A program made the translations under genes and the position numbers. The notes below the pieces were generated by a model. That model saw nothing but the letters and a program-made list of their open reading frames with translations, made no database searches and was not told the DNA's origin. 64,000 nucleotides of DNA from Patescibacteria group bacterium (lineage in GTDB: Bacteria; Patescibacteriota; Microgenomatia; UBA10105; UBA927). Positions 1 through 64,000 of the stretch are shown in pieces. The stretch is from contig JBBTWJ010000003.1 in the NCBI GenBank assembly GCA_038062895.1, positions 27,474 to 91,473 of the forward strand. The letters are read 5' to 3'. Positions within the stretch are counted from its first letter, which is position 1, and each line of letters starts with the position of its first letter.

Positions 1-181
1 TCCTCGGGTAAAGAAGTAGTACGAATGATTAATTTCGTACTTCTGTAACGCCTCAATCAATAATTTTGTATACATCCCAACTCCCCGGTCCTTATGACCG
101 GAATATAAGGGAGAGACATCGATAGCTATATTCATAGAATGACTAGACAAAGGACAATAAACAATAAACTGTCCTAGCTCT

Positions 182-237
182 GCTTATTGCTTATTGCTTA
201 TTGTTTATTGTTTATTGTTTATTGTTTATTGTTTTTC
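182..237. repeat. Heptanucleotide tandem repeat tract: (GCTTATT)x3 then (GTTTATT)x4-5. Its reverse complement (CAATAAA)x2 lies at 160-176, so the two form an inverted repeat. The tract spans the stop codon of the 219..1811 gene.
   Basis: Direct reading: tgcttattgcttattgcttattgtttattgtttattgtttattgtttattgtttttcg. Upstream ggacaataaacaataaactgtcc is its reverse complement. Confidence 0.8.
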
Positions 238-1811
238 GACTTCCCTAACGAAATTATACCCCATGCAGCTAAACCGACCAAACATACCAATGACAGCAAG
301 TTAACCGCAACCCGCAGCGGGGTATCAAAAAAATTTGTCGTAATCAAATGAGTACCCGGGCTAAACGGGACACTGATCATCCCCTTTTCATCCGGCGTCA
401 CATCTAAGCTCTTGCCATCCACTACGACGTTCCAGCCGGGATAATACGCCACATGGATTCGTAGTTTTCCTCCCGAAGAAGAATCGACCTCCCCGACAAA
501 CTTCGTCATTCCTTCCTCTTTCATCGTGACCGATCCTTCTCCGGAAACTATTTCCATGCGCTTTGCGGGTCTCGCCGGCTGCCACGCCATCCAGGCGGTA
601 GAAAAACCATTGCCCAGCGATGACGTCCCATCCGTAAATTCGCGTCGCGAGAGATAGTATGCATCCGGCCGTGGGGCATAGAGTACCGGCTTGGTATAGG
701 AAAATGAAACAAGGCCCGCACATAATGCGACACTTATAGCAATAAAGGGCCATCGAATCCGGGAAAACATCGCTGCCGCTAAAAACGGTGTCACAACGAA
801 GCCCACGGATAATAACCGCCATGGATATTGAAGATTAGGAAGAAGCGGCACCTTCTCCCAAACCGGAATACTAATCTCCAGCATAAGAAATAATGCAACT
901 CCTGCCGCTCCAATAAAAAGTAACGCAAATCGTTCCTTACGCCAAAACAATACCGGCGAGACGAGAAGAATAAGCATAGGGATAAATCCTATTTGATAGG
1001 ACATTTCATCCAGTGCAAAACCAGGACCGGATAGGCCTGTACCCCATGAGGGAATGAGAAGCTGTGCCAATTCGGGAAAATGATCCTGATAATTGACGGT
1101 GTTCAGTCCCACCACATACCTCCTCTCGACGAGAGCGGGAACCCAAAAATATGAAGATAAGATTATCCCCATCACCACCGCAAGCGCCAATGATCTACCC
1201 GTCATCCACGCATACACGATAATGATGGGAAGAAAAATCATCGCGATGATATTATGGCTGACAATAATTCCAGCAATCGCAAAAGCCAAAAGCGTCTTTT
1301 TTTCATAAACGACACAAGACAAAGCAATAAAGACGAATGCGATGGCCAATACTTCCCCAATTGATCCCCGCACGAATATATCGACGAACCAATATGGCGT
1401 AAACGCGCCGATCACACTTCCGGCTACCGCAGGAATTGTTCCGTATAATCGTTTCAACCAATAATACGAAGCGATAATTGCGATGATATACCCCGCTGCC
1501 ATAGTCCACCGGAACGAATCTGCGAGACTCCAACCAAAAAGATGAAAAAGTGAGCCTATATAATTAGGCAACGGGTAAAAAAATGTAAAAAGAGGCACCC
1601 CGTACCCGCTATTTAAACCCGGCGCCCAACGTGGAAAAAAATTTCCTGCGTCAAGCATCCTGCCGAACTCATAAAAACGGATCAGATGATATTCACCATC
1701 ATGCGTCGGTAAAAACCCCGGCACGAAGAGGTAACGGATGGAAATCAAGCTGATCAGAAGAACGATAATCCATCCCACCCATTCGTATATTGGTATCGTA
1801 TTATGTTTCAT
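219..1811 (-). CDS. Polytopic membrane protein, GT-C-like family with N-terminal HDGEYH...FPRW...GYG.P.F.FYPLPNY motif (YfhO/PTPS-related-like). Paralog of 8181..9827, 38515..40206 and 40203..41732.
   Basis: Long ORF with many predicted TM segments and conserved N-terminal motifs shared by four paralogs in the window. Start is placed at the internal ATG (MKHNTIPIY...), which forms an ATGA overlap with the stop of the upstream gene at 1808. The ORF track extends it to 1877. Confidence 0.5.
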   Translation of the reverse strand: MKHNTIPIYEWVGWIIVLLISLISIRYLFVPGFLPTHDGEYHLIRFYEFGRMLDAGNFFPRWAPGLNSGYGVPLFTFFYPLPNYIGSLFHLFGWSLADSFRWTMAAGYIIAIIASYYWLKRLYGTIPAVAGSVIGAFTPYWFVDIFVRGSIGEVLAIAFVFIALSCVVYEKKTLLAFAIAGIIVSHNIIAMIFLPIIIVYAWMTGRSLALAVVMGIILSSYFWVPALVERRYVVGLNTVNYQDHFPELAQLLIPSWGTGLSGPGFALDEMSYQIGFIPMLILLVSPVLFWRKERFALLFIGAAGVALFLMLEISIPVWEKVPLLPNLQYPWRLLSVGFVVTPFLAAAMFSRIRWPFIAISVALCAGLVSFSYTKPVLYAPRPDAYYLSRREFTDGTSSLGNGFSTAWMAWQPARPAKRMEIVSGEGSVTMKEEGMTKFVGEVDSSSGGKLRIHVAYYPGWNVVVDGKSLDVTPDEKGMISVPFSPGTHLITTNFFDTPLRVAVNLLSLVCLVGLAAWGIISLGKSKNNKQ

Positions 1812-3079
1812 TGCAATAATCGTATTCCGGTATAATTTACCCACAACGTGTACAGAAAAAACGGTACCATCCACCATCGTATTCTTCCGGCAGACCAGAA
1901 ATAAATCAGTATGATCAGAAGAAAAGAGAAATCAAGTGCGTAGCGGTATCCAAACTGCATCCACCCCGTGCTGTAGTAAAGAATGGTCGGCAACGCCGTC
2001 GCCGCAATTCCCAACCAAAGCGCCATAATAACATGCGTATACGTTCGCGTCTTTGACCAAACCCAAGGAAGTGTACAGAAAGCAAGAGCAAGAAGCGGAC
2101 TCAAAACAAAAATTGAATTACCGGCTAAATCGATATCGATGACCGGCCCTTTTTTCCAGAAAAAATGCGGCGATGCCACCGTCATATGCCACAGATTCCT
2201 AGGCGCATGGAAAACGGAAAACATGCCATATCGTTGTCTATTTCGGGCAAGATCCGGATCTTCCTGAATATATCGATATCCCGTCTCGAATGGATTACCA
2301 AATCTGGCAGCGTTGTAAAATAAAAAGAGAGCCGTCGTAAACATGATTGGCAATATTAACCATACAATTTTTCGTCGATCTGATGCATGCTGCTTCGTGT
2401 CATAGAGAAACAAAAAAAACGGAATAATAACAAGAAATACGAGTGTTGGTCGCCCAAGAAGGGTCAAGCTGCAACATGCAACGGAACATATATAGTCTGC
2501 TATCGATCGTTTCTTTTTAAGAATTACCGCTACGCCAAAAACCCCGATAAACGTTGAGACAGCTTGATTTACATACCAGACGCTCCCTACTGTCGAAACG
2601 TAAAACTGCATGGTACCGAACGCATAAAGAAACGTACCGAACAAAGGCATCCAGACTGATTGGCGAGGGAACCAATCGTCCCGCAAGCGCCGAAGTGCCC
2701 ACCACACCGTACCCACTGTGAGGCTTCCGAATAAAAGGCCCGTATAGATGGGAGGAACGAATCTGCCGCCCACAAGAAGCTGTAGCGGTATGTGAACAAG
2801 CGGCGCGAGCAAGCCCCAAGGGATATACCACCGGCCGTTATAGGAAATCAGATCATATGTCATTGGCGGATTGGGAATGTCCAACCGGAACGATCTCACG
2901 GAAAGTGCCATAGCATTGACATAGTCTATAACCCATGGTGGATGAAACGTCCATCCTGTCGCCATGCCAAAGTACAACACAAATACCACTGCGACGATCA
3001 CTGCCATAGGGATCAATTTACTTGCGGCCGCATATTTATTGATCCTTTTAAAGTTCATAGACTGTAATTGTTTCATCAC
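1808..3079 (-). CDS. Polytopic integral membrane protein, probable GT-C-fold glycosyltransferase (unassigned family).
   Basis: 423-aa ORF, hydrophobic throughout, sitting in an operon of GT-C genes. Exact start is ambiguous (M1, M2 or M8). Confidence 0.45.
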   Translation of the reverse strand: MMKQLQSMNFKRINKYAAASKLIPMAVIVAVVFVLYFGMATGWTFHPPWVIDYVNAMALSVRSFRLDIPNPPMTYDLISYNGRWYIPWGLLAPLVHIPLQLLVGGRFVPPIYTGLLFGSLTVGTVWWALRRLRDDWFPRQSVWMPLFGTFLYAFGTMQFYVSTVGSVWYVNQAVSTFIGVFGVAVILKKKRSIADYICSVACCSLTLLGRPTLVFLVIIPFFLFLYDTKQHASDRRKIVWLILPIMFTTALFLFYNAARFGNPFETGYRYIQEDPDLARNRQRYGMFSVFHAPRNLWHMTVASPHFFWKKGPVIDIDLAGNSIFVLSPLLALAFCTLPWVWSKTRTYTHVIMALWLGIAATALPTILYYSTGWMQFGYRYALDFSFLLIILIYFWSAGRIRWWMVPFFLYTLWVNYTGIRLLQ

Positions 3080-4658
3080 TATAAACGACAGGCAATATAG
3101 ACTTTATTTTTTCTTCGTCAACGGTGTATGGGAAATCTTTCCTATCAATTGGGATAGCTATGTAATGAATATTCTGTTTCTTCATTTCGCCAATCGTACT
3201 GCGATGAACATTGCCTAACCACGTATCAATTTGTTTTCTTCTCCCCCAATAATCATATCCCATGACGGAAACGTAATATTCCAAACCAAGATAATTCTTG
3301 CGGCCTGCGATGGCAATAGGATCATAAAGCGCGTGCTTGGAAATAAATATGCTGGATGGATCAGTCTCTATCTCTACCCATCGGGAAAAATTGCTCCGTC
3401 CAACATCGTCAATCATTGTTTGATAATCATTTTTCACGACCATCAGATTAAATAATCCTGAAGCTATTAGGATGACGAAAGCACTTGTCCCAATAATTTT
3501 CCATAGAACCCCGCGCATCCGCCACCAAGCCACCAATAAGTTTGCTATGAAAGGGAGCCATAAAACCGTCGCATAATTAATAAGTGAATGATTATGTTCG
3601 ATGCGGTAGCTGATCTGCAATGTATTGGCGAGGATAAATAGTATACCCGCTCCGATCATCAGGCGCCGGCCGATCGCATTCGTTACCACCCAGGATAAGG
3701 GCATCAATACTACGAGAAGACCAAGATTGTAAATCCAAAACCAACCCCAGGAATCCATAGAAAACGGCCGCGGCGCCAGATACCCGGGATTCCAAAGTTG
3801 AGGTACTCCAACTGCGGATCTCATTGAAAAAATCCCTATGAGATGCGGTGCAGATGCGAGGACTGCCGCCCCCGCAAACAAGAGTAACGCTCTTGTTCTT
3901 TTTCCAAAAAGAAGGATGATTACTGAAATTCCGGTCGCCACGGCGATCACGAGGTGGACTCTGGTTGCAAATCCGATCACAATACCCACGAATATCCATC
4001 GCATATTCGATGTCCGCTTGTTTTCCTGAAGCCATCTAACGGTCATCCAGATGACCAATACCGCAATAGCCATACCGACGACAAGGTGACGTTGGTTAAG
4101 ATACGGCGCAAGCGTCGCATAGATAGTTATGACCGATCCATCAAACGGCCCCTGGTGGAGATAATCCGGATATCGCCAAAATCCGGTAAAAAATGAAAAA
4201 TCCTTTGGCGCCAGTCTTAAAATCTCGACAAATGAGAAATTGCTCGGTAAAAGAAAAAAAGCGATAGACAGCAAACCCGCTATTCGTGATCCATGAGATA
4301 CTAATCCCGTCAACCGATACAAACCATACAGCAGTACGGTCAGCGCAACAGCACTTACTCCATTGAGCGCATAGTCAATTCGTATCCCCTGCCCAACCAT
4401 CTGCCCTACGAGCCAATCAATTGCATAGTGATATACCAAAGGCTTTCCCGGAAAAAATGGTGACTGGGCAGGGACGTTTTTACCCCATGCAAATGACCGG
4501 ATGAGGCTAATATGAAGCCCGAAATCTCCTACTTCGTGACGGGCTACACGGAATTGGGACGCACCGGTATCGTAACCGAAACTCTTCGCCATAAGCCACC
4601 AGGAAAAGATCAAAAGCGCCGAAACGAGGATGATGTCAATGAAGGCGTGTTTTACCAT
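3048..4658 (-). CDS. Polytopic membrane protein, GT-C/GT39-like (HEVGDFGLH...SPFFPGKPLVYHY N-terminal motif).
   Basis: 536-aa ORF with a hydrophobic profile and context. The family call is based on recalled resemblance, not a search. Confidence 0.4.
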   Translation of the reverse strand: MVKHAFIDIILVSALLIFSWWLMAKSFGYDTGASQFRVARHEVGDFGLHISLIRSFAWGKNVPAQSPFFPGKPLVYHYAIDWLVGQMVGQGIRIDYALNGVSAVALTVLLYGLYRLTGLVSHGSRIAGLLSIAFFLLPSNFSFVEILRLAPKDFSFFTGFWRYPDYLHQGPFDGSVITIYATLAPYLNQRHLVVGMAIAVLVIWMTVRWLQENKRTSNMRWIFVGIVIGFATRVHLVIAVATGISVIILLFGKRTRALLLFAGAAVLASAPHLIGIFSMRSAVGVPQLWNPGYLAPRPFSMDSWGWFWIYNLGLLVVLMPLSWVVTNAIGRRLMIGAGILFILANTLQISYRIEHNHSLINYATVLWLPFIANLLVAWWRMRGVLWKIIGTSAFVILIASGLFNLMVVKNDYQTMIDDVGRSNFSRWVEIETDPSSIFISKHALYDPIAIAGRKNYLGLEYYVSVMGYDYWGRRKQIDTWLGNVHRSTIGEMKKQNIHYIAIPIDRKDFPYTVDEEKIKSILPVVYSDETITVYEL

Positions 4659-5748
4659 ACATAAGGGTACTGACTAAAGCCGGCACAAACGTCACTATTT
4701 TTTTAATCAACGGGGTCATGCCGCCCCAGGAACGGGTGTAAAAAAACGGCACAATCCGCAAACTTAGCCCCAATGAAAACCCGTATGATGCCGCGTAGAG
4801 CACGGTGGGCTTATCCACAAGAGCCAGAAACGTAAGCGGCCAAATGAAGTACCACGCATACATTTCTTCCCGAAAGGGCGATAAAAAGAAAATCATATAC
4901 ATAGCGATACTTGCCCAATACCACACCCGGGACGGCGGAAGTGGTCTCTTATTCCACACTGAATACAGAAACCACAATAATACGGGTACCAGAAAAAGCG
5001 TTGCTCCTTTAATGAAGATGGAACCAATGAGTAATACTATTCCCATCACAAACTTGCGGCGCTTTATACATAAAAACGATGCGAGCGCCAGAGTCATCAT
5101 GACCACGTCATTATGTCCGTCAACGAGTGTCGAGAGGACCACTAACGGATTGAGCGCAAAAAACGCAAGGGCCCACGGCTTCTTCTGTGAAGCTATCCAG
5201 ATGAGGTAACAAAGGACGAGATACCAAAATACGATAAAAATTTTGAATGTAAATAATGTAAGCAATAGATTTCCGAACCCCATGAAATGCGGTATACCGG
5301 TCAATACAATCCATACCGGACCATAGAGCGCTACCTTATTTGCCGCGTGCAGAAACGAAAAACTCGGCTCGCCGGACAGATCGATAGGCATGATGATGTA
5401 TGGGTTCTCCCGATAGAAAAATGTGACTTTGGCTGTCGCAATGTAATTAAAAATATCGTTTGACAGAGCCGGATAGGACCACATGAGGATAACGACGGTG
5501 GCAACAATCGCCAACCAAACATGTTTTGAAGTCAACAATCCCTTTTTGATGCTATGTAATATCCAAACATACCATCCAAAGAGAGCTACAACACTTGCGG
5601 TATACCATGCAGTCGGATAGAGAGTCTTGAAATAAATAATAGGCTGAAGTGAAACGATGTGGGGCAAAGACGAATTTGCATCGACAAATCCCCAGGAAAT
5701 AATGGTAAAAACGATCAAAACAAGCCCATAAAACAAATTTAATGCCAT
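4636..5748 (-). CDS. Polytopic membrane protein, DUF2029/GT87-like. Paralog of 43287..44435 (shared SNDIFNY / NPY motifs).
   Basis: ORF track 4636..5871. Start refined to the internal ATG (MALNLFYGLVLIVF...) to avoid a 133-nt overlap with the upstream gene. Shares a conserved motif block with the paralog at 43.3 kb. Confidence 0.45.
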   Translation of the reverse strand: MALNLFYGLVLIVFTIISWGFVDANSSLPHIVSLQPIIYFKTLYPTAWYTASVVALFGWYVWILHSIKKGLLTSKHVWLAIVATVVILMWSYPALSNDIFNYIATAKVTFFYRENPYIIMPIDLSGEPSFSFLHAANKVALYGPVWIVLTGIPHFMGFGNLLLTLFTFKIFIVFWYLVLCYLIWIASQKKPWALAFFALNPLVVLSTLVDGHNDVVMMTLALASFLCIKRRKFVMGIVLLIGSIFIKGATLFLVPVLLWFLYSVWNKRPLPPSRVWYWASIAMYMIFFLSPFREEMYAWYFIWPLTFLALVDKPTVLYAASYGFSLGLSLRIVPFFYTRSWGGMTPLIKKIVTFVPALVSTLMYGKTRLH

Positions 5749-6872
5749 ATTTTTCGTAATCCCCACCGGAGAATCCAAACCCCTACGATATATGAAACAG
5801 GAAACAACGGCAGAAAAAATCGGGATGAAACCACGCCGAGAGAGAGAAAGGCGCTCATAACCATAAACCATACTATCAGCAGCGAAACCGGATCCTTCAT
5901 CGAAATTTTACGGGACGCAAAAAGCCCAATTGCTATCCACCCCAATACCGTGCTTACCGGCCATGTCCATCGCCAGTCGTCGGCTGAAAGGATACGCATA
6001 TCACCCCACCACGCCTGCCATTGATTAAAAAAAAGAAAAGGCCATACGGAAAAAGGAAATATAAGCTTGCTTTGCTGATACAAAAAAATCCACTTCTGAA
6101 ATCCAATAAATTCGGCAATCGTATATCCGCTCATAAAAGTTCTCGTATAGGAAGCCACAAAAATAATACCGGAAATACTCAACCATAGACTTAACCGCAC
6201 TATCTGCTTCCATTGACGCTGCAAACCAAGAAACGCCATAAACGTAGCGACCAGTAAAATCGCAGGAACCACGGTCTTCGTCGCCATAACCAGTCCAATC
6301 ATAACTGCGGTTACAAAAAATGACCTTCGAGACCTCTCCCATAAAAATGCCGCAATAGCAAATAATAACCACGGAAGCTGAATGATATCTAAAAGCGGGG
6401 CAATACGAATTTGACCCAAAAAAAGAGGCTCTGTCGTAAGGACCGCCACAGGAATAAGCGCCGCTACCTTATCTTTAAGCGTCATTGAGCCGATGATCCA
6501 GACCGCCACTAGCGTGAGTATAGCGCTTGGCAACACGATAAACTTGTCATTTTTCATGACAAGAATAAAGAGACCGATCATATATTTACCAAGCGGTGTG
6601 TGCTCAGAATTAATAAGGATGGGATCGACACCCCGGATATAGGCTCCTGCTGCGTAACTAAAAACCGTCTCATCGGGAATAATCCCTGCGTTTTCTTTCC
6701 TGCGGTACTGCGACCCGTCATACGCTTCCCGAAACCCCTTATACATATCATCGGTGTAATACCCAGATGTATACCCCACCCATAAAGGACTGATCGTCTG
6801 TATCAGCGTTAGAACCGTAATTCCCAATAACATCAACGCGACGAGTGTTCGCAATGGAATAAATCTTTTCAT
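5739..6872 (-). CDS. GT39/PMT-like phospholipid-carrier-dependent glycosyltransferase (membrane).
   Basis: 377-aa polytopic ORF. General resemblance to the ArnT/PMT family. Sits in an operon of related genes. Confidence 0.4.
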   Translation of the reverse strand: MKRFIPLRTLVALMLLGITVLTLIQTISPLWVGYTSGYYTDDMYKGFREAYDGSQYRRKENAGIIPDETVFSYAAGAYIRGVDPILINSEHTPLGKYMIGLFILVMKNDKFIVLPSAILTLVAVWIIGSMTLKDKVAALIPVAVLTTEPLFLGQIRIAPLLDIIQLPWLLFAIAAFLWERSRRSFFVTAVMIGLVMATKTVVPAILLVATFMAFLGLQRQWKQIVRLSLWLSISGIIFVASYTRTFMSGYTIAEFIGFQKWIFLYQQSKLIFPFSVWPFLFFNQWQAWWGDMRILSADDWRWTWPVSTVLGWIAIGLFASRKISMKDPVSLLIVWFMVMSAFLSLGVVSSRFFLPLFPVSYIVGVWILRWGLRKIWH

Positions 6873-7417
6873 GGAAGTTTAGGTAACGCGTCACTGCGGA
6901 TACGCTCTGCTTCAGAGAGCGCTGCATGTAAGCCAAGCACTTGAGGAGCTTTTTTCTCCGGAGTCCAAGTAAACTCTTCAGGTACATCCTTTTTGATCTT
7001 AACAATCAACCGCTTGTGCTCTTCCAGTGCCGCCATAAACTCCTGTTTATATTTCTCTATATTCTTTCCTTCATCCCTAGCCTGTCTCAAGGAAACGGAA
7101 ACGCGCGGAAGAGCAATATTGGATCGCTCAAGGGCGTCAAGCGCCAATAGGTATTGGTTATACTCGAAGAGTATTTTGGCTTCCACTAGCGCTTTATCTG
7201 ACTGTTCCAACTCATACCGGTATGAAGCCAAGTTCCCCCAATACCAATATTTCTTCGCTTCATCAATTACCCGGGAGACGCGATACAGTTTATTCCCGGG
7301 CATGTAGGAGGGATAGGGCAAGACATAAGCGGCGGTGACTTTCTGCAGGGGTAGATAGCAGATAACAGATAACAGAAAGCAGAAAGAAAGCAATAATAAT
7401 TTTCTTTTATTATTCAT
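6869..7417 (-). CDS. Secreted or periplasmic protein with N-terminal signal peptide, unknown function.
   Basis: N-terminal KRKLLLLSFCFLLSVICYLPLQ hydrophobic segment followed by a charged, helical body. The signal peptide is encoded by a heptamer repeat tract. Confidence 0.45.
   Translation of the reverse strand: MNNKRKLLLLSFCFLLSVICYLPLQKVTAAYVLPYPSYMPGNKLYRVSRVIDEAKKYWYWGNLASYRYELEQSDKALVEAKILFEYNQYLLALDALERSNIALPRVSVSLRQARDEGKNIEKYKQEFMAALEEHKRLIVKIKKDVPEEFTWTPEKKAPQVLGLHAALSEAERIRSDALPKLP
7353..7390. repeat. Heptanucleotide repeat tract (AGATAAC/AGAAAGC-type, x5) encoding the signal peptide LLSVICYL of the 6869..7417 product.
   Basis: Direct reading: agatagcagataacagataacagaaagcagaaagaaagc. 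Confidence 0.7.
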
Positions 7418-8184
7418 GATCGTTGTTGATTTTTAATATAGCGCATATATGCTAAAGGGTGATGCAACGCTGAAAATAAAGCGAAGAGAAATCCCCAATA
7501 CCCGTCAACAAACCCTTTGTGCCGCATGAATATGGAAAAAAATGTTACGACCGGTTTGAAAAAGTTGTACTCCACATACGTTAATAAGTTCAACGGTAAT
7601 TTTTTTTCTTTATACTCTTGCGCCGTCAACGAAATATACGCATTTGCCTTTCTCCAGTAATCTCCAATCGAACCGTATGGATAATGTAGCAACGGGTTGT
7701 TGAGATGCCCCACTTTTCCGTCAACCACAATCTGTTCGTGGACGCTCTTACAGGGAAAATGCGCACTTCCCCGCCTGATAAGCCGGATGAGATAATCCGG
7801 ATACTGACCGCCTTTACTTAACCACCGTCCACAGAAAAAATTCTTTCTTGGAATAAAATATCCCTTATCTGTTATCTGTTGTCTGTTATCTGTTATCTGT
7901 CGAATCTCTTTTGCAAGCTCTGGCGTCACTACCTCATCAGCGTCAAGCTGGAGAATCCAGTCTCCTTTACACGCTTCTAGCGCTTTTTGCTTGTTGATGT
8001 GAAAAATAGGCGGATTATCCGTCTGTATAATACGGGCTTTATACTTGGCAGCTGTCTCAAGGGTTCGGTCGACCGATCCTCCATCCACAAGAACAATCTC
8101 ATCGGTCCACGATACGATAGAAGCTAAACAAGCATCAAGCTTCTTTTCTTCGTTATATGTGGCGATAGCGACGGAAAGTTTCAT
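7414..8184 (-). CDS. GT2 family glycosyltransferase, WaaE/KdtX-like. Paralog of 33152..33919 and 35457..36359.
   Basis: N-terminal LSVAIATYNEEKKLDACLASIVSWTDEIVLVDGGSVDRT followed by a DADE (DxD) motif. A typical GT2 fold signature. Confidence 0.75.
   Translation of the reverse strand: MKLSVAIATYNEEKKLDACLASIVSWTDEIVLVDGGSVDRTLETAAKYKARIIQTDNPPIFHINKQKALEACKGDWILQLDADEVVTPELAKEIRQITDNRQQITDKGYFIPRKNFFCGRWLSKGGQYPDYLIRLIRRGSAHFPCKSVHEQIVVDGKVGHLNNPLLHYPYGSIGDYWRKANAYISLTAQEYKEKKLPLNLLTYVEYNFFKPVVTFFSIFMRHKGFVDGYWGFLFALFSALHHPLAYMRYIKNQQRS
7866..7900. repeat. (TTATCTG)x5 heptanucleotide tandem repeat inside the GT2 CDS. On the coding strand it encodes QITDNRQQITDKG.
   Basis: Direct reading: ttatctgttatctgttgtctgttatctgttatctg. 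Confidence 0.8.
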
Positions 8185-9827
8185 AATGAACGACCTTTTT
8201 TACGTTGAAAAAACACAGTGAAAAGCAAAATGATTAAACCTCCTAGGCTCAATAAGTTTGCCGCCATGCGTAGTTTCGTTTCTCCGAAGCGTACTACAAC
8301 ACGGTGGTCTCCCGCGGAAGTCTGAAACGTCATGAGTCCACGATAATTAGGATCCTGGTAAATAAGATCACGGACAAGATCCAGAGGCCTCCCGTCTACG
8401 AATACCTCCCACCCGGGAAAATACAATGTATTCTCGAGAATTCTTACATCCGTTGCCGCACTCACCACAAACTCATGACGCGTACTACTGCGGTGACCAG
8501 AAAGAATGGTTCCCTGTCCTTCAATAACTTCGTATTGAGCGAGCGGCCGATGCTCCATAAAGCGTATGGACCAAATAGGGCTGCTCTCGCCCGTGTCCGT
8601 GGTTCCTTCATAAATATCGCTGTAATATGCATCCGGCTTGACGATATATTCTGGTGCGCGCCACATAGGTACCGTGGATACCACGATAACGGACAATAAA
8701 CAAAAAACAGTAAACACGCGGAGTCGCTTTGGAATGTACGCGACAGTGATTGCACCCACAACAGATGAAAGAATCACCGTTACGGTTAACAGTCTCCATG
8801 GAAATTGAAATTTTTGTAAGAGCGTTACGGTATTCCATACAATTTTTGATCCATCCGTCATCAGCCATAACGTCACCAAAATACACACCAATGCGCCCCC
8901 CACGAACCATCGCACGAAACGCACTTTGGTGCGAAAAAATAAGATAAGCGCGGCCGAGATGCTCACCCACTGCGGAAGCCCCAACGCTTTCGTAAACTCT
9001 TGGCCTCCGCCATAGTTCCAGGGCGATATAAAAAACCATTGCCACGGGACAAACCGGTCAGTAAAGTCTCCCTTCGTCACGATGTCCCGAAGCGTATATT
9101 TACCTTCAAAAAATGCCGGTATCCAGAAGAAAGCGCTTAAGACAAAACCGAGTAGTGAATAGTGAGTAGTGAGTAGTAAAAAGCGAGAGGAACGCTTGGA
9201 TTCAAATACATATAAATATATTGTATATCCTATTATTAATGGCAATACCATGATGGCGATAGCATTATGGGACAAAAGTAGCCCTGCCATCGCCAGCGCG
9301 GTAATCACTCCGCCCGATTTGCTCTGATGATTTCTTGCTAAAGTGAGTAAACCATAAAAAATAAGCGGTGGAAAAATAAATGCGACGTGCTCCCCTATCG
9401 CCCCGCGTACATACAGATCAACGAACCGGTAGGGAGCAAAACCATAGAGTATGGCGGCAGCAAATCCGGGGACTGCTCCCCATGCAGCCCGCGCAAACAC
9501 ATACATCGCCAGCATGCTTACCACAAAGGAAACTACAAAGACGAGCTTCGTGCTATCGACAAACGAAAATCCTATCGCATGAAATAGTGACGCTATATAA
9601 GAAGGAAAGGGATAAAGAAACATGAGGATTGGATGCCCATATCCCCAGTTTAGGTTACCCGCCCAACGGGGGATAAGATTTCCTTCAGAAAGCGACGTAT
9701 AAAAATTGGCAATCCGGGCGACGTGATCGGGCGTATCATGCCCCCTGGGGAGTCCAGGGTGAAGAAGATCAAATAATGGCAATAATGCAATCACTACGAG
9801 AACAACAATGAGTATTCGTGCTTTCAT
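8181..9827 (-). CDS. Polytopic membrane protein, GT-C-like HD..H family (paralog of 219..1811).
   Basis: N-terminal PRGHDTPDHVARIANFY...LIPRWAGNLNWGYGHPILMFLYPFPSY conserved with paralogs. ATGA overlap with the downstream GT2 gene. Confidence 0.5.
   Translation of the reverse strand: MKARILIVVLVVIALLPLFDLLHPGLPRGHDTPDHVARIANFYTSLSEGNLIPRWAGNLNWGYGHPILMFLYPFPSYIASLFHAIGFSFVDSTKLVFVVSFVVSMLAMYVFARAAWGAVPGFAAAILYGFAPYRFVDLYVRGAIGEHVAFIFPPLIFYGLLTLARNHQSKSGGVITALAMAGLLLSHNAIAIMVLPLIIGYTIYLYVFESKRSSRFLLLTTHYSLLGFVLSAFFWIPAFFEGKYTLRDIVTKGDFTDRFVPWQWFFISPWNYGGGQEFTKALGLPQWVSISAALILFFRTKVRFVRWFVGGALVCILVTLWLMTDGSKIVWNTVTLLQKFQFPWRLLTVTVILSSVVGAITVAYIPKRLRVFTVFCLLSVIVVSTVPMWRAPEYIVKPDAYYSDIYEGTTDTGESSPIWSIRFMEHRPLAQYEVIEGQGTILSGHRSSTRHEFVVSAATDVRILENTLYFPGWEVFVDGRPLDLVRDLIYQDPNYRGLMTFQTSAGDHRVVVRFGETKLRMAANLLSLGGLIILLFTVFFQRKKGRSL
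9151..9178. repeat. (AGTAGTG)x4 heptanucleotide repeat inside the 8181..9827 CDS (encodes LLLTTHYSLL).
   Basis: Direct reading: agtagtgaatagtgagtagtgagtagta. Confidence 0.7.
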
Positions 9828-9832
9828 AAAGA

Positions 9833-11491
9833 TTAGCGATCAGCGATACGTATGGCCTCTTTTCCATCCAGATAATTGATCGTCAATAGGTTCGCAGCAG
9901 ACATTTCCTTAGGAGTACCGATAAATAATGTTTTTCCGTCCTTGGTCTCGCTATCCCAATGGATCGGCCGGAATTCATACCGGTCGAATTTGTTTTTTAT
10001 CTCGGCGAACCCACCGGATGACGTCCCTCCTTCAGACAAGTATTTGGCAGGGTCGTATTTGAGGAAGTAGAGAAAAAACATGTGTGGCTGTTCCAGCTTG
10101 GTCGATACGACTACCTTCGTGTACCCGGCACCTTCTTTTTGTGCATAATCCACCGCCTGCTTGTACCCGTATTGCCAATACTCGGAAACCTCCCGGTTCA
10201 TATGAGAAAAATACATATGAAGGAAATACATAATATTAATAACAAATAATAAAATAAACGAATAAGTAAATAAACGAATAAAAAAGGAACGTTTGTTATC
10301 TTCATGCCAACGCAATGCCTGTAGCACGCCGAAGGCGGTAAACACCTGAAACGTGGGCAGAAAAACGAGAGTGCGGATTGCGTGGGGCAATCCCGTCGTG
10401 GGTGAAGCTGCAACCGGTGCCAACAAAAACCAGCCGATCATTATTTTTGAGAATTTTCCTCCCTGCTTACCGACCGTCATCATACCCCACAGGAGAAACG
10501 GCAGCTCTGCAAGGTATAAAAGTCCCATATCCGGCGCATGATGACGTGGATTGTCTCCGGTCACGAACAACCACCGGAACGAAAAATGAGAAAGATAACC
10601 ATCTAGAATTGTTGTAGCCCACACAATCCGCCGGTTATCAAATAGAACACCAAGAAGATTACCGGATTTGCCATCCTGGTCGAGCTTGCGGACACTTTTA
10701 GCAAGTAATCCTGTTTGGTCCGCGAGTGAACTCGTTCCCCGAAGCCTCATGATAGTTGTAGGATTGAGAAGCACCGTAAGAAGCGGTGCAATGGTTAGGA
10801 TACCAACGAGCACCCCGACCACTACGGATCGCTTCTGCATCAATAACTCCTTCCGGTATATCCACGTCAGGAGCAGCACAAGAAGCGGAACAAATATTCT
10901 CTCGCTGTGATAGGCATACAGCCCTAGCCCAAACAAAAAGGAGCTTGCTAAAAGCATTCTCTTTTGCTGTAAACCTTTTAGAAATGCCCACACCGCCCAA
11001 ATATTTATCGTCACCCCAATATTGGCTTCAAAAGCGATACGAGAAAACTGGATATGCCAGGGGGAAAGAGCCAACAAAAGCGAAGCTATTGTTGGCAAGT
11101 AAAAAGTCTGTAAAGTCGAAAGTCCATAAAGTTTATTAAATTTTTCCCGAGTTAATTCCTTCACTAAAAAATATGTTCCCAAAACCGCTAAAATGCCTGC
11201 AATCGCAGAAGGAAGACGTACGGCCCAGGTTTCCAAACCAAATACAGCAACGGCAGGAAGCGCAAGATACATATAAAGTGGAGGCTTGTAATCATCGTAC
11301 GAACGAAGTGAAAGTGGAAACCAGGTACTGTATTCATCGCGGCCGGTTTTTAATACCGAATACGCGTTATACCCTAAAGCCGCCTCATCCCAATCCGGAC
11401 TTGGAGGAATAGTTCCCAATTGCCACAACCGGAGCATCGCGGCTAGCACCACAATCATGAGTAGCGCAACCTTATTATTCATAGTTTTCAT
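9833..11491 (-). CDS. GT39/GT83 ArnT/PMT-family polyprenyl-phosphate-sugar-dependent glycosyltransferase.
   Basis: N-terminal DWDEAALGYNAYSVLKTGRDEYS motif (the catalytic DE and YxAxSxLxTGxDE loop typical of ArnT/PMT-like enzymes) followed by ~12 TM helices. Confidence 0.7.
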   Translation of the reverse strand: MKTMNNKVALLMIVVLAAMLRLWQLGTIPPSPDWDEAALGYNAYSVLKTGRDEYSTWFPLSLRSYDDYKPPLYMYLALPAVAVFGLETWAVRLPSAIAGILAVLGTYFLVKELTREKFNKLYGLSTLQTFYLPTIASLLLALSPWHIQFSRIAFEANIGVTINIWAVWAFLKGLQQKRMLLASSFLFGLGLYAYHSERIFVPLLVLLLTWIYRKELLMQKRSVVVGVLVGILTIAPLLTVLLNPTTIMRLRGTSSLADQTGLLAKSVRKLDQDGKSGNLLGVLFDNRRIVWATTILDGYLSHFSFRWLFVTGDNPRHHAPDMGLLYLAELPFLLWGMMTVGKQGGKFSKIMIGWFLLAPVAASPTTGLPHAIRTLVFLPTFQVFTAFGVLQALRWHEDNKRSFFIRLFTYSFILLFVINIMYFLHMYFSHMNREVSEYWQYGYKQAVDYAQKEGAGYTKVVVSTKLEQPHMFFLYFLKYDPAKYLSEGGTSSGGFAEIKNKFDRYEFRPIHWDSETKDGKTLFIGTPKEMSAANLLTINYLDGKEAIRIADR

Positions 11492-13224
11492 GGTTTATCA
11501 AAAAGAACGAAAGCAGTTTCCCCATTGAGACGCTTAATGGTCGACAAAATACGTTCTCCCCCGGGCGCTTCACTGGACAAAGCCACGTAGAGTATCCCGC
11601 GGTCAAAGGATCCGATTCCTTTATCGGTAAATCTATATTTCCCAAATCCGAAGACATGATAAAATCCGGCCGCATCAAACGTGGATTTCTTCGACGCGAG
11701 ATACGCGGATGGATCCGTTCGTGTAAAAAAAAGTGTATACATGTATGATCTTCCGTACGCTTCGCTGAGGACTACCCCATCATACGAGTCCTCAAATTGT
11801 TGCATCTGGGCAATGGCCTGCTTGTATCCATACTGCCACTCGGCAGAATATTCCTGGGCATAGTGATTGAAGTAGTTATGCCAGAAGTAAGAAAAACTTG
11901 CTATAAACAATAAGCAATAAACAATAAACACGAGATTACTTTTGACTTTTTCAGCCAAAGGCTGATCCGCCTCTGGAGGAGACTTTTGACTTTTGACTAG
12001 GGCTATCAATCCATACGCGGTGAAAATATGCCATACCGGCAAAGTATTTTCGATCCGAAGTGCATGCGGCGTCTCCCGTGCCACTCCTGCCGGCAATATC
12101 GCAAGTACGATCCAAAGAATGAGCGTCCACGCTAATTTCGTATCAACCGCAAACAACCGATAGATTCCGTAGACGAGAAACGGCGCTTCGATAAGATACA
12201 ACTGCCCCACGTCTTGAAGCGAAAACTTCGGATTACCATCTCCCCGGATAAAAAGAAACCAAGGCTGCAAGTGATCAAAGAGATGCTTGAGATATTCGAT
12301 ACCAAACCCAACTCTCCGATTGTGAAAAATTCTTGCAAAAAATGTATTACCATCCACGGCCATCCGATCGTTAGATTTCTCAATGATCGACAGGTCTGAA
12401 AAAATATTGACTTCGGTAAACCGGAGTCTGGCTTCCGGCGAAACCAAATGGGGCATGAGCGGAGCCAGAAGAATAAGTCCCAAAAAAATGCCCACGAGGG
12501 CATAGCGTTTATATGCCCATATCTTGTCCCGAATCCAAAAAAAGAATAACAGAGCAAGAAATGGTGCCACGTACCGAGCGCTATTAAAGGTATACATAGC
12601 CAGCACAAACGGCATCCAGCAAACCATAAGAACACGCGGTCTTTCTCGGGAGAGCAAAACAAGCCATATACCGAACAACAGAATGGTAAGTGCAATATTT
12701 GCCTCCCACCCGGCCCGGGAGAGCTGAATATGCCAAGGCGATACCGCCAGCAAAAACGCACTAAGGAGTGCTATTGCTTGCAAATTCCAATTTTCAAATT
12801 CCAAATTCCAAAATTTTGGCGCTTGGTGCTTGCTTGGTATTTGATGCTTGATGCTTGGTGCTTCCTGACGAAAAAGCTCTAACACCAATAGATACGTGAG
12901 CAATACAGCGAGCGTGCCGGCTATAACCGACGGCAATCGCACCGCGAGTTCCGTAAGACCAAAAACTGCAATAAACGGGACCGTGAGGTAAACCGCAAGT
13001 GGGGGTTTGTAATCTCCGTAACCCACGAACGTATCTATCGGCAGAAATCTTCCATGCTCATCCTTCCCCGTTTTCAGAATACTATATGCGTTATATCCTA
13101 TGGATACTTCATCCCAAGATAAAGAAGGCGGTACGCTTGAAACGCCGATGAAACGAATATATGCAGCTATGACAACGATGGCAATCAAAAAAAAATGATC
13201 CCTTAATAGTTTCCGGAATTTCAT
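11488..13224 (-). CDS. GT39/ArnT-like glycosyltransferase (tandem paralog of 9833..11491).
   Basis: SLSWDEVSIGYNAYSILKTGKDEHG motif and polytopic profile. ATGA overlap with the downstream paralog. Confidence 0.7.
   Translation of the reverse strand: MKFRKLLRDHFFLIAIVVIAAYIRFIGVSSVPPSLSWDEVSIGYNAYSILKTGKDEHGRFLPIDTFVGYGDYKPPLAVYLTVPFIAVFGLTELAVRLPSVIAGTLAVLLTYLLVLELFRQEAPSIKHQIPSKHQAPKFWNLEFENWNLQAIALLSAFLLAVSPWHIQLSRAGWEANIALTILLFGIWLVLLSRERPRVLMVCWMPFVLAMYTFNSARYVAPFLALLFFFWIRDKIWAYKRYALVGIFLGLILLAPLMPHLVSPEARLRFTEVNIFSDLSIIEKSNDRMAVDGNTFFARIFHNRRVGFGIEYLKHLFDHLQPWFLFIRGDGNPKFSLQDVGQLYLIEAPFLVYGIYRLFAVDTKLAWTLILWIVLAILPAGVARETPHALRIENTLPVWHIFTAYGLIALVKSQKSPPEADQPLAEKVKSNLVFIVYCLLFIASFSYFWHNYFNHYAQEYSAEWQYGYKQAIAQMQQFEDSYDGVVLSEAYGRSYMYTLFFTRTDPSAYLASKKSTFDAAGFYHVFGFGKYRFTDKGIGSFDRGILYVALSSEAPGGERILSTIKRLNGETAFVLFDKP
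11905..11931. repeat. (AAACAAT)x4 heptanucleotide repeat. On the coding strand (TTTATTG) it encodes the TM segment VFIVYCLLFI of the 11488..13224 product.
   Basis: Direct reading: aaacaataagcaataaacaataaacac. Confidence 0.75.
12781..12866. repeat. Two adjacent heptamer tracts, (CAAATTC)x5 and (TTGGTGC/TTGATGC)x6, inside the GT39 gene. They encode a low-complexity loop ...HQIPSKHQAPKFWNLEFENWNL.
   Basis: Direct reading: caaattccaattttcaaattccaaattccaaaattttggcgcttggtgcttgcttggtatttgatgcttgatgcttggtgcttcc. Confidence 0.8.
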
Positions 13225-14510
13225 ATCTCTCCCTCATCCCACGCTTTCACTCCACCTAATAAAAACAGCGTTGATAAAAATAACACGTGACTGTTGTTAA
13301 AGTACCGGCTCGTATACCAAATGATCAAAAGAAAAAAACTATATCCAAATAATAATCGGTGGATAGAAGGCTTTTGTCTTATATACCAACATGCCCATAA
13401 TGCCGTTGGAATACCGAGGGCAGCCTGCCATAGGACAAAAGGATAATATGCGTGGATATCTCTGATGATCCCAAATCCGTATAACACCATTCCTAAACCG
13501 TATCCGGATACGGGATAACTATGGGGAGAATTACCGCTTAGATAAAATACGGTACTTCTCACATAAGCACCCGCATCCCATAGAAGAAAAGGCAACAAGA
13601 TGCCCCCGGCGACTATGCCGATGGCGATCAAAACTTTCAGCATTGGGAGGCCCGGACGTTTATTTGAAAACCAAATATATCCCAGATAAAACGGTGCAGC
13701 AAACCATATTGTCTGCTTGGAAACAAGCGCCAGTCCAAATAGTGCTGCAGAAACGAGAAGACGTTTTTTTTCCAAAAAGTATAATGCCAATAAAAACCAA
13801 AATAGGGCAAACGAATCGCTTCTGCCTTCAATAAAAAAATTGACGGCTCCCGGGGCAAAGGTAAAAAGAATAATCCCCAAACGTGCAATTCTTTTATTAT
13901 TGGTCCATTTCCACAGTACGATTAATGTGCCGATAAATGTAAAAACAAGAATCTCCCGACCATCAAAATATCCCAGTGTACGATGGGATAGAGTCCAAAT
14001 CGGATAAGACGAAATCAAATACCATGGCGGCATAACAAAGTTATAGAGCGCCGGATTAACCGCAATGTTTCCAAGCTCGCGGTATTCCCATTGTGCGAGC
14101 GGGGTTTGGAAATATGTCTCATAATATGGATTTTTCCCTTGGGCTAAAAAGCCAATCCCCGATTCTAATTGCAAAATGATGTCATGGACTTCGTTGGGGC
14201 CTCCGGGTGCATTCTTCCCTCTATTGATTATTGACGTCACAAGCGCTGCTCCCACCGTAAGCATGATGACTATACATACCACCGCCGTTTGAACCTTTTC
14301 GAATAATTTCTTATTTATTTGTGAAGCCAACAACGAAAAAACAATGTTTCCGAAAACAAGAATATAAATAATACTAAAAAGCCAATAAGGAGTTGGATCA
14401 ACTGGCAAAATTCGATACGAGAACGGCAATGGAAGAGCAAGAACAGCGAGGAGTACAGCGTCAAAAACAACAGGCATACTAAGCTTCATTCTACGCGAGA
14501 AGCCAATCAT
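13221..14510 (-). CDS. DUF2029/GT87-like polytopic membrane glycosyltransferase (mannosyltransferase-like).
   Basis: 429-aa ORF with many TM helices, NPYYETY and RGRSDSFALFWFLLALYFL motifs reminiscent of GT87/DUF2029. Start could also be the internal MKLSMPVV. Confidence 0.45.
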   Translation of the reverse strand: MIGFSRRMKLSMPVVFDAVLLAVLALPLPFSYRILPVDPTPYWLFSIIYILVFGNIVFSLLASQINKKLFEKVQTAVVCIVIMLTVGAALVTSIINRGKNAPGGPNEVHDIILQLESGIGFLAQGKNPYYETYFQTPLAQWEYRELGNIAVNPALYNFVMPPWYLISSYPIWTLSHRTLGYFDGREILVFTFIGTLIVLWKWTNNKRIARLGIILFTFAPGAVNFFIEGRSDSFALFWFLLALYFLEKKRLLVSAALFGLALVSKQTIWFAAPFYLGYIWFSNKRPGLPMLKVLIAIGIVAGGILLPFLLWDAGAYVRSTVFYLSGNSPHSYPVSGYGLGMVLYGFGIIRDIHAYYPFVLWQAALGIPTALWACWYIRQKPSIHRLLFGYSFFLLIIWYTSRYFNNSHVLFLSTLFLLGGVKAWDEGEI

Positions 14511-16292
14511 TTGGCAATACTATCCCGCCTCATGTATGATGAGTCATGCAGTATGATCAGAAAAAATAGTTTTGTATTTGCTCTGTACCTAGCTCTCGCC
14601 GTCGTTCTCACTTGGCCACTCGCACTCTCCGGGTGGGATCACGTCATCAATGCCGGCGATCCGCTCTTTTATGCATGGAACCTCATGCATAATTTCCGGT
14701 CAATCGGAAGTGGACTCGGCAATATACTTGATACGAATATTTACTACCCGACGCCGAACACGCTTGCGCTCTCCGACACATTGCTTGCCCAAACAATACT
14801 CACCTATCCCATAATTTGGCTTACCAATAATCCAATTTTCGCTATCAATATCTATACGCTCCTCACCTTCCCTATCGCGGGATTAGGCATGTATCTTCTC
14901 GTCACATCTCTCGTCAAAAATGAATGGGCAGCATGGCTTAGCGGCGCTCTGTTCGCTTACTCGATGTCCCGCTTCGGACAAATATCCCATCTACCGGCGT
15001 TGAGCAGCCAATGGCTCCCATATTATTTCTATGGACTGTATTGGTTTCTCCGGGAAGGCAAATTCCGTAACATCACTGCAGCCATGATCTCTTTTCTCCT
15101 CCTTCTGAGCTCTACCGTATATTTGGGTGTTTTCGCCGTCGTTGTCTCCATCGTTACGGTTGGTGCATTCCTTATCTCTTGGGTCAGAAATCATCAGATG
15201 TCTATCGCTTGGGCCCGTTTCAAGATGTCGCTTCTTCCTCTGGGTTTTATCACTATTGCCTCCCTCATTCTCATGTATCCATACATTCGCCTAAAAGCGG
15301 AACATCCGGAAATCACCCGATCACTGGAAGAATCCTCTGCCAGAGCCGCCTATCAACAAGACTATTTTGCCGTGACCAAAACAAGCATCCTCTCACCAAT
15401 CCTCAAAACTGATGAGGGGGAACGAACGCTGTATCCGACCATTACCCTCCTCCTGCTTGCCGGATTAGGCATGACGCAATGGAAGAAAAAAACATACCGG
15501 TTTTCTATCATGCTGTCTTTTTTGATCACGCTCACCGGTCTCATCCTATCTTTTGGGCCGGAGCGGCCGTTTTCCATCGGCTCTTTTTCTACTGGCTATA
15601 TCACGCTTCCCTACGCATATCTCTATAAAATTTTTCCGCTGCTTCAAATTCTTCGAGTTCCCGCACGATTTTCTATCGTGTTTCTTCTCGGGCTCTGCAT
15701 GCTTGCGGGATTCGGTGTGGCTTCAATCCGCAATCCCAAAGGTAAGACAAAATTTCAAATGGCAACGCTTGGCTTTATTTGTCTCATTTTTTTCCTCGAA
15801 ATATGGCAATTGCCACTGTCGCTTGTAAAAGTTCCTACCTATACCAACGTCCCGCTTATCTATCAATGGCTTCAACAGCAACAAAACGTGCAGGCTATCA
15901 TAGAGCTACCGATTGGCAATATTGAGACTGGGATAATTCCTATAGATAAACAGGTGACACTTCGCTACGAGGATCTTACCGGGGATAGCCCGTTGGCGAC
16001 GGAAACATACCGTGTATACTTTGCGGGGTTTCACAATAAAAAAACAGTCAATGGCTACAGCGGTTATGTAGCACAAAGCTTCCACGACGCTGTTGATGCC
16101 ACGGCTTCATTCCCGAGCTCCTCTTCCATCGAGTATTTACGATCTCAAGGTGTTTCACACATCATTGTCCACCCCAGGCAATTACCTCCGGAAAAACGCG
16201 GACAATTTATCATCGACCCAAACCATCCGGAGCTCCAAGTAAGATTTTCCACTCTTGACGGTGATATTGTTTATGAAATCAGGCATCAATAA
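14511..16292 (+). CDS. Polytopic membrane protein (unassigned, probable GT-C-like) with a C-terminal extracytoplasmic domain.
   Basis: Long ORF and one of the few plus-strand genes. The track start is TTG at 14511, immediately abutting the divergent gene. A more plausible start is ATG at 14553 (MIRKNSFVFALYLALAVVL...). Confidence 0.5.
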   Translation: MAILSRLMYDESCSMIRKNSFVFALYLALAVVLTWPLALSGWDHVINAGDPLFYAWNLMHNFRSIGSGLGNILDTNIYYPTPNTLALSDTLLAQTILTYPIIWLTNNPIFAINIYTLLTFPIAGLGMYLLVTSLVKNEWAAWLSGALFAYSMSRFGQISHLPALSSQWLPYYFYGLYWFLREGKFRNITAAMISFLLLLSSTVYLGVFAVVVSIVTVGAFLISWVRNHQMSIAWARFKMSLLPLGFITIASLILMYPYIRLKAEHPEITRSLEESSARAAYQQDYFAVTKTSILSPILKTDEGERTLYPTITLLLLAGLGMTQWKKKTYRFSIMLSFLITLTGLILSFGPERPFSIGSFSTGYITLPYAYLYKIFPLLQILRVPARFSIVFLLGLCMLAGFGVASIRNPKGKTKFQMATLGFICLIFFLEIWQLPLSLVKVPTYTNVPLIYQWLQQQQNVQAIIELPIGNIETGIIPIDKQVTLRYEDLTGDSPLATETYRVYFAGFHNKKTVNGYSGYVAQSFHDAVDATASFPSSSSIEYLRSQGVSHIIVHPRQLPPEKRGQFIIDPNHPELQVRFSTLDGDIVYEIRHQ

Positions 16293-16316
16293 TGCAAGGG
16301 AAACAAGTGCTATAAT
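16285..16316 (+). promoter_or_regulatory. Candidate sigma70-type promoter with extended -10 (TGcTATAAT) upstream of the plus-strand GT39 gene.
   Basis: gtgcTATAATctct is 32 nt upstream of ATG 16348. The -35 is weak (atcaat, at a 20-nt spacing). Confidence 0.35.
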
Positions 16317-16347
16317 CTCTCTGAGAAACCCGTAATTTACAACGAGT

Positions 16348-18045
16348 ATGAAGTCTAAATATACATGGATATTATTCGGAGTGATTTTACTGATCGCCTT
16401 TCTCCTCCGTTTTTATAAGCTCGGCGAGATTCCCAACGGACTGTATCAGGATGAAACCGCTATCGGATATAACGCCTACTCCATCCTGACCACCGGTCGA
16501 GACGAGCATAGCAGCCCATACCCACTCTACTTCAAATCGTTCGGAGACTGGAAATTACCAGTTTATATTTACTTGACCGCAGGATCCGTCCGATTATTCG
16601 GCTTAAACGGATTCTCTGTCCGGTTTCCTTCGGCATTATTCGGAGTGCTTTCCATAATAGTTTTGTATTTCTACATCCGCGCAATCACAAAGAATCCTAC
16701 TCTTGCCCTCCTGGCGAGCGGACTTCTTGCCATTAATCCGTGGCACGTATTCTACTCACGTGCGACGTTTGAAGTAAGTGTCGCACTATTCTTCTTTCTC
16801 GTTGGCGGGCTATTTCTTGATCTATCGCTCAACAACAGAAAAAAAGGCGCATTTATTGTATCCGTGCTTTCCTTTCTCATCGCCTTCTGGTCATATAATC
16901 TCACAAGACTATTAGCTCCAATGCTTTTTATACTACTCTTTCTTCAATACCGGAAACATTTGAACTATCTGTCCAAAATTGAAATAGGATTGACCCTGGC
17001 ATTTTCATCCATTATTTTATTCCCATTTTTCATTTCTCTTGGCCAAAGCGGTGGCAGCGCGTCAGCCACAGGAACGCTTATTGGCACGAGTGCGAGTGTC
17101 CAAGCGAAGCTTCTGGAATTTCGAAGTTACCTCATAGAGCTTCCGGCGCCAATCATAAAATTATTGTTTAATAAGTGGGCGCTTACCGGCTGGCAATACC
17201 TGACAAATATAGCCTCGTACCTATCCGTACCGTTCTTTTTTCTGACCGGATCCGATCATGGGAATCACGGAATCGGAACAAGTGGACTTTTTTACCTCTT
17301 TGAACTGCCGTTTCTCCTCATTGGAAGTATGTCACTAATACGACAGAAACTTCCATGGAGCTTGCATCTGGGCACATGGGCTCTAGCGACAGTTGCCGTC
17401 GCCTCACTCACCCGCGAATCACCACACGCTACGCGGAGCTTTTTCCTGACCATTCCTGTCGAAACTATCGTTGCGTGGGGACTTTTGACTACTATTTCTT
17501 ATTGGCGTTCACTGAAAAAAACGCCTCTATCATACATACTTGCTTTCGCATTATGCGTTGTTTTTGTATGGAACATCGCGCATTACTATACCTCCTATTT
17601 CGTCCGATTTCCTATAGCCTACGCACCGTCATGGAGATCAGCAGACAAGGACCTTTCGCTGTTCATCGCAGGAGCACAGCATAATTATGAAAAGGTTATT
17701 TTTGATAAAAAAGCCGGATTTATGTATACGTCGCTTCTTTTCTATGCTTCTTATCCTCCAAAAGAATTTCAGGAAACGGCAACATATGCACCGGATGATA
17801 CGGAAGGATTTAGTGAACTGCTCTCTTTTGGAACATACGAATTCCGGGAAATCGATTGGCACAAGGATCTGACGCCCGGCACCCTCATTATCACGGCGCC
17901 TCATCAAGTGCCCACGACGGAATCACTCATGCGCACATTTTCTTACCCGCGACGGCCTATTGTTCTTGCCCTCAAGCAATCGATAGCGCAATACCCCGTT
18001 GAGGAAGTAGCCTATGCGGCAGTCACCGCTTCATTTGGCAGGTAA
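16348..18045 (+). CDS. GT39/ArnT-like glycosyltransferase.
   Basis: GLYQDETAIGYNAYSILTTGRDEHS motif and polytopic profile. Paralog of the minus-strand genes at 9.8-13.2 kb. Confidence 0.7.
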   Translation: MKSKYTWILFGVILLIAFLLRFYKLGEIPNGLYQDETAIGYNAYSILTTGRDEHSSPYPLYFKSFGDWKLPVYIYLTAGSVRLFGLNGFSVRFPSALFGVLSIIVLYFYIRAITKNPTLALLASGLLAINPWHVFYSRATFEVSVALFFFLVGGLFLDLSLNNRKKGAFIVSVLSFLIAFWSYNLTRLLAPMLFILLFLQYRKHLNYLSKIEIGLTLAFSSIILFPFFISLGQSGGSASATGTLIGTSASVQAKLLEFRSYLIELPAPIIKLLFNKWALTGWQYLTNIASYLSVPFFFLTGSDHGNHGIGTSGLFYLFELPFLLIGSMSLIRQKLPWSLHLGTWALATVAVASLTRESPHATRSFFLTIPVETIVAWGLLTTISYWRSLKKTPLSYILAFALCVVFVWNIAHYYTSYFVRFPIAYAPSWRSADKDLSLFIAGAQHNYEKVIFDKKAGFMYTSLLFYASYPPKEFQETATYAPDDTEGFSELLSFGTYEFREIDWHKDLTPGTLIITAPHQVPTTESLMRTFSYPRRPIVLALKQSIAQYPVEEVAYAAVTASFGR

Positions 18046-19731
18046 CGTTTCTAATAACGGGATTACTCTTAATAGAGAAAACACAGGAAGCCCATCAGGT
18101 CGACTAATTGTGCGTATCACGCGGGCATTCGTCGGAACTTTACAATCACTTCTATTTACATAAAGCGTATCAAGGTCTCCATCAACCGGGCCACCATTAT
18201 TGTCCCCCAAGGGACAGTAGGTGCGACGAAAAGTGATATTTTGAAACTTCAGACCTTCCTGCTCTCTGGGCGAACCCAGCTGTTGAAAAACATAGGGGTC
18301 AAACTTTCCAAAAAATAAATAGAAAATGAAATTGTTATTTCCATCCGTAGTCACTACTGCCTGCTTATTCTCTTTTGTGTAATCCGTCACAGCCTGCACC
18401 AACTCTTCTTCGTTAGCACTTCGGTACCATGGCTCATGTATTTTCAGATGATGAAAGTAGTTATGGAAAAAAGAACCCGCATTGTACGTAAACAGCAACA
18501 TAACAACTCCTATTCCGATAACTTTAATGTATTTTGCTGTGACGGCATAATACAACTCATGCATCCCGAACGCACTCATCATCAGAAGTGCAGGAAGCAT
18601 AAGACTAGCGCGCTGGATATTAGGCGTGTCCTCCCATGTAAGTCCGGCTGGCAGTGCGCCAACAAAAAGCCACAGCAAGGGGATAAAATACAGGCTTTTT
18701 TTAGACTTTATGACGCCACTCAAAAAAATTGAAAACCCTGTAACAATAAATAATATATCCGTAAGATACAGGTTGCCTGACCAGGGGACTTTATAACGGA
18801 CCGGTAAACCAGTAGTTACAAAGAGGAATTCCCCCGAAAAATGCTGAAAATAAAAAGAAAGAAACCGATGTCCGTAGAGAAATAATTTGTTGTGAAAAAA
18901 CCGTGTGATGACAGGCAGCTGATGCTCGTCTTCTTCAATTTGTTTCAGGAGCTCCCACGTTGATCCGCCAGGGAAATTAAAAATGCTAATACTCGCCGGG
19001 CGGTCTGCTCCCCGGCTCAACATAAAAATAGCCGCAAGAGCGACTATCAAACTTACAAAAAATACATACACCCATTTCTTGACCGTTTGATTTGGTTTAT
19101 ACGCCAGAAAAAAAAGTGGAATCGACACAAGGAGAAAAACAGGAACGAATATCCTGGCCGCGTGATAAAACAGAAGGCTTAACGTATAAAATACAAAGCT
19201 CGAGAGCAATAACTTAGGAGTATCGGTTTTACTTTTTAACGTACGAATCAAATAAACAGTTCCAAGCATGATAAAAAACCCCGCGATGACGCTTTCCGAA
19301 GTTGCACGGGAAATGATGATATGCCAGGGAGAAAATGCAAGAAATATGCTTCCCAATGTCGCAATCGATCTTAATTGTAATATCTCAAGAATGAGATAAT
19401 AAAAAACGATAACCGATGCTGCGCCAAATAGTGCTGAAGGAAGCCGGGTCGCGAAAACGTCTAATCCAAAAATTCCCACAAAGGGAGCAGCAAGATAGTG
19501 ATATCCCGATGGTCTGTAATCACCAAACTGGTCAACCGTAAGAGATAGCAGCTGTCCGTTTTGATCTTTCCCGGTCTTTAATAAGGAATATGCATTATAC
19601 CCGATGCTTGCCTCATCTCCATGAAGCCCAACCGGCACTTCAGCAAGTTGCCACGTGCGAAGAAACAAAGCAATCAGAAAAATAATAATAAGATGCCAAG
19701 GTAATTGCTTTATTTTTTGTACTATTTGCAC
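18031..19731 (-). CDS. GT39/ArnT-like glycosyltransferase (convergent paralog overlapping 16348..18045 by 15 nt at the 3' ends).
   Basis: GLHGDEASIGYNAYSLLKTGKDQNG motif. The ORF track extends to 19854, but a GTG at 19731 preceded by GGAGA (giving MQIVQKIKQLPWHLIIIFLIALFL) avoids a 107-nt overlap with the upstream gene. An ATG at 19773 is the alternative. Confidence 0.6.
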   Translation of the reverse strand: MQIVQKIKQLPWHLIIIFLIALFLRTWQLAEVPVGLHGDEASIGYNAYSLLKTGKDQNGQLLSLTVDQFGDYRPSGYHYLAAPFVGIFGLDVFATRLPSALFGAASVIVFYYLILEILQLRSIATLGSIFLAFSPWHIIISRATSESVIAGFFIMLGTVYLIRTLKSKTDTPKLLLSSFVFYTLSLLFYHAARIFVPVFLLVSIPLFFLAYKPNQTVKKWVYVFFVSLIVALAAIFMLSRGADRPASISIFNFPGGSTWELLKQIEEDEHQLPVITRFFHNKLFLYGHRFLSFYFQHFSGEFLFVTTGLPVRYKVPWSGNLYLTDILFIVTGFSIFLSGVIKSKKSLYFIPLLWLFVGALPAGLTWEDTPNIQRASLMLPALLMMSAFGMHELYYAVTAKYIKVIGIGVVMLLFTYNAGSFFHNYFHHLKIHEPWYRSANEEELVQAVTDYTKENKQAVVTTDGNNNFIFYLFFGKFDPYVFQQLGSPREQEGLKFQNITFRRTYCPLGDNNGGPVDGDLDTLYVNRSDCKVPTNARVIRTISRPDGLPVFSLLRVIPLLETLPAK

Positions 19732-19747
19732 AGAAATTTCTCCTATG

Positions 19748-21322
19748 TCACCGCTTGGGATTAAATATACCATACTGCTCCGCCTGCAACCATTGATCAT
19801 CGGTAACGGAATTAAATTTCGATTTAAGCATAAATAAGCAAGATGGTCCGTCATTTTTTTCTAAACGGATATACTCCTTCAACAGATCAAAAGGAACAAC
19901 GGCAGGATCTAGGTCTCCTTTTGTACAATCGCCATAGTAAAACGTCGGTGTTGCATCGCGGAACATAATTTCTCTGGCTTCCCGGTACTGCGCCACGCCG
20001 GGCATGAGAGACGTATACCAGACGTACTGATATGGCGAAAACCTTTTTGCTTCCCAATAAATGAGGTCATCTAAACCATCAAGAAATACTGTATCGGCAG
20101 GAGTGGAGAGTACCCGCACCGCGCCTCCAAATGAATAATATAATGAATAATTTGTCGCAAACTCCGTTTGCCGATCAATTTTATCATGGAGATACGAGTC
20201 AGGCGACACGATGACCCATACCAAAAGAAAAGCCGCAACACCGGACAACGCCAATGCAATAAACTTGTGAGACCGATCCGACCAAACATCCTGAAGTAAC
20301 AAAAAAACGGTAAATATGAAAAGGCCGTACCATTGAATGTGGTGAAATCCACCGTAATAGATATCTCCAGGAAAATTCCATCGGATATTGGCAAGACCCA
20401 AAATCATCACAAGGACTCCCAACGCCACCACATTCTGTCGTATCCGCGTTCGCAATGCGACGAGAAGAAGAAACATGCTGCTTAATACCACTTCAATCCA
20501 ACGGAACATATTCCATTTTCCTTCAAAAAAAATGGAGATGGGGTAAAAAAATAATCGGGTGAGTCCCCAACTAAAGAGACCATTCGTCTGTACTTCCTGC
20601 GCTGCAATCGTCGTTTTATTTAACGTAACAACGTTAAAGTAATACGCGTTGAGATCTTGGCTGCCTAGGGTAATCAGAAATAATAGACCAAATATCGCAA
20701 GCGAACTAACTACCCATACTCTCATAGTGCGTAAGGAGTAGAGAATAATTCCATAAAGGAGGAGAGCCAGCGGGACGTAGGGCTCACGTAAAAATACGAT
20801 ACTCCAAGCGCATACAGCAGCAAGCAGGACCTCTGTGGGGTGTATGCCTCGCTTCTTCCATACATACCAGATAAGTCCGAATAGATAGATCGTCGGGTAG
20901 ACAATCAGCGCTTCCGGCAAAAACCGTTCGCCGAAAACAAATCCTTTCGTTGACTCAAATAAGAATGCGAAAGCAAGTCCCACTATCCCAAACCGCAGCA
21001 CAAGGAGAGCATCAGCGATCATGGAAAAATACACAATAAACATCCTATGCGCGGAGATCAATGCGTATGTATTTTCGGGTTGAGTGATGCGTTGAATCAA
21101 CGCACTCAAATATATAATCAGGGGCTGATGATTGAAAAAAACTTCTGTATAAAGATGCTTCCCCGCGTTGACAAAATACGCAGCCATATATACGGAACAG
21201 TCGTCAAAACAGCCAAACGATCCAATCCTGTCTCGGTAAACAGATCTTAAAAAAAACCAAAGAAGTAAAAGTGGTATGAGGAGCACGCACCTCATGAATA
21301 ATTGCTTTAATTTTTTATGCAT
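19748..21322 (-). CDS. Polytopic membrane protein of unknown function (probable GT-C-like).
   Basis: ORF track 19748..21367. Start refined to ATG MHKKLKQLFMRCVLLIPLLLLWFF, giving an 8-nt overlap with the upstream gene. Confidence 0.45.
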   Translation of the reverse strand: MHKKLKQLFMRCVLLIPLLLLWFFLRSVYRDRIGSFGCFDDCSVYMAAYFVNAGKHLYTEVFFNHQPLIIYLSALIQRITQPENTYALISAHRMFIVYFSMIADALLVLRFGIVGLAFAFLFESTKGFVFGERFLPEALIVYPTIYLFGLIWYVWKKRGIHPTEVLLAAVCAWSIVFLREPYVPLALLLYGIILYSLRTMRVWVVSSLAIFGLLFLITLGSQDLNAYYFNVVTLNKTTIAAQEVQTNGLFSWGLTRLFFYPISIFFEGKWNMFRWIEVVLSSMFLLLVALRTRIRQNVVALGVLVMILGLANIRWNFPGDIYYGGFHHIQWYGLFIFTVFLLLQDVWSDRSHKFIALALSGVAAFLLVWVIVSPDSYLHDKIDRQTEFATNYSLYYSFGGAVRVLSTPADTVFLDGLDDLIYWEAKRFSPYQYVWYTSLMPGVAQYREAREIMFRDATPTFYYGDCTKGDLDPAVVPFDLLKEYIRLEKNDGPSCLFMLKSKFNSVTDDQWLQAEQYGIFNPKR

Positions 21323-23756
21323 ATTTCTTGATGTACCACCAGGAAACAAAAAACACAATAACGCCAAGAGCAGTTCCCATCAATCCGAACCGAAAAGAAA
21401 TGGGCTCATAGGTCAGTATAACAGTATGTGACCCTGCTTCAACTGGCACTCCACGAAGCGCATAGTCCACGAGATAGACCTTCGCCAGTTTTCCGTCTAC
21501 GCGGGCGATCCACCCGGGAAAATAGGTATCGGAAAGCACCGCCATGCCCGGCGCTGGACTGGTTACGTCAAGCTCGATAAAAGTTGGTTCATACCGGCGG
21601 ATAGTAACTTTTTCTTCTGTTTTCCCAATAGTTGAACCAGTCGCTTCAGGCGCGTTTTCAACGATTGCCGTCGTTTGAAGATCAACGTGACTGTTCAAGA
21701 TTGCATCCACAATCAGCTGGGGATCTTTCTCAAATCGAATGTCCGCGGCAAACCATGCCCGAGGTAACGCCTTTTTGTATTCCCAGATACGCCACACGTC
21801 ATTTTCCCATGCGGGGACAAATAATTCCGAAGGGAACCGTACATCTGAAGATAGTGCCTGCTTTTGTTCTATACTCTTTAACTCTACGATATAGCGCACT
21901 CCTAAAAGCGACATAAGGCGTAAGCGCGATGTTGATTGATCCATGGGATCACGCTCGGTCATACCTTTAAGAATCGCATCCGTTCTATCAATTTGATTCG
22001 TCACCACTCCTCCGCTTTTGATTGTATGCAAAAGCTCTCCGTACTTCTGGGAAAACAGGGCGTCATACCCTTCGGGAGAAGATAGGCCATAGTAGGAAAG
22101 AATATTTGGGGTGAAAGACGCATCGCCATAGCCCCAAACACGGGAATAATCCCCAGATGTTAATTCCTTGAGTTTTACTATTACTGTCGTTTCGGGAAAC
22201 TCGAAACGCCGATCTGAAAAATATAGAAATTTATCTGCTGCATAAAGACTCCACGCGAGCGTTGCAACGAGAACAACAACATAGCAAAGTGACAAGCTAA
22301 AACGACCCATAAATACGACCCACGCAATTCCAAGGAATAAGGTCGGAAGAAAAAGGTTACGGAATGATATGGTCGCATATCTGTTAAAAAGTTCGAGATC
22401 AACGACCGAAAGAGTTGTATCGTGTGTTACTCTCCAGCGTGCAATCAACACAAACGCCCAAAGGGTGGTTAAAGCTATAAAAAATAGTAACAGTACGAAG
22501 CCTGCTCGTTTTTTTGATATTTTCCCTGCAATCCACTCTTCCATACCATACGCAGCTAACACACTTGCTCCAAATGCAAACAACACAAAAATACGAGCCG
22601 GAAGGGCCGCGGAAAGCACCGGAATGCGCAACATGTACCATACCCAGCTCGTGGGCAAAGCAAACCCAAGAGACAAAACTATAATCGTGAATATGATCCA
22701 AAACCGGATACGCGGGTTTTTCCAAGAACAAACCGCGAAGAGGGCGAATATGAAGGGAAATAACCCAATCCAAATTGCTTTCTCATGATAAAAAAGTTTC
22801 GGAAAAAAATAATTGTATGAACCGGGATTACCCCAAAAATCCGGCACAAGAAGCGTAATCAGATGCCGAAGCGGCACGAGGTAATCGTCGAATAAAAACG
22901 TCGCTACCACCGTTCCTCTCGGCGAAAAAAGGTATGCCTCCCATGCTGGTAGCCACTGTATTGCGGTTATGAGAACAGTAGTCAAAAATGCAAGCAAGAC
23001 CCATGGGAACACGTTGCGTGAACTTTTTTCTTGTTTCGTATCCCACCAACAATAGATATTCCAAAGCAACGCTACCCCAAAAAGATAGATGCTCATTTGT
23101 AAAAACCCCGCCAATATTGACATGCTAAGCGCCAACACCAACAATACCCATCCCCATACTTTCTGTTGTTTCCAAAGCAATGTGCTACCGTAAAGTGCCA
23201 ATGGGAGCCAAAGAATAGAATGAACAATAACGATAGACTCCTCCCACCACGCGATCATCCAGCCTGAAAATGCAAATGCGATGGCCCCAAAAAGACTAGC
23301 GCGCAGCGACAGTCTTTGAGACCTGATGAATAGAAACATGAACCATCCAACGAGTACCGGCTGGAGAAGTATAAGAATACTCCACGCATCCGCCTGCGGG
23401 AGAACGAAATAGAAAAAATTTAACGGATACCAAACTGCCGCTTGATATGTGGCCGCGTGGACATTTCCGGAAAATACATACGGATTCCACAGTGGAACTC
23501 TTCCTTGGTTCATCTCTCCAATTGTGAACTTCCGATACGGATAGAATAATTTAGGATTATCCGTTCCTATTGGCTTATTCGGCACTCCACGCTCATATCC
23601 CGACCACATTTCATGATTCCACGGGCTATATAATGCAGGAAGAAGATTAAACTGGATAGGTACGTAACCCAGGAATATATATAAACGGAATACAACGGCA
23701 GTAAGAAACACGAAAAAACCGATTACGAAACCATTGAAAGCAAGTGAACGCCGCAT
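21315..23756 (-). CDS. YfhO-family membrane protein (GT-C glycosyltransferase), paralog 1 of 3.
   Basis: VPLWNPYVFSGNVHAATYQAAVWYPLNFFYFVLP motif characteristic of the YfhO family. 813 aa, polytopic with a large C-terminal extracytoplasmic domain. Confidence 0.65.
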   Translation of the reverse strand: MRRSLAFNGFVIGFFVFLTAVVFRLYIFLGYVPIQFNLLPALYSPWNHEMWSGYERGVPNKPIGTDNPKLFYPYRKFTIGEMNQGRVPLWNPYVFSGNVHAATYQAAVWYPLNFFYFVLPQADAWSILILLQPVLVGWFMFLFIRSQRLSLRASLFGAIAFAFSGWMIAWWEESIVIVHSILWLPLALYGSTLLWKQQKVWGWVLLVLALSMSILAGFLQMSIYLFGVALLWNIYCWWDTKQEKSSRNVFPWVLLAFLTTVLITAIQWLPAWEAYLFSPRGTVVATFLFDDYLVPLRHLITLLVPDFWGNPGSYNYFFPKLFYHEKAIWIGLFPFIFALFAVCSWKNPRIRFWIIFTIIVLSLGFALPTSWVWYMLRIPVLSAALPARIFVLFAFGASVLAAYGMEEWIAGKISKKRAGFVLLLFFIALTTLWAFVLIARWRVTHDTTLSVVDLELFNRYATISFRNLFLPTLFLGIAWVVFMGRFSLSLCYVVVLVATLAWSLYAADKFLYFSDRRFEFPETTVIVKLKELTSGDYSRVWGYGDASFTPNILSYYGLSSPEGYDALFSQKYGELLHTIKSGGVVTNQIDRTDAILKGMTERDPMDQSTSRLRLMSLLGVRYIVELKSIEQKQALSSDVRFPSELFVPAWENDVWRIWEYKKALPRAWFAADIRFEKDPQLIVDAILNSHVDLQTTAIVENAPEATGSTIGKTEEKVTIRRYEPTFIELDVTSPAPGMAVLSDTYFPGWIARVDGKLAKVYLVDYALRGVPVEAGSHTVILTYEPISFRFGLMGTALGVIVFFVSWWYIKKYA

Positions 23757-23757
23757 A

Positions 23758-24642
23758 TCATGTGCGTAACTTTTTCTTTGCTATTACTACCATGTTATCA
23801 AAAGTAGGCAGATAGATGGGAAATTTTCCGATATTGAGAAGCTCAACCAAACGATATAGAAATTCTGCAAATACACTTTCTCCCCCCGTGCGGGCAAGAT
23901 GCAATACATACCGCAAACTCAACCATTTCCCAATTCTGGACCACATAACGGGTTCAAATCCCTTATCACGAAGAAGTCTCGTCATAGTATCCTTATTGAA
24001 ATAATAGAGGTGTTGCGGCGGATTATAAAAGGTCCAACGCCTACCAAGAATGCGCGCAAATAGACTGCTTGTATCACCGGTTGCTATGATCATGATTCCA
24101 TCGTCCTTCAACATCTTATTGAGTTTCACCAGATCGGCTCCCGGATCCGCAAGGTGCTCGAAGACGTCAAACATAGTAACCACATCATACGTCTCCGGCT
24201 TATCCCGGAGATCAGATATCTTTGCCTTCCGGATCAGGGTCTTACCAACAAGCTTTTTGGCTTTCATCACTGCATAATCAGACGGATCTACGCCATACGC
24301 CTGATATCCGTATTGTCTGGCAAGTTGGGTCGAAAACCCTAACGCGCACCCAATGTCCAGTAGTATTCCTGTCGGTTTATATCCCTGTATAAACGTAAGG
24401 AACTTGCGCATATTTCCGACAATATACGGTTTGTCATCTTCGTAATTGGCATACGCGATCCGCGAACGATCACCGGTAAAATATCCTTTTTGGTAATAAT
24501 GTTTTACAAATGAAGCGTAATTATCCTGTAGATCCGTGCGTATGAGACCGCAAGTTGGACATTTTTCCAACGTAAATCCATTTTTGACAAGAAAGGGCTG
24601 AAAATTACTACTGCAAATCGTGCACTTGATAAAGTGTGCCAT
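23758..24642 (-). CDS. Class I SAM-dependent methyltransferase with an N-terminal CxxC...CxxC zinc ribbon.
   Basis: CTICSS...CPTCG followed by the LLDIGCALGFST glycine-rich SAM motif and DVVTMFDVFEHL. Start refined to MAHFIKCTIC (track 24678). Confidence 0.7.
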   Translation of the reverse strand: MAHFIKCTICSSNFQPFLVKNGFTLEKCPTCGLIRTDLQDNYASFVKHYYQKGYFTGDRSRIAYANYEDDKPYIVGNMRKFLTFIQGYKPTGILLDIGCALGFSTQLARQYGYQAYGVDPSDYAVMKAKKLVGKTLIRKAKISDLRDKPETYDVVTMFDVFEHLADPGADLVKLNKMLKDDGIMIIATGDTSSLFARILGRRWTFYNPPQHLYYFNKDTMTRLLRDKGFEPVMWSRIGKWLSLRYVLHLARTGGESVFAEFLYRLVELLNIGKFPIYLPTFDNMVVIAKKKLRT

Positions 24643-26614
24643 AGGTATTTGTATATAAAAAACGCAGCCACGGCTCACTCACAAACCACGGTTGCGCTCC
24701 CTTCGGGGCTACAATGAAGTCCATACTATACTTCTCTTGTAGTGTTTGCAACGCTTTACGCGACTCTGCACGTTTCTCTTCTTCCGATAATCGACTATTG
24801 AAACCCAAAAGAAATGCGTTCAATAATGCAATTCTCGGATTGACCCACTCATCATAAGGGAACTGCACCACTTCGTTACCTAAAAATGTCCGTTTTCCGC
24901 TCAACGCCGGCATAGTCGGCCCAGTACGATAAACCCAACCACGTATATGCTCTTCCGAATAGCCATCTACGACAGGCATCACGAGTACCGTATCCCCGGG
25001 ATTCCCTACCCGCCTAAGTACCCGGTAAAAAGCTATTTCATCATGGGATAGTGCAGTCGACCTCTCGGTAAAACTCACAAACTTTTCCGTTGCCGAAGGA
25101 ATAGTAGCCACAATCATAATGATAGAAAGAATTACCCTCCATAATGGGGTGGCTTTATCAAGCAATAACGACCATCCCCACCCGGCGAGGATCCCCATAA
25201 ATACAAGGAAATACCAAAAAAATTGGATCATATTGAATGCACCGATGGGCTGAAGAAAAAACATAGGGAGAGTAAACGACACCAAGCTTCCAATGATCAA
25301 AAATGAAACGATGACTGAAACTTTCTTCTGCTTCATCCTCAATAAACCAATAAGCCCCACAAATCTTGTACCGAGATTGCCGAATATAAAAATAACCAGC
25401 GCGACAATCTCGAGCTTTACCAGGCCGCGCGTGGCTCTCATTTGCTCTAGGGTCTGGCGCTTGAGTTCCCACTGGGTAAAATCCAATACTCCCTGCATCA
25501 CCCGATGGGGCGGCCATAATGGTTGATAACGCAGAAATCCATATGAAGCGTTTAAAGGCAGAAACGTACCGGCCGCAACAACCCCTGCCACTACCACTAT
25601 GACGATACTTGCCCAATCTCTTCTGGTAACCAACCGGAGCAAAACAAACCATCCGATAATTGGTAAAAGAATCATTCCCGCATACACCTTCATTCCCACT
25701 GCCAGACCCGCAAAAACTCCTATCAGTGCCCCAAATATCCAAGAAGGGCGCTTGTCATACGCATCAAGAAATAACCATGTGTAAATAATAGAAAGAAGAG
25801 ATAGCGCGAAGGACGGGCTTACCAAGAGCGAAAACGGCTGCGTGATGCCAAAGGCGTCATCCAAACTTGCGGATCGACCAAAAAAAACCGGCAACACGAA
25901 TGCAAAACTGCCTCCTGCTAAAGCAAAAAACGTAGCCCAAATGCTGTGGCGCCGGAATCCGGTGAGCTTTAGAGCTAACGCGTATATCCCATACACTAAT
26001 AGGAAGGACATGACGACCGGAAAAAAATGAAAATGAAGACTGATGGTCGGCAATCCGGACAGTCGGGCAAAATCAGCAACCAGAAGATTGTACAGCAAGT
26101 GATACCCTTTCAGGAGCACGCCTGCGATTGCCGGGTGCTCGGGCGGAAAAGAATGAACAAGCTCCTCAATAAGCGCAAGATTCCAAATCCCATCTACACT
26201 GTTTACACCACGTAATTCCAACCCACCGTTAGTGAACCAACCGCTACTAACAACGGAAAATGAAAAAAGTAAAACCAAGGGAATCAAAAACCAGTGAGGT
26301 CCGGCCCAATCCTTGCAAATAAATTTCCAATTTTTACAAAAATATATACCGCCGATTGATGCAATTATTATAATAATGGGTAGTACGACCCATCGAACAT
26401 GAAGCAGTGATGCTGCATAGGAAATACATATAAATACCGAAATACCAATCCATAAAGCTGTTACCACTCTCATCCAGCCCGTAAACGATCGCTTGGTGAT
26501 GGCCACAATGGCTTCTCCCGGCAGATACAAAAAAATGAATCCTACAAAAATATACGAGATCAATAAACGTAAAAAAGAAGCTATTTCCATGGATTTATCG
26601 CAAACGGAGATCAC
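24608..26614 (-). CDS. Large polytopic membrane protein, probable GT-C-type glycosyl/arabinosyltransferase-like (unassigned).
   Basis: 668 aa with ~14 TM segments and a C-terminal soluble domain. Embedded in the coupled glycosylation operon. Confidence 0.4.
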   Translation of the reverse strand: MISVCDKSMEIASFLRLLISYIFVGFIFLYLPGEAIVAITKRSFTGWMRVVTALWIGISVFICISYAASLLHVRWVVLPIIIIIASIGGIYFCKNWKFICKDWAGPHWFLIPLVLLFSFSVVSSGWFTNGGLELRGVNSVDGIWNLALIEELVHSFPPEHPAIAGVLLKGYHLLYNLLVADFARLSGLPTISLHFHFFPVVMSFLLVYGIYALALKLTGFRRHSIWATFFALAGGSFAFVLPVFFGRSASLDDAFGITQPFSLLVSPSFALSLLSIIYTWLFLDAYDKRPSWIFGALIGVFAGLAVGMKVYAGMILLPIIGWFVLLRLVTRRDWASIVIVVVAGVVAAGTFLPLNASYGFLRYQPLWPPHRVMQGVLDFTQWELKRQTLEQMRATRGLVKLEIVALVIFIFGNLGTRFVGLIGLLRMKQKKVSVIVSFLIIGSLVSFTLPMFFLQPIGAFNMIQFFWYFLVFMGILAGWGWSLLLDKATPLWRVILSIIMIVATIPSATEKFVSFTERSTALSHDEIAFYRVLRRVGNPGDTVLVMPVVDGYSEEHIRGWVYRTGPTMPALSGKRTFLGNEVVQFPYDEWVNPRIALLNAFLLGFNSRLSEEEKRAESRKALQTLQEKYSMDFIVAPKGAQPWFVSEPWLRFLYTNTYGTLYQVHDLQ

Positions 26615-27497
26615 CGTCTTTAAGCTTCCAATAGTGATACGACTGAATACGTGATGAGATAGCCTTCGGCGTACAAAGCAATGCCCATGTGTATCCGATG
26701 AGCATAGCCAAGTCGCCGCGGATAATCGCTTGAGTAAGCCTTATGGGTGTCCAGATTGCATGTGCCAATAAAATATTTAAGTCTGATAGGTTCTTCCAAA
26801 TAAAAAGAAATTGATTTCGATAAACAACTATCTTCACCTGAAACTCGGAGTATTCCCGTTTAATGACTCCTGTCTCATGCTCATGGGCAACCACTGATTT
26901 AGGCTCAAACTCTAATCCATATCCTGCCTTTAACGCCCGGTAGCTTAAATCAATATCTTCCCAATAAAACGGATCATATATCGTATCCATACCGCCGAGT
27001 TTCTCCCAGATTGCCTTCCGAAAGGCTCCACTTCCGCCCGCGACCCAAGCAGTTGACGGCCTATCCACTTCGCCGCGCCAATGCACAAAAAATCCGCGTT
27101 TCCAAGCAGCTTCTCCTCTTCCCCGCAGTACCGTAGCGTTTCCTTCAGCACTTTTCTCCAAACAACCCACGGCGAATACTGCAGGATCATCAAAACGCTT
27201 TACTAATGGATCAAGAAATGCTTTTTCGGGTCGTACGTCGCTATTGAGAAGCACCACGACATCGCCTTGTGAGGCCTTCACACCCGCGTTCACCGTGCTG
27301 GCATACCCATCATGATGCGATTTAGGCACGACACGGACAGAGGAAAACGTATTACTAAGAAGATTCAACGAATCATCCGTCGAAGCGTCGTCAACCACAA
27401 TTATTTCCGCACCTTTTGCTGCAACAATTACAGACGGCAGATTTTTCCTAAGCAATGCTGCCCCGTTTCTATTGGGAATAATAATGCTAATCTTCAT
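26595..27497 (-). CDS. GT2 family glycosyltransferase (WbbL/rhamnosyltransferase-like).
   Basis: MKISIIIPNRNG...EIIVVDDASTDDS and DxD-type motifs. ATGA overlap with the upstream YfhO gene. Confidence 0.7.
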   Translation of the reverse strand: MKISIIIPNRNGAALLRKNLPSVIVAAKGAEIIVVDDASTDDSLNLLSNTFSSVRVVPKSHHDGYASTVNAGVKASQGDVVVLLNSDVRPEKAFLDPLVKRFDDPAVFAVGCLEKSAEGNATVLRGRGEAAWKRGFFVHWRGEVDRPSTAWVAGGSGAFRKAIWEKLGGMDTIYDPFYWEDIDLSYRALKAGYGLEFEPKSVVAHEHETGVIKREYSEFQVKIVVYRNQFLFIWKNLSDLNILLAHAIWTPIRLTQAIIRGDLAMLIGYTWALLCTPKAISSRIQSYHYWKLKDGDLRLR

Positions 27498-29779
27498 AAT
27501 GAATACGAAAACACTATGGTATGTGTGCCCGATGGCACTACGATGCCCTGAAAGGCATAATTTGTCCGATATATCTCGGTCGTTTTTCCGTCAATGGTCG
27601 CACGCCAACCAGGGTGATACACATTAGTCACGACCACGAGTCGTGGAACTGAAAGCGTTGTGTTGATTTCTAACCGATTAGGATCATAGTTTTCCAAAGA
27701 TACGGATTCATCGCTTCTCATGGGAACTGAAAGAATCGATATATTTCCTTCTACAATTGCTTCGCGACGATAATCTTTTATGGCATACAATGCTTGCATC
27801 GTTTCCTCTTTTCCGGAAGCCCCGATGGGGCGCTCTACCACATAAACGCGAGGGAGTACCCGGCTATCTTCATAAACCCGCGTCTCACCCTCAAGAAATA
27901 CTTTTTGAAGATACGGCTGGGTTAGATCAGTAAGCGATGCCACATATCGTACGTTAAGCATGGGTAGTAGTGGAGACTCAAGTGATTCAAGAGTAATAAT
28001 TCTATTAAACCCAAAAGGCGCCGTGATATCCGGTTTCCCCCGCGCAACTGCAGCCATAAGCTCCTCGTATCGGGATGAAATGATCGGATCATACCCCTCA
28101 ATGGATTCTATTCCGAAATAACTTGCCGTGTTGGGCGGTAGTATTCGTTTATCGACACTCATTATTCGAAACGGGCGTGGCTGTTGTTTTAGAAATGATA
28201 GAACCTTCGTTTCAGGAAAAAAGTAATCTCTGGGTGTAAATGGCGTAAACTTCCAACCAAACCGAAGCAAGTCTACCGCAACCAACGCAACGAAACTCCA
28301 TGTTACTATGTTGCCAAACATGGCAACATGACGCATCCGCTGATACATAATAAGGAAAGTCGTGGAGGCAATAAATAAAACGGTTGGTAATACGAGATTG
28401 CGTGTGCTTACTTCAAAAGACCACACGAGAGAAACTCCCCAAAGAATAGCCAGTACGATGCCGATTAATGTCAGACTAACCACCACACGATATTTCTTCG
28501 AATTCTCAAGAAACTCTTGACATCCGTACGCGGTAAGTATGGCAAGAGCGAAATCTACAATAAAGAGAAGTCTCGTTGGTTGGAGTGAGGAGAATATGGG
28601 GACTTTCAGAATAAACGGTAAAACTGAAATAGGTGTTGGAAGAGCAAAAAGTAAAGCTACGGCACCTATCCCAACCCAAAATAGACGCGCTTTATTACGC
28701 ACGGATAGAATAGCAACAAGGGCAAATACCAAAGGGAGAACACCGACGTAGCCTACAAATTCACCATAATTCCACTGTCCCCAATAATTAAGCGTCGTCG
28801 GGTTACCAAAAAAGTCAGGTGCCACAAACTGGACAAGGTGAGCCCATGGAATAAACCACCCTTCCTTATTCCAGTCTGACCCATCAACGATACGGCCACT
28901 CTCCCTGATCCAGTCAAGCAAGGGTATCCATTGAACGGTCGTGATGAGTGCGGCTAAGCCGAATAAAAACATGAACACAAACGCTGACTTTTTTTGTTCT
29001 TTTGCTTGAAGGATCCGCATCGCGCAGTAGGCAATGACCACTAGAGTAAAATAGAGCGAAATCTGCGCGTGACCGGCAAAGAATTGAAACGTCATCGAAA
29101 TGATAAATAGAACCGACCAGGCAATTTTTACCATCGATTCCGGACAATTGCGAGACTTCTTTAATTCCGGGAATCGACCATTCGTAAGTTTGTTAACAGA
29201 AAGAAGCGTAAGCGGGAGCCAGAGTGCCACGTGTCCTATCGTCCCCCACGTAAGCCATGCCATATTAAATCCCGAAAAACTCCACGCAATTGCTCCCAGA
29301 AGCCCCGCAATCGGCCCCAATCTCAATGACCGAAGATACAAGTACATAAAAATTCCTGCAAGGAGCGTTTGGGAGATAATGAGCATAGTCCACGCATCAA
29401 TAAACGGAAATATCAGAAACAGAATATTGAAGGGATACAATGAGGCAGCCTGTATATTGGCGAGAATGGGGAATCCTGAAAAATTATACGGATTCCATAG
29501 AGGAATTTTACCTTGCTTCCATTGGTCCGTAACAATTTTTCTCCAGGGAATCTGTTGACGTACGGGGTCAGTGACAAGAAAATTTTTAAATGGGATACCC
29601 CGGGGATATTGTCTATTATAAAAATCTCTCCAAGGATGATAAAGCCCCACGAGCGCATCAGAGGGTACTGGTAGTTTCCCCCGGAAAATTGTCGGAGAAA
29701 AAAACGCAGCCACAACGACTAAAAAAGTCACGACCGCCCAAATATCATGAGAGAAAACACGCAACGATTTATGAATCAT
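27494..29779 (-). CDS. YfhO-family membrane protein, paralog 2.
   Basis: IPLWNPYNFSGFPILANIQAASLYPFNILFLIFPFIDAW motif. 761 aa. Confidence 0.65.
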   Translation of the reverse strand: MIHKSLRVFSHDIWAVVTFLVVVAAFFSPTIFRGKLPVPSDALVGLYHPWRDFYNRQYPRGIPFKNFLVTDPVRQQIPWRKIVTDQWKQGKIPLWNPYNFSGFPILANIQAASLYPFNILFLIFPFIDAWTMLIISQTLLAGIFMYLYLRSLRLGPIAGLLGAIAWSFSGFNMAWLTWGTIGHVALWLPLTLLSVNKLTNGRFPELKKSRNCPESMVKIAWSVLFIISMTFQFFAGHAQISLYFTLVVIAYCAMRILQAKEQKKSAFVFMFLFGLAALITTVQWIPLLDWIRESGRIVDGSDWNKEGWFIPWAHLVQFVAPDFFGNPTTLNYWGQWNYGEFVGYVGVLPLVFALVAILSVRNKARLFWVGIGAVALLFALPTPISVLPFILKVPIFSSLQPTRLLFIVDFALAILTAYGCQEFLENSKKYRVVVSLTLIGIVLAILWGVSLVWSFEVSTRNLVLPTVLFIASTTFLIMYQRMRHVAMFGNIVTWSFVALVAVDLLRFGWKFTPFTPRDYFFPETKVLSFLKQQPRPFRIMSVDKRILPPNTASYFGIESIEGYDPIISSRYEELMAAVARGKPDITAPFGFNRIITLESLESPLLPMLNVRYVASLTDLTQPYLQKVFLEGETRVYEDSRVLPRVYVVERPIGASGKEETMQALYAIKDYRREAIVEGNISILSVPMRSDESVSLENYDPNRLEINTTLSVPRLVVVTNVYHPGWRATIDGKTTEIYRTNYAFQGIVVPSGTHTIVFSYSL

Positions 29780-30825
29780 AGAGCTATCTTTGTGAGTAAC
29801 GCATCAAATGCATCACAAAATCTGTTCACGGAGAACTGTTTGCTTTTTTCAATGGCATTCTTCCGCAAATCCATTGCACCATCTTTATTCATGATAACGT
29901 CATTGGTTTTCCCGAGAAGCTCATCAACGGTTCTCCAAAGAAATCCATTTTTACCATCGTCGACCACTTCCGGTTGACCCCCACCCGCAAATACGACAGG
30001 CACTGCCCCCGCGGACATAGCCTCAACCGTGGTTATTCCGAAATGCTCCATCCACCGCGGATCCGTCTCCCCATATCCGGCCGCGTGCCAATACACCGAC
30101 GCCCGGCAGTAGTAGTCCGTAAGCTGATCATGAGAAATATTTGGCTCAATACATATGGGTAATCCCTTCGTCTTTTTTTTCAACGCATCAACGTAATCCT
30201 GATCTCCCGGCAGAAAACCTCCGGCGAGTACAAGTCTCCAACCATTCCATTTTGTATTTTTAAATCCTTTTGCAAACGCTTCGATAAGCACGTGCTGCTT
30301 CTTGGTAGTATGAAATTCTGAAAATCGTCCTATCGAAAGAATGAGGTTTTCCTTCTTCCGGCCGTCAGCCTCGACAGGACAAACCGGTGGATAGATAACG
30401 ATGGCACGCTGACTCACCCGGGCATCAAGCGCGCGCTTCGTAAAATCAGAATTACACACCACGGCTTGATACCGCCAAAGTTTTATTGGTGAATAGGAAA
30501 CCTTCGGAAACGGGACCTGGTAGTGAAGAATATTTAATGTGGCAAGCGAAGACGGAATGCTCCCATCGCTTAAAACAAAGATTAGATCGTATTGTCGGGA
30601 TAATAGTAATTTTTTGAATACATTAGATGCTCTAAATATATTTCGAGTAACTTTTATCCTCGATAGATCTATATCGAGCCGTCCTTGAGCTTCATTAAGG
30701 ATATTTTTATTATCCCAAAAAACAGAAACAGTATGTGCCTTGGACCAATGGGATGCAAGAGTAAGCGTATACCGCTCGCCTCCTCCTTGGGTGTCCATGT
30801 AGGGATTATAAATTCCGATTTTCAT
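29776..30825 (-). CDS. GT4 family (GT-B fold) glycosyltransferase.
   Basis: C-terminal EHFGITTVEAMSAGAVPVV (the GT4 E-x7-E-type motif). Start refined to MKIGIYNPYMDTQGGGE (track 30891), which gives an ATGA overlap with the YfhO gene at 30822. Confidence 0.7.
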   Translation of the reverse strand: MKIGIYNPYMDTQGGGERYTLTLASHWSKAHTVSVFWDNKNILNEAQGRLDIDLSRIKVTRNIFRASNVFKKLLLSRQYDLIFVLSDGSIPSSLATLNILHYQVPFPKVSYSPIKLWRYQAVVCNSDFTKRALDARVSQRAIVIYPPVCPVEADGRKKENLILSIGRFSEFHTTKKQHVLIEAFAKGFKNTKWNGWRLVLAGGFLPGDQDYVDALKKKTKGLPICIEPNISHDQLTDYYCRASVYWHAAGYGETDPRWMEHFGITTVEAMSAGAVPVVFAGGGQPEVVDDGKNGFLWRTVDELLGKTNDVIMNKDGAMDLRKNAIEKSKQFSVNRFCDAFDALLTKIAL

Positions 30826-33125
30826 GGCTTTATAATACGTATGACCTTTGCCAACAATGCCAGCAATAAAACTCCAAACCCCGCAAACCACAACCCTACC
30901 ACGAAACTTCCCGGCCAGTATACCATCCGGATGGTGTGTTCGCCCGAAGGCACAAAAACGGAGCGGAAATCATAATCAGCACGATAAATCTGTACATTCT
31001 GACCATCTATGGTCGCTTTCCACCCCGGATCGAATGCATCGGAAAGAAATAATAGCTTGGGAGTCCCTGAAGATGTACGCATGACCACGTCGTTTGGGGT
31101 GTACGTAATGATATCAACTCCACCTGCTCCTGATTGCACAAACACTTTTGGATCAGTTTCTAATACAAGAGTTTGCCCAGCATCAAATCCTTCTGAAAAA
31201 AGTGTGTCGATGATCTGTTGATCAGTAGAACGAACAAGATAGGATGAAGCAAAAAAAGCACGCGGCAGGGATTTCTGATTTTCAAATACCTCATAATGTT
31301 CATTTCTGTATATACTTTTATAATACGGATATTCCCAGTACGGGTACGCCCATGAGAATCGGCCGTCACTTAACCGGTGGACGATATAGCGCACTCCCAA
31401 CAATTGCAATGCTTGTTCAGAAAATTTCGCGAGTTTTGCAAATTGCACCACAGAACGTTCCGGAACAATAATTTTACCCTCGCTTAACGAGCGGATAAAT
31501 TCTCCATATCGTTTTTGATATACCGCGTCGTATCCCTCAATTCCCAAAAGTCCGAACCCGTTCGTGACTTCCCCTCCAAGGTTGCCTAATATTCTCTCGT
31601 GGTCAACTGTATTCTTAAGAAATGACAGCACCGCGACTTCCGGATATACATATTCCCGCGGGTCAAACGGCATCCATTTGGCCGCGTACCGGACCATATC
31701 TAAAGTCGCCAGCAGCATAAATAATCCAATAACCAATGATCGAATGATCTTCCACTTTCTCATACAACCCATGACGGCAAACACACAAAATCCCAGAGCC
31801 AAACCTGTGGGAAACAAAAGATTCCTTCGCGCAATGGCGAGTTTCTCTATCTCAAACGGATGAAAGAACAAAACGACAGACCATGTGGCTATAAGAAACA
31901 GGGATATGATCATCGCAGTCAGTAATATCGGAGACGTTCTTTTCTTCTCCCAATCCTCCCGTAACCCATCCAAACCGTATGCTGCGATCACACAAAGGGA
32001 AAAACTCACCAGAACGATGATCCGGACTGCGTAACTTGTAGAAATTGCAGGCAATTTAAGCCAAACCACGAATACGTTGACGGGTGAGGGAGTCGCAATG
32101 AGAAATGAAATGATGGCAACCCCCAAGAAAAATCCTATCCTCCTTGTCCGACGAACGATCGCATATACGGCCAGTAATAATGGTATGACGCCAATATAGG
32201 ATGCCCATTCGGCGTAATATCCAAACCAATCATTACGGGTCACGGGATTTCCATAGAAATCAGGCGAAAATAGTGTGATGAGATACCGCCATGCGATACC
32301 GCCCCCTTGAGTAAATAATTCACTGCGCACGGACCTGCTGTACGCATCAAAAGAGAGTAGAATTTGCGGCGCGCTTATCATCAAACCAAACAATACAGCC
32401 AACCCCAACTCAATGACTGCTTTTATATTCTTCCTCGAGAAACCCTGATAGATGACAAATGCAGTTACTGTAATCAACACATAGACACTCATCTGAAAAT
32501 GCCCAGATAGAAATGACCATGCCAGACCTGACGAAACGATCACAGGGTTGTACCATGACCGTTTATTGACATGCATGAGCACTACAGCCAATAGAAGCGG
32601 CAACCAAAGCACTGCCCACGAGAGCGTCCCATAGGCCATCCAGACGGTTAAAAATCCACAAAACATGAATGCGATTGATCCGATGAAGCCTGCTGCCTGT
32701 GACCGGTCTAAACCGCGAAGCAATATATACATAAAAATACCGGCCAATAGCGGTTGGAGAAGAATACTCAAACTCCACGCATCAAGAAACGGAAAAACGA
32801 AATAAAGGAGATTGACGGGAGAAAACACGGCAGTCTGATAATTAGCCGCATGCGGCGAGCCGGAGAAGCTATAGGGATTCCAAAGTGGCACCTGACCCTG
32901 TCGCCAACTATCTATAGTTATTTTCTTCCAAGGGTAAATCTGTGTGACGACGTCCGGCATCGCATTATTTTTAAGAGCCATTCCGTATTGTGCACTCCAC
33001 GGTGAAAAAAAAGTAACCAGATATTTACTCGGGAAAGGGACCAACCCCTTAAAAAAATAGGGCGAGGAGAAAATAAACCAAACAATGATGATCGCAAATA
33101 TTGGCCAGTATTTTTTTATTAACAT
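30822..33125 (-). CDS. YfhO-family membrane protein, paralog 3.
   Basis: VPLWNPYSFSGSPHAANYQTAVFSPVNLLYFVFPFLDAW motif. 767 aa. Confidence 0.65.
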   Translation of the reverse strand: MLIKKYWPIFAIIIVWFIFSSPYFFKGLVPFPSKYLVTFFSPWSAQYGMALKNNAMPDVVTQIYPWKKITIDSWRQGQVPLWNPYSFSGSPHAANYQTAVFSPVNLLYFVFPFLDAWSLSILLQPLLAGIFMYILLRGLDRSQAAGFIGSIAFMFCGFLTVWMAYGTLSWAVLWLPLLLAVVLMHVNKRSWYNPVIVSSGLAWSFLSGHFQMSVYVLITVTAFVIYQGFSRKNIKAVIELGLAVLFGLMISAPQILLSFDAYSRSVRSELFTQGGGIAWRYLITLFSPDFYGNPVTRNDWFGYYAEWASYIGVIPLLLAVYAIVRRTRRIGFFLGVAIISFLIATPSPVNVFVVWLKLPAISTSYAVRIIVLVSFSLCVIAAYGLDGLREDWEKKRTSPILLTAMIISLFLIATWSVVLFFHPFEIEKLAIARRNLLFPTGLALGFCVFAVMGCMRKWKIIRSLVIGLFMLLATLDMVRYAAKWMPFDPREYVYPEVAVLSFLKNTVDHERILGNLGGEVTNGFGLLGIEGYDAVYQKRYGEFIRSLSEGKIIVPERSVVQFAKLAKFSEQALQLLGVRYIVHRLSDGRFSWAYPYWEYPYYKSIYRNEHYEVFENQKSLPRAFFASSYLVRSTDQQIIDTLFSEGFDAGQTLVLETDPKVFVQSGAGGVDIITYTPNDVVMRTSSGTPKLLFLSDAFDPGWKATIDGQNVQIYRADYDFRSVFVPSGEHTIRMVYWPGSFVVGLWFAGFGVLLLALLAKVIRIIKP

Positions 33126-33126
33126 G

Positions 33127-33175
33127 GTTACTTTGTAATTTAGTTACTTTGTTACTTTGTTAATTTGTTACTTTG
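33127..33175. repeat. Octanucleotide tandem repeat (TTACTTTG/TAATTTAG)x6 spanning the stop codon of the GT2 gene 33152..33919 and the short intergenic region.
   Basis: Direct reading: gttactttgtaatttagttactttgttactttgttaatttgttactttg. Confidence 0.75.
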
Positions 33176-33919
33176 TTGCATCTCCCACAGCTTGGCATAT
33201 GTGATAAATATACTAAATGCCTGATAAATGCTTTCGATCCATCCGAGCGTTCCCGCCCGCCAACCTCCTTGCCCAATAAACGAATCAAAAAATGCAGTGG
33301 ACATAACCCGTATGAACCGCCACCAAACGACTGGAGGATGCTCCGCATCAAACCGTAATCTGGCTTCCGCTTGGGACCATTCATTTGTTTTTGTGACCAT
33401 TTCTCCCAACGACCGATGCGTATCGTGCAGCAAGGGAGCATGTAATCTCCCTATTTCGCCCGTTATGCGTGCTGTTTCGTGGAGTTCTCCATACCACTCG
33501 GTAAGCGCGTCTTTGCGCATGAGTCGCAGAATATATTCATCCGCCGGCCACTCATGACCCAAATAATAATTTTTCCTCCTAATTTTGTATCCGCTGAAAG
33601 ATGAAAGCTGATCGCGGATAACTTTTCTAATTTCTTTAGCAAGCTCTTCCGTCACCACCTCATCGGCGTCAACATATAAGAGCCAGCCGCTAAGGGCTTT
33701 ATCTTTCGCTATATTTCTAAGTTTGGCAAAATCGACAACACCCTGGGCTTTGACAATCACCGCTCCTGATCGAAGAGCAAGTTCAGTTGTTTTATCCATT
33801 GATCCATTATCTACGACGATCATCTCATCTGCCCACTTGAGAGACGATAAACACTTCAAAATCCGTGCTTCTTCATTTTTGGCGATAATGATAGCTGATA
33901 TATTCATGCTTTTCCCCAT
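33152..33919 (-). CDS. GT2 glycosyltransferase, WaaE/KdtX-like (paralog).
   Basis: ISAIIIAKNEEARILKCLSSLKWADEMIVVDNGSMDKT...DADE motifs. Confidence 0.75.
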   Translation of the reverse strand: MGKSMNISAIIIAKNEEARILKCLSSLKWADEMIVVDNGSMDKTTELALRSGAVIVKAQGVVDFAKLRNIAKDKALSGWLLYVDADEVVTEELAKEIRKVIRDQLSSFSGYKIRRKNYYLGHEWPADEYILRLMRKDALTEWYGELHETARITGEIGRLHAPLLHDTHRSLGEMVTKTNEWSQAEARLRFDAEHPPVVWWRFIRVMSTAFFDSFIGQGGWRAGTLGWIESIYQAFSIFITYAKLWEMQQSNKLTK

Positions 33920-34836
33920 TTTCCTACTAAAGCGTCTATTACCGCCTTTCGATATATTGATGGTCCTACAAAGACGAACCGCAGTGCCTCCCTAATAAGC
34001 GCAAGTTTTGTCCGTGCGCTCGCATAACGCAAACCTACGAGAAGTCGATTCCGCGTCATATAATACTGGTGAAGTTCACTGCCCACGCCACTTGAACCGG
34101 CATTATTGTGCCATAGTATTGATTGCGGAACATACAGGAGTTTATATCCCCCTTGTTTTGCCCGTAGACAAAAATCTACATCTTCCAGATATGCAAAAAA
34201 TTTCCCATCAAATAATCCAACATCCTCAAATACCTGGCTTTTGATCATCATCGAACAACCGGTGACGAACGAAGTTTGTTCCAAAATTTCATATTGTCCC
34301 GTATCCACCTCATCCACACCGCGATGGGAGGCATACATATTCTTCCAATCAATAATGCCTCCGGCATACCAAAGCACGCGACCGCGATCCTTCACTCCAT
34401 AACGATCTTTGTGATATTCCCGGCCCGGCGCAAAATAAATCTTTGATCCCGCAATACCTACACGACTATCTTGAAATGCGTCAACGAGTGCTGCCAAAGC
34501 ATTTGGATCCACCACGGTGTCATTATTCAAAAGCCACACGAAATCAGCTCCCTGTTCCAACGCTTTCCTAATTCCGGCGTTATTACCTCCCGAAAACCCA
34601 AGATTCCGACCGGTCTCTATAACGTCCACGTCAGGAAAATTCTTCTTTATTACTATCACAGAATCATCGGTCGAACCATTGTCAACCACGATACTTTTGA
34701 CATTCAACTTTTGTCCTGCGGAGCTGGATCCCGCTTCGCGGGAACTTTTTACTTTTAACTTTTTTAACGAAGCGAGACACGCAAGCGTATCCTTTTTTCC
34801 GTTCCAATTAACGAGTATGATGGATATATTCGTCAT
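33904..34836 (-). CDS. GT2 glycosyltransferase (WbbL-like) with a low-complexity K/S-rich insertion.
   Basis: ISIILVNWNG...VVDNGSTDDS, DTVV and LEDVD motifs. Start refined to MTNISIILVN (track 34884). Confidence 0.65.
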   Translation of the reverse strand: MTNISIILVNWNGKKDTLACLASLKKLKVKSSREAGSSSAGQKLNVKSIVVDNGSTDDSVIVIKKNFPDVDVIETGRNLGFSGGNNAGIRKALEQGADFVWLLNNDTVVDPNALAALVDAFQDSRVGIAGSKIYFAPGREYHKDRYGVKDRGRVLWYAGGIIDWKNMYASHRGVDEVDTGQYEILEQTSFVTGCSMMIKSQVFEDVGLFDGKFFAYLEDVDFCLRAKQGGYKLLYVPQSILWHNNAGSSGVGSELHQYYMTRNRLLVGLRYASARTKLALIREALRFVFVGPSIYRKAVIDALVGKWGKA

Positions 34837-34837
34837 A

Positions 34838-35473
34838 TCAGTTTGTAACAATCCGAATTCTTGCGTTTTGAATATTTGCATCATATTTTAGCGTCGACAA
34901 TCCCATCACGCGGTATAGTTTTGCGCCCGGCTCGAGGGTAATCGTTGCCTCTTTTTTAGTAAGAATCGGTCCCTCCGAGCTCACCTCGCTAAACCAAACA
35001 TCATGCTTATCAGTCACATTATAAAGCTTGGCTTTTACCATTCCGTTCGCCGTTGGTATGTTAAGAAATACTTCAAATAATATCGATTTAATCGACGGAT
35101 AATTGGTTGTATCTATAACGGCTTCAACACCTGCTACATCCTCCCAGACACTACTTTTTGTAGATCCGGATCCTAAGGTAATATAATATTCTTTCACGGT
35201 ATTTTTCGTTGGTAATAATGAGGTGCTCTGTTGGGTTGCAACCGCGCTTATTGAATCTATCCGCCGGTTTAACGCGTCAATTTTCTCTGCGCAGGATGCT
35301 GAACATGCTTCTGTTGGAGATACAGGCGGAGCGATACGCACGGACGCGGCGTTCATTTCAACAGGTCGAACCACTTGACGGTTAAAAATAACAGCAAGAT
35401 CAAGCATGACAATATTTACTGTAAGAAGTAACAAAAACGAAGCGACAAGCCCAATTTTAACGGTACGTGGCAT
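34838..35473 (-). CDS. N-terminally membrane-anchored extracytoplasmic protein, unknown function.
   Basis: A single N-terminal TM segment (IGLVASFLLLLTVNIVML) followed by a soluble domain, with no recognisable motif. Confidence 0.4.
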   Translation of the reverse strand: MPRTVKIGLVASFLLLLTVNIVMLDLAVIFNRQVVRPVEMNAASVRIAPPVSPTEACSASCAEKIDALNRRIDSISAVATQQSTSLLPTKNTVKEYYITLGSGSTKSSVWEDVAGVEAVIDTTNYPSIKSILFEVFLNIPTANGMVKAKLYNVTDKHDVWFSEVSSEGPILTKKEATITLEPGAKLYRVMGLSTLKYDANIQNARIRIVTN

Positions 35474-36359
35474 ATTTTCGTAAGATCCGGTACCACAATT
35501 TTTTCATCGAACTCACGGTTTGGGAAATTTTTACGCTAAGCATCCAATATCTGACCTCTCCCCCAGCCCGGACCATTTCTTTATCCATGACCTCAATGGG
35601 GAGATCAATCGCAATAAATTTCTCCCGTTCCCATAATTTAACAAATACGATAAAAGAATAAAACGCCTGAAGCAAGGAAAGTACGAGACCATGTAAGCCG
35701 TCTTTAAAGCCTCTCTGCGCAAGAAACGTTTTAACAAAATCACTCATGGGAAACCGGATTGCGTCATACCAAATGACACGATACCCTGACGCAAGATGAT
35801 TTTCTACTTCGCTGACCGTATAAATCTCATCCATCTTGCGGATAAACTGTGAAACGGTTTCGTAGTTATAATGCACCATCGACGAAGTCAGTTCGCTCGT
35901 GAGACCATCAACGGAGAGGTACTCATGCACATGTTTACACGGGAACCCGCCCAACCCACGCTTAAATAGCCGAAGTTGTTTATCGGGCCACCATAACCCG
36001 TGCTGTATCCACTTCCCGAAAAGTATATTCTTTCTTGGAATCCAATATCCAACAATATCTGCGTGAGTAATTTGTTGTATTTCGTGGGCTAGCTCCGGCG
36101 GAATTACTTCATCTCCATCCAAAGATAATATCCAATCACTTTTTACTTTGGTAAATCCAAAATTTTTACTCACGTTCAGCATCGGGCTATTCTTATGGTG
36201 AAACACGTTAGCTCCATACTGTTTTGCCAGGCGTACCGTCTTATCGGTCGATTCGTTGTCCACAACGATGATTTCATCAGCCCATTGGATGGACGCGAGC
36301 GTCCGCTCAATTTTAGCTTCCTCATTTTGCACGGAAAGAACAACGCTTATCGTTTCCAT
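35457..36359 (-). CDS. GT2 glycosyltransferase, WaaE/KdtX-like (paralog).
   Basis: ISVVLSVQNEEAKIERTLASIQWADEIIVVDNESTDKT...DGDE motifs. Confidence 0.75.
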   Translation of the reverse strand: METISVVLSVQNEEAKIERTLASIQWADEIIVVDNESTDKTVRLAKQYGANVFHHKNSPMLNVSKNFGFTKVKSDWILSLDGDEVIPPELAHEIQQITHADIVGYWIPRKNILFGKWIQHGLWWPDKQLRLFKRGLGGFPCKHVHEYLSVDGLTSELTSSMVHYNYETVSQFIRKMDEIYTVSEVENHLASGYRVIWYDAIRFPMSDFVKTFLAQRGFKDGLHGLVLSLLQAFYSFIVFVKLWEREKFIAIDLPIEVMDKEMVRAGGEVRYWMLSVKISQTVSSMKKLWYRILRKYATYR

Positions 36360-37855
36360 AATTGCCTCACTTGAGCGGTAAGTAGCCCAACTTTTTCGCG
36401 TTCAAATCTCAAAATCACTACTCCAAACAGTATAACACCCACGCATTGGGCAACTATCGTCCAGAAGATTGTACTTCCCAACCACAAAATAATTCCTTGG
36501 GCCACGATACATTGTACGATTGCCCCAAATATAGATGTTTGTACGCTCCTTAAAAAGGAAAAAAACACGACTCGTTTGAGCAGCACTACCACTAAAGCAA
36601 CTGTGGAGGTAATTGCAAGGAGCGCAATGGCTACAGCGTTAAATCCGAAAACCGGTAGTAAGATAAGGGTAAATGCCCATGTGAGAGTCGTCCAAAGAAC
36701 CATGAGCTTGAGGGTCGTCCGTATATGCCCAAGCGCGTTAAGTGCATTGGTCAATGGAGTTGATAAACTCGCAACGGCTGAAGCCACCGCAAACAGATAA
36801 AAGGAAAAAAGCGCCGGCTCCCATTTACCATATCGAGGGATGACCGCCATAAATGGCCGGATACCCACGATCATAGCAACACTTATCGGCAAGATCGTAA
36901 CACTCAATCCAAAAAGCGTATGTTCTATTCCCGCGCGCAGACGTTTCGTGTCATGCTGTAGGCGCGAAAACGCAGGAAAAGTGACCCGTACAATACTATC
37001 CATGATGAGCCGAAGCGGCACCTCTGCCCATTTTTTCGCCCAACCGATATATCCCACTTGGGCGAGAGGAAGTACCTTTCCTAAATAGACCGTGAGCAGA
37101 TCGTCTTTAATAAGCGCAAGAAATGAATTCATCTGAAACGGAATACCGAACCGGAGAAGCCGCAAAGCCACATCCTTTGATATCCCGATTCCTGGGATCC
37201 AAGGGGCCACTATGTACATAGCAATAAGGCCAACCACTGCGCGCACTCCGACAGCCCATGTAAAACTGGTCACGCCAAAACCCCACCAGGCAAGAAGTAC
37301 CGCAGTAAGATAAAATCCCACGGTTTCCAATATTTGAGGGATAACCAATTTACCAAACGCAAGCTCGCGTTCAAGAAGTATCGAGGGAATTGTCTTAAGT
37401 GATGAAAGAAAAAATGCGAGCGCCAATATACGATAAAGCCACATCCCCGGTTCGTCCAGACCATACCAACGACCGATAAAAGGAGACAATACGAGGGCCA
37501 CGATAACCGCTGTCCCTACAAGAATTTGTTGTATGGTGAATGTCGTCACGAGATCTTCTCTTGTGAGAGCATGTTTTTTTTGAATAAGGGCAGCCGCGAG
37601 CCCGATATCGGAAAAATACCCTAAAAATGCAACCATCGCTGATACGACGTAAAAAATGCCAAATACTGCCGGACTTAAAAAAATGGTGAGAAGAAATGTC
37701 GCACTAAAAGCGATAAGCTGCAACACAAAGGTCCGTGAGGTCAGCGCCACGACACCAGCGAGCGCACGACCCCGTATTGAATCGACCGGCATAGTTTCAT
37801 CCACCATGACTCCTCCTATCCCATGGACGGGTAACAAAGAGTCTCCATAGCCCAT
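36347..37855 (-). CDS. Wzx-type oligosaccharide flippase (MOP superfamily polysaccharide biosynthesis protein).
   Basis: ~14 TM helices with Wzx/RfbX-like organisation. Start is ambiguous (M1, M17 or M22). Confidence 0.55.
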   Translation of the reverse strand: MGYGDSLLPVHGIGGVMVDETMPVDSIRGRALAGVVALTSRTFVLQLIAFSATFLLTIFLSPAVFGIFYVVSAMVAFLGYFSDIGLAAALIQKKHALTREDLVTTFTIQQILVGTAVIVALVLSPFIGRWYGLDEPGMWLYRILALAFFLSSLKTIPSILLERELAFGKLVIPQILETVGFYLTAVLLAWWGFGVTSFTWAVGVRAVVGLIAMYIVAPWIPGIGISKDVALRLLRFGIPFQMNSFLALIKDDLLTVYLGKVLPLAQVGYIGWAKKWAEVPLRLIMDSIVRVTFPAFSRLQHDTKRLRAGIEHTLFGLSVTILPISVAMIVGIRPFMAVIPRYGKWEPALFSFYLFAVASAVASLSTPLTNALNALGHIRTTLKLMVLWTTLTWAFTLILLPVFGFNAVAIALLAITSTVALVVVLLKRVVFFSFLRSVQTSIFGAIVQCIVAQGIILWLGSTIFWTIVAQCVGVILFGVVILRFEREKVGLLTAQVRQLWKR

Positions 37856-38537
37856 TCAAGTCCCCTTGAGCAGTTTTCATAACCCGTACCGTTGAGCCAG
37901 GATTGTCTATCCACGTTACCGGCTCCTCATAAATCCTGTATCCTGATTTTTCTCCAACGATGAGAAGTTCCGAATCAAAGAACCATTCATTATCTCTAAT
38001 CTTTGGAATAAGCTCCTCTACGACTCTGCGTGTTACAGCCTTAAATCCACACTGCGCATCAGAAAAATGTATCATAAAAAAGAGTTTAATAAGAAAAATG
38101 TATCCTTTGGACGTGATCGTGCGAAGCATGCTCCTCCCATAGACCCGAGCTCCGTGGGCGTTTCGAGAGCCGATGGAAATATCGTATCCCCGTACAAGTG
38201 ACCGGACGAGGGAAGAAAAGTGCTTGAGATCCGTCGAAAGATCTATATCCATATAGGCATTCACATCCGCGGGATACTTCGTCCATGCATATTTGACTGC
38301 CCTTCCTCTGCCTTTTTGATCTACGTGTATTGCGCGAACACGGTCAAACCTGGATCCTAAAGATTTTGCGATAGCGTACGTCTCATCTTTGGACGCATTG
38401 TCAATAATCGTTATCTTCCAATTAAAATCATCTAGCTCACGAGAAAGAAACCCATTAAGCGTCATGACGCTCTCTTCTAGCTCTTTCTCTTCGTTATAAA
38501 CCGGAAGGCAGATGTTAAGCGATGGATTTTTTACCAT
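37797..38537 (-). CDS. GT2 polyprenyl-phosphate sugar synthase (GtrB / Dpm1-like).
   Basis: LPVYNEEKELEESV, DIDLSTD and DAQCGFKA motifs typical of dolichyl/undecaprenyl-phosphate glycosyltransferases. Confidence 0.7.
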   Translation of the reverse strand: MVKNPSLNICLPVYNEEKELEESVMTLNGFLSRELDDFNWKITIIDNASKDETYAIAKSLGSRFDRVRAIHVDQKGRGRAVKYAWTKYPADVNAYMDIDLSTDLKHFSSLVRSLVRGYDISIGSRNAHGARVYGRSMLRTITSKGYIFLIKLFFMIHFSDAQCGFKAVTRRVVEELIPKIRDNEWFFDSELLIVGEKSGYRIYEEPVTWIDNPGSTVRVMKTAQGDLNGLWRLFVTRPWDRRSHGG

Positions 38538-40206
38538 AGGTTATGAGAAACCAAAGAATGACACCAATGCTTGATATAGTACCTATCACCCGTACGAGAG
38601 TGCTTTCAAATCGAAGCTCAACCACACTTCTCCCCACAGGAATAATGACGCTTGGCAGACCCTTATCGATTCGTGCTATTTGCCGCTTACCATTTACCCA
38701 GTACTGCCAACCCGGAAAATACGCCCGATTCAGTATAACTTCAATGGATGTCGGTACTTGAACATGCAGCTTCACATAGGTTTCAGTATCTATTTCCACT
38801 TCCACAATAAGACCTCTGTTATTATCGGAAACAAGAGTCTCATGCACAATCCCGGCTACGCTTGTGGGTTTAGAAAATGATGGCGGAAGGTATTCGTCGG
38901 ACACGCCGGATACGCGCCATGACAACTCTTCTTCGTTTTCAAAAAAACTCGCCGGCTTTTCGTACACCTCTTGCGGCACAAATAATTTCGCATTCAGAAG
39001 GATAACTGCAAGCGAAATGAGGACGAAAGCTCCTGCACGTACCCAACGACGGGAAATCCAAAAAAGCACTGACCCACCAACAATCGCAGTCATCAAAGCA
39101 ATGCCAGATAGAAACCGCCATGGGTATTGGACGAAAGCCAATCGTGGCATGAGTTCCCATACTCCCCGTGAGTACGATGTTACCATGACCGCACCTCCTA
39201 ATCCCACGATACTCACCAAACCAAGAGGACTGCTCCAAAATCCTCGCTTCAAACGTAAAATGCCCAAACCCAATCCTAATACTCCCAACATAATATGGAG
39301 CTTCCCCGCTTTAAATGACATTCCGTCTATGCAGCCCGAAACCGATCCACCGTAACCCCACAACGAATTCCAAAGTTGGGGGACACAAACAAAGTGGTCA
39401 CGAAAATTAGCAGTCGCTCCGATCTGACCCGCGACGTTGGTATACCCCATTTCAACGATCGCAGGAAGCCAAAAAAATGCGGAAACGCCAAGAGCAACAG
39501 CGAGCAACGATACATGATGAATGCCCGCCTTGAACGAGGACGAAGGGACGAATGATGGATGAAATTTCTTTCTCAATAGGAGAATAAGAGTATATATTGC
39601 AAGACCTATCACATAAAATGCCACGGCCACGTAGCCGGAAATCGTGTGAGACAGGATGACACCGGCAAGTCCCAAACCTCCGACCCATATTCCAGCTTGG
39701 CGCTTTTTGGAGTCAGAAAGAAAGAATAAACCTAAAAACAATACGGGGAGAAATGCATATGCCCAAAGCTCTCCAACTGCTCCCCGGACGTACAATTGGA
39801 CAGCGTGGTAAGGGGCATAGGCAAAAAGAACCGCCGCAAGAATCCCTGTGAGCCTGCCAAACAGAAATTGCATGAGCGCATACATAAAAATGGCTGATAA
39901 AACCATGCCGACCCCCATCATAATTTTCGTCGCCACGACAGCGCTGACCCCGGCAGCATACAATCCGCCGCCAACATAGTACGGCAGTGGACCGTAAAAA
40001 TTATAGAGAGGATATCCATAACCGTAACCCAGACCAGACACCCATCGAACCGGAAATTGGCCGTTACGAAGGGCTCTCCCCATAACGATGACGCGCGCTA
40101 CCTGCGTATCATCGTGCATCGAAAAATAGCCGGGACGCAACAGCGGTTTGACTGTCCAGTATGTGACTATAATGATCAGAAATAATGGCAAAAAATGTTT
40201 TTTCAT
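38515..40206 (-). CDS. Polytopic membrane protein, GT-C-like HD..H family (paralog).
   Basis: SMHDDTQVARVIVMGRALRNGQFPVRWVSGLGYGYGYPLYNFYGPLPYY conserved N-terminal block. Confidence 0.5.
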   Translation of the reverse strand: MKKHFLPLFLIIIVTYWTVKPLLRPGYFSMHDDTQVARVIVMGRALRNGQFPVRWVSGLGYGYGYPLYNFYGPLPYYVGGGLYAAGVSAVVATKIMMGVGMVLSAIFMYALMQFLFGRLTGILAAVLFAYAPYHAVQLYVRGAVGELWAYAFLPVLFLGLFFLSDSKKRQAGIWVGGLGLAGVILSHTISGYVAVAFYVIGLAIYTLILLLRKKFHPSFVPSSSFKAGIHHVSLLAVALGVSAFFWLPAIVEMGYTNVAGQIGATANFRDHFVCVPQLWNSLWGYGGSVSGCIDGMSFKAGKLHIMLGVLGLGLGILRLKRGFWSSPLGLVSIVGLGGAVMVTSYSRGVWELMPRLAFVQYPWRFLSGIALMTAIVGGSVLFWISRRWVRAGAFVLISLAVILLNAKLFVPQEVYEKPASFFENEEELSWRVSGVSDEYLPPSFSKPTSVAGIVHETLVSDNNRGLIVEVEIDTETYVKLHVQVPTSIEVILNRAYFPGWQYWVNGKRQIARIDKGLPSVIIPVGRSVVELRFESTLVRVIGTISSIGVILWFLITYGKKSIA

Positions 40207-41732
40207 TTGATTTGATATTTCATGCCTTTCAATAACATGATGAACAACACGATACTACTTATCACCGATACCATATCTGCCAAAAATCTCATTACGGTCT
40301 CCCGGAACTCGGCTTCCACCGTGTGTTTACCGGCGGAAATTGATACTTCCATAAATCCGTTGGGATTTTCATACGTAACGGGCACAAGTTTACCATCTAT
40401 CGTGATTCCCCACCCGGGATAATAGATGTTTTGGAGACGCAAAAGACTATCTTCCAATACATCAACATGAGCTACGACCTTCTGCGTATTAAGATATTTA
40501 TAGACCACAGTCCCTCTGCCACTGTGAAAAATGATCCGTTCGGGAGCTCTATTGCCAGGTATCACACTCACCCATTTGGGCATATATTCATCCGCAACCG
40601 TGCTCGTCCCTTCATTGGTCGTATAATATCCCTCCTCCCGCATAACGAAAGAAATTTTTTGGAGTTGGTACCAGGCGGGAAGTACTAAAATAACTAGCAA
40701 TACGCCGATGATAATAACTTTTTGTCTGATAAATTTTTCTCCGACTGACGCCACTATCCACGGGGTCATGAGAGCCGCTACGGCAAGCATTCGATAAGGA
40801 AACTGTACAAGAGAAGCCACGGGATGAATCGACCAAAAAAGCGCTGACATCGGAAGGGCAAAAAATAAACTGATAGTATTAAGCACAAAGGCAACCGACG
40901 TAATCTTCTCATGTTTTTTGACTTTACCGAACAGAAAAAAAATACCGGCCAATACCCCCGCCAGCCCCGCCAACCACATGGTCCTGAACCCAAGCATATA
41001 TTCCATGGGATTGGAAACCATAACGGTATCAAAACGTACGTATTGCTTCTCCGCGATGGCGGGTACCCAAAAAAACGCAGCCAAACCCATGCCCAATAAT
41101 AGCTGCCGCAAAAAACCCCATCGTCCCAGAGTAATGATAAAAACCACAAATACTCCCAAAAACAAAAGTGCCAACGTGTTGTGGCTCACTATCAATCCTC
41201 CTACTGCGATAGCAAATAGCAATGGCTTGTGAGCGACAATGCTGTATATACCCATCGATGCGGGTAAAAACGCTAAAACTTCCCCGACAGATCCTCGCGT
41301 ATAAAGGTCATAGAGAAGATATGGGGAACCAATGAACGCAAGCGTCCCAAGGGTTGAAGCAAATACTGAATATATTCGTCGCAGAGAAGCATATATCCAG
41401 GCAGAGCCTCCGATTACAGAAGCTACGAGAATAACCTTAACGCTCGTCACAAAAGATAGACCGAAGAAATGAAGGATTGATCCGATATAAAGAAATCCCG
41501 GATATAGAAAATTTGCCACCGGATACCCATAACTATTGTTGAGTCTTCCTAAAAATCGAACCGGGAATTGTCCGTCCGCGAGGCTTTGATAAAATGCAGA
41601 CAAACGAATAACCATCCATTCACCATCGTCAGATATATAAAATCCCCGTCTCATCAAGGGCCAAAGAATACCGGCTAGTGCCGCCACAATGATGAAAATA
41701 AATAACAATGAAATCCTGCTCGTTCGTTTCAT
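40203..41732 (-). CDS. Polytopic membrane protein, GT-C-like HD..H family (divergent paralog).
   Basis: SDDGEWMVIRLSAFYQSLADGQFPVRFLGRLNNSYGYPVANFLYP. ATGA overlap with the downstream paralog. Confidence 0.45.
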   Translation of the reverse strand: MKRTSRISLLFIFIIVAALAGILWPLMRRGFYISDDGEWMVIRLSAFYQSLADGQFPVRFLGRLNNSYGYPVANFLYPGFLYIGSILHFFGLSFVTSVKVILVASVIGGSAWIYASLRRIYSVFASTLGTLAFIGSPYLLYDLYTRGSVGEVLAFLPASMGIYSIVAHKPLLFAIAVGGLIVSHNTLALLFLGVFVVFIITLGRWGFLRQLLLGMGLAAFFWVPAIAEKQYVRFDTVMVSNPMEYMLGFRTMWLAGLAGVLAGIFFLFGKVKKHEKITSVAFVLNTISLFFALPMSALFWSIHPVASLVQFPYRMLAVAALMTPWIVASVGEKFIRQKVIIIGVLLVILVLPAWYQLQKISFVMREEGYYTTNEGTSTVADEYMPKWVSVIPGNRAPERIIFHSGRGTVVYKYLNTQKVVAHVDVLEDSLLRLQNIYYPGWGITIDGKLVPVTYENPNGFMEVSISAGKHTVEAEFRETVMRFLADMVSVISSIVLFIMLLKGMKYQIK

Positions 41733-43270
41733 GGATATTTTAATGGCTTAGATGTAGAAGAATTCGTTGCGGTAAATGTTTCTATTTTATACAGCCGGAG
41801 CGTACGGTCTTTTCTCAAACCCTTCGGATAGGAAGCCACGAGCGTGAGTGGCCAACCCAGCGGAACATCTTTAGGGTCATTGGCGACTAAATAGGTGGGG
41901 TAACGTTTAGCCGACTCAACAACCTCCGGGGGTGGAGTTTCAGTGAGCGGCCATACCCCATGAATCTCAATATTTGGTTTATCCACAAGCCAAATTTCAA
42001 GTCCATATGGGAGCAGACCGAATGTTCCTTCTGTATACACAACCACCTTTCCCTTCGCGGACTCTTGAAGAATAAAGTCACGGACTTCGCTCACCCCCCA
42101 TCCCGCCGGCCAATCATTGATGTACTGACCTCGATCTGCTTGAGGAATCAATGCATGGGTCGGAGAAGTCAACAGAAGGTAATCCGTCCAGATGCTTGGC
42201 AATATAAGTACACCCAAAAGTATCAATCCAAACATAGTTTTCTTCCATCGCAAGACAAGGGAATCTATGGTAAGACAAGCGAGAACCAAAAGTGGCATCG
42301 TCATGAAAAGAATAAATCGTGGGTAAAGTATCCTCCCAAAGAGCGCGAGCGCCACAAAGGGTGCTAACCACCAAACATAGAGCAATAGCTTTTCCCTCGT
42401 ATGTTTCCAAAACGTGAATGCCGGCAATAATACAGCAATCCAAACCGGCCATGTGAGGTAATGAATAAGCCAATCAAACATGCCGCGGATGTTGCCTACA
42501 AAAAACTCCATCGGGTGCTTGATCCATTCTCCAATTGGATAAATAAATACCGCATCTTTTTGTGCCACTATATGAAATAGCGGCGAAAGCCGTAAAACGC
42601 TATACATCGCCTGCGAAATAACAGCCGCCACGCCCACGTAGATCATCCATCTGCCTAAACGCTTGAAGCGATCCGCTTGGCGCATATCAAAAAGGATGAG
42701 AGACGCCGGTATCATATAAAGACTCAAAAATCCTGACGATTTATTGAGCATCCCAAGTCCGAGCGTCATCCCCAAGATAAGCGCGGTGTCCAGCCGAATC
42801 CGCCGTACAAGATGAACGGTAAAGTAGAGACTCCAAATTGATAGCATCGCCGTGAGTGAATCATAAAGAGCCATCCGGTCATACACCAGCGCAAACGGGC
42901 TGATAAGATAGAGGATACTTGCAAAGAGGCCGATCCTGGTATTTCTAAATACTTCCCGGCCCAAAAAAAACATTCCTATAAGGCCGCCAAATCCTGCAAA
43001 AACAGAAACAAGCCTCCCCGCAAAAATAGGGTCCGCAATCAAGCGCATCAACACCATCGCGATCCATGTATAGAGTGGTTGTTTGCCGTCAACCAGAGAG
43101 ATGAAGCGCCATGCAGCGTCCCGGCTGCCAATCTGCGACCAGCGGATGTAGATGGCCTCATCAGTAAATATAGGGAGGCTGGTGAGGTTATAAACCCGTG
43201 TCAGGAAAAAAATTCCAAAGACCAACGCTCCTCCCCCGATCCACCACCAAAATGACCGTTTTGAAGCCAT
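41729..43270 (-). CDS. GT39/ArnT/PMT-like glycosyltransferase.
   Basis: LPIFTDEAIYIRW motif and polytopic profile. Confidence 0.55.
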   Translation of the reverse strand: MASKRSFWWWIGGGALVFGIFFLTRVYNLTSLPIFTDEAIYIRWSQIGSRDAAWRFISLVDGKQPLYTWIAMVLMRLIADPIFAGRLVSVFAGFGGLIGMFFLGREVFRNTRIGLFASILYLISPFALVYDRMALYDSLTAMLSIWSLYFTVHLVRRIRLDTALILGMTLGLGMLNKSSGFLSLYMIPASLILFDMRQADRFKRLGRWMIYVGVAAVISQAMYSVLRLSPLFHIVAQKDAVFIYPIGEWIKHPMEFFVGNIRGMFDWLIHYLTWPVWIAVLLPAFTFWKHTREKLLLYVWWLAPFVALALFGRILYPRFILFMTMPLLVLACLTIDSLVLRWKKTMFGLILLGVLILPSIWTDYLLLTSPTHALIPQADRGQYINDWPAGWGVSEVRDFILQESAKGKVVVYTEGTFGLLPYGLEIWLVDKPNIEIHGVWPLTETPPPEVVESAKRYPTYLVANDPKDVPLGWPLTLVASYPKGLRKDRTLRLYKIETFTATNSSTSKPLKYP

Positions 43271-43286
43271 ATGTGAACATTATATC

Positions 43287-44435
43287 CTACTTCTTCCATA
43301 CATACACCTTACCCAAGCCTAACAAAAGCAAAGGAATGCCCACGGGCACGAGAGTCACTAACCATTTGAGAATCGGAACCGGCGCATTCCAGTTGCCATA
43401 ATAGAGGTAGGGGGCATAACGAAGCAGAAGCGCAAACGAATACCAACCGGCAAACACGGTGAGCCATTTCTTGGAAGGAAGCACTGCAACAAAAGGCATG
43501 AGCCATATCCAGTACCACGGCAGCGGCTCGCGCTTCGTTAGAACGAAAAGAAATCCAACACCCATTACGACCAAAGACCACACTCTCCAATTTATGGTTT
43601 TGCGATGTCCAACAAAAAAAATGGGAAGAAGGGTCACCGTCATGAGCTTCACGGCCACAGACAAGCACAACATCAGCCACGATGCAACGCGCTTTTTTTC
43701 AAGAAATAAAACAATAGCCCACACCGAAAAAGCCATCATGGCAATATCGTTATGTGCACTTACCAGGCTTTCAATAATGACCAAAGGGTTGAGCGCAAAG
43801 ACAGCGGTTCCAAAAACCGCAAGCTTAGGCTCTACCCGCTCCAGTATCCTTTCTACTCCCTTTACTGCGCAAATATAAAAGAAAGCAACCAATATCTTGA
43901 GATTCCATACGATCAAAAGAAATTTCCCAAAACCCAATAGGTAGGCCGGGAGAGTGAAAACAATCCAAATAGGCGTATATGCGCTTGGCAGATGGGTCCA
44001 ACGCATGACGGAAATCAACGGATCAATACCGGCAAATTGCAATGGAATAACCTCGTATGGGTTTTTGTGATATACAAGCACAGTTTTTGCCGTAAATACA
44101 TAGTTAAACAGGTCATAGGAGAATGCTGGGTAGGAAAATACCAATAAAACAGTTACAATACATATAATTTTCCAAAGATTTTTGGCCGGCAATAAACCTT
44201 TGTCTGTCACCCGAAGCGCTAATGCGTAAAGGATGAACCAAAAACCGATAATTCCCACAAATAACGAGGTCGAGAAAGGGCGTTGATAATACCCTATATG
44301 TTGAAAGGTCTCCTGAATTGTCTGAAGTAATCCTGCAGAAGACAACGTGAGGCTTAAGTCTACCTGGGTATAGGAATAAAAAAACAGAACAATTGAGGCT
44401 ATGACATAACCGAACAGTAAAATTGAAAATTTCAT
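43287..44435 (-). CDS. DUF2029/GT87-like polytopic membrane protein (paralog of 4636..5748).
   Basis: SYDLFNYVFTAKTVLVYHKNPYE block shared with the 4.6-kb paralog. Start refined to MKFSILLFGYV (track 44540), giving an ATGA overlap with the GtrB-like gene. Confidence 0.45.
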   Translation of the reverse strand: MKFSILLFGYVIASIVLFFYSYTQVDLSLTLSSAGLLQTIQETFQHIGYYQRPFSTSLFVGIIGFWFILYALALRVTDKGLLPAKNLWKIICIVTVLLVFSYPAFSYDLFNYVFTAKTVLVYHKNPYEVIPLQFAGIDPLISVMRWTHLPSAYTPIWIVFTLPAYLLGFGKFLLIVWNLKILVAFFYICAVKGVERILERVEPKLAVFGTAVFALNPLVIIESLVSAHNDIAMMAFSVWAIVLFLEKKRVASWLMLCLSVAVKLMTVTLLPIFFVGHRKTINWRVWSLVVMGVGFLFVLTKREPLPWYWIWLMPFVAVLPSKKWLTVFAGWYSFALLLRYAPYLYYGNWNAPVPILKWLVTLVPVGIPLLLLGLGKVYVWKK

Positions 44436-45184
44436 TGATATATTCCTCTCCATGCATTCATACGAATTTTTAGGATGTCCATAAGCCCCTGCCATGAATC
44501 TTTGATCGGACTGACGCGCCGGGTTTCCACATAATGCCACTCGACTGAAACCTCTTTTATATGAAAACCGAGCTGTTTTGCAACAAACAACATTTCTATA
44601 TCAAATCCGGCGGTGACCATAGAACCCTGGACGACGTGATTGTTTCCATAGAGTTTGAGCCGGCCAAAAATTTTCCGTACCACAGCATGACGAAACGCTT
44701 TAAATCCACATTGCGTGTCCGTAATGCCATGAAGTCCCAAAACAATTGACCGAAGCCACATAAATCCCCTTGCCATGGCAATCCGCGTAAGCGGGGCTCC
44801 CTCGCGCCTTTTACTCCTCGAGCCAATTACCACATCAAAACCTTTATCAAACCAGGGAAATAATTTTTCCACTTCGCCAATAGGAGTAGCCTGATCCAAA
44901 TCAGTAAAAAGCACAATATCTCCCCGGGCTTCTAAACTACCGGTAACAACCGTCGCCGCCTTACCCTGGTGCGGATTATGCATGACACGAAACCCGGAAG
45001 TTGCATGCGCATATTCATCCAAAAGTTTAGATGTTTCATCAGTAGAGCCATCATCGACAAGGATAACTTCCCAGCTATACTTGCGGCTTTCCATGAAGCG
45101 GGACACCTTATCAAGAGCTCCTAAACGAATATTGGTTTCCTCGTTATACGCAGGAATTACTATAGACAAAAAGGGACTTGCCAT
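44432..45184 (-). CDS. GT2 polyprenyl-phosphate sugar synthase (GtrB/Dpm1-like).
   Basis: LSIVIPAYNEETNI...ILVDDGSTDET...DLDQATP...DTQCGFKAF. Confidence 0.7.
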   Translation of the reverse strand: MASPFLSIVIPAYNEETNIRLGALDKVSRFMESRKYSWEVILVDDGSTDETSKLLDEYAHATSGFRVMHNPHQGKAATVVTGSLEARGDIVLFTDLDQATPIGEVEKLFPWFDKGFDVVIGSRSKRREGAPLTRIAMARGFMWLRSIVLGLHGITDTQCGFKAFRHAVVRKIFGRLKLYGNNHVVQGSMVTAGFDIEMLFVAKQLGFHIKEVSVEWHYVETRRVSPIKDSWQGLMDILKIRMNAWRGIYQ

Positions 45185-45186
45185 GT

Positions 45187-46761
45187 TTATAAGTGTACCA
45201 GTTTGTGAATCGTCACGAACGACGTCTGCCAGCTACCGGAGATCGTGGCAGTCCCGAAGCCTGCAATTTCCCAAAGAGGGTGACCGAGCGGCTTACAATC
45301 AGGAATCTCGCAAATAACAATGAGCTGGTCAGTCACGGTTTTTCTCTGCGGATCTTTAAATTCAGCTTCTATGGTAACCGGTGGACTTCCCCAAATTTCA
45401 AAAAAATAACGGTACACATGATCGGAGTTACCCTGCGTAACCAGGGCGAAATTAAACGGCCTTCCCTCCGTTTTATCGATTGCTTCTTTGGCAATGGCCC
45501 TGGCTTGTGCGAGTTGATTGTTCGGCGCATACTGAAACGGCTGACCCTGCCAATTCCACCATAGTAAAAAAACGGTTATGCCCATCGAAACTGCCGTCCC
45601 GATAAAACGAATTTGCTTCAGGCGATACAAAATGAGCCCTGTCACCAAAAATGGCAACGCGAACCAAATTCCGAAATAGTAATCATAAATCGCTCGTTTA
45701 TAAAACCCAAATAATACGGTAACTGCAATGCCCCAAAGTAACAGGAGTAATGACGACTGTCTCCACCTTGAATTATGACCCCTCCAGAGAGCTCCCCAGA
45801 CTAACAGAATCAGGCCCGTCGCGATGATTCCGACTATTCCCCAATGCCAAACTCCCTGCTGCCAACCCGGAATATCCGACCAGATTTCCGGCTGCGGAAA
45901 ACGCAATACGAGTCGTCCGACGAGTCGATATAATACTTCTTTGGCTATGTTTGAGTATTTCTCGCCGTCCAGTCCTGTATCTTTTCCCGCAAGGACAAAT
46001 CGCATGATCGACTGCGTATTGGGAAACCCATGGCGCAACTCAAACAGGAGAAACGGTGCATATCCTATCACAAACCCTATAACAGAAACCGCCAAACTTC
46101 GAATCTTCATCCCCACTTTACCCTGAACAATAAGCCAAAGGGCAGCAACCGGAAAAAGGAACAAAAAAAGATAATGCAGCTGAAGACCAATACCCATAGA
46201 TACTCCAACCCAAAAGACATTTCGCAGCCTCCCGTCGTTGGTGTTCTTCCATAAAAGATATATGGTCAAAAGAGAAAAAAACGGGACGATGTTGGGATTC
46301 CACGATGACCTTGAGTATGCAATCACGACGGGCGACAACGCATACAGCGCGCTCGCTGTAATTCCTACCCACGGATGAAACATATCCCGACCCGATCGAT
46401 AGACGAGGTATACGGTTGCCACGCCGAATAAGGCAACCATCACTGCCGGACCTGTGGGATCAAGTCTCCATGCCCAAAGAAAAGGCATCATGAAATAATA
46501 GTAGATAGGTCCCAAAAAAAATCCGCCCACGGAGGCCGTCGGCCCCAATAAGGTCCATTTATGGTCAACAATCATCTGCTTCACCACTAATACATCGCGC
46601 CCTTCATCTCCTAAAAACGTCATATAGCCGGAAATGTTGTGGAGACGTAGATAAGCAGCTACGAAAAGAATAACTACTATCAGCCATTCAGACCAAGGAA
46701 CATTCTGAAACTTTTGACTTATTTTTTCCATATCACTTTTGAATACATGGTGTAATTCCAA
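45187..46761 (-). CDS. GT39/PMT-like glycosyltransferase.
   Basis: FLGDEGRDVLVVKQM motif and polytopic profile. Confidence 0.55.
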   Translation of the reverse strand: MELHHVFKSDMEKISQKFQNVPWSEWLIVVILFVAAYLRLHNISGYMTFLGDEGRDVLVVKQMIVDHKWTLLGPTASVGGFFLGPIYYYFMMPFLWAWRLDPTGPAVMVALFGVATVYLVYRSGRDMFHPWVGITASALYALSPVVIAYSRSSWNPNIVPFFSLLTIYLLWKNTNDGRLRNVFWVGVSMGIGLQLHYLFLFLFPVAALWLIVQGKVGMKIRSLAVSVIGFVIGYAPFLLFELRHGFPNTQSIMRFVLAGKDTGLDGEKYSNIAKEVLYRLVGRLVLRFPQPEIWSDIPGWQQGVWHWGIVGIIATGLILLVWGALWRGHNSRWRQSSLLLLLWGIAVTVLFGFYKRAIYDYYFGIWFALPFLVTGLILYRLKQIRFIGTAVSMGITVFLLWWNWQGQPFQYAPNNQLAQARAIAKEAIDKTEGRPFNFALVTQGNSDHVYRYFFEIWGSPPVTIEAEFKDPQRKTVTDQLIVICEIPDCKPLGHPLWEIAGFGTATISGSWQTSFVTIHKLVHL

Positions 46762-47828
46762 AGGAGACCGATTCCTACACCTAAGATATAAAACCAGCGA
46801 TAAACAGAAACCCCAAAAACCATGGATCCTATCCAGACGGTTCCTGACTGTATGAGTACGGCGCCCAGAGAGGTTGTGTTAAATTGCAGAAATTTTGCGA
46901 TCGCATCAAATCCACGGACTTTACGTGTCCCGAATGTCCAGGAATTATTCAGAATAAAATTAGAAATGATGGCAAGTTCTGCTCCTAAACCGCTCCCAAT
47001 AGCAGGATGGAATCCATTGTGAACGAAAACCTCTAATATAAATGTATTAATGATAAAACCGAGACTACCGACTACGAGAAATTTACCAAACGATCCCGTG
47101 ACTATTTGCTTCACGCGTTGCTCAATGACATACTGCAGCACGTCACGAATATATTGAGATGGTGCTATCTTAGAATGTCCAAACTTTCTATCCGTGAAGC
47201 GAATCGGAACCTCTATAATTTTTGCGCCACGCAGTATCGATTTGTGAAGATATGCGATTTGAAATACATATCCCTGGTATTTGGATAATTCCGTACGGCT
47301 ATATCGAGCAAATTTTTCTGTATATGCCCGATACCCGCCCGTCCAATCATGGACGTTGGTAAATCCCAAACCAAACCGTACAATTCCATTACCGACAATA
47401 CTAAACAATTTCCGGTGTATGCCCCAATTTTCAGGAATTGATCCACCATCTATGTAACGGCTACCAACGGCAAAATCCCCACCTTTATCCAACGCAGTCA
47501 TAAAGAGCGGAAGTGATGTAGGATCATGGGATAAATCTGCATCCATCTGAACGATAATCTCTGCATACAAAACATCAAGTGCGTAAGCGATCCCATAAAG
47601 AAGTGCGCTGCCTAATCCTTCCTTTTCTTTTGTCAGAAGGATCACGTTAGGATGTCTTCTTCTATACTGATGAACCACTTCTGACGTGCCATCCGGAGAT
47701 TTATCATCAACAACAAGAATCGTGAGCTTATGCCCGGAAACGTTGCGCCATGCGTCAAAAATGCCATCCAAGAGGGTTTTGATATTTTCCCGCTCGTTAT
47801 ACGTCGGGAGTATGACGACGGTGTTCAT
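46719..47828 (-). CDS. Polyprenol-phosphate sugar synthase (Dpm1/Ppm1-like GT2) fused to a C-terminal GtrA-like membrane domain.
   Basis: VVILPTYNERENI...VVDDKSPDGT...QMDADLSHDP. The C-terminal ~110 aa carries GtrA-like TM helices. Start refined to MNTVV (track 47954). Confidence 0.65.
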   Translation of the reverse strand: MNTVVILPTYNERENIKTLLDGIFDAWRNVSGHKLTILVVDDKSPDGTSEVVHQYRRRHPNVILLTKEKEGLGSALLYGIAYALDVLYAEIIVQMDADLSHDPTSLPLFMTALDKGGDFAVGSRYIDGGSIPENWGIHRKLFSIVGNGIVRFGLGFTNVHDWTGGYRAYTEKFARYSRTELSKYQGYVFQIAYLHKSILRGAKIIEVPIRFTDRKFGHSKIAPSQYIRDVLQYVIEQRVKQIVTGSFGKFLVVGSLGFIINTFILEVFVHNGFHPAIGSGLGAELAIISNFILNNSWTFGTRKVRGFDAIAKFLQFNTTSLGAVLIQSGTVWIGSMVFGVSVYRWFYILGVGIGLLWNYTMYSKVIWKK

Positions 47829-47835
47829 GGGGTTA

Positions 47836-48795
47836 TTATACCCGTTCACGCCAGTAGTTGAGAAGATCCTCCATAGTTTTCTCAAAGGATATTTCCGGCT
47901 TCCAACCGGTCTTCTGGACAAATTTAGTATTATCACCGATAAGAACCGGCACATCGGATGGCCGCATGCGGGAAGGGTCTTCTTTCATTTCCACCTTCAC
48001 TTGAGAATAAGAAAGTAAAAGCTTGAGCATATCCGCCACCTTCACGGCTTTACCCGTGCAGATGTTATACACCTCACCGGCATCACATTTCTCTACCGCC
48101 ATTAAATACCCACGCACCATATCACGCACATCCGTCCAGTCACGCTGCGAATCCAAATTGCCCACCTGAATGATCGGCTCTTGTTTGCCTTTTTCAATCA
48201 TCGCGACTTGCTTAGCAAAATTACTCGTCACAAATGTCTCTCCCCGCCTGGGACCGGTATGATTGAATCCGCGCGTCCTGATAATCTTTAATCCGTAGGA
48301 CCGGTGATACTGATACCCTAAATAATCCATGGCAACTTTCGATACCGCATACGGCGAGAGAGGCCGAAGCGGATTGGTTTCCTTAATCGGAATCTCATCG
48401 GGGAGCACAAGTCCATATTCCTCCGACGAACAAGCGATTTGTATCACAGGGTTAATCCCCACCTGACGGACAGCCTCAAATATATTGGCTGAACCGACGA
48501 TATTGACTTCAAGCGTCACAGAGGGCGACACCCATGAGGTGGGCACAAATGATTGTGCTGCCAGATGGAAAATATAATCAGGCTTAATGCGGGCGATTGT
48601 CGAATAAAGACTATGTGAATCTAAAAGATCGGCGTCTTCAAGATGAATTTTGGATTTAATTAACTCGATATGGTCTGTTTTACTTCTTGGCCGGCACAAT
48701 CCGTAGACTTCGTATCCTTGTTGTTGCAACAACAACTCTGCTAAATGACTGCCGGCAAATCCGGCTATTCCCGTAATAAGTGCTTTTTTTGTCAT
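47836..48795 (-). CDS. NAD-dependent sugar-nucleotide epimerase/dehydratase family protein, Rmd-like (GDP-4-keto-6-deoxy-D-mannose reductase type).
   Basis: ALITGIAGFAGSHLAELLL Rossmann motif and YxxxK (PYAVSK). Start refined to MTKKALITG, preceded by GGAGG. The Rmd-versus-other-reductase call is uncertain. Confidence 0.6.
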   Translation of the reverse strand: MTKKALITGIAGFAGSHLAELLLQQQGYEVYGLCRPRSKTDHIELIKSKIHLEDADLLDSHSLYSTIARIKPDYIFHLAAQSFVPTSWVSPSVTLEVNIVGSANIFEAVRQVGINPVIQIACSSEEYGLVLPDEIPIKETNPLRPLSPYAVSKVAMDYLGYQYHRSYGLKIIRTRGFNHTGPRRGETFVTSNFAKQVAMIEKGKQEPIIQVGNLDSQRDWTDVRDMVRGYLMAVEKCDAGEVYNICTGKAVKVADMLKLLLSYSQVKVEMKEDPSRMRPSDVPVLIGDNTKFVQKTGWKPEISFEKTMEDLLNYWRERV

Positions 48796-48878
48796 ATATC
48801 CTCCCTTTGCCCGCCTAAGACCGCTCTTTGCATCGTGTACGAATAGTACTGAAAAGATGCAAAGCAAAGTCAGGAGGG

Positions 48879-50177
48879 TTACATTCGCCCTACACCATAA
48901 TACACGAATCCTAATTGTTTGACACGATAGGGATCATAAATGTTGCGCCCATCAAAGAGCACGCGCTCTTTGAGCCCTTTGGCTAATTTGACCAAATCCA
49001 ACTGTCGAAATTCGTTCCATTCGGTAACGACAATCACCGCGTCTGCTCCCAAGACTGCCTCATAAGCGTCCTTCGCATAATAAATTCCAACTGGAAGCAC
49101 TTTCCTCGCATTTGCCACCGAAACAGGATCGTATGCCCGAATACCCGCTCCTTGCGCAATAAGACTGCTAATGATACTCACCGATGGGGCCTCCCGCATA
49201 TCATCGGTATCCGGTTTAAATGAAAGCCCTAAAACTGCAAGCGTTTTCCCTTTCAGATCCCCGTGAAAATGTTGTGTAATCTTTTTGACAAATCGACTTC
49301 CTGCTTCTTTATTCACGTCTTCGACAGCTTTAAGGATTAAAAAATTGTACCCGTAATGAGCGGCTATGGCAATAAGCGCTTTTACATCCTTAGGAAAACA
49401 ACTACCGCCGTATCCTACTCCTGTATAGAGAAAACTTCTCCCGAGACGTTTATCAAGTCCTACTCCATCAAGCACTTTCTCGGCATCAGCGCCGACTTTC
49501 TCGGAGAGAAATGCGATGGCATTGGCAAAAGAAATTTTGGTTGCCAGAAGAGAATTGGAGGCATATTTAATAAGCTCGGCGGTCTCCGGATTACAAAGCA
49601 CCGTCTTACCGTCAATCGATTTATGAAGCTCAAGAAGAAGTTCCTCCGCGCGCTTGGATGTCGTCCCTATGACCACGCGGTCCGGATGAAGTGTATCGTT
49701 TATCGCCGTGCCTTCCCGTAAAAATTCAGGAACGGAAGCAATCGCAAATGATGCACTCCCTGTTTTTGTGCGTTCGAGAATTTCGGAGACTTTTTTATTG
49801 GTCCCGGGCGGCACCGTGCTTTTTGTCACGACCACCTTATAACCCACAAGCGACTTTCCAACGCTTTCTGCAGCAGCGAAAACGCTCGTCAAGTCTGCCT
49901 CACCAGACGGCTTGGGCGGCGTACCGACACAGATGAAGATAATCTCTGAAGGGGTAACCGCATCGTTGTAATCCAATGTAAATCGAAGCCGGCCAGCGAC
50001 AACGTTCCTTTTCACTAACTCCTCGAGTCCCGGTTCATAAAACGGTGCTTTCCCTTTTTTCAAACTCTCAATTTTTTCCTTTGTTCGACCTACGACCCAG
50101 ACGGAATTGCCCAGATCCGCAAATACCGCAGCGGTTACGAGTCCCACATAGCCATGGCCAATAAATGTAATTGTCAT
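48879..50177 (-). CDS. ugd: UDP-glucose 6-dehydrogenase.
   Basis: MTITFIGHGYVGLVTAAVFADLGN dinucleotide-binding motif and the catalytic GGSCFPKDV cysteine motif. The start ATG lies inside the left arm of palindromic element 1. Confidence 0.8.
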   Translation of the reverse strand: MTITFIGHGYVGLVTAAVFADLGNSVWVVGRTKEKIESLKKGKAPFYEPGLEELVKRNVVAGRLRFTLDYNDAVTPSEIIFICVGTPPKPSGEADLTSVFAAAESVGKSLVGYKVVVTKSTVPPGTNKKVSEILERTKTGSASFAIASVPEFLREGTAINDTLHPDRVVIGTTSKRAEELLLELHKSIDGKTVLCNPETAELIKYASNSLLATKISFANAIAFLSEKVGADAEKVLDGVGLDKRLGRSFLYTGVGYGGSCFPKDVKALIAIAAHYGYNFLILKAVEDVNKEAGSRFVKKITQHFHGDLKGKTLAVLGLSFKPDTDDMREAPSVSIISSLIAQGAGIRAYDPVSVANARKVLPVGIYYAKDAYEAVLGADAVIVVTEWNEFRQLDLVKLAKGLKERVLFDGRNIYDPYRVKQLGFVYYGVGRM

Positions 50178-50311
50178 ACCAAGTAGTGAAATTTCGCTGT
50201 TTGTGGTCAAGCCACAAACTTATACTATTTATCCCAACATAACTATCTCCCTCCAGATAGCATCTGCCTACCATGCGTCTCCGCATAAGCGAAATTCTAC
50301 TACCTGGTCAT
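50175..50311. repeat. Intergenic palindromic element copy 1 (137 bp). Arms are CATACCAAGTAGTGAAATTTCGC and GCGAAATTCTACTACCTGGTCAT, around a spacer with two hairpins. It sits between the rmlD stop and the ugd start.
   Basis: The arms are inverted repeats of each other, 17 of 19 nt. Spacer hairpins: atgcg-gaga-cgcat and gtttgtgg-cttga-ccacaaac. Confidence 0.75.
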
Positions 50312-50343
50312 AGAAAAAAAGATGACGCACTTTTCCGCGTCGC

Positions 50344-51198
50344 TTATAAAACCAACCGTACTCCTTCCGAGAAGGGCATCAGGGATACCCCCATGGATTC
50401 TATTTTAGTATTTTTCAATACCGCTTGAAGCGGTCGAGGAGCACGATTCTTATAATACATGGCCCACGTCGTGGATGCAATCTTTGATTCATCTAAATGA
50501 TGTGTGTGTGCAATCAGAACTGCCGCATCATAAGGCGAAAGAGCTTGAGCCCCCACAGCGTGATAAATGCCTGAAGCGTTATTGCCCACTAAACACCGTA
50601 TTACCTGAGCGATATCATCGATAAGGGTTGGCGTAATACGCTGATCTGCCGGAGCAACAATCGACTCGCCTAACCGAAGCTTTTCAATAATACGATGTAC
50701 AAAATCCGGTCGGCCTATCTGCACGGCTCGATAAGGAAAAGCAATCCGCAGAATGAGCCCTGCATTCTGAAGCCCTGTCACAAGCTTCTCTCCCTCACAT
50801 TTTGTCACCGCATACCAACTCTGTGGGTTGGGTTGCGTTTCTTCAGTATATAAGCCTATGCGTCCATCAAAAACGAAATCCGTCGAGAGAAAAAGCACAT
50901 GCATATTGTTGACTCGAGCAGCTTCGACAATGTTACGAGTCCCCTCTACATTCACGCGCCACGCGTTGCTTTTCTCCCCAAGATGCCTCTCTTTTTCCGC
51001 AACATCCAAATCTGTCGTAGCGGCGAAATGAAATACCCACGTAGCTTTCGACGCAGCAAATTTACTCATTACGACATCCTTTTGGGTAATATCGACACCG
51101 GTTTCGAGACTTAAATTTTCAAACTGAAACTCCGGTTGCAGGAGTTGGACTACTCGAGAACCGACAAGTCCGGATAATCCTGTACCTATGATATTCAC
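50344..51198 (-). CDS. rmlD: dTDP-4-dehydrorhamnose reductase.
   Basis: STDFVFDG and YAVTK motifs. Start placed at GTG (MNIIGTGLSGLVGS) with GGGGG 7 nt upstream. The track's 5' extension to 51330 reads through the palindromic element. Confidence 0.7.
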   Translation of the reverse strand: MNIIGTGLSGLVGSRVVQLLQPEFQFENLSLETGVDITQKDVVMSKFAASKATWVFHFAATTDLDVAEKERHLGEKSNAWRVNVEGTRNIVEAARVNNMHVLFLSTDFVFDGRIGLYTEETQPNPQSWYAVTKCEGEKLVTGLQNAGLILRIAFPYRAVQIGRPDFVHRIIEKLRLGESIVAPADQRITPTLIDDIAQVIRCLVGNNASGIYHAVGAQALSPYDAAVLIAHTHHLDESKIASTTWAMYYKNRAPRPLQAVLKNTKIESMGVSLMPFSEGVRLVL

Positions 51199-51208
51199 GG
51201 CTGTCCCC

Positions 51209-51344
51209 CATACCAGGTAGTAGATGTTCGATATTTCTCTTCGAAAAATGTGCTTCTGGTCATATATATTACCTCGTGTACAAAAGTGCTCATTGCTAAG
51301 CCTGTGCGCCCGACACACACAATCGAACATTCACTACCTGGCAT
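51209..51344. repeat. Intergenic palindromic element copy 2 (136 bp), lying between rmlB and rmlD. The right arm encodes the last codons and stop of rmlB.
   Basis: CATACCAGGTAGTAGATGTTCGA ... TCGAACATTCACTACCTGGCAT. The rmlB stop TAG is at 51334-51336, inside the right arm. Confidence 0.75.
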
Positions 51345-52344
51345 ATTGCTTTTTATAATATTCTTGATACTCCCTTGATTTGACGCGTTTCCACCATGAT
51401 TCGTGCGCTTTGTACCATGCAATGGTCTTACTCAACGATGTATCAAAATCGCAACTCGGCTGCCATCCTAACTCCTTTTGAATCTTGCTCCAATTAATCG
51501 CATACCGCCGGTCATGTCCCGGCCGGTCTTTGACAAACTCAATCGAACTGGCGCTTTCGCCCATAAGGCCAAGAATCTTTTTGACGACGGACAGGTTGTC
51601 AATATCACTAGTCTGTCCGCCAACACAATATGTTTCACCTACTTTTCCTCGCGTCAAGACAGCGTCGATTGCACGGCAATGATCTTCTACATACAGCCAA
51701 TCCCGTATATGATGTCCATCACCATATACCGGCACTTTTTTTCCTTCCAGGATATTGGTAATCGCAAGCGGAATAAGCTTTTCCGGAAAGTGGTACGGAC
51801 CAAAATTATTTGAACAGTTGGTAATTGTAACCGGAAGACCATACGTTTCATAATATACACGTACAAGATGATCAGAACTTGCCTTACTGGCGGAATATGG
51901 ACTTCTGGGGTTATATGGTGTTCGTTCATCAAACTTACTCAAAGTCCCAAGTTTAAGCGATCCGAATACTTCATCTGTTGATATATGATGAAACCGGGAG
52001 ATCTTGGCTTTCGTCGCCGCCTCAAGCAGAATATAGGTTCCGAGAATATTCGTCGTGATAAACGGCGCGGGTTCAAGTATTGATCTATCAACATGGCTCT
52101 CGGCCGCAAAATGCACTACTACATCAACTCCCTCAAGCGCTTTTTTGACCACATCAGGATCACAAATATCGCCATGAATGAATGTATATTTTGGATTACC
52201 CTCTACGTCTTCAAGATTTTCTAAATTTCCGGCGTATGTAAGCTTATCCAAATTTACAACACTATCTGCCGAATGCTCATGCATCCAATAGAGGATAAAG
52301 TTAGACCCGATGAATCCGGCTCCCCCGGTAACCAATAGTTTCAT
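51334..52344 (-). CDS. rmlB: dTDP-glucose 4,6-dehydratase.
   Basis: [27 protein letters not shown] and strong family-wide similarity. Confidence 0.85.
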
Positions 52345-52814
52345 GTTATATTCTTATTTGTAATCTCCATCCCCTGCACCCAGTCGTAACCAATTTCGCG
52401 ATCATCATAGGGAATACGACCTTCCTCATCTTTGTGGTAAGTACCACTGGTTACGTAAACTAATTCTGCCGGTCCTTTCATCACTTTTAACCCATGCGCG
52501 ACACCTGCGGGGATTTTAAGAATGATATCCTGATTTTCCGCGCCCAGCAGAAACTCATTCAGTTCTTTGTATGTACGACTTTCTTTCCTCACGTCATACA
52601 GAGCCGCCTTTATGGTCCCTTTTACGACATACCACCAATCAATCTGTGTTTTATGGACATGCCAGGCTTTCACCACCCCGGCAATCATGGAAGAACGTGA
52701 AAGCTGCCCAAATCCTTCTGCAAATATGGGGTCGGTGACACGGATGAGCTCTTCAAAAAAACCACGTTCGTCTGGATGCCGTGTAAGCTCCTTGATTTGT
52801 ACTCCATCAATCAT
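52341..52814 (-). CDS. rmlC: dTDP-4-dehydrorhamnose 3,5-epimerase (cupin).
   Basis: HPDERGFF...WHVHK...GVAHGL motifs. ATGA overlap with rmlB. Confidence 0.8.
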
Positions 52815-53548
52815 AACTTCCCCTCTTTTACCAGACGCGCAACTTGTTGATTAGCAAACAGAAGCTCGTCGTAGGATGTTCCGGCGTCTATCCACCAGTC
52901 AATAATCTCACAGAGGAGTTCTTGAGCTTTGAGATAATAATTGTTAAGGTCTGTGACCTCAAGTTCTCCCCGTCCGGAAGGCATCAAATGCTTAATATAC
53001 TCAAATACGTGGGCGTCATACATATAAATTCCTGTTTGAGCTATGTCAGACTTGGGATGCTCCGGCTTCTCTTCGATAGATAAGACTTTTCCGCCTTTAT
53101 CTACTTGAATAACCCCATATTGCTTAGACTGGGTGTCTTTGTGCACCCCAAATACCATTGCACCCTTGCCAGCTGCTTCAAACTTCTTCCGAGCTGCAAG
53201 CAGATTAAAATTAAATATATTATCACCCAAAAGAACCAAAATGGGCTCATTGCCCGCAAACTCCTCTGCCAGTGCCACGGCGTCTGCAATGCCGCCTTTT
53301 GGATTCTGCTGGATAGCATAGTAGAGTTTGAGATCAAAATCTTCTCCCGCTTTCAAAAGATTAGCAAAGTGCCCTGCATGATCACCAGATGTCGTCAATA
53401 ACACTTCCTTAATGCCCGCTTTCTGCATAGCCTCAAGCGGATAATAAATCATGGGCTTGTTGTAAATAGGCAACAAGTGTTTATTTGTAACGAGTGTAAG
53501 GGGACGAAGTCTGGTAGCAAGCCCTCCGGCTAAAATGACACCTTTCAT
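52811..53548 (-). CDS. rmlA: Glucose-1-phosphate thymidylyltransferase, short form (245 aa).
   Basis: MKGVILAGGLATRLRPLT nucleotidyltransferase motif. ATGA overlap with rmlC. Confidence 0.75.
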   Translation of the reverse strand: MKGVILAGGLATRLRPLTLVTNKHLLPIYNKPMIYYPLEAMQKAGIKEVLLTTSGDHAGHFANLLKAGEDFDLKLYYAIQQNPKGGIADAVALAEEFAGNEPILVLLGDNIFNFNLLAARKKFEAAGKGAMVFGVHKDTQSKQYGVIQVDKGGKVLSIEEKPEHPKSDIAQTGIYMYDAHVFEYIKHLMPSGRGELEVTDLNNYYLKAQELLCEIIDWWIDAGTSYDELLFANQQVARLVKEGKL

Positions 53549-53560
53549 ATTGGACCTCCT

Positions 53561-53809
53561 CTAATATCCTAAAACAATAAAAAGTAACGTAATGGCTATA
53601 CCGCCAATCATCACGTATTCTATCACAACTTTCCGATGGAGATCCCCCTGCATGGCGTGATGAATCATGCCCCACGCCACATACGCTATGCTCGTCACGA
53701 CACCAATCAGGAGTTGCAAGACGGTATTCCCCCGAGTCGCAATAAACATTCCAACGCCACTCGTAAGGATCAAAATAAGAACAATAAAATGAAAAATGTG
53801 CACGTTCAT
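53561..53809 (-). CDS. Small membrane protein (2-3 TM), unknown function.
   Basis: 82-aa hydrophobic ORF tightly packed between rmlA and the CAP-domain gene. Confidence 0.35.
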   Translation of the reverse strand: MNVHIFHFIVLILILTSGVGMFIATRGNTVLQLLIGVVTSIAYVAWGMIHHAMQGDLHRKVVIEYVMIGGIAITLLFIVLGY

Positions 53810-53815
53810 ATACTC

Positions 53816-54724
53816 CTAAAGAATTGCGCCTCTCGTCGCTATCTGTAAAAGGAAAAGCATCACGGCAAAAAACGCCATATGACCCACACTATGACCGGAA
53901 ACCCTGACAATCCTTCTTCTATATACATACCAACCATCCAACGCCACAACGAGAAGGATGAATCCCATAAATCCTGTCGTAACATATTTGGACAATCCCG
54001 ATATATCAACAACAGGCCGCACAAACACATCGGTCAATCCAAATATACTTTTTCGGGCGGCAACAGCAGCAAGTGACTGTTCTTCTTTCGGTGATACGGA
54101 CCCTGTTGTTGTAGCGGCGGACGGAGTAAGAATTGTAGGCTTAATCTGGTAGGCGATCTGACTGTCACCGGCGCCAAACATCTGAACAACAAGTGTTGTT
54201 TCTTCTCCGCCTATATGACCGTTCACCACAGCAAAACCTATATCTTTGTAATCCGCACGCATGATGTTCTCCTTATGCGTGGGAGAAGCCATCCATGCAT
54301 CCACAACTCCATTACTCATTGAAAAATTCTTCGCAAGATTTTCTCCTGCCACGCGATAATGATATCCTGCAATGGAAATAAAGGACCACGGAGTCTTCCC
54401 ATTGGGATTATTGTGAGCCCAATAATCGTCAGTGAACATATCTTGAGCTTTCAGTGCGGCGGCACGCGATAGCCGCTGATCAAGCGCCAATGGGGTAAGC
54501 CCTGCTTCTGCGCGTCTCGCATTAGTGCCTGCGAGCAACTGCTCAACCCGTATATCCGTGGCATACCCAAGCACATCAGGAAACTGCGCGTACCCAAGCG
54601 AAAGCAGGGACCGAAATAATACAAACGCCAAGAAATATACAAACATCGCATCGATATGAAGAACGCGCGCATGATGATTATTGGTCTGATGCGGAGTAAA
54701 TAAATGACGAAGAAAATCACCCAT
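53816..54724 (-). CDS. CAP/SCP/PR-1 domain protein (YkwD-like), membrane-anchored.
   Basis: YWAHNNPNGKTPW...AGENLAKNF...AWMASPTHKENI CAP-domain motifs. Start refined to the ATG inside the left arm of palindromic element 3 (track 54829). Confidence 0.6.
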   Translation of the reverse strand: MGDFLRHLFTPHQTNNHHARVLHIDAMFVYFLAFVLFRSLLSLGYAQFPDVLGYATDIRVEQLLAGTNARRAEAGLTPLALDQRLSRAAALKAQDMFTDDYWAHNNPNGKTPWSFISIAGYHYRVAGENLAKNFSMSNGVVDAWMASPTHKENIMRADYKDIGFAVVNGHIGGEETTLVVQMFGAGDSQIAYQIKPTILTPSAATTTGSVSPKEEQSLAAVAARKSIFGLTDVFVRPVVDISGLSKYVTTGFMGFILLVVALDGWYVYRRRIVRVSGHSVGHMAFFAVMLFLLQIATRGAIL

Positions 54725-54863
54725 ACCAGGTAGTAGAACTTCGCAGTTCCTCATCGGAACAACAAAATTATCCTCCCTTCGTTGATAAACATATTGTATA
54801 TAGCCAACGAGTGCTCTACTTTGATGCATTTACTGCATCAAGCGAAGTTTCACTACCTGGCAT
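54722..54863. repeat. Intergenic palindromic element copy 3 (142 bp), upstream of the CAP-domain gene.
   Basis: CATACCAGGTAGTAGAACTTCGC ... GCGAAGTTTCACTACCTGGCAT. Spacer hairpins: cttgatgca-gtaaa-tgcatcaag and gttcc-gatga-ggaac. Confidence 0.75.
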
Positions 54864-54909
54864 ACAGTACTATCATAGCAACCTCACAGTAAATTACCAA
54901 CGCCAGGAT

Positions 54910-55830
54910 TTACAATGGGTAGCGATCACCTTCGTACACAGGAGCAACCGTCTGTCCAACGGGTAAGCCATTGATGGGGACACCAAGAAGGACGCCAAGC
55001 ATATTGGCTATGGCGATCCCCACCCGAAGCCCTGTATAGGATCCGGGGCCAACAGAAACGGTAATTGCCGTAACATCGTCAAACGTTAACTCTTGCTCTT
55101 TAAAAAGCTCCTCAACCATCGGTAGAACTTCTTGTGCTTTCGCTTTTGATAACGGTTTTTCTAATGCGTGTTGCCCACGATCGCTCGTTTTTACAGCAAC
55201 TCGAATCACCTCTGATCCGGAAGAATCAATAATGAGGACAACCCCGTGAAGAACGATGGAGCCCTGACGTATTATCTGATAGGGACGAACGCTACAATCA
55301 ACCACCGTAGAAGCACCCTTCACGGAGCATTCACCTGGTACAACGTAATCCACGAGTCTGACGAGCTCCGGATCAAGATCATCAAACCGGTAGGGAGTCG
55401 GATTGCCGTGAAAGTTGGCTGAAGGCCCGAGAATTGGCACGCCCACACCCCGGATAAGCGCCAACGCGGCCTCGTGATGAGGCATCCGTAAACCAATATT
55501 TATTCCATCGCCACGGATAGGGGAGTATACCAGCTCTTTTTTGCATGGCGCGATAATAGTAAGTGCACCCGGCCAGTATTTTTTTATGAGATGTCGTACA
55601 ATTTGCGGAGGATCAAGATAGTAGGAGAGTGCTTGCTTCTCTGAAGACACGAGCACGGGTGTCGCCTGTGTCAATGGGCGTCTGCGTAATGCAAACAATC
55701 TGTCAACAGCTTTCATATCATCCATCCGGCACCCTATACCGAATGCCGTATCCGTCGGAAAAATAACGATGCCCCCATTACTTAGTATATGTATCGCTTT
55801 ATTAATCAGTTCTTTATTTTGTGTTTCCAT
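54910..55830 (-). CDS. Fusion of TsaC/YrdC (L-threonylcarbamoyladenylate synthase) with an N-terminal TsaB/YeaZ-like domain at its C-terminus.
   Basis: N-terminal half: GGIVIFPTDTAFGIGC...GPSANFHG (YrdC fold). C-terminal half: LIIDSSGSE...ITVSVGPGSYTGLRVGIAIANMLG (TsaB/Kae1-type motif). Start ATG METQNK (the track uses an upstream TTG). Confidence 0.65.
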   Translation of the reverse strand: METQNKELINKAIHILSNGGIVIFPTDTAFGIGCRMDDMKAVDRLFALRRRPLTQATPVLVSSEKQALSYYLDPPQIVRHLIKKYWPGALTIIAPCKKELVYSPIRGDGINIGLRMPHHEAALALIRGVGVPILGPSANFHGNPTPYRFDDLDPELVRLVDYVVPGECSVKGASTVVDCSVRPYQIIRQGSIVLHGVVLIIDSSGSEVIRVAVKTSDRGQHALEKPLSKAKAQEVLPMVEELFKEQELTFDDVTAITVSVGPGSYTGLRVGIAIANMLGVLLGVPINGLPVGQTVAPVYEGDRYPL

Positions 55831-55860
55831 AGTGCTTCTCAATAATTTCTAAATTCTAAT

Positions 55861-56367
55861 TTAGGTCAATTTTACAATCGCTATTCGATGCGTATCGTCC
55901 GATAAAATGGAGAACCGGATCTCTATTCGGCGTTTCGGGAGCAAACTACCGAGTTTTTCTGCCCATTCAATAAGGACAATTGAATCAGGATCAGCTAAAA
56001 TTTCCGGTAAGCCTAACTCCACGAGTTCTTTTTCGCCCATTACACGATAAAGATCCATGTGATAAAAAAAACCGACGCTATGAGGCATTGAATAACGTCG
56101 TACAATAAAAAAGGTCGGGGAGGGCAGGCGAGAGGTTATTCCACAGGTTTTTGCCAATCCCTGAACAAACGTCGTCTTCCCGCTCCCTAAATCTCCATAG
56201 AGACATACAGTTGTGGCTCCAGACCATCCACTCCCCTTTTTCCGTCTTGTCCCGAGTCTTTCCGAGGGATTACCTTTATCCTTTTTCCTTAATACATTCC
56301 CAAGTTCTTGGCCAAGATTCGCAGTTTCTTGGGGGCTCGTGGTACTACGTGACCTAAAAATATCCAT
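55861..56367 (-). CDS. tsaE: tRNA t6A biosynthesis ATPase TsaE (YjeE) with a K/R/G-rich insertion.
   Basis: LYGDLGSGKTTFVQGLAKTCG Walker A, SPTFFIV and HMDLYR motifs. Confidence 0.75.
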   Translation of the reverse strand: MDIFRSRSTTSPQETANLGQELGNVLRKKDKGNPSERLGTRRKKGSGWSGATTVCLYGDLGSGKTTFVQGLAKTCGITSRLPSPTFFIVRRYSMPHSVGFFYHMDLYRVMGEKELVELGLPEILADPDSIVLIEWAEKLGSLLPKRRIEIRFSILSDDTHRIAIVKLT

Positions 56368-56702
56368 ACTCCTCCTGCTCCAATGGCGTCAATTATAACA
56401 TCACGGAACTTTCCCTCTCTGGTTGGGACATAAAGTTGATGAATTTCATCAGTCCCCGCATAAAGAATCGTCAATACAAACGCCATCACGAATACGGTGA
56501 CGCTCGTACCGAAACGAAATGAGGACCGAAGCGCACGGACATATAAGAAAAATAAGATACTGTATTCAATAACGTGAAGCGTTTTGAAAAAAAGAAAGTT
56601 GATGAGTGGTTCCTGGGCAACTTGGACACTTGACCTGCTGGATAAGAAAAAAATAACCGCCATCCAGACGATTGCAGGAAACCAATACCGGATAAACTTC
56701 AT
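56289..56702 (-). CDS. VanZ-like family membrane protein.
   Basis: GTDEIHQLYVPTREGKFRDVIIDAIGAGGVW matches the VanZ signature. Overlaps tsaE by 79 nt. Confidence 0.6.
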   Translation of the reverse strand: MKFIRYWFPAIVWMAVIFFLSSRSSVQVAQEPLINFLFFKTLHVIEYSILFFLYVRALRSSFRFGTSVTVFVMAFVLTILYAGTDEIHQLYVPTREGKFRDVIIDAIGAGGVWIFLGHVVPRAPKKLRILAKNLGMY

Positions 56703-57604
56703 TCGATTAGTATACCAGATCGCTTCTCTTCTTCGTCCTTCATAACCTTCTCACGGGCGATCTTCCAGGTATAAAAACCAGCAAGAATGGCAAGACCGGT
56801 AGCCACAAGTAACAGAGAGATGACAAGCGGCTTCCACGAGTTATTCTGCGTGTACGCGCTAGGCGATGAGTCTTCAATGGTGTCACTTATCCCCAACACT
56901 ATCGGTGTCATCTCCGGCGTTTCAACGGGTATTTCTGTAGGCATCGGAGAAGGTTGTTTCGTGGGCGGCACGTCAAACGTGCCAGCCGCGTTTGACGGCG
57001 GCGTCGGCGAGGGAGTAGTGGGTTTGGGTGTCGATGTAGGAGTCGGTGTCTTGGTTGGGGTAGGCGTAGAAGTTGAGGCTACTGTTGGCTGCGGAGTAGC
57101 AGTGGGAATAAGAGTGGGTGTGGGAGTGAAAGTGGGAGTTGGATCCGGTTCATTCAACGAAACAGTTACCGTATTGTTCGTCCAATTAACAGACGAGGGA
57201 TTTCCCCCTGACGTCGTATAGTAAAACCCTACTTTTACCTTATATTCGCCTTCCCCTTTATACCCACTGTCTGCAAAATCACTCTTCACCGACAGGTTAC
57301 CATCCCAAATATCAACTATTGTTGATCGTTGATTTGTTGAAGTATCTCCATTTTTTATCCAAGAATCACCGCTCTTCGTGTATCCAAAATAATTTGTTGA
57401 ACCTTCCTGATAAAAAGCTCCTTTTATATAAATCGTTTCCCCTGGAGTAAAACCCGACACTGATGCGGTGATGGTCATTTCTTCATCACCAAATAGGGAA
57501 GCTTTGTCAGATGTAATCATTATCGATCTGGCGGCCAACACGTGAGACGGAAATACAATGAAGAAACAGCTACTGATAAAAGCTCCAATAAAAAAGAGTC
57601 TCAT
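56699..57604 (-). CDS. Secreted cell-surface protein with a signal peptide, a Pro/Thr-rich linker and a C-terminal TM anchor.
   Basis: N-terminal FFIVFPSHVLAA signal peptide, a ~60-aa PTPTPT/TPKPT tract, and a C-terminal LVISLLLVATGLAILAGFY helix followed by KIAREK. Confidence 0.6.
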   Translation of the reverse strand: MRLFFIGAFISSCFFIVFPSHVLAARSIMITSDKASLFGDEEMTITASVSGFTPGETIYIKGAFYQEGSTNYFGYTKSGDSWIKNGDTSTNQRSTIVDIWDGNLSVKSDFADSGYKGEGEYKVKVGFYYTTSGGNPSSVNWTNNTVTVSLNEPDPTPTFTPTPTLIPTATPQPTVASTSTPTPTKTPTPTSTPKPTTPSPTPPSNAAGTFDVPPTKQPSPMPTEIPVETPEMTPIVLGISDTIEDSSPSAYTQNNSWKPLVISLLLVATGLAILAGFYTWKIAREKVMKDEEEKRSGILIE

Positions 57605-57948
57605 TTCACATCCCCCTCTCTTGTATGTCGCTCTTTTTTATACGCATACACAAACCGTGACGCATCACTCCCGCCACCTGACCATCCATCTGTTTGATAG
57701 TTCGTAATAAAGTACCGCACTACCCTACGCGCCGCATCTGCGGTAAAGCATTCCCTGTATATCCAATAATCAACATCCTTATTTACTCCATGCCCCTCAA
57801 AGACCCGCGCTTGCGCGTCTATTGCTATGCCCACGTACCACTCTGCCTGTGGCGTATTGGTCATGAGGATATATTCAACTATGTCGTGTATGACCGTGCT
57901 TTCTTGTTGTGGCATAGCCCAAGTGTAGATTGGTGATAGGTGACTCAA
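57601..57948 (-). CDS. Small GIY-YIG nuclease-superfamily protein.
   Basis: YILMTNTPQAEWYVGIAIDAQARVFEGH aligns to the GIY...YIG...R...H core (cf. IYQIKNT....VYVGSAKDFEKRWKRH of I-TevI). Likely start at the internal MPQQ. Confidence 0.45.
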   Translation of the reverse strand: MSHLSPIYTWAMPQQESTVIHDIVEYILMTNTPQAEWYVGIAIDAQARVFEGHGVNKDVDYWIYRECFTADAARRVVRYFITNYQTDGWSGGGSDASRFVYAYKKERHTREGDVK

Positions 57949-57975
57949 CTGCGACTCACACGAGAGTCGGGAAAT

Positions 57976-59307
57976 TTAGGAGAGTTTTGAAGCGAGTGTG
58001 GGGTTTATACAATACTTTTTATCTGTGTGAGAGATGAGCTTCATACCAATCAGCTTTTTTACTTTGATATTTACAGCCTCGACCGCATCATACACAAGTC
58101 GCTTTACGTTTTTCTGCTCGTCGAGTTCTCCCATGGCATCAGACAGATCGAGCGTATCGAATTGTTTCTTGGGATTTATAAAGAGTAATTTGCATATATC
58201 GTGTTGATACGAATCCGGAGGAATATCGATACCATGAATGCCGTTGATAATGATTTTATTTTCTGGTGGATGAAATGCAATTCGATCAACGACAACACAC
58301 TGAGGATAGGTAAGCATTGCCAATCGTTCTTCAATAATTGCCCCGATATCATGACGATAAATAAAAATCGCAAACACAGCAAAGACAAAAACAGAAAGCA
58401 ACCCTGCTATCAATGACAGCAACAACTGATTACCAAGTATCTGGTTGAGCTCATTAAGTCCTTTTCCTACAGCAACGAGGCCGATCATTTCGCCACTGGC
58501 AAGAATAGGTTGAACAAGAAGCATGTACTTCTTTTGCGTGCCGGTATCGGATATAACCGTAAAATCTTTATGAGTAAGAACTTCTTGGAGATAACTCTTA
58601 TCGATATATGCAGGCGGACCCCCAATGCTTTTATGACTTCGATTGAATGGGTCAATGACCTCAAATGAGATATTATGATCAACGTCTGTATCAAGTATAT
58701 GTGTCGCATCAAGTACTTCGTTCGTAACCGTAATCTTGCTGTCTACCATTTGGGCGTTTGCCAGAAGCACTGCATCAATATCCTTCTCCAATCGGCCAGC
58801 CGGCTCAAAGTACCCCAGGAGGATCACGCCTTTTTCCTGGCCGTCCCGTTCAATGCGATAGGAAAATACGCGCCACTTTTCACCAATGGGAGAGGTGATT
58901 GTTTTGGGTAAAGTAAAAGAAGAGGCATACGTAAAATTGGAAGTATCCAAAAGACCGACAATGACGTTTCTGCGGTCAATTAGGAATCCATCAAGCGAGA
59001 AGATATATAGCGGGGTCTCTGAAGGAGTAGTCGTGTCAGACAAATACTTATTGGTATTCCAGGTACCCTTACTGTACTCAAAATCCTGTGAAACGGCTGA
59101 GGCAGTGTTTTTCAAATACTGCTTGAGATCATGAAGCGAGAGAGACCGGATGATGGAGTAGCTGGCGATCAGATACAAAACAAACGCAATAAGAAAGACT
59201 GCGGACAATCGGAGTACGAGAATTACTTCTGTTTTATCTGTATGAAGCGTTTTAATAAAACCAAAGACGTCTAATGTTGCCATGCGCGAGCGAGTTGTTC
59301 GTATCAC
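57976..59307 (-). CDS. Membrane protein with two TM helices flanking an extracytoplasmic domain and a cytoplasmic C-terminal domain (sensor-like, no kinase domain).
   Basis: Hydropathy pattern only; no catalytic motifs. Confidence 0.35.
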   Translation of the reverse strand: MIRTTRSRMATLDVFGFIKTLHTDKTEVILVLRLSAVFLIAFVLYLIASYSIIRSLSLHDLKQYLKNTASAVSQDFEYSKGTWNTNKYLSDTTTPSETPLYIFSLDGFLIDRRNVIVGLLDTSNFTYASSFTLPKTITSPIGEKWRVFSYRIERDGQEKGVILLGYFEPAGRLEKDIDAVLLANAQMVDSKITVTNEVLDATHILDTDVDHNISFEVIDPFNRSHKSIGGPPAYIDKSYLQEVLTHKDFTVISDTGTQKKYMLLVQPILASGEMIGLVAVGKGLNELNQILGNQLLLSLIAGLLSVFVFAVFAIFIYRHDIGAIIEERLAMLTYPQCVVVDRIAFHPPENKIIINGIHGIDIPPDSYQHDICKLLFINPKKQFDTLDLSDAMGELDEQKNVKRLVYDAVEAVNIKVKKLIGMKLISHTDKKYCINPTLASKLS

Positions 59308-59321
59308 AAACCGATCCTATA

Positions 59322-60455
59322 CTACTGCACATGAAGATAAAAACTCAATACCCCATCGCCATGATCAACATATTTAATTTTTATGATACTCCCACTGCCG
59401 CATGCCTGGCTGGATGAATAAAGATCTCCATCACGCGGCGCCCGAATGATGTTGCTGCCGGTTGATACCATATCATACCCCGTATGGATGCCGCCGGAGT
59501 ATTGGTAGCGCCATGAGTATGGAGTCTTCCCGAAATATTGGGTAAGCCTGATGGTATCTTCAAGCGGCCAAGCCCAACTGCCGCTACCGAACGTAGCATC
59601 TCCGCCGTTCTGATCGTCTTTCACCTGCTTAGAGGCCAAGTATCCTCCCGGATCAACCCACGTACCACCTTTTCGAACTTCAAAATGAAGATGCGCGCCC
59701 GTGGAACACCCAGGGTAGCCGGTATTACCTACCACCGCGATTGGATCGCCTTTTTTGACCGGTCCTATTTTGATCGAATCGATAAGCGCACGATCAACCG
59801 CCTGCTTTTCTGCTAGCGCCTGGGAAAGAAGCTTTTGGTACACTGTTTCACTATTTTTTGTCTGCTCCAAAAGCACCAATTTTTCTTTCTTTTGACGGGC
59901 AAGCGAGGCACTTTCCTGCTCAAGCTGCTTTTTAAGTTTTTCCTGCTCAAGCTTTTTCCCTTCACGGAGATTTTTTCTTTCCGCAAAATTGTTTTGGGTA
60001 GCCTTCAGTTGAAAAAGAAGTGCCGCATCATGCTCCTGGATAGTAGAAATATACTTTACTCTGGCAACAAAATCAGAAAACGAACTGCTCAAAAAAAGCA
60101 TGCCGAATTGCGACGTGCCTTTCCTCTTGTATGACTCCGGGATGCGCCGAAGGACGAGCTCGGTGCGCCTGGTCAGTAAATCCTCTAAACGCTCTATTTC
60201 TCCCGCTAGTTCATCTATCTCTGCTGTAAGCTTGGTGACAGCAGATCGGATGGTACTGACACGAAGGGTCGTTAAAGAAATCTGAGAATCCAAAAGTCCT
60301 ATTTGCTTCGATAAGGTATTTTCTTCCTGTTGAAGTTGGAAAATCTTTTTAGTCAGCTCCTCAATCGTTTTATTTACGTCGCCATCTACAGCCTGCGCGG
60401 ATAAATGAGGAAAAAATAATACAATAAGAAGCAACCCTATGCATAATCGTTTCAT
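59322..60455 (-). CDS. M23/LytM-family peptidase with an N-terminal coiled coil (EnvC-like FtsEX-associated murein hydrolase activator).
   Basis: Signal peptide, long coiled-coil region, and C-terminal GNTGYPGCSTGAHLHFEV M23 motif. Adjacent to ftsX-ftsE. Confidence 0.7.
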   Translation of the reverse strand: MKRLCIGLLLIVLFFPHLSAQAVDGDVNKTIEELTKKIFQLQQEENTLSKQIGLLDSQISLTTLRVSTIRSAVTKLTAEIDELAGEIERLEDLLTRRTELVLRRIPESYKRKGTSQFGMLFLSSSFSDFVARVKYISTIQEHDAALLFQLKATQNNFAERKNLREGKKLEQEKLKKQLEQESASLARQKKEKLVLLEQTKNSETVYQKLLSQALAEKQAVDRALIDSIKIGPVKKGDPIAVVGNTGYPGCSTGAHLHFEVRKGGTWVDPGGYLASKQVKDDQNGGDATFGSGSWAWPLEDTIRLTQYFGKTPYSWRYQYSGGIHTGYDMVSTGSNIIRAPRDGDLYSSSQACGSGSIIKIKYVDHGDGVLSFYLHVQ

Positions 60456-60463
60456 TGTACATT

Positions 60464-61360
60464 TTAGAACTTCAAATACCGGCCGACCGCCACTAAGCTA
60501 CCGATACTGCCCAATAAAAATCCGGTTGTTGCAAGCCCGCCAAAAAATATAAATGCTGCGATCAAAAAAGCCGCCGACGTCGGCGCTGCCAATACACTGC
60601 CAATCGCCGGGATGACACCCAAAAATGTGAGCAGAAACGGATACATCCAAAGGGCAAGCGCACCGATAATAATACTCGCGATTCCTGCACCAAAGAGCCC
60701 ATACAATCCCCCCTCTAAAAGGAAGGGCGCACGGATATACCAAGGAGAAGCACCCACTAAATTGAGCACTTCCACTTCCTGCTTTTTGATGGCAATCTTC
60801 ATACCGATGATCGTCATGACGATGAGGATGGAGTCCACTGCCAACAGTCCCGCAAGCGACCCCCCCACCCAACGGATGGCGTTAGTCCAGGAAATGAGCG
60901 TCTCCACCACATCGCGCTGATACACAACTTCCTCAACACCCTCTGACTCTTTGATCACCGCTTCAAGATCTGACAGAAAATTAGGATCGGTTGCCGATAC
61001 TTCAAGCGATGCCGGAAGGATATCTGCCGTCACCATCTCAAGAAGAAGCGGATCATTTTTATTTTGCTGCCGATAAAGAGCCAACGCCTCATCCTTGGTA
61101 ATATATTTGATGCTTACGGTTTTTCCTGTGGCCGTAAGCTCATTTTCAAGATTATGGATACTTTCCTCGCTCGTCTTATCCTGAAAATACACCGTAATCT
61201 GGGGCTTCCCCTCAAAATACTTGAGAACAAAGAAGGAAGCGGTGCTCGCCAAAAAAAACAAACCGGCTAACAGGAGCGTCAAAAACATGGTCAGGATAGC
61301 CGCCATTGCCTGATACGGCGAGCGACGCATATGCCTCCATGCAGTGGTCAGTGAAATCAT
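60464..61360 (-). CDS. ftsX: Cell-division permease-like protein FtsX.
   Basis: Four-TM topology with a large extracytoplasmic loop. Translationally coupled downstream of ftsE (ATGA at 61357). Confidence 0.75.
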   Translation of the reverse strand: MISLTTAWRHMRRSPYQAMAAILTMFLTLLLAGLFFLASTASFFVLKYFEGKPQITVYFQDKTSEESIHNLENELTATGKTVSIKYITKDEALALYRQQNKNDPLLLEMVTADILPASLEVSATDPNFLSDLEAVIKESEGVEEVVYQRDVVETLISWTNAIRWVGGSLAGLLAVDSILIVMTIIGMKIAIKKQEVEVLNLVGASPWYIRAPFLLEGGLYGLFGAGIASIIIGALALWMYPFLLTFLGVIPAIGSVLAAPTSAAFLIAAFIFFGGLATTGFLLGSIGSLVAVGRYLKF

Positions 61361-62064
61361 AGTTTATGAGTCCTGTGCTCCTTTTTGTGTATATGATATC
61401 GTCCGCGGGCTTCATCGCTCACAATCTCACCGTGTTCGAGCGTAATGGTGCGTTTCTTTAAATCATTTACAATACTCGCATTATGCGTTGCCATGATGAT
61501 AGTCGTGCCAATATCATTTATTTCCTGCAGGATATCCAAAATTTCCCATGAAGTTTCCGGATCCAGATTACCCGTCGGTTCATCAGCAAGAAGGACTTTC
61601 GGCCCACCCACGATGGTGCGGGCAATACTTGTCCGTTGCATCTCGCCCGCGGAAAGCTGTTGTGGAAAAAGGTATTTTTTGTTTTCTAGCCCGACAAGCT
61701 CAAGCACCTTATCTACGTCTCTGGTAATTTCCGGCTCTCTTTTACCGATTATTTCCAAAGCCAACGCAACGTTTTCAAACACCGTGCGGTCAGACAATAG
61801 TTTAAAATCCTGAAATACGACCCCAACACGACGCCTCAAAAGATGAATGCTCGAATCGGGAAGCGTGTTAATTTTCCAATCATCAAGCATGATATCTCCC
61901 TCGGTCGGCACCATTTCACGCGTAAGGAGCTTGAGAAATGTGGTCTTGCCAGCGCCGGACGGGCCGATGAGAAAGACAAATTCTCCGTCTTTAATGGTCA
62001 CGGAGACTTGAGAAAGGGCGTGGGTTTCCCCATAGAGTTTGGTGACACGGTCAAAGGAAATCAT
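61357..62064 (-). CDS. ftsE: Cell-division ABC ATPase FtsE.
   Basis: MISFDRVTKLYGE...GPSGAGKTT Walker A, LSAGEMQR signature and LLADEPTGNLD Walker B. The start ATG lies inside the left arm of palindromic element 4 (track extends to 62115). Confidence 0.85.
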   Translation of the reverse strand: MISFDRVTKLYGETHALSQVSVTIKDGEFVFLIGPSGAGKTTFLKLLTREMVPTEGDIMLDDWKINTLPDSSIHLLRRRVGVVFQDFKLLSDRTVFENVALALEIIGKREPEITRDVDKVLELVGLENKKYLFPQQLSAGEMQRTSIARTIVGGPKVLLADEPTGNLDPETSWEILDILQEINDIGTTIIMATHNASIVNDLKKRTITLEHGEIVSDEARGRYHIHKKEHRTHKL

Positions 62065-62213
62065 TCCAGGTAGTAGAAACTCGATAATTGTTTCTGTTTT
62101 TCGCTCGCTTAACAATTTTGTTAATTGATCAATAAATACAATACTCTGGCCGGTAGCGACGAAACAATTTGGCTCGCTAATGCGAGCGATCGAGTTTTCA
62201 CTACCTGGTCATT
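62062..62213. repeat. Intergenic palindromic element copy 4 (152 bp). The left arm carries the ftsE start codon and the right arm carries the stop codon of the 62209..62691 ORF.
   Basis: CATTCCAGGTAGTAGAAACTCG ... TCGAGTTTTCACTACCTGGTCAT. Spacer hairpin: gctcgc-atta-gcgagc. Confidence 0.75.
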
Positions 62214-62691
62214 CCAGAATTTCAATTTTTCCAACATCCATAAGCCAAGCGGCCTTTTTTGCGGCAAACGTCTCACCCCATACTTTCACCTTTTTTCCTG
62301 CATAGGAATCCATATCTATCACGGAAGAAACGAGGTATGCTGTCTGGGACGGGCCCCCTTCGCGGACAAGTTTGTGCGTCCCTTCACCATTCATCCCGCC
62401 TTTCTCAAGTGTACCTTCCGCAGAGTCTTTAAAATTTTTGGTATCGGCAATTCCTTCAATTTTATCCGTTTTGACCATTTTCGGAGCTTCCGTCGCCTCT
62501 TTACTCGCCAGCTTCGTATTACGGGACAAAAGATACCCGGTGCCTAAGCCAAGGAAAACAAGGGCTACATAGACACCCACTGCTACCCTGCGCATGGTTT
62601 GTTTTTCTCCGACCCGGCTGACGGACGGCATAGAAGACAAAGATGAACGAGGCGACTCAACGGTGGCGTTAGGAGCAAATGCCATATACAT
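62209..62691 (-). CDS. N-terminally membrane-anchored protein, unknown function.
   Basis: TM segment VAVGVYVALVFLGLGTGYLL followed by a Lys/Glu-rich soluble domain. Start may be the internal MRRVAV. Confidence 0.4.
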   Translation of the reverse strand: MYMAFAPNATVESPRSSLSSMPSVSRVGEKQTMRRVAVGVYVALVFLGLGTGYLLSRNTKLASKEATEAPKMVKTDKIEGIADTKNFKDSAEGTLEKGGMNGEGTHKLVREGGPSQTAYLVSSVIDMDSYAGKKVKVWGETFAAKKAAWLMDVGKIEILE

Positions 62692-62704
62692 ATAGTATTA
62701 CTGT

Positions 62705-63715
62705 TTAGGAAAATCTTTTCAAGTAGGAAGTAATAAACGCATCGAGATCTCCGTCTAATACGCTTTCTGTTTGGCTCGTTTCATATTGTGTCCGTAAATC
62801 CTTGACCATGTGATAGGGATGGAGAACGTACGAGCGGATCTGATTGCCCCATCCTGGCGTCTTGTAGACCCCCTTAATCTTGACCTCCTCACTCCGCCGC
62901 TGGTCCTCTTGGGCTGCCCACAATTTCGCTCGAAGTACTTTGAGCGCGTACTCACGATTTTGTCCCTGATAGCGCTGCGTCTGGCATGTCACGATAATCC
63001 CTGTGGGTTTGTGGGTCAGACGAACTGCAGTAGAAACTTTATTGACGTTTTGACCACCCTTGCCACCGGAGCGAAAAAAATCCCACACGAGGTCATCTTC
63101 TTTGATAACTGGCCCGACGGCATCTTCAACCACGGGCAACACTTCCGCCATGGCAAATGATGTCTGCCGGAGATTATCAGCATTAAACGGCGACTGACGG
63201 ACAAGCCTGTGAACGCCGGCTTCAGCCTTCAGATGCCCGTATGCATAGGCTCCGGTTACTTGAAACGTAATACTTTTGATCCCCGCTTCTTCCCCGACGG
63301 TCTCATCTAATACTTCAAAATCCCAGTTTTTACGTTCAAAATACCGTTGATACATCCGTGAAAGCATGGCATTCCAATCCATCGCCTCGGTTCCCCCTTG
63401 TCCGGCGTGGAGGGTAAGAATTGCATCAGCCCGGTCATACGGCCCCGAAAGATACACAGCATACTCCATCCGGTCTACTTCACGGGCAAGCTCTGCCTCC
63501 TCTCCACTTCCGATAAGGAGCTCGAGCATCTCCCCTTCTTCTAATTCCTTTTGAATGACGGACAACAACTTCATCTTTTTGGCAGCCGCTTGCGAATCAG
63601 CCCAAAAATCTTGCTTCATGCTTTCGGCTTCAAGCTCCCGTAAACGCTTGCGTTTATCATCAAGCCCCAGCTTATCTAAGATATCTTTCGCTCGCTTGTG
63701 TAGTGCTTCGTCCAT
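62705..63715 (-). CDS. prfB: Peptide chain release factor 2 (no programmed frameshift).
   Basis: SPF tripeptide motif (RF2-specific), GGQ motif in GGKGGQNVNKVSTAVRL, and a continuous in-frame N-terminus across the usual frameshift site (GGG CTT GAT GAT). Confidence 0.85.
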   Translation of the reverse strand: MDEALHKRAKDILDKLGLDDKRKRLRELEAESMKQDFWADSQAAAKKMKLLSVIQKELEEGEMLELLIGSGEEAELAREVDRMEYAVYLSGPYDRADAILTLHAGQGGTEAMDWNAMLSRMYQRYFERKNWDFEVLDETVGEEAGIKSITFQVTGAYAYGHLKAEAGVHRLVRQSPFNADNLRQTSFAMAEVLPVVEDAVGPVIKEDDLVWDFFRSGGKGGQNVNKVSTAVRLTHKPTGIIVTCQTQRYQGQNREYALKVLRAKLWAAQEDQRRSEEVKIKGVYKTPGWGNQIRSYVLHPYHMVKDLRTQYETSQTESVLDGDLDAFITSYLKRFS

Positions 63716-63731
63716 ATTGAAGTGTATTCTA

Positions 63732-64000
63732 TCATGAAGCGAAAAATTGCCAGAAGATGCCTATTGTCCCAAGAGTAAGCACGACGACCGTGGTCCATCC
63801 AAAAAGGTTATCAAACCAACGGTTCACCATGCCTCCCATAATCTTTTTATCGTTACACATAAAAAGAATGAGCGTCACGAGTACGGGACCGAGCATCCCC
63901 CCTAATACTTGAGAGTAGAGCAGTGCTTTCATGGGTGACACGCCGCTTATAGCAATACCTACCCCTACCACCATAGCGGCAGTAAGAACCGTATAAAATC
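63732..64000 (-). CDS. C-terminal fragment of a polytopic membrane transporter, possibly Nramp/MntH-like. The ORF continues beyond the window edge.
   Basis: No stop upstream of the first ATG in frame up to position 64000. A hydrophobic C-terminal region with a ...CNDKKIMG... block reminiscent of Nramp C-termini. Confidence 0.35.
   Translation of the reverse strand, partial: FYTVLTAAMVVGVGIAISGVSPMKALLYSQVLGGMLGPVLVTLILFMCNDKKIMGGMVNRWFDNLFGWTTVVVLTLGTIGIFWQFFAS

Follow-up and report, generated by a model that had tools for sequence, protein, structure and literature searches.

The 64,000-nucleotide stretch of DNA analysed here (hereafter, the window) raises the question of whether a long run of membrane-protein genes constitutes a glycosylation system and, if so, how such a system might work. 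The host is a member of Candidatus Gottesmanbacteria (Microgenomates, CPR) with a small genome, from Hainich groundwater. A first-pass annotation had proposed a dense glycosylation supercluster at 219-48000, and the ORF map bears this out: 35 genes lie back-to-back at 219-47954, 22 of them encoding multi-pass GT-C or GT-C-like proteins (g01-g05, g08-g16, g18, g20, g22, g29-g32, and g34) that occupy 77% of the region. The earlier estimate of about 17 GT-C enzymes was thus right about their abundance and too low in number. The mostly coupled, single-strand arrangement it described also holds, with 33 genes on the minus strand (g12 and g13 alone are on the plus strand) and 4-base, ATGA-type overlaps at 6869/6872, 7414/7417, 8181/8184, 11488/11491, 13221/13224, 27494/27497, 29776/29779, 40203/40206, and 41729/41732. 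The other genes encode three synthase-type GT2s (g28, g33, g35), five other GT2s, one GT4, a Wzx-type MOP flippase (g27), a methyltransferase (g17), and two small anchored proteins (g06, g25). GC content is uniform (0.42-0.48) from the cluster through the flanking housekeeping genes, consistent with native DNA. The cluster's start at 219 simply reflects where the window begins: it runs at least 10 kb further left, through a probable GT-C, two GT4s, three GT2s, a second Wzx-type flippase, and amino-sugar genes, and so spans no less than 58 kb without a break. Assignments draw on Pfam, NCBIfam, profile-profile, and structure evidence for window ORFs that are 100 aa or longer; the cluster and the nucleotide-sugar genes beside it are as follows.

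g01, 219-1877, minus: 'HD..H' GT-C (PTPS_related/YfhO-like), 552 aa, ~11 TM; paralogy, profiles
g02, 1808-3079, minus: probable GT-C (LA_3751/LA_3752-like), 423 aa, ~8 TM; NCBIfam NF047440 E 1.2e-10, below cutoff
g03, 3048-4658, minus: GT-C, g18-type family without Pfam model, 536 aa; hhalign versus g18 family
g04, 4636-5871, minus: MptA/B-like GT-C, ~370-411 aa; precomputed Pfam PF26314 MptA_B_family, TIGR03459 E 1.5e-6
g05, 5739-6872, minus: short PMT-like GT-C, 377 aa; homolog annotation, profile match to yeast Pmt2
g06, 6869-7417, minus: small signal-anchored helical protein, 182 aa; weak DUF5667 match
g07, 7414-8184, minus: GT2 (GT-A), paralog of g23 and g26; Glycos_transf_2 74.6 bits
g08, 8181-9827, minus: 'HD..H' GT-C; PTPS_related 38.4 bits, YfhO 28.9 bits, each above cutoff
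g09, 9833-11491, minus: PMT_2/ArnT-like GT-C; PMT_2 38.7 bits, DE motif after TM1
g10, 11488-13224, minus: PMT_2/ArnT-like GT-C; PMT_2 30.0 bits, 35% identity with g09
g11, 13221-14510, minus: divergent PMT_2-like GT-C, 429 aa; PMT_2 21 bits, below cutoff
g12, 14511-16292, plus: GT-C, DUF6311/PTPS_related/YfhO-like group; homolog annotation
g13, 16348-18045, plus: PMT_2/PMT GT-C; PMT_2 45.7 bits, PMT 25.0 bits, each above cutoff
g14, 18031-19854, minus: PMT-type GT-C; PMT 32.8 bits
g15, 19748-21367, minus: GT-C, Microgenomates-restricted family without Pfam model; predicted fold
g16, 21315-23756, minus: YfhO-family GT-C, 813 aa; YfhO 86.9 bits
g17, 23758-24678, minus: SAM-dependent methyltransferase, N-terminal zinc ribbon; Methyltransf_23 90.4 bits
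g18, 24608-26614, minus: GT-C, Microgenomates-restricted family without Pfam model, ~660 aa, ~16 TM; AF2 fold
g19, 26595-27497, minus: GT2 (GT-A); Glycos_transf_2 78.7 bits
g20, 27494-29779, minus: YfhO-family GT-C; YfhO 64.5 bits
g21, 29776-30891, minus: GT4 (GT-B); Glycos_transf_1 77.2 bits
g22, 30822-33125, minus: YfhO-family GT-C; YfhO 87.8 bits
g23, 33152-33919, minus: GT2, paralog of g07 and g26; Glycos_transf_2 54.4 bits
g24, 33904-34884, minus: GT2, rhamnosyltransferase-like; Glycos_transf_2 69.8 bits, TIGR01556 E 1e-18, below cutoff
g25, 34838-35473, minus: N-terminally anchored protein, 211 aa; ORF
g26, 35457-36359, minus: GT2, paralog of g07 and g23; Glycos_transf_2 69.8 bits
g27, 36347-37855, minus: Wzx-type (MOP) flippase, ~13 TM; Polysacc_synt_3 159.5 bits, Polysacc_synt 78.1 bits
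g28, 37797-38537, minus: soluble polyprenyl-P-sugar-synthase-type GT2; Glycos_transf_2 70.9 bits
g29, 38515-40206, minus: 'HD..H' GT-C; PTPS_related 31.7 bits
g30, 40203-41732, minus: 'HD..H' GT-C; paralog of g01, g08, g29 (E 3e-61 to 7e-38)
g31, 41729-43270, minus: PMT_2 GT-C; PMT_2 52.6 bits
g32, 43287-44540, minus: MptA/B-like GT-C; TIGR03459 E 2.6e-7, 31% identity with g04 (E 6e-44)
g33, 44432-45184, minus: soluble polyprenyl-P-sugar-synthase-type GT2; Glycos_transf_2 99.5 bits
g34, 45187-46761, minus: PMT_2 GT-C; PMT_2 49.5 bits
g35, 46719-47954, minus: polyprenyl-phosphate hexose synthase with fused GtrA-like 4-TM domain; GT2, GtrA_DPMS_TM
g36, 47836-48867, minus: NDP-sugar 4,6-dehydratase-like SDR; GDP_Man_Dehyd 291.7 bits
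g37, 48879-50210, minus: UDP-glucose/GDP-mannose dehydrogenase (ugd-like); 3/3 UDPG_MGDP_dh domains
g38-g41, 50344-53548, minus: rmlD, rmlB, rmlC, rmlA (dTDP-L-rhamnose pathway); RmlD_sub_bind, GDP_Man_Dehyd/Epimerase, dTDP_sugar_isom, NTP_transferase

All large membrane proteins other than the Wzx-type flippase tie to the GT-C superfamily by Pfam, profile-profile comparison, or predicted fold, that is, they fall within glycosyltransferase families rather than among transporters. Thirteen of the 22 GT-Cs exceed a Pfam threshold or have a GT-C-fold model (11 have Pfam matches above cutoff), eight are assigned by profile or paralogy, and one (g02) is of moderate security; profile or homolog links connect g01, g03, g04, g05, g11, g12, g30, and g32 to GT-C. 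By sequence, the set divides into six or more families, two of them without a Pfam model, and an Asp after TM1 is conserved in every family except g11. Most family sizes proposed from the sequence were recovered. The PMT_2/ArnT-like group has, by paralog comparison, the six members expected plus the divergent g11, which iterated local HMMs tie to g14, g09, g13, and g10 and in which the DE motif lacks a conserved D (Glu alone is kept there), and the short g05. The latter has 534 homologs (of those aligned, 16 of 44 match PMT_2 and 8 of 44 match PMT), an invariant D67 in its family, and a profile match to yeast Pmt2 that takes in the DE...HPPLGK region. The four-member 'HD..H' family (g01, g08, g29, g30) equates to PTPS_related/YfhO-like, and the YfhO trio is g16, g20, and g22. 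For g01, paralog matches to g08/g29/g30 reach E 3e-73 to 2e-46, its profile scores 97.1% versus the g12 family and 96.9% versus YfhO, and its YfhO score (27.8 bits) falls slightly short of the gathering cutoff; g12 itself has no Pfam match, while its homologs bear PF19830, PF10131, PF09852, and PF09586, and D43 is invariant in its family. The DUF2029-like family exists as an MptA/B-like one, with two paralogous members (g04, g32) instead of three; for g04, an 'SxDxFNY' motif is conserved.

For the families that lack a Pfam model, predicted structures point to GT-C. The AF2 model of g18 (pLDDT 91.3) has GT-C proteins without exception as its best 22 Foldseek PDB matches, the top ones including STT3, AglB, PglB, DPY19, AftA, ArnT, and AftD, and its profile matches the g12 family at 97.6% (hhalign). 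The high-confidence model of g15 (pLDDT 93), whose family has an invariant FGCFDDC motif, likewise has exclusively GT-C top matches. g03 joins the g18 family by hhalign (99.4%, E 7e-22, 475 columns), with a weak TMEM260-like match. Least secure is g02, a GT-C with moderate confidence, judging from its profile match to the in-window PMT_2 family (81%, E 1e-5); its orthologs are found in synteny on 30+ contigs.

The three polyprenyl-phosphate sugar synthases (GtrB/Dpm1-like) foreseen earlier correspond to g28, g33, and g35. The last of these matches the Pyrococcus furiosus Dol-P-Man synthase (5MLZ) over its full length (E 3e-40), and g28 and g33 have no TM segments. Their highest NCBIfam scores are to PgfS, Dol-P-hexose transferase, and PpgS (also AglJ for g28), all far short of equivalog cutoffs, and the nearest PDB relatives of g33 are ArnC, DPMS, and GtrB. 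No stand-alone GtrA gene was seen in the window and 10-kb flank. The six GT-A/GT-B enzymes are g07, g19, g23, g24, and g26 (GT2) plus g21 (GT4); the proposed WaaE-like trio among them is upheld as g07/g23/g26, and g07, with weak matches to AglJ and Dol-P-hexose transferase, may act as a cytoplasmic GT or may instead synthesise a lipid-P-sugar. Downstream, the SDR, ugd, and rmlA-C-B-D genes are present as described, but the "rmd-like" label of g36 is tentative, its top NCBIfam match being gmd (GDP-mannose 4,6-dehydratase; 204 bits, far short of the 415-bit cutoff). A terminator-like hairpin follows rmlD at 50341-50324. Together with the flank, these genes would supply dTDP-rhamnose, a UDP-uronic acid, and 6-deoxy or amino sugars. 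Further on lies g46 (56699-57604), a surface protein whose ~90-residue linker is rich in Pro and Thr.

In-locus duplication of recent date does not explain the paralogs, which are 25-36% identical and each cluster with their own orthologs instead of with one another; by this measure, they are ancient and separately conserved. Two blocks, g10/g09-g08-g07-g06-(g05)-g04-g03-g02-g01 and g26-g24-g23-g22-g21-g20-g19-g17-g16, are syntenic in relatives: other Gottesmanbacteria and no fewer than 12 long contigs from metagenomes, with identities of 35-77%. Such complexity was rightly noted in a small CPR genome; the density is conserved in the lineage and not peculiar to this genome.

We consider it likely that this cluster forms the core of a conserved supercluster for glycan assembly and operates as a multi-component system for transmembrane glycosylation that has been greatly expanded; the GT-C links and the DPM1/GtrB-type synthases support the extracytoplasmic glycosylation originally suggested. 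We infer its donors, sugars, and acceptor. Nucleotide sugars would be made in the cytoplasm, DPM1/GtrB/PpgS-like GT2s would attach single sugars to polyprenyl phosphate, and the adjoining MOP flippases and the GtrA-like domain would carry these lipid-P-sugars to the external face of the membrane, where the GT-Cs would pass them singly to an extracytoplasmic acceptor, each presumably making one linkage at one acceptor position. Every GT-C conserves an acidic residue in its post-TM1 loop. The soluble GT2/GT4 enzymes probably make a primer or core at the cytoplasmic face. Among ORFs of at least 100 aa in the 64-kb window and 10-kb flank, there was no priming phosphoglycosyltransferase (Bac_transf, WecA/MraY type), Wzy/O-antigen-ligase family match, Wzz/chain-length regulator, or LCP ligase. 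The pathway's first and last steps thus lack genes there, and the primer may be built on a glycolipid, not Und-PP, because no priming enzyme is present. g29 (GT-C), g28 (synthase-type GT2), and g27 (Wzx-type) adjoin one another, and in the left flank a MOP flippase lies between two synthase-type GT2s, beside the probable GT-C; both modules fit the published scheme of cytoplasmic GT-A, Wzx-type flippase, and GT-C (PMC8035078). Given these neighbors and the lack of priming, Wzy, and chain-length genes in 74 kb, the flippases may move lipid-P-monosaccharides, the cargo proposed for GacK, instead of O-units. The many-GT-Cs-per-donor ratio is similar to that of mycobacterial LM/LAM/arabinogalactan assembly and of the ALG steps on the lumenal side in eukaryotic N-glycan synthesis. 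Candidates for the product are a lipoglycan, a wall polysaccharide, and a protein O-glycan; with at least 58 kb, including 22 outside-acting membrane enzymes, devoted to it, the surface sugar coat is therefore probably unusually elaborate.

Alternatively, the cluster might be not one pathway but a depot in which numerous GT-A/flippase/GT-C modules work independently, each with its own acceptor; for instance, PMT-like enzymes would O-glycosylate Ser/Thr/Pro-rich surface proteins and YfhO-like enzymes would decorate wall polymers. Characterised PMT, YfhO, and PMT_2 enzymes each have a distinct acceptor (PMC8035078; PMC5836110, PMC11092751), g13 and g14 have PMT scores above cutoff, the linker-bearing g46 lies ~9 kb away, and synthase genes are scattered among the GT-C genes. 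However, gene order tightly kept over a long distance at low identity is more typical of one pathway, translational coupling runs throughout the cluster, and just 3-5 donor synthases serve 22-23 GT-Cs; we regard the depot as plausible but, on balance, doubtful.

It is also possible, albeit unlikely, that this is a classical Wzx/Wzy-type surface polysaccharide locus, where six soluble GTs build an Und-PP repeat unit flipped by g27 and the GT-Cs decorate the finished chain, or one GT-C acts as its polymerase or ligase. g27 is strongly Wzx-type, six GT-A/GT-B enzymes accompany the methyltransferase, rmlABCD, ugd, and dehydratase genes are adjacent as in O-antigen/CPS loci, and the structural neighbors of g18 and g15 include oligosaccharyltransferases, whose substrates are PP-linked oligosaccharides. 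The lack of priming, Wzy/ligase, Wzz, and LCP genes among ORFs of at least 100 aa in the window and 10-kb flank and the synthase-type GT2s directly adjoining both MOP flippases argue against it, and we know of no precedent for 22 decorators of one repeat unit. This scenario is compatible with the lipid-P-sugar one, and the two are not mutually exclusive.

A phase-variable or antigenic-variation island, with short tandem repeats toggling glycosyltransferases to vary the surface, is very improbable. Period-7 arrays do occur in or beside g01, g06, g07, g08, and g10, and a period-8 array between g23 and g22, but the copies are few (4-7) and imperfect, arrays within genes keep the reading frame in the present sequence, and orthologs and synteny are kept across genomes. 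Moreover, across 19315-25756 and 1-14184, seven loci recovered in independent assemblies of several samples show the same sequence as the window, repeats included, the sole difference being one mismatch at a contig end. Finally, although ten large membrane proteins have no Pfam match of their own at E<=0.01 and several matches fall below gathering cutoffs, all ten are tied to GT-C by homolog annotation, profile-profile comparison, or fold, and transporters rank far below the top of the g18 and g15 structure lists (probability <0.15), so that a transporter or other membrane-protein identity is effectively refuted.

Among the smaller components, g25, for which family searches gave no match and which is missing from one syntenic locus (L004), is of uncertain membership in the glycosylation system. 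The single methyltransferase and the single flippase proposed for the cluster were both identified by Pfam (g17 and g27), and g17 has orthologs at the equivalent position in the related loci L003 and L004. In every long related contig, g06 keeps its place, flanked by the orthologs of g07 and g05/g04.

The 35 contiguous genes at window positions 219-47954 (g01 to g35) include 22 that encode GT-C or GT-C-like proteins, which together cover 77% of these 47.7 kb (4.6 genes per 10 kb) and each of which shows 5-16 transmembrane (TM) peaks in a hydropathy scan. The first-pass annotation, made from the sequence alone, had recognized this concentration of GT-C membrane glycosyltransferases but counted about 17 of them, a number that is revised upward here. 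The families named at that stage are borne out by HMM searches, in which 11 of the large membrane proteins exceed the Pfam gathering cutoffs, with the PMT cutoff being passed by g13 (25.0 vs. 22.7 bits) and g14 (32.8 bits):

g09, g10, g13, g14, g31, g34: PMT_2 or PMT above the Pfam cutoff
g16, g20, g22: YfhO above the Pfam cutoff
g08, g29: PTPS_related or YfhO above the Pfam cutoff

All-against-all BLASTP likewise recovered the previously proposed paralog families, at identities of only 25-36%. These are g01/g08/g29/g30 (the 'HD..H' family, with g30 being a clear paralog of the other three), g09/g10/g13/g14 with g31 and g34 as more remote members, g16/g20/g22, g04/g32, and two trios of GT2 enzymes, g07/g23/g26 and g28/g33/g35.

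Ten membrane or anchored proteins of g01 to g35 had no Pfam match at E<=0.01, and relaxing the threshold to E<=10 returned noise only for these ten. Homologs or profiles provide the link to GT-C for g01, g03, g04, g05, g11, g12, g30 and g32. Specifically, many of the 189 homologs of g12 carry DUF6311, PTPS_related, DUF2079 or YfhO domains; g05 has 534 relatives, with PMT_2 matched by 16 and PMT by 8 of the 44 that were aligned, and its family profile matches yeast Pmt2 over the DE...HPPLGK region; and both g04 and g32 score weakly against the mycobacterial MptA model TIGR03459, with a precomputed MptA_B_family match for g04. On their own, g03 and g11 have solely sub-cutoff Pfam matches. A profile of the syntenic orthologs of g03, however, matches the family of g18, a further membrane protein of the cluster (99.4%, E 7e-22, 475 columns), and g11 falls into the PMT_2 group in an iterated local HMM search. 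The weakest candidate is g02, which we assign to GT-C with moderate confidence from its similarity to the LA_3751/LA_3752 putative glycosyltransferase family (E 1e-10, under the NCBIfam cutoff) and to the in-window PMT_2 family (hhalign probability 81%).

Single-sequence searches of the PDB with g12, g15 and g02, and profile searches with the g18 family, gave nothing useful, and hence structure prediction and profile-profile comparison were needed. The g18 family was found only in Gottesmanbacteria, Levybacteria and Daviesbacteria, with no Pfam domain in that region, and its profile matches the g12 family at 97.6% probability. The AlphaFold2 model of g18 is confident (pLDDT 91.3, pTM 0.92), and its top 22 Foldseek matches comprise STT3, AglB, PglB, DPY19, AftA, ArnT and AftD. 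Although STT3, AglB and PglB head this list, the TM-scores are only about 0.4 and the WWDxG motif of oligosaccharyltransferases (OST) is absent from the g18 family consensus; we reject g18 as an oligosaccharyltransferase and treat the likeness of the model to these enzymes as generic GT-C similarity. For the other protein, g15, there are 83 homologs, from Gottesmanbacteria and Roizmanbacteria; they lack Pfam domains, and an FGCFDDC motif immediately after TM1 is invariant in the family. Because hhalign found no relationship between the g15 and g12 families, g15 is tied to GT-C by fold only. Both AlphaFold2 models (g15 and g18) combine a bundle of helices with a mixed domain at the C-terminus, and both show the GT-C fold. 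The g15-type and g18/g03-type proteins, for which the structure models are confident, represent two GT-C families without an existing family model.

An acidic residue in the loop after TM1 is kept in every GT-C family, the Asp being lost only in g11, where E remains:

g18 family: D133
g15 family: D31 invariant, D32 nearly invariant
g12 family: D43
g05 family: D67
HD..H family: HD
PMT_2: DE, kept in g09, g10, g13, g14, g31 and g34
YfhO: D
MptA-like pair: SxD

The donor side of the cluster is much smaller. Three polyprenyl-phosphate sugar synthases had been proposed. Of these, g35 aligns full length (residues 37-409) with the solved dolichol-phosphate mannose synthase (DPMS) of Pyrococcus furiosus (5MLZ, E 3e-40). 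The nearest solved relatives of g33 are ArnC, DPMS and GtrB; for both g28 and g33, which have no TM helices, the best models are PgfS, Dol-P-hexose transferase, AglJ and PpgS, all under the equivalog cutoffs. The other GT2 trio (g07, g23 and g26) also matches AglJ or Dol-P-hexose transferase and, since these matches are weak, its members are candidates for either soluble glycosyltransferases or donor synthases. A GT-C is encoded beside a synthase at g35-g34, g33-g32/g31 and g29-g28. The anticipated Wzx flippase is g27, a Wzx-type MOP protein (Polysacc_synt_3, 159.5 bits). No stand-alone GtrA was found in the window or the 10-kb flank; the flippase-type elements observed are the GtrA/DPMS transmembrane domain (GtrA_DPMS_TM) fused in g35, g27 beside g28, and, in the left flank, a MOP protein between two synthase-type GT2s. 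Pfam also agrees with the earlier assignment of GT-A/GT-B enzymes and a methyltransferase (g19 and g24, GT2; g21, GT4; g17, SAM methyltransferase) and of nucleotide-sugar genes following the cluster (g36, an SDR of the 4,6-dehydratase type; g37, ugd; g41 to g38, rmlA/rmlC/rmlB/rmlD). The RmlC-like cupin (52341-52814, minus strand, 157 aa, soluble) scores 30.8 bits against Polysacc_synt_C (cutoff 28.7 bits), a match that is probably spurious since this model describes a membrane-protein domain.

The cluster does not end with g01. A contig differing from the window at a single base out of 2125 extends it to the left, where the genes are, in order:

flank gene 1: GT4
flank gene 2: probable additional GT-C (weakly supported), with 9 TM helices and a motif like that of PIG-V, 'FDGAQYTSIARDGY...FFPIYPL'
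flank gene 3: DPM-like GT2
flank gene 4: 12-TM protein
flank gene 5: second DPM-like GT2
flank gene 6: GT4
flank gene 7: GT2 with two C-terminal TM helices
flank genes 8 on: SDR, DegT-type aminotransferase, another SDR

The 12-TM protein is taken as a second Wzx-type flippase, since Pfam Polysacc_synt is matched by five of its seven orthologs. Since cluster genes continue past the window edge, the supercluster spans at least 58 kb, or about 64 kb with the rml genes.

The DNA is native to Candidatus Gottesmanbacteria (Microgenomates, CPR/Patescibacteria). Groundwater assemblies from Hainich (ENA ERZ1292628 and ERZ1292619, plus a number of Logan runs) contain identical contigs, and the nearest genome loci bear the title Candidatus Gottesmanbacteria. 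Three loci with the same, syntenic cluster (CAZLDC010000029.1, CAYTZO010000003.1 and CAZEVT010000003.1; 41-65% identity to g16 and 41-77% across ORFs) are titled "uncultured Gammaproteobacteria bacterium", labels that are probably wrong. Horizontal acquisition as an island is unlikely, given a GC content that stays level (0.42-0.48) over the cluster and its flanking housekeeping genes and the absence of a tRNA gene from the window; GC skew is also negative throughout both. The ORF list upholds the mostly one-strand, translationally coupled layout described previously, with all 35 genes on the minus strand except g12 and g13 and many junctions being 4-base overlaps. A promoter scan of the window gave matches at chance level. 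All that stands out from the promoter and terminator scans is a hairpin resembling a terminator behind rmlD and, where g11 and g12 diverge, two promoter-like matches of 10/12. At this junction (14488-14540), the longest ORFs of g11 and g12 abut with zero spacing and the two sigma-70-like matches lie on opposite strands, pointing outward; the real start codons are therefore probably further in. The gene call on record for g12 is 586 aa vs. 593 aa for the longest ORF.

The locus is conserved well beyond this genome. Other Gottesmanbacteria genomes keep the order g26-g24-g23-g22-g21-g20-g19-(g18)-g17-g16 at 45-72% identity. A metagenome scan with g02 as seed returned 36 loci, and every long locus among them carries the block g10/g09-g08-g07-g06-(g05)-g04-g03-g02-g01 at 35-77% identity, with the flank genes after it; these loci have 2.4-4.3 GT-Cs per 10 kb. 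In-locus duplication had been offered as a testable origin of the paralogs, and in its recent form it does not survive the paralog phylogeny: in neighbour-joining trees, the closest partners of every window paralog are its orthologs in other genomes and not the other paralogs of the window. The duplications are therefore ancient and every copy was retained, which speaks against a recent amplification within the locus and in favor of roles that are not redundant.

How might so many GT-Cs operate together? Family, fold and synteny are assigned here, and the mechanistic steps beyond these are ones that we infer. The GT-Cs would use lipid-phosphate-linked sugar donors on the extracytoplasmic face. 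Three-component transmembrane glycosylation systems (GtrA/GtrB/GtrC, CsbB/GtcA/YfhO, GacI/GacJ/GacK/GacL) have been reviewed (PMC8035078; for YfhO, PMC5836110; also PMC11127046). According to the scheme of Rismondo et al., a C55-P-sugar produced by a GT-A is moved across the membrane by a GtrA- or Wzx-type flippase and transferred outside by a GT-C, one variant employing a soluble GT-A with a Wzx-type flippase (PMC8035078). The parts of the cluster match this scheme, with a polyprenyl-P-sugar GT2, a candidate flippase of GtrA or Wzx type and a GT-C (YfhO, PMT_2) that would act outside, and the g29-g28-g27 adjacency and the fused GtrA domain of g35 fit it. That is, g29 (GT-C), g28 (soluble synthase-type GT2) and g27 (Wzx-type) would represent the soluble-GT-A/Wzx-type variant, and so would the GT-C-like/GT2/MOP/GT2 series of the flank. 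However, in the systems known so far a GT-A has a single GT-C partner, or in rare cases two, and the polymer that they decorate comes from elsewhere, whereas 22-23 GT-Cs of at least six families are found here in one conserved locus with only 3-5 synthases, and a gene for the polymer to be decorated was not identified in the cluster.

Such a ratio of GT-Cs to synthases is found in pathways whose GT-Cs construct the polymer itself instead of decorating it, examples being mycobacterial LM/LAM/arabinogalactan and the lumenal ALG steps. Hence, we favor an assembly line that would build, or heavily elaborate, one or a few surface glycoconjugates. In mycobacteria and corynebacteria, the players in LM/LAM and arabinogalactan assembly are PimE, MptA/B/C, EmbA-C, AftA-D, Ppm1 and PpgS/Rv3779; GT4 enzymes prime LM/LAM on a lipid in the cytoplasm, with no need for a phosphoglycosyltransferase, and many GT-Cs then extend one glycoconjugate outside the membrane from few polyprenyl-P-sugar donors. 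Consistent with this polymer-building picture, g04 and g32 match the MptA/B family and the folds of g15 and g18 resemble those of AftA, AftB, AftD, PimE and Emb; g28 and g33 also show weak similarity to PpgS. The soluble GT2/GT4 enzymes and the methyltransferase would make and modify a primer on the cytoplasmic face. On the other hand, sequence identity to the mycobacterial enzymes is marginal, no decaprenyl-P-arabinose (DPA) pathway or PI-anchor genes were identified here, and the mycobacterial genes are scattered over a 4-Mb genome as opposed to one block in a CPR genome. The eukaryotic and archaeal lipid-linked oligosaccharide pathway (ALG3/9/12/6/8/10 with DPM1/ALG5 and OST) follows the same logic of cytoplasmic GT-A/GT-B enzymes, flipping, and a lumenal GT-C series with Dol-P-Man or Dol-P-Glc as donors. 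The homology of g35 to an archaeal DPMS is clear, the fold of g15 resembles ALG3, ALG9, ALG12 and ALG6, and g15 and g18 both resemble STT3/AglB in fold; however, this similarity is at the fold level only and nothing here points to en-bloc transfer.

A second possibility is protein O-mannosylation, i.e., PMT-type transfer of mannose from polyprenyl-P-Man to Ser/Thr. Protein O-mannosyltransferases belong to GT39 (Pmt in actinobacteria, PMT1-6 in fungi), and g13 and g14, which pass the PMT cutoff, and g05, with its profile match to yeast Pmt2, resemble them, as do g28 and g33 the streptococcal O-glycosylation system Pgf (PMC11092751) in matching PgfS best. MIR domains, however, are absent here, and the sole acceptor hint is a nearby gene:

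56699-57604, minus strand: g46, a predicted surface protein with signal peptide, ~150-aa globular domain, Pro/Thr-rich linker, C-terminal TM anchor and charged tail

The linker comprises about 90 residues with up to 80% S/T/P in a 40-residue window, and g46, which the cluster lies some 9 kb away from, could plausibly be an acceptor for O-glycosylation; together with the DPMS homolog g35, it amounts to a circumstantial hint of such transfer.

The classical Wzx/Wzy reading fares less well, although g27 would supply its Wzx flippase. A scan of the window ORFs with 100 aa or more, and of 10 kb of left flank, found no priming phosphoglycosyltransferase (Bac_transf; MraY/WecA type), and Wzy_C/O-antigen ligase, Wzz and LCP had no family match in the window or the 10-kb flank. 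These results weaken that reading, even though a divergent GT-C-like protein could in principle stand in for Wzy or the ligase, and the choice of acceptor therefore stays between a glycolipid-anchored lipoglycan, a wall polymer made elsewhere, and proteins. For the 211-aa anchored protein g25, an identity as a PglC-like small phosphoglycosyltransferase is unsupported, with no match in Pfam (E<=10) or NCBIfam (E<=0.001), and g25 is not conserved in the related locus CAYTZO010000003.1. Another small protein, g06 (6869-7417, minus strand; 182 aa, signal-anchored, helical, with a weak DUF5667 match only), is kept between the orthologs of g07 and g05/g04 in every long related contig and, therefore, may be an accessory subunit of the GT-C machinery.

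The literature searched contains no description of such clusters in Gottesmanbacteria, Microgenomates or CPR. The component families are all of known kinds; what appears to be undescribed is how many GT-Cs, and how densely packed, a single conserved locus holds, the presence of such a locus in a CPR lineage, and the two GT-C families without a family model. It is tempting, if still rather speculative, to propose that this operon-like block of at least 58 kb with at least 22 anciently diverged GT-Cs is a single extracytoplasmic assembly line in Microgenomates such as Gottesmanbacteria, following a LAM/arabinogalactan- or ALG-like logic and producing a large, complex envelope glycoconjugate of a class undescribed for CPR. 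If so, it would be, to our knowledge, the densest GT-C gene cluster reported in any organism, and possibly a case, independent of those in Actinobacteria and the eukaryotic ER, in which a GT-C series assembles a polymer. CPR/Patescibacteria are thought to live attached to other cells, and we know of almost nothing on their surface chemistry; the glycoconjugate of such a single assembly line would plausibly be the main interface with hosts or phages. In a genome that, as CPR genomes go, is presumably about a megabase, one block holds some 45 genes for glycan assembly and sugar supply, and 22 distinct GT-Cs, each separately conserved across related lineages, imply strong selection for a complex surface glycoconjugate. 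The locus is relevant to both CPR cell biology and GT-C enzymology, as a defined and conserved locus at which glycomics, cryo-ET or lectin studies of CPR enrichments from groundwater can be aimed, and as a natural test of whether Wzx-type flippases beside DPM1-like GT2s move lipid-P-monosaccharides.

Finally, the window contains short tandem repeats, at the following positions:

184-234
7353-7383
7865-7900
9150-9177
11903-11930
12781-12812
33127-33177

Six are period-7 arrays of 4-7 copies each, all in the first 13 kb. One of these lies between genes, immediately downstream of g01, with the next GT4 gene starting about 50 nt further on, and five sit within g06, g07, g08 and g10, with the g10 array falling in an insertion relative to the g10 paralogs; the gap between g23 and g22 is filled by an array of period 8 with 6.4 copies. 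Phase variation by these heptamer/octamer repeats is unsupported because seven loci from independent assemblies match the window exactly where they cover it, apart from a single mismatch at a contig end; an exact-protein look-up of g23 returned no record. Beyond the rml genes, a Sua5/YrdC domain fused to a short TsaD/TsaB-like segment (54910-55842, minus strand; profile positions 26-87 of 264 only) adjoins TsaE (55861-56367, minus strand), which looks like a compact or rearranged t6A-synthesis gene set. At 59322-62115 (minus strand), FtsE, FtsX and a PcsB-like protein (a coiled coil and an M23 peptidase) form a module for cell-division hydrolysis of the type known from Gram-positive cocci; genes for a VanZ-like protein (56289-56702) and for a membrane protein with a CAP domain (53816-54829) are nearby.

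Follow-up and report, generated by a model that had tools for sequence, protein, structure and literature searches.

The two heptanucleotide tracts found in adjacent genes of a groundwater Patescibacteria genome are probably microsatellites that were born by replication slippage and filtered for reading frame, one instance of a pattern that runs through the lineage (we put the probability of this reading at roughly 0.6). The DNA analyzed, referred to here as the window, is a 64,000-nt stretch of assembly GCA_038062895.1 (contig JBBTWJ010000003.1, positions 27,474-91,473, forward strand), which was compared with 80 orthologous Microgenomates loci (1.34 Mb) and 119 metagenome loci. Tandem arrays were called with TRF, and perfect runs of period 7 with at least about 2.4 copies were counted separately. 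The original prediction had seen in the two tracts the classic design of contingency loci. Classic high-frequency phase variation is not supported: the glycosyltransferase array is short and interrupted, at least five assemblies agree in both tracts, and no OFF allele was found. Since each tract has only two to three perfect units, a mutational hot spot with a low rate is the most likely reading, and not a contingency switch tuned for high frequency. For the tracts in glycosylation genes an on/off switch is at most a possibility, because tracts across the lineage are always found in frame.

On the forward strand, the tract in the GT2 glycosyltransferase gene reads TTATCTG TTATCTG TTGTCTG TTATCTG TTATCTG T, which TRF reports as a period-7 array of 5.1 copies with 93% matches and the consensus TTATCTG; the predicted five-copy repeat is thus present, with one variant unit. 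It codes for RQITDNRQQITDK (residues 95-107 of the 256-aa protein), which runs from the end of a helix (88-99) through a turn into a strand (106-111), and in which the heptad QITDNRQ occurs 1.7 times. The coding-strand unit CAGATAA contains a TAA that falls in frame in every third unit, and an interruption of the array is therefore forced; the T>C change in unit 3 (AGA-CAA) keeps the gene open. Perfect repeat is limited to 2.3 and 2.7 units flanking the variant unit on either side, and the longest perfect runs across the tracts tested for hypermutability were 16, 18 and 19 nt (2.3-2.7 units). The array begins mid-gene, at codon 95, and not directly after the start codon, and its unit is not stop-free. 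Simulated changes of −2, −1, +1 and +2 units each produced a stop at codon 101, in agreement with the expectation that gain or loss of one unit would frameshift the gene, and a simulated loss of three units kept the frame and gave a product of 249 aa. A slip of one unit in the neighboring tract would stop that protein within its signal peptide. Since such a slip would turn either gene off, the tracts are latent frameshift generators.

Table 1. Period-7 arrays of the window and the genes that carry the two adjacent tracts (positions within the window).
Feature	Position	Strand	Description
Array at the end of an ORF	154..234	-	(ACAATAA)x7.3; provides final codons and TAA stop of ORF 219..1877
Secreted-protein gene	6869..7417	-	182 aa; weak DUF5667 match; signal peptide
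Signal-peptide tract	7353..7390	-	Degenerate heptanucleotide array; coding strand CTTTCTG x2, TTATCTG x2, CTATCTA
GT2 (GT-A fold) glycosyltransferase gene	7414..8184	-	256 aa; PF00535, E=1.2e-20
GT2 tract	7865..7900	-	Heptanucleotide array; CAGATAA on coding strand, 5.1 units, third unit CAGACAA
Weak sister tract	8693..8716	-	TTATTGT family; same 548-aa GT-C gene as next tract, residues ~370-378, another hypervariable zone
Sister tract	9150..9177	-	ACTACTC x4; residues ~217-227 (LLLTTHYSLLG) of 548-aa GT-C protein (ORF 8181..9827)
Sister tract	11903..11930	-	TGTTTAT x4 (TTATTGT family); VFIVYCLLFI of 578-aa PMT_2 protein (ORF 11488..13224)
Short sister tract	11981..11998	-	AAAAGTC x2.6 (coding strand); PMT_2 loop preceding VFIVYCLLFI membrane segment
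Adjacent sister tracts	12781..12863	-	(GCATCAA)x3.3 and (GAATTTG)x4.6; encode SIKHQIPSKHQAPK and FWNLEFENWNLQ
Weak tract	34744..34764	-	ACTTTTT x3; GT2 gene 33904..34884; sole period-7 array beyond first 13 kb

The product of ORF 7414..8184 is a family 2 glycosyltransferase with a modeled GT-A fold. Its PF00535 match scores 74.6 bits against a curated cut-off of 23.3, the DADE (DxD) motif is invariant, the AF2 model (pLDDT 85.7) resembles SunS, ThuS, TarS and TarP, and the nearest solved sequence is the glycosyltransferase domain of GmaR (E=1.7e-22). The WaaE-like label first given to the gene is not supported, and a WaaE/KdtX role in the LPS core was rejected: none of the NCBIfam equivalogs exceeded its own cut-off (top hit 46.8 bits vs. 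182), and the context is one of GT-C and PMT-type transferases with no LPS core cluster. The stop codon of the gene overlaps the start of the next (ATGA), and Pfam assigns PMT_2, YfhO, GT1, GT2, flippase and sugar-nucleotide genes to a run of about 50 kb around it. The GT2 gene and the neighboring gene, whose product has a signal peptide, thus encode surface or envelope determinants.

The second tract is a looser repeat (TRF: period 7, 4.4 copies, 87% matches at 7353-7383). It had been described as a related five-copy tract, and about five related units do lie in the signal-peptide core; the exact TTATCTG unit occurs in two only. These units encode residues ~11-21 (FCFLLSVICYL), the hydrophobic core of the signal peptide of ORF 6869..7417, which is followed by the conserved mature N-terminus YVLPYPSYMPGNKLY. 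The two genes do share the TTATCTG unit, as predicted, with the correction that the tracts are inverted, the GT2 gene being read as CAGATAA and its neighbor as TTATCTG. Their arms are 31 nt long, 87% complementary and 484 nt apart. With at most one mismatch, TTATCTGTTATCTG is found in the window solely at these two tracts, where 0.01 matches would be expected (shared 14-mer).

Sister tracts are concentrated in the first 13 kb of the window, where at least six different heptamer units are found. TTATCTG occurs at two loci of the window and TTATTGT at four. The ACTACTC tract lies in a hypervariable membrane segment of fixed length, the sole lag-7 hot spot of the 548-aa GT-C protein among 43 orthologs. 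In the PMT_2 protein, the TGTTTAT tract occupies a membrane segment of fixed length at relative position 0.75, and SIKHQIPSKHQAPK and FWNLEFENWNLQ together form a species-specific insertion in a variable loop at relative position 0.21-0.24. The ACAATAA array is followed by an inverted (TTATTGT)x2.3, and the pair can form a 16-bp A/U hairpin (z = −2.66). In a sigma-70 promoter scan near the tracts, run alongside a terminator scan, promoters were not above shuffle level.

A strong preference for period 7 was evident throughout. The window holds eight perfect period-7 runs where 20 dinucleotide shuffles gave none, and among periods of 5 and above it shows enrichment for period 7 alone; period 7 is also the sole enriched tandem period in the 80 Microgenomates loci and the 119 metagenome loci. 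Across the 80 orthologous loci, 69 period-7 runs were counted, compared with two each at periods 8 and 9 and four after shuffling. At a TRF score of at least 50, period 7 was represented by 53 arrays and its multiples 14 and 21 by 26 and 7, with nine or fewer at every other period. The same periodicity is seen at the protein level, where 81 GT2 orthologs contain nine strict lag-7 runs, eight of them at residues 99-102, and none at lags 6, 8 or 9.

Tract sites recur at matching protein positions in many species, with differing units. The GT2 loop is hypervariable in length (24 to 44 aa) and carries different heptamers in different species. The GT-C hot spot, present in 9 of 43 orthologs, shows no length variation and ranks among the most variable 4% of windows along the protein; 100%-perfect arrays are kept within this fixed-length membrane segment across deep divergence. 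In total, 90 of 102 tracts (88%) lie inside intact long ORFs, and the mode of array length across the lineage is about 4.6 units. Units are T-rich and hydrophobic at membrane and signal-peptide sites and A-rich and hydrophilic in loops; stop-containing units make up 27% vs. 50% expected, and every one of their arrays is imperfect. Perfect and decayed forms of one array were found in related species. Identical units at non-homologous sites of the same locus formed 11 pairs vs. 0.74 expected (P<0.0005), and the diversity of units rules out one dominant unit family like that of the cyanobacterial STRRs. Tract density is centered on one gene block and not on all glycosylation genes, and many sister tracts are located at gene ends or in intergenic DNA, where on/off switching is impossible. 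The Pfam profile of the host genes differs little from one for genes drawn at random from these loci, with PTPS_related alone appearing enriched and sugar-nucleotide enzymes alone appearing depleted, a comparison that cannot separate gene type from location because nearly all genes of the sampled loci are glycosylation genes.

Comparison of copy number among strains gave a divided result, with no difference in the source organism, which is uncultured (at least five assemblies), and a three-unit change in orthologous GT2 genes. The tracts are identical in L001-L004, L085, L086, L088 and L089 (5 distinct contigs from at least five assemblies and four samples), all of them consensus sequences, in which minority alleles of ±1 unit are consequently not visible; L085 departs by three SNPs and a T8/T9 run at its contig end. 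Exact-protein look-ups of the GT2 protein and two neighbors likewise returned only identical tracts for the source organism. No length variants were found in protein clusters, where the GT2 cluster has one member and those of the neighbors hold only start-codon-call variants and one SNP (G>W, outside the tract). A metagenome scan with exact flanks and a 15-45 nt gap gave no match of any length and so is uninformative on copy number. Against the 79%-identical relative L005, array length is equal, the first three still recognizable units differ by G vs. A, and both arrays contain the stop-avoiding variant. Among orthologous GT2 loops, two 97%-identical alleles carry 1.6 and 4.6 GACTTTC units, a difference of exactly three units (21 nt); L014 has the 1.6-unit seed and L007 has 4.6 units, and a patch of about 25 aa that includes the tract is swapped between the alleles P0046 and P0136, which are at least 90% identical.

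The roughly 90 intragenic tracts (81 genomes) included no frameshifted allele, and the 117 GT2 loops from metagenomes likewise had none out of frame. Six apparent frameshift cases from an ORF-geometry screen were rejected, each tract being located between two different genes. The 198-aa protein P0123, from the cluster of the closest relative, was also dismissed as a heptamer OFF allele; its frameshift is in an A-run and not in the heptamer array.

The origin that we favor for both tracts concerns a conserved block of genes in Microgenomates-type Patescibacteria, pervaded by microsatellites of this kind, in which several GT-C membrane glycosyltransferases are combined with this GT2 and with a small secreted protein. 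Short arrays would be created, expanded, contracted and re-homogenized there by replication slippage in a 7-nt register, as we infer it. Slippage would act in the few least constrained segments, namely the GT2 surface loop, signal-peptide cores and the lipid-facing halves of membrane helices, and further in loops between helices, at the ends of genes and in intergenic DNA. Selection would then let through solely arrays that leave the frame intact and agree with the surrounding protein. In loops of free length, changes would become fixed in steps of three units (21 nt, one heptad), and where length is fixed the array would overwrite a constant 10-11 codons. Units at membrane sites would be stop-free and hydrophobic, and otherwise hydrophilic or equipped with rescuing substitutions. 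Simple local slippage combined with tolerance does not predict the sharing of units between non-homologous sites of one genome, nor perfect fixed-length arrays and a block-centered density. Because GT-C arrays stay 100% perfect across deep divergence in a membrane segment of unchanging length, repeated re-homogenization without net length change is implied. Positional persistence over such divergence could instead reflect selection for mutability.

Such selection is central to the reading that the tracts are genuine contingency loci after all, which we consider unlikely. Second-order selection would keep the arrays, and rare slips of ±1 unit would switch glycosyltransferases or the secreted protein, so that the surface glycan is diversified within a population with an ON majority, for example against phage or in host attachment. 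Patescibacteria are ultra-small and probably episymbiotic, and their cell surface is needed for attachment and phage defense; conserved 7-nt arrays in glycosylation genes of the Candidate Phyla Radiation (CPR) offer a concrete handle, testable at the level of reads, on surface diversification. A unit length that is not a multiple of three, a host set of envelope glycosylation genes and the truncation of GT2 at codon 101 by ±1 unit are all in line with this reading. Arrays that hold their position across deep divergence through unit turnover and re-homogenization, as orthologous contingency loci do, also favor it, as do the copy-number difference between close strains and the clustering of tracts in one block of paralogous GT-C genes that look individually dispensable. 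In addition, Logan contigs of two runs both stop at 11975, beside the 11981-11998 tract, which might reflect heterogeneity. Against it stand the absence of OFF alleles from the intragenic tracts and GT2 loops surveyed and of any variant from at least five assemblies and the protein clusters, the mid-gene rather than 5′ location of the tracts, the many sister tracts that lie at stop codons or between genes and so produce no switch, and the fact that the sole strain-level change found is in frame. The arrays are also short (mode about 4.6 units, and here at most 2.7 perfect ones), whereas known heptanucleotide switches have 6-93 units (PMC2651432, PMC3046976).

The closest known design is the poly-psi VNTR of NeuO, the O-acetyltransferase of the CUS-3 prophage in E. 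coli K1, where a heptamer likewise lies in the coding region of a surface-glycan enzyme and three units make one heptad, RLKTQDS, comparable to QITDNRQ here and RLSTFDF in orthologs (PMC3046976). Full-length NeuO is made only at frame-keeping copy numbers, and the number of in-frame heptads varies between alleles (PMC3046976), a variation that in our data is confined to GT2 orthologs. However, the NeuO array starts 2 nt past the start codon, is built of 2-93 perfect units free of stops and switches at an observed high frequency (PMC3046976), whereas the window tract starts at codon 95, has five units with a forced interruption, and yielded no copy-number variation or OFF allele; NeuO is moreover a left-handed beta-helix acetyltransferase, to which the GT-A GT2 enzyme is unrelated. 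SSR contingency loci of Haemophilus and Neisseria also have non-triplet units in or beside surface-structure genes, differ in copy number between strains and keep their positions in orthologs (PMC2651432). Examples include tetra-, penta- and heptanucleotide tracts in hmw1A/2A and the HI1369 homologue (PMC2651432). Tract lengths there reach 6-38 or more units and OFF alleles are routine in genomes, in contrast to a mode of about 4.6 units and no OFF allele in more than 200 alleles here. On/off variation of accessory envelope glycosylation, the theme of the original prediction, is also known from gtr-type operons of Salmonella and phages (PMC2909390). Their Dam/OxyR switch acts by epigenetic promoter control and not by repeat slippage.

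The pglE gene is a further SSR contingency gene of the Haemophilus and Neisseria type. To our knowledge, repeat-slippage phase variation is documented almost solely in host-associated pathogens, and full-text literature searches returned nothing on it for Patescibacteria or CPR. We note, as a doubtful extension, that up to a dozen genes for envelope glycosylation in each Microgenomates genome may carry heptanucleotide "mutability sites" at fixed positions, an ancient set that would be actively re-homogenized. These sites would switch the cell-surface glycan on and off at low frequency and vary it through heptad length. A mechanism that is specific for period 7, or one that uses a template, could possibly drive the re-homogenization and also carry the same unit from site to site. 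If true, the CPR would have its first described system of repeat-based phase variation, with a design unlike that of pathogen contingency loci in its short, mid-gene arrays of fixed length and peptide-compatible units.

It is rather improbable that the arrays act through their product, with heptad number tuning the loop or enzyme as in NeuO, or as nucleic-acid binding or pairing sites, for which the GT2 and signal-peptide tracts would be an example as a long-range mRNA stem or a site of recombination or inversion. The 31-nt arms described above fit pairing, as does the second inverted pair in the hairpin after ORF 219..1877, and the unit common to several sites of one genome and the P0046/P0136 patch swap also speak for this reading. 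However, complementarity between the two tracts is missing in 13 of 13 relatives examined, including L005, which rules out an invertible element or conserved RNA stem between them; inversion between the arms would wreck both genes, and there is no recombinase among the Pfam-annotated genes of the window. A role through the product could draw on the GT2-loop alleles that differ in frame by one heptad and on loops of 24 to 44 aa. Species differ in units and have no common motif, which counts against this reading as a whole, and heptad number cannot vary at fixed-length membrane sites. Chance low-complexity sequence or an assembly artifact can practically be dismissed: AT-rich DNA can mimic repeats and the signal-peptide tract is degenerate, but the shared 14-mer and the period-7 runs are not expected by chance, the sequence is identical in independent assemblies from different pipelines, and about 200 independent contigs, taken from many studies, show the same phenomenon.

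The arrays of the window also bear on a wider question, and the literature on it agrees with the reading we prefer, slippage-born arrays filtered for reading frame. Heptameric repeats are reported to be over-represented in many bacteria, with a polymerase footprint as the hypothesis (PMC4692102, citing Mrazek 2007). Genome-specific heptamer families, such as the STRR of heterocystous cyanobacteria, GGGAATC in Xanthomonas, GGGGA(T/C)T in Nostoc and TAACTGA in Beggiatoaceae, resemble the present arrays in their strong, unexplained period-7 preference, in having a unit at several loci, sometimes as inverted pairs, and in differing in length and sequence between close relatives (PMC4692102, PMC4679880). 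Those families are reported as intergenic, with one or few units per genome (PMC4692102, PMC4679880), whereas 88% of the tracts here are intragenic at conserved protein positions, with many peptide-fitted units per genome. Whatever the function of the arrays, the combination of period 7 only, fixed protein positions, peptide-fitted units, within-genome unit sharing and always in-frame alleles offers a clean natural data set on this unexplained over-representation. As a separate observation, in proteins of the CPR, peptides such as NWKLEIG, RLSTFDF, LFIVYCL and QITDNRQ are translated microsatellites and not protein motifs.

Heptanucleotide tracts in the glycosyltransferase family 2 (GT2) gene and in the adjacent gene were confirmed in the sequence and by TRF, in a region derived from a groundwater Patescibacteria MAG of the Hainich aquifer. 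The GT2 product carries the NCBI name 'MAG: glycosyltransferase family 2 protein [Patescibacteria group bacterium]'. Protein look-ups gave Candidatus Gottesmanbacteria as the closest relatives bearing a name. The 'WaaE-like' label originally attached to it found no backing from NCBIfam; model-based structure comparison gave a fold like SunS, ThuS, TarS and TarP. Among solved structures, the GmaR glycosyltransferase domain comes nearest in sequence. The tract has the coding-strand unit CAGATAA and is translated as RQITDNRQQITDK (residues 95-107), which in the AlphaFold model (pLDDT 85.7) runs from the last part of helix 88-99 through a turn into the beginning of strand 106-111. The second tract encodes FCFLLSVICYL, the hydrophobic core of the signal peptide of a 182-aa protein downstream of GT2, whose gene start overlaps the GT2 stop (ATGA). 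Both tracts use one unit but run in opposite senses, as 31-nt arms with 87% complementarity that are separated by 484 nt, and their shared 14-mer has no third copy in the window (0.01 matches expected). This inverted relation was not conserved in the relatives compared and is therefore treated as one case of unit sharing, not as structure.

Tracts and arrays with their positions and repeat units
Feature	Position	Strand	Description
GT2 tract	7865-7900	-	forward strand reads TTATCTG TTATCTG TTGTCTG TTATCTG TTATCTG T; TRF period 7, 5.1 copies, 93% matches
GT2 gene	ORF 7414..8184	-	256 aa; PF00535, 74.6 bits
Signal-peptide tract	7353-7383	-	coding strand reads CTTTCTG CTTTCTG TTATCTG TTATCTG CTATCTA; TRF 4.4 copies, 87% matches; weaker array
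(ACAATAA)7.3 array	154-234	-	last codons and stop of ORF 219..1877, then inverted (TTATTGT)2.3 copy
GT2-loop units, other species			(GACTTTC)4.6, translated RLSTFDFRLST; (GACCAAC)4.6; (TTGGAAA)4, translated GNWKLEIGN; (CAAATCA)4.4; GTCCTAA-like x5; (GTCCTCA)5.6; (CAATGGT)4.9
L081 spacer arrays	4341-4377, 10834-10864, 14054-14085, 15706-15741, 16151-16177

Of the eleven period-7 arrays that TRF detected in the window, ten lie within the first 13 kb. Perfect runs of this period numbered 8 (0 in shuffled sequence), and among periods of 5 or more it alone was enriched. The window to ~53 kb is a single large envelope-glycan region (PMT_2, PMT, YfhO and PTPS_related GT-C proteins, GT2, GT1, flippase, sugar-nucleotide enzymes). 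Adding ~10 kb on each side yielded one weak tract on one side, among more glycosyltransferases, and zero period-7 tracts among the housekeeping genes on the other. Another family of units, TTATTGT, is found at four window sites (154, 191-232, 8693, 11907; 0.08 matches expected), and the (ACAATAA)7.3 array with its inverted copy can give a 16-bp A/U hairpin (MFE -22.7 kcal/mol, z = -2.66).

The pattern recurs across 80 orthologous loci (1.34 Mb) of GTDB species representatives, spanning Gottesman-, Woese-, Roizman-, Davies-, Shapiro-, Levy-, Beckwith- and Chisholmbacteria. Perfect runs numbered 69 at period 7, two each at periods 8 and 9, and four after shuffling; TRF arrays scoring at least 50 numbered 53 at period 7, 26 at 14, 7 at 21 and at most 9 at any other period. 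Tract density peaks at GT2 and the downstream gene (1.41 per 10 kb), is 0.55-1.07 in the upstream GT-C genes and drops to 0.19-0.35 beyond +6 kb. Sharing of units between non-homologous sites within a genome far exceeds chance (11 identical same-locus pairs vs 0.74 expected, P<0.0005): in L017, ATACTTT makes up the tract of the neighbour's signal peptide as well as one in a GT-C membrane segment, and in L076, AATTGGA is found in the GT2 loop and in a PMT_2 loop.

We consider it probable (roughly 0.6) that the tracts are heptanucleotide microsatellites generated by slippage and filtered by frame, located at permissive, positionally conserved sites. An alignment of 40 GT2 orthologs places the tract in the sole hypervariable loop (0-37 extra residues), where other species hold different heptamers at precisely the same spot. 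Strict lag-7 runs were found nine times in 81 GT2 orthologs, 8/9 at residues 99-102, with zero at lags 6, 8 and 9. In six or more species, heptamers encode the signal-peptide core of the downstream protein. A 548-aa GT-C protein has one lag-7 hot spot (residues 214-228, 9/43 orthologs), with no length variation in the alignment and some arrays 100% perfect across 4.7-4.9 units, and PMT_2 tracts lie at relative positions 0.21 (variable-length loop) and 0.73 (fixed-length membrane segment). Conservation at all these sites is among the lowest within the proteins. Divergence of the tract region also outpaces that of its flanks (mean identity 36% vs 60%).

Unit composition follows the site, which points to selection on the arrays: membrane and signal-peptide sites carry T-rich units that, whichever frame is read, code for L, F, I, V, Y and C, and soluble loops carry A-rich, hydrophilic units. 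A stop codon occurs in the cyclic reading of 27% of intragenic units vs ~50% expected, and stop-containing intragenic arrays are all imperfect, perfect ones all stop-free. The window's GT2 array is one of those with a stop: (CAGATAA)3 reads CAG ATA ACA GAT AAC AGA TAA in frame, so it is the T>C substitution in its third unit that keeps the frame open. L005, a relative with 79% identity, is rescued in the same way in its CAAATAA array. These two arrays are of equal length and differ by G vs A across the first three units, a comparison that indicates homogenisation; the last two L005 units have decayed. Perfect and decayed forms of one array also occur in related species (L014 vs L019 and L011; window vs L009). 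Slippage is further evidenced by P0020 and P0125, alleles of one GT2 ortholog (97% DNA identity) that differ by exactly 21 nt, or three GACTTTC units (4.6 vs 1.6); the array has 4.6 units in L007 and is a 1.6-unit seed in L014.

The original interpretation is supported in part: a slip of one unit would frameshift and inactivate either gene, as it predicted. In mechanism the nearest known parallel is E. coli K1 NeuO, where three AAGACTC units encode each RLKTQDS heptad and the gene is ON only in frame (PMC3046976). True contingency loci are nevertheless unlikely, with no sign of switching at appreciable frequency. Intact long ORFs enclosed 90/102 tracts, and none of the intragenic tracts was frameshifted; six apparent cases were all tracts between two different genes. 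A degenerate metagenome scan, in which any GT2-loop length from 72 to 102 nt was detectable, returned 119 loci, 117 with a loop length divisible by 3, and the other two were out-of-frame motif matches without stops. In the copy-number comparison of strains proposed as a check, P0020 and P0125 differ, but five or more independent consensus assemblies of the window organism, drawn from no fewer than four samples, carry identical tracts. There the GT2 protein cluster has one member only, and members of the neighbour-protein clusters differ only in their start-codon calls, apart from a single substitution that lies outside the tract. The longest perfect runs in the GT2 and signal-peptide tracts (2.3-2.7 units) are shorter than the 6-93 units of proven heptanucleotide switches (PMC2651432, PMC3046976), and several sister tracts (other period-7 arrays) coincide with a stop codon or fall in intergenic DNA, so no switch is possible there.

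The filtered-microsatellite reading leaves unexplained the within-genome unit sharing, the favouring of period 7 alone, the concentration in one gene block and the keeping of perfect arrays in a fixed-length segment over deep divergence; that the arrays act at the product or nucleic-acid level is very doubtful. Genome-specific heptamer families are known from cyanobacteria, Xanthomonas and Beggiatoaceae (PMC4692102, PMC4679880), and one of these reports describes heptameric repeats as over-represented in bacteria and gives a polymerase-footprint hypothesis (PMC4692102). Our literature search returned nothing on such tracts in Patescibacteria.

Several further observations concern GT2. A 198-aa form (P0123, cluster of P0002, closest relative species) occurs on three contigs of up to 129 kb; its truncation results from a frameshift in an A run (..EKK.. 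to ..EKNCR*), not at the heptamer tract, and may stem from true slippage in the homopolymer or from faulty assembly. P0046 and P0136, of the same 90% cluster, are nearly identical except for a replaced patch of ~25 residues comprising the helix before the loop and the tract (GTCCTAA-type vs GACTTTC-type), which suggests a recombinational exchange of the loop region. The loop also takes other in-frame insertions (L008 10244-10375; L036 10253-10381; P0045, P0049); in L008 a palindromic element splits a GACTTT[CT] array, and in several Gottesmanbacteria a ~20-aa insert, translated ..KDWIPGQARNDN.., looks like a small dispersed repeat translated in frame.

Elsewhere in the window, a Logan contig ends within the (ACAATAA)7.3 array (205), and the full 552-aa product of ORF 219..1877 is recorded on one contig only. 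Position 11975, six bases before a GACTTTT x2.6 tract, is the exact start of Logan contigs L002 and L003 from two different runs; since no 16-mer there recurs in the window, the break may reflect population heterogeneity. PMT_2 gene 9833..11491 contains A-rich period 15-16 repeats (10199-10285, 2.3-2.8 copies) in the part that corresponds by homology to the 0.73 site of its paralogue. An 8-nt repeat at 33127-33177 (ACAAAGTA-like, minus strand, 6.4 copies; period 24 also scored) fills the short spacer from ORF 33152..33919 to the ATG of the YfhO-type ORF 30822..33125, ending just upstream of that start codon. In one other genome (L081), five heptamer arrays occupy short spacers immediately 5' of start codons, and in the related L051 a homologous spacer (4160-4188) contains (AGTAAGG)4.1, tandem units resembling a Shine-Dalgarno sequence.

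Follow-up and report, generated by a model that had tools for sequence, protein, structure and literature searches.

Four units of 129 to 143 bp in the window (the whole 64-kb stretch of DNA analyzed), here called E1 to E4, are insertions, as judged by comparison with syntenic relatives, and very probably represent ORF-less, MITE-type copies of a mobile family with terminal inverted repeats whose full-length members carry a GIY-YIG nuclease gene. As far as sampled, the family is confined to Patescibacteria (CPR), which are ultra-small groundwater bacteria. We found no description in the literature of these elements combined with a GIY-YIG nuclease gene, and an element with such a tiny gene as its sole cargo is, as far as we could find, an undescribed combination.

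Four arm-bounded units in the window

The arm pattern CCAGGTAGTRRAANNTCG, with up to 2 mismatches allowed, matched the window eight times where 0.08 matches were expected, giving four convergent pairs of inverted arms that lie 89 to 103 nt apart. These are the four elements already marked in the first-pass annotation, and the pattern found no further copy within the 64 kb. The arms had been described as about 20 to 23 bp long; the inverted repeat is real, but it spans exactly 20 bp (CCAGG...), with a central G·T/A·C mismatch in every case, and the CAT/ATG lies outside it, in flanking direct repeats of 4 to 5 bp that read TATG, TATG, TATGA, and AATGA in gene sense. A fifth copy in the same genome is located 5.9 kb outside the window start (L212, 7984 to 8116), so the apparent clustering within 12 kb is less marked than it first seemed. 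The local proliferation suggested from that cluster also finds no support in the interiors of E1 to E4, which are mutually 47 to 61% identical versus an average of 58% for random family pairs.

All four elements lie on the minus strand. E1 (50179 to 50307; 129 bp, class II) is located between rmlD and ugd. In gene sense, its 5′ arm, CCAGGTAGTAGAATTTCGCT, occupies positions 50288 to 50307 and its 3′ arm positions 50179 to 50198. The target-site duplication reads TCATA on the plus strand at both the gene-proximal (50174 to 50178; TATGA in gene sense) and the distal (50308 to 50312) side, and the ATG that starts ugd, encoding UDP-glucose 6-dehydrogenase (50177 to 50175), lies in the gene-proximal repeat. 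The arm types of E1 are swapped relative to the gene direction, but its interior motif, a sense-strand GCTATCTGG at about 46 nt, is oriented as in E2 to E4; rather than being a plain inverted copy, E1 represents a second class of arms. E2 (51213 to 51341; 129 bp, class I; 5′ arm CCAGGTAGTGAATGTTCGAT at 51322 to 51341, 3′ arm at 51213 to 51232) is inserted in the last codons of rmlB, 11 nt ahead of the rmlD GTG, and the rmlB TAG (51336 to 51334) falls within its arm core, CCAGG-TAG. The duplication is CATA on the plus strand (51209 to 51212, gene proximal, TATG in gene sense; 51342 to 51345, distal). As noted previously, the ATG in the gene-proximal repeat is out of frame with rmlD, which starts at a GTG 11 nt downstream.

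E3 (54726 to 54860; 135 bp, class I; 5′ arm at 54841 to 54860, 3′ arm at 54726 to 54745) occupies the junction between a tsaC-tsaB fusion gene and a CAP/YkwD-family gene and is flanked by CATA on the plus strand (54722 to 54725, gene proximal; 54861 to 54864, distal). The CAP-domain gene starts with the ATG of the gene-proximal repeat (54724 to 54722), and the ATG of the distal repeat opens a 15-codon ORF reading into the arm. E4 (62066 to 62208; 143 bp, class I; 5′ arm at 62189 to 62208, 3′ arm at 62066 to 62085) is located between an ORF of 160 aa and ftsE, flanked by TCATT on the plus strand (62061 to 62065, gene proximal, AATGA in gene sense; 62209 to 62213, distal). Its gene-proximal repeat supplies the ftsE start codon (62064 to 62062) and its distal repeat the TGA of the 160-aa ORF (62211 to 62209). 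The earlier view that the arms carry start and stop codons is thus correct for the rmlB TAG; because the CAT/ATG belongs to the flanking direct repeat, the starts of ugd, the CAP gene, and ftsE, as well as the TGA of the 160-aa ORF, come from the duplication instead.

A search for empty orthologous sites had been proposed as a check on mobility, and precise, uninterrupted junctions were present at 4/4 sites in syntenic relatives (L117, L118, L120, L121, L129, and L138). The empty E1 site reads (T/A)ATGACAAT in L117, L121, and L138, and the E2 site is an uninterrupted CAATATGGAGAC in L118. At the E3 site, the sequence is TATGATAATTATATGGAGCATTTCCTGCGTCATTT in L118, whereas in the window TATGATAGTACTGTATG and TATGGGTGATTTTCTTCGTCATTT stand on either side of the element, and the E4 junction is empty in L118, L120, L121, and L129. 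Excision in silico of E2 plus one repeat (51213 to 51345) gives an RmlB ending in KKQYGGQP, with a TGA overlapping the rmlD GTG, and excision of E4 restores a C-terminal ILE with a stop/start overlap. The return of these overlaps, GTGA for E2 and ATGA for E4, agrees with the mobile-element reading.

Arms, target sites, and mobility across the family

A scan of one genome per species yielded more than 111 matching stretches in at least ~63 assemblies, as expected of the miniature inverted-repeat element between operon genes that had been envisaged. The lineage-labeled hosts are all Patescibacteria, except for some TPA bins labeled otherwise; some bins are unclassified. At least 17 copies are present in GW2011_GWB1_40_14. 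Across many genomes, the genes downstream of the copies are functionally unrelated, which gives no support to the suggested operon-specific regulation.

The arms were compared in 122 copies, retrieved by a search pattern in which arm positions 1 to 9 and 12 are fixed. Positions 1 to 20 are paired in 96 to 100% of copies except at positions 10 and 11, conservation at positions 1 to 9 and 12 being partly by construction, and pairing falls to 25% at position 21, which makes the inverted repeat exactly 20 bp. Positions 10 and 11 form a fixed central mismatch (G·T and A·C, each in 121/122 copies), positions 13 to 20 use three to five pair types each, and the interior of about 90 to 105 nt is highly variable. 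The pairing of one AGA-type with one GAA-type arm, first noticed in the window, is general (117/118 copies elsewhere, with a pattern that permitted any RR/YY combination). A significance of the CCWGG site noticed in the arm is not supported, as functional-looking copies have CCGGG, CCCGG, or CCAAG cores.

Target-site duplications, the other proposed check, are present and variable in sequence. An exact 4-bp duplication flanks 79/122 copies, with TATG (43 times) and CATA (15 times) joined by CTCA, TTGA, CGTG, CTTG, TGTA, GATA, and TAAA; the duplicated target is 4 bp with the consensus YATR, overwhelmingly TATG. In 93/122 copies (76%), an ORF of ≥60 codons begins at the ATG at offset 0/+1, versus only about 21% of unoccupied non-coding TATG/CATA sites located at starts, an enrichment based on crude ORF calling. 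Most surviving copies sit exactly on a start codon, giving one ATG to the downstream gene and leaving one at the far end. The arm sequence, CCAGG-TAG-TGA or CCAGG-TAG-TAG, stops upstream ORFs that enter it, and 31 such ORFs end at the arm's TAG in the 122 copies. Together, the duplicated ATG and the stop codons of the arm account for the impression that start and stop codons are part of the arms.

Three same-genome pairs of ORF-less copies (L087/L116, L033/L049, and L105/L059) have interiors that are 99%, 89%, and 84% identical within unrelated flanks, and this comparison shows that copies without an ORF transpose in their own right. Between the orthologs L012 and L023, 40/40 arm positions are identical, versus 79% for the interior and 66 to 79% for the flanks, which we count as a probable sign of selection on the arms.

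Full-length relatives carry a GIY-YIG nuclease gene

In full-length members of about 310 to 330 bp, the only ORF is a stand-alone GIY-YIG nuclease gene of ~88 aa. Seven loci (L032, L197, L200, L206, L207, L208, and L209), which were reached via protein search and not via the DNA arm pattern, were inspected, and in 7/7 the arms, the mismatch, and the duplication surround the GIY-YIG ORF, with the element immediately upstream of a host gene and the nuclease gene co-oriented. Their arm cores vary in a compensatory manner (CCAGGCAGT/ACTGCCTGG, CCAGGAAGT/ACTTCCTGG, and CCCGGTAGT/ACTACCGGG). Protein termini encoded by the arms (MPGSENS..., ...LLPG, and ...STTW) occur in 44 of the best 120 GIY-YIG homologues, and the catalytic residues (Tyr, Tyr, Gly, Arg, His, Asn, and Glu) are invariant. 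The nuclease matches Pfam GIY-YIG (2.9e-18), its closest solved structures are UPF0213 (1zg2, 2e-6; 1ywl, 3.6e-4) and SLX1 (7wme, 1.4e-3), and it consists of the bare catalytic domain, with no DNA-binding domain evident. ORF-less and GIY-YIG forms share a contig in L032, L077, and L206, in the last case in tandem. Because they have the arms, mismatch, duplication, and position in common with these members, the window copies are assigned to the GIY-YIG-associated element as its ORF-less form. Neither the nuclease link nor the start-codon target appeared in the first-pass annotation.

Proposed mechanism and alternative explanations

Insertion duplicates 4 bp of the target, mostly TATG at a start codon. 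We infer that the nuclease mobilizes the element: the UPF0213/SLX1-like protein would supply in trans the cleavage that moves both ORF-less and full-length forms, plausibly by recognizing a hairpin or cruciform formed by the arms and making 4-nt staggered cuts, which would produce the target-site duplication. Under this 4-nt stagger, the fixed orientation of the element would follow from TATG not being palindromic. To our knowledge, the GIY-YIG nucleases characterized so far make nicks or breaks with short 3′ overhangs; none is known to make cuts staggered by 4 nt or to serve as a transposase. Complementary arm variation is also expected if one protein binds both duplex ends and is therefore no proof of a hairpin intermediate. 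The nuclease gene might instead travel as a passenger, or it might be a homing gene parasitizing the element. It is possible, if doubtful, that the MITEs are moved by a conventional transposase (e.g., DDE) with the GIY-YIG gene in such a role, since 20-bp terminal inverted repeats and a 4-bp duplication at the roughly palindromic YATR are hallmarks of DDE-type elements. Neither the 64-kb window nor 20 kb of same-genome flank (84 kb in all) contained a GIY-YIG gene, and the gene family also moves independently, because genomes with family members hold more distantly related GIY-YIG ORFs in partial duplications of tRNA genes that lack arms (L055, L087, and L072). However, about 780 kb of Patescibacteria DNA yielded no larger unit with these arms, the seven close homologues inspected are all arm-bounded with nothing else inside, and the gaps between ORF and arm, only 8 to 10 nt and 0 to 20 nt, leave no MITE-interior remnant as a homing target.

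The elements might instead be primarily host-selected cis-acting RNA modules (an RNase III-type stem or a start-codon switch) for which mobility is only the origin, a reading we consider unlikely. Folding, as had been recommended, predicts the 20-bp stem (minimum free energy of −50 to −59 kcal/mol), but it does so equally on the antisense strand, and arm-arm similarity is typical of any terminal-inverted-repeat transposon, so the stem does not prove an RNA function. In favor of an RNA module are also the arms of L012/L023, kept despite diverged interior and flanks, and an interior orientation locked to the downstream gene: sense-strand ACTAYCTGG is present in 49/91 copies (shuffles average 12), versus 10 for the antisense version (chance, 14). 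The elements contain orientation-specific decoy partners for the 5′ outer core (51% of copies; shuffles, 14%) and the 3′ inner arm (44% of copies; shuffles, 12%), mirror combinations are not enriched, and crossing helices covary in some subfamilies. Nevertheless, copies precede unrelated genes, the genes of syntenic relatives work without elements, the closed stem is favored over the open fold by ~14 kcal/mol, no Rfam family matches, and orientation is confounded with replication direction, the genes and GC skew of the window all being co-directional. Within the mobile-family reading, the elements may have a subsidiary RNA-level role: in polycistronic mRNA, the arms would pair as a 20-bp stem beside the start codon, and the orientation-locked decoy segments may limit the stem's damage to translation.

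That the short elements are in-situ deletion remnants of the full-length element, not independently mobile, is improbable. The common position and orientation of short and long forms would fit, as would a 205-nt arm-bounded unit (L077, 5333 to 5536) that keeps the first codons of the nuclease ORF, but the short interiors have common motifs missing from that ORF, and ORF-less interiors of 84 to 99% identity recur at unrelated sites of one genome; for several lineages, these same-genome pairs already contradict deletion. Scarcely credible is the idea of invertible promoter switches (invertons) or of single-strand hairpin recombination sites of the attC or IS200/IS605-REP type, which is prompted by inverted repeats around about 100 bp in a polysaccharide locus, the swapped arm types of E1, and a fixed stem mismatch recalling the extrahelical bases of attC sites. 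Five near-identical assemblies have one and the same orientation, the interior keeps a constant orientation with respect to the gene, no promoter excess was found, the arms are without attC R′/R″ core sequences, and neither a recombinase nor a Y1 transposase adjoins the copies inspected. Copies are flanked by duplications of variable sequence; we know of no inversion or attC/HUH chemistry that yields these.

Comparison with known systems

The elements resemble Correia/NEMIS (Neisseria), ERIC/IRU (enterobacteria), and RUP (Streptococcus pneumoniae), which are likewise ~100 to 150 bp long and ORF-less, with terminal inverted repeats, a target-site duplication, and many copies per genome between operon genes, and can form a long mRNA stem; RNase III processing of Correia elements is established. 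The sequences are unrelated, the host here is Patescibacteria, and Correia elements duplicate TA, in contrast to 4 bp at YATR/TATG. Also distinct from those MITEs are the location of 76% of copies exactly on a start codon, the fixed central mismatch (121/122), and an arm-sharing coding relative whose product is a GIY-YIG nuclease instead of a DDE transposase. Free-standing GIY-YIG homing genes (I-TevI and phage T4 Seg) are also small selfish genes wedged between co-oriented, co-transcribed host genes. They encode an additional domain for DNA binding, target a single cognate site within a conserved gene, and spread by recombination-dependent homing without inverted repeats or target duplications, whereas a bare ~88-aa domain with 20-bp arms and a duplication occupies many unrelated sites here.

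UPF0213/YhbQ-type proteins and SLX1 provide the closest solved structures, with similar size and identical catalytic residues. SLX1 cuts branched and hairpin DNA, which would fit a putative hairpin-arm substrate; the similarity is modest, activity on the arms is putative, and we know of no member of these groups that is mobile or bounded by inverted repeats. Integron attC sites, IS200/IS605, PATEs, and REP/RAYT share imperfect palindromes with structure and specific mismatches conserved above sequence, a tetranucleotide target beside the hairpin foot, and a strong orientation bias, but their enzymes are tyrosine recombinases or HUH Y1 transposases, and no target duplication arises, whereas the duplication here is variable and no such enzyme adjoins the copies inspected. 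The IS5/PIF-Harbinger-Tourist and IS630/Tc1-Stowaway systems have unrelated termini and coding partners unlike the one here, which totals 310 to 330 bp and has no DDE domain; they nevertheless share with these elements a short near-palindromic target (YTAR or TA there, YATR here) and a population in which non-autonomous copies far outnumber coding ones and have only the termini in common with them.

Structure and gene setting of the window elements

A search of the window with the arm consensus, allowing up to two mismatches, returned eight matches arranged as four convergent pairs, with 0.08 expected from shuffled sequence. These pairs are the four elements proposed in the first-pass annotation: E1 (50179 to 50307), E2 (51213 to 51341), E3 (54726 to 54860), and E4 (62066 to 62208), all on the minus strand and 129 to 143 bp in size. 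A repeat finder recovered the same four pairs, with the inverted repeats 89 to 103 nt apart, and no further comparable inverted pair in the 64-kb window. ORFs opening at the duplicated ATG of the elements were of chance length (8 to 46 codons). The source is a MAG of Patescibacteria (CPR) recovered from groundwater of the Hainich well H41, and all genes around the elements lie on the minus strand. On that strand, E4 falls within the order prfB, a 160-aa ORF, E4, ftsE, ftsX, an M23 peptidase gene and onward; further on, the other three elements fall within the order tsaE, a tsaC-tsaB fusion, E3, a CAP/YkwD-family gene, a DUF5656 ORF, rmlA, rmlC, rmlB, E2, rmlD, E1, and ugd. The tsaC-tsaB fusion (54910 to 55842) is one ORF joining a TsaC/Sua5 domain and the N-terminal part of TsaB. 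A terminator-like hairpin with a T-run lies at 50324 to 50341 (minus strand), directly past the rmlD stop codon and just upstream of E1, and ugd may therefore be transcribed separately. The window itself opens with a short run of GTTTATT-type repeats and inverted copies of them (144 to 241).

The ATG of the downstream gene had been read as part of the proximal arm. It does sit at the element ends, but it belongs to a direct repeat outside the arms, which in the sense of the gene is TATGA in E1, TATG in E2 and E3, and AATGA in E4. Local proliferation, suggested earlier from the clustering of the four copies, is not borne out: the window interiors are as dissimilar as those of random family pairs, which indicates old, independent insertions. 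Nor are the copies confined to a 12-kb stretch, since this genome has a fifth one some 5.9 kb outside the window, on the side of position 1 (7984 to 8116 of the fetched locus L212). This ORF-less copy has the arm-mismatch polarity of E2 to E4 (class I), and a glycosyltransferase gene starts at its TATG duplication. Five copies are thus known from the window plus 20 kb beyond it.

Arms, target-site duplications, and empty sites

To describe the family, the window's four elements and 118 others were pooled into a set of 122 unique copies, read on the gene strand. The inverted repeat is exactly 20 bp long, with positions 1 to 20 paired in 96 to 100% of the copies and position 21 in 25%. At its center is a fixed mismatch, G·T at position 10 and A·C at position 11, each in 121/122 copies. 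The combination of one AGA-type and one GAA-type arm, noted in the window, recurs in 117 of the 118 further copies, which were found with a pattern permitting any purine pair. Conservation at arm positions 1 to 9 and 12 is partly by construction because these were fixed by the search pattern. Positions 13 to 20 each show three to five pair types across copies while remaining complementary within a copy, and copies found independently through the nuclease protein described below carry arm-core variants with compensatory changes. In an orthologous pair from two Yanofskybacteria (L012 and L023), obtained by targeted comparison where an automatic search with a strict flank filter yielded no pairs, all 40 of the 40 arm positions are kept, the interior is 79% identical, and the flanks are 66 to 79% identical, which places the arms under selection.

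An exact 4-bp duplication flanks 79 of the 122 copies and comprises more than 15 different sequences. TATG (43 copies) and CATA (15 copies) predominate and are joined by CTCA, TTGA, CGTG, CTTG, TGTA, GATA, TAAA, and others. This variation between copies identifies the repeat as a true target-site duplication, for which YATR is the preferred sequence.

Precise empty sites, which the first-pass annotation had proposed to look for, were found in syntenic relatives retrieved by a metagenome scan with RmlB. Six such loci (L117, L118, L120, L121, L129, and L138; RmlB identity, 63 to 76%) share the gene order and lack the element at all four junctions. At the E2 junction, L118 reads CAATATGGAGACAAGC...GTATGAAC, and its window counterpart is CAATATG, E2, and TATGGGGGACAGCCGTGAAT; at the E3 junction, L118 reads TATGATAATTATATGGAGCATTTCCTGCGTCATTT, and the window reads TATGATAGTACTGTATG, E3, and TATGGGTGATTTTCTTCGTCATTT. 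When E2 and one TATG are removed in silico, RmlB ends in ...KKQYGGQP*, with a TGA overlapping the rmlD GTG. With E2 present, RmlB ends in ...KKQYAR* at the TAG of the arm, having lost four codons and gained a new stop. Removal of E4 in silico restores an ATGA stop/start overlap with ftsE. Taken together, these junctions indicate that the window elements are insertions.

Spread and mobility of the family

The expectation of copies elsewhere was examined by scanning one genome per species with a two-arm pattern, which identified at least 111 stretches in about 63 assemblies. The hosts labelled among the matches listed include Parcubacteria, Yanofsky-, Gottesman-, Doudna-, Portnoy-, Harrison-, Lipton-, Jorgensen-, Terry-, and Giovannonibacteria, and Paceibacterota; also among them are several Hainich bins and unclassified bins named only "bacterium." TPA bins labelled in their records as Saccharibacteria, Gammaproteobacteria, and Bdellovibrionales appear among the listed matches as well. 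Typical copies occur in the Gammaproteobacteria and Bdellovibrionales bins at loci L016, L017, L025, L035, L057, L058, L063, L066, L106, L107, and L110; the labels of these bins may be wrong, or the family may extend to hosts outside Patescibacteria. Genome GW2011_GWB1_40_14 holds at least 17 copies, and viral contigs gave no match to the two-arm pattern. Three same-genome pairs share their interiors within unrelated flanks (L087/L116, 99% identity; L033/L049, 89%; L105/L059, 84%), which shows that ORF-less copies transpose as such.

Several fetched loci contain reduced or compound forms. Mini versions of approximately 67 nt, in which full 20-bp arms surround a 27-nt hairpin, occur at L031 (2872 to 2938), L047 (1861 to 1928), and L062 (5631 to 5697), with their own duplications (TATG, CAAG, and CATG, respectively) and with cores TCAGG, CCAGGAAGT, and CCCGG that have compensatory partners. 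Five tandem 34-nt units at L089 (4209 to 4370), each opening with the arm core CCAGGTAGTAGAGCATAGCACACTGCCTGGCAAG, are arm-derived mini-hairpins. A solo 3′ arm (GTCGAATTTCTACTACCTGG-TATG) at about 5037 to 5068 of L065, directly past a stop codon and on the start codon of the next gene, looks like a deletion remnant. Back-to-back elements share a single 4-bp duplication in L033 (~6231 to 6377), L101 (~3950 to 4102), and L206 (880 to 960), for example, ...CTACCTGG-CATA-CCAGG..., so an element end together with its flank recreates a target.

Start and stop codons at the insertion sites

In 105 of the 122 copies, an outward ORF of at least 60 codons starts no more than 15 nt from the element end, and in 93 of those 105 (76% of the 122) its ATG falls within the duplication, at offset 0 or +1. 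On the other side, the TAG of the arm (CCAGG-TAG-TGA or CCAGG-TAG-TAG) terminates 31 ORFs that enter from upstream. A rough count of the unoccupied TATG/CATA sites in these loci gave 338 at first-ATG starts, 1,261 otherwise non-coding, and 3,436 coding. Starts thus make up about 21% of the tolerable sites, yet 76% of the copies are located there. Either the insertion machinery prefers start regions or selection keeps only such insertions. A displaced Shine-Dalgarno sequence was considered and rejected because SD-like motifs are rare in the upstream flank (9/91 copies); the hosts appear to use A/U-rich leaders. ORFs are open through E2 (window 50344 to 51330) and E3 (53816 to 54829), and the public gene calls include an "RmlD" of 328 aa starting inside E2 and a CAP protein of 337 aa starting inside E3, both likely N-terminal misannotations.

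A coding relative encodes a GIY-YIG nuclease

At locus L032 (538 to 846), the same arms lie 310 bp apart around a 94-aa ORF, MFFYVYVLQS...YIGFTTDLKKRLQEHN. With this ORF as the query, 636 homologs were retrieved (E values up to 1e-10) from CPR MAGs, where they are named GIY-YIG nuclease; the best 120 of the 636 are 84 to 125 aa long. Many of these proteins begin or end within an arm: of the best 120, 34 begin MPGSE(N/T)S..., the translation of ATG plus CCAGGTAGTGAAAATTCG, and 11 end in ...LLPG, ...STTW, or ...STTG, the translation of the other arm, so that arm-encoded residues are present in 44. In each of the seven loci inspected (L032, L197, L200, L206, L207, L208, and L209), 20-nt arms with the central mismatch enclose the nuclease ORF, which takes up the whole interior; outside them is a TATG/ATGA duplication, at whose ATG a co-oriented host gene begins. 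The host genes beside the coding form are unrelated to one another (RecO, LepA, ScpB, and others). ORF-less and coding forms occur together on single contigs in L032, L077, and L206.

The nuclease is a bare GIY-YIG domain of 86 to 100 aa (Pfam PF01541 at 2.9e-18); among solved structures, those of UPF0213 proteins and SLX1 come closest to it. In the full-length relatives the catalytic residues are intact, with Tyr, Tyr, Gly, Arg, His, Asn, and Glu invariant in 33 homologs. In-frame hijacking of the host ATG for the nuclease is not supported: MPGSE in 34/120 is close to the one-third expected by chance, and in L209 the ATG is out of frame. Distant GIY-YIG ORFs (35 to 44% identity) without arms were seen in L055 (4106 to 4339), L087 (5807 to 6043), and L072 (4847 to 5113). 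These sit between partial and complete tRNA gene copies (in L087, a direct repeat of ~55 nt), which looks like a second, different mobility route of this gene family.

Interior sequence and predicted RNA folds

Interiors were analyzed in 91 copies oriented by the downstream gene. The motif ACTAYCTGG(CA), 40 to 52 nt from the 5′ end, is present on the sense strand of 49/91 copies (shuffles: mean, 12; maximum, 22) and at chance level on the antisense strand. Since both mismatch polarities occur (class I, the E2 to E4 type, in 66 copies; class II, the E1 type, in 25), it is the interior and not the arm polarity that is locked to the gene, with the proviso that replication direction is a confounder of element orientation relative to the gene. 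An internal partner of at least 7 bp for the 5′ outer arm core occurs in 51% of the copies (shuffles, 14%), and the 3′ inner arm has a partner just upstream in 44% (shuffles, 12%); the mirror-image arm/partner combinations showed no enrichment. With such pairings, the sense RNA could fold into two hairpins, and the last 9 nt and the AUG would remain free. In both orientations, the closed 20-bp stem is favored over this open fold by about 14 kcal/mol, so any two-hairpin effect would have to be kinetic. The sense strand is only 1.6 kcal/mol better (P = 4e-5), and the modeled equilibrium energetics are weak support at best for the open alternative. Some subfamilies contain helices in crossing order that seem to covary (e.g., TTTGCC...ACGCT...GGCAAA...AGCGT) and whose 3′ partners MAFFT set out of register between rows. 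With Rfam 15, the window and 18 family loci gave no hit at gathering score other than tRNA, and no covariance model matched window positions 50000 to 62400 at E values up to 5.

Proposed mechanism and alternatives

The arms shared between coding and ORF-less forms lead us to favor, with some reserve, the view that the GIY-YIG nuclease mobilizes both. The main rival is a conventional transposase, with the nuclease gene as a passenger. Such an enzyme could account for the lack of a GIY-YIG gene in 84 kb of this genome (the window plus 20 kb beyond); on the other hand, the fetched loci contained no larger, transposase-sized unit bounded by arms, only 205-nt and 310-nt GIY-YIG-related units and the 67-nt minis, and we regard the passenger reading as rather unlikely. 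The first-pass annotation had offered a conserved RNA module as its alternative to a mobile element. A primary role as a host regulatory RNA would suit the gene-locked interiors, and it is harder to reconcile with the empty sites; we consider it improbable, although regulation is possible as a secondary function.

Other candidates were rejected. An inverton is contradicted by the variable target-site duplication, by the same orientation in five assemblies, by an interior orientation fixed relative to the gene, and by the lack of promoter excess: a scan for sigma-70-like promoters gave 20 sites against 21.7 expected, none of them convincing inside elements on the gene strand. Read as a −35 box, the YTGGCA motif has no consistent −10 spacing. 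Integron attC sites and IS200/IS605-type elements make no target duplication and are linked to a tyrosine recombinase or an HUH Y1 transposase, and attC sites have R′/R″ cores. The present elements have a variable 4-bp duplication and a fixed orientation, their arms are without a GTTRRRY-type core, and neither a tyrosine recombinase nor an HUH Y1 transposase gene was found beside the inspected copies.

Under mobilization by the nuclease, the observations could be joined, tentatively and as something short of a probable account, into a new class of prokaryotic DNA transposon whose sole protein is the ~88-aa GIY-YIG nuclease. By analogy with SLX1, which acts on branched DNA, a hairpin or cruciform formed by the 20-bp mismatched arms might be what the nuclease recognizes. 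Again speculatively, the flanking TATG might then be cut with a stagger of 4 nt, leaving non-palindromic sticky ends that host enzymes would religate; such ends would account for the precision of excision, for the TATG target being inherited, and for the fixed orientation. Placement at start codons would let the element be expressed from host operons. The window's ORF-less copies would be MITEs of this transposon, with interiors that may have evolved sense-strand decoys keeping the host start codon translatable.

Significance and comparison with known elements

Patescibacteria, with their tiny, streamlined genomes, are considered poor in mobile elements; here, one family reaches at least 17 copies in a single genome and is spread over many classes of the radiation. 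Its insertions fall on start codons with single-nucleotide precision and rewrite the 5′ ends of mRNAs and the 3′ ends of upstream genes. Gene callers already misannotate the element, as MPGSENS... N termini and as proteins starting inside it, and screens for intergenic "conserved RNA" in CPR genomes will keep rediscovering it. If a stand-alone GIY-YIG nuclease does mobilize these elements, a new enzymatic class would be added to DNA transposition, the widespread UPF0213-like mini-nucleases would gain a function, and a single-protein, sequence-addressed insertion system of ~300 bp would be at hand. A full-text literature search found no description of this element family, and the chance that its coding form is a new class of transposon is substantial.

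In size (below the limit of about 500 bp), absence of coding sequence, arms, variable duplication, empty sites, and multiple copies, the window copies are MITEs in every structural respect. Like Correia, ERIC, and RUP elements, they are cotranscribed with operons. They differ from these in arm sequence, in their Patescibacteria host, and in the 4-bp YATR duplication (that of Correia is TA). They also differ in inserting precisely on start codons and in having a fixed central mismatch, and the greatest difference lies in what kind of coding relative they have. GIY-YIG homing genes share the catalytic domain and its residues with the full-length relatives and not with the window copies. Homing genes carry an extra DNA-binding domain, occupy a single cognate site in a conserved gene, and have neither inverted repeats nor a duplication, whereas the coding form consists of the catalytic domain only, is bounded by arms and a target-site duplication, and is inserted beside unrelated host genes.
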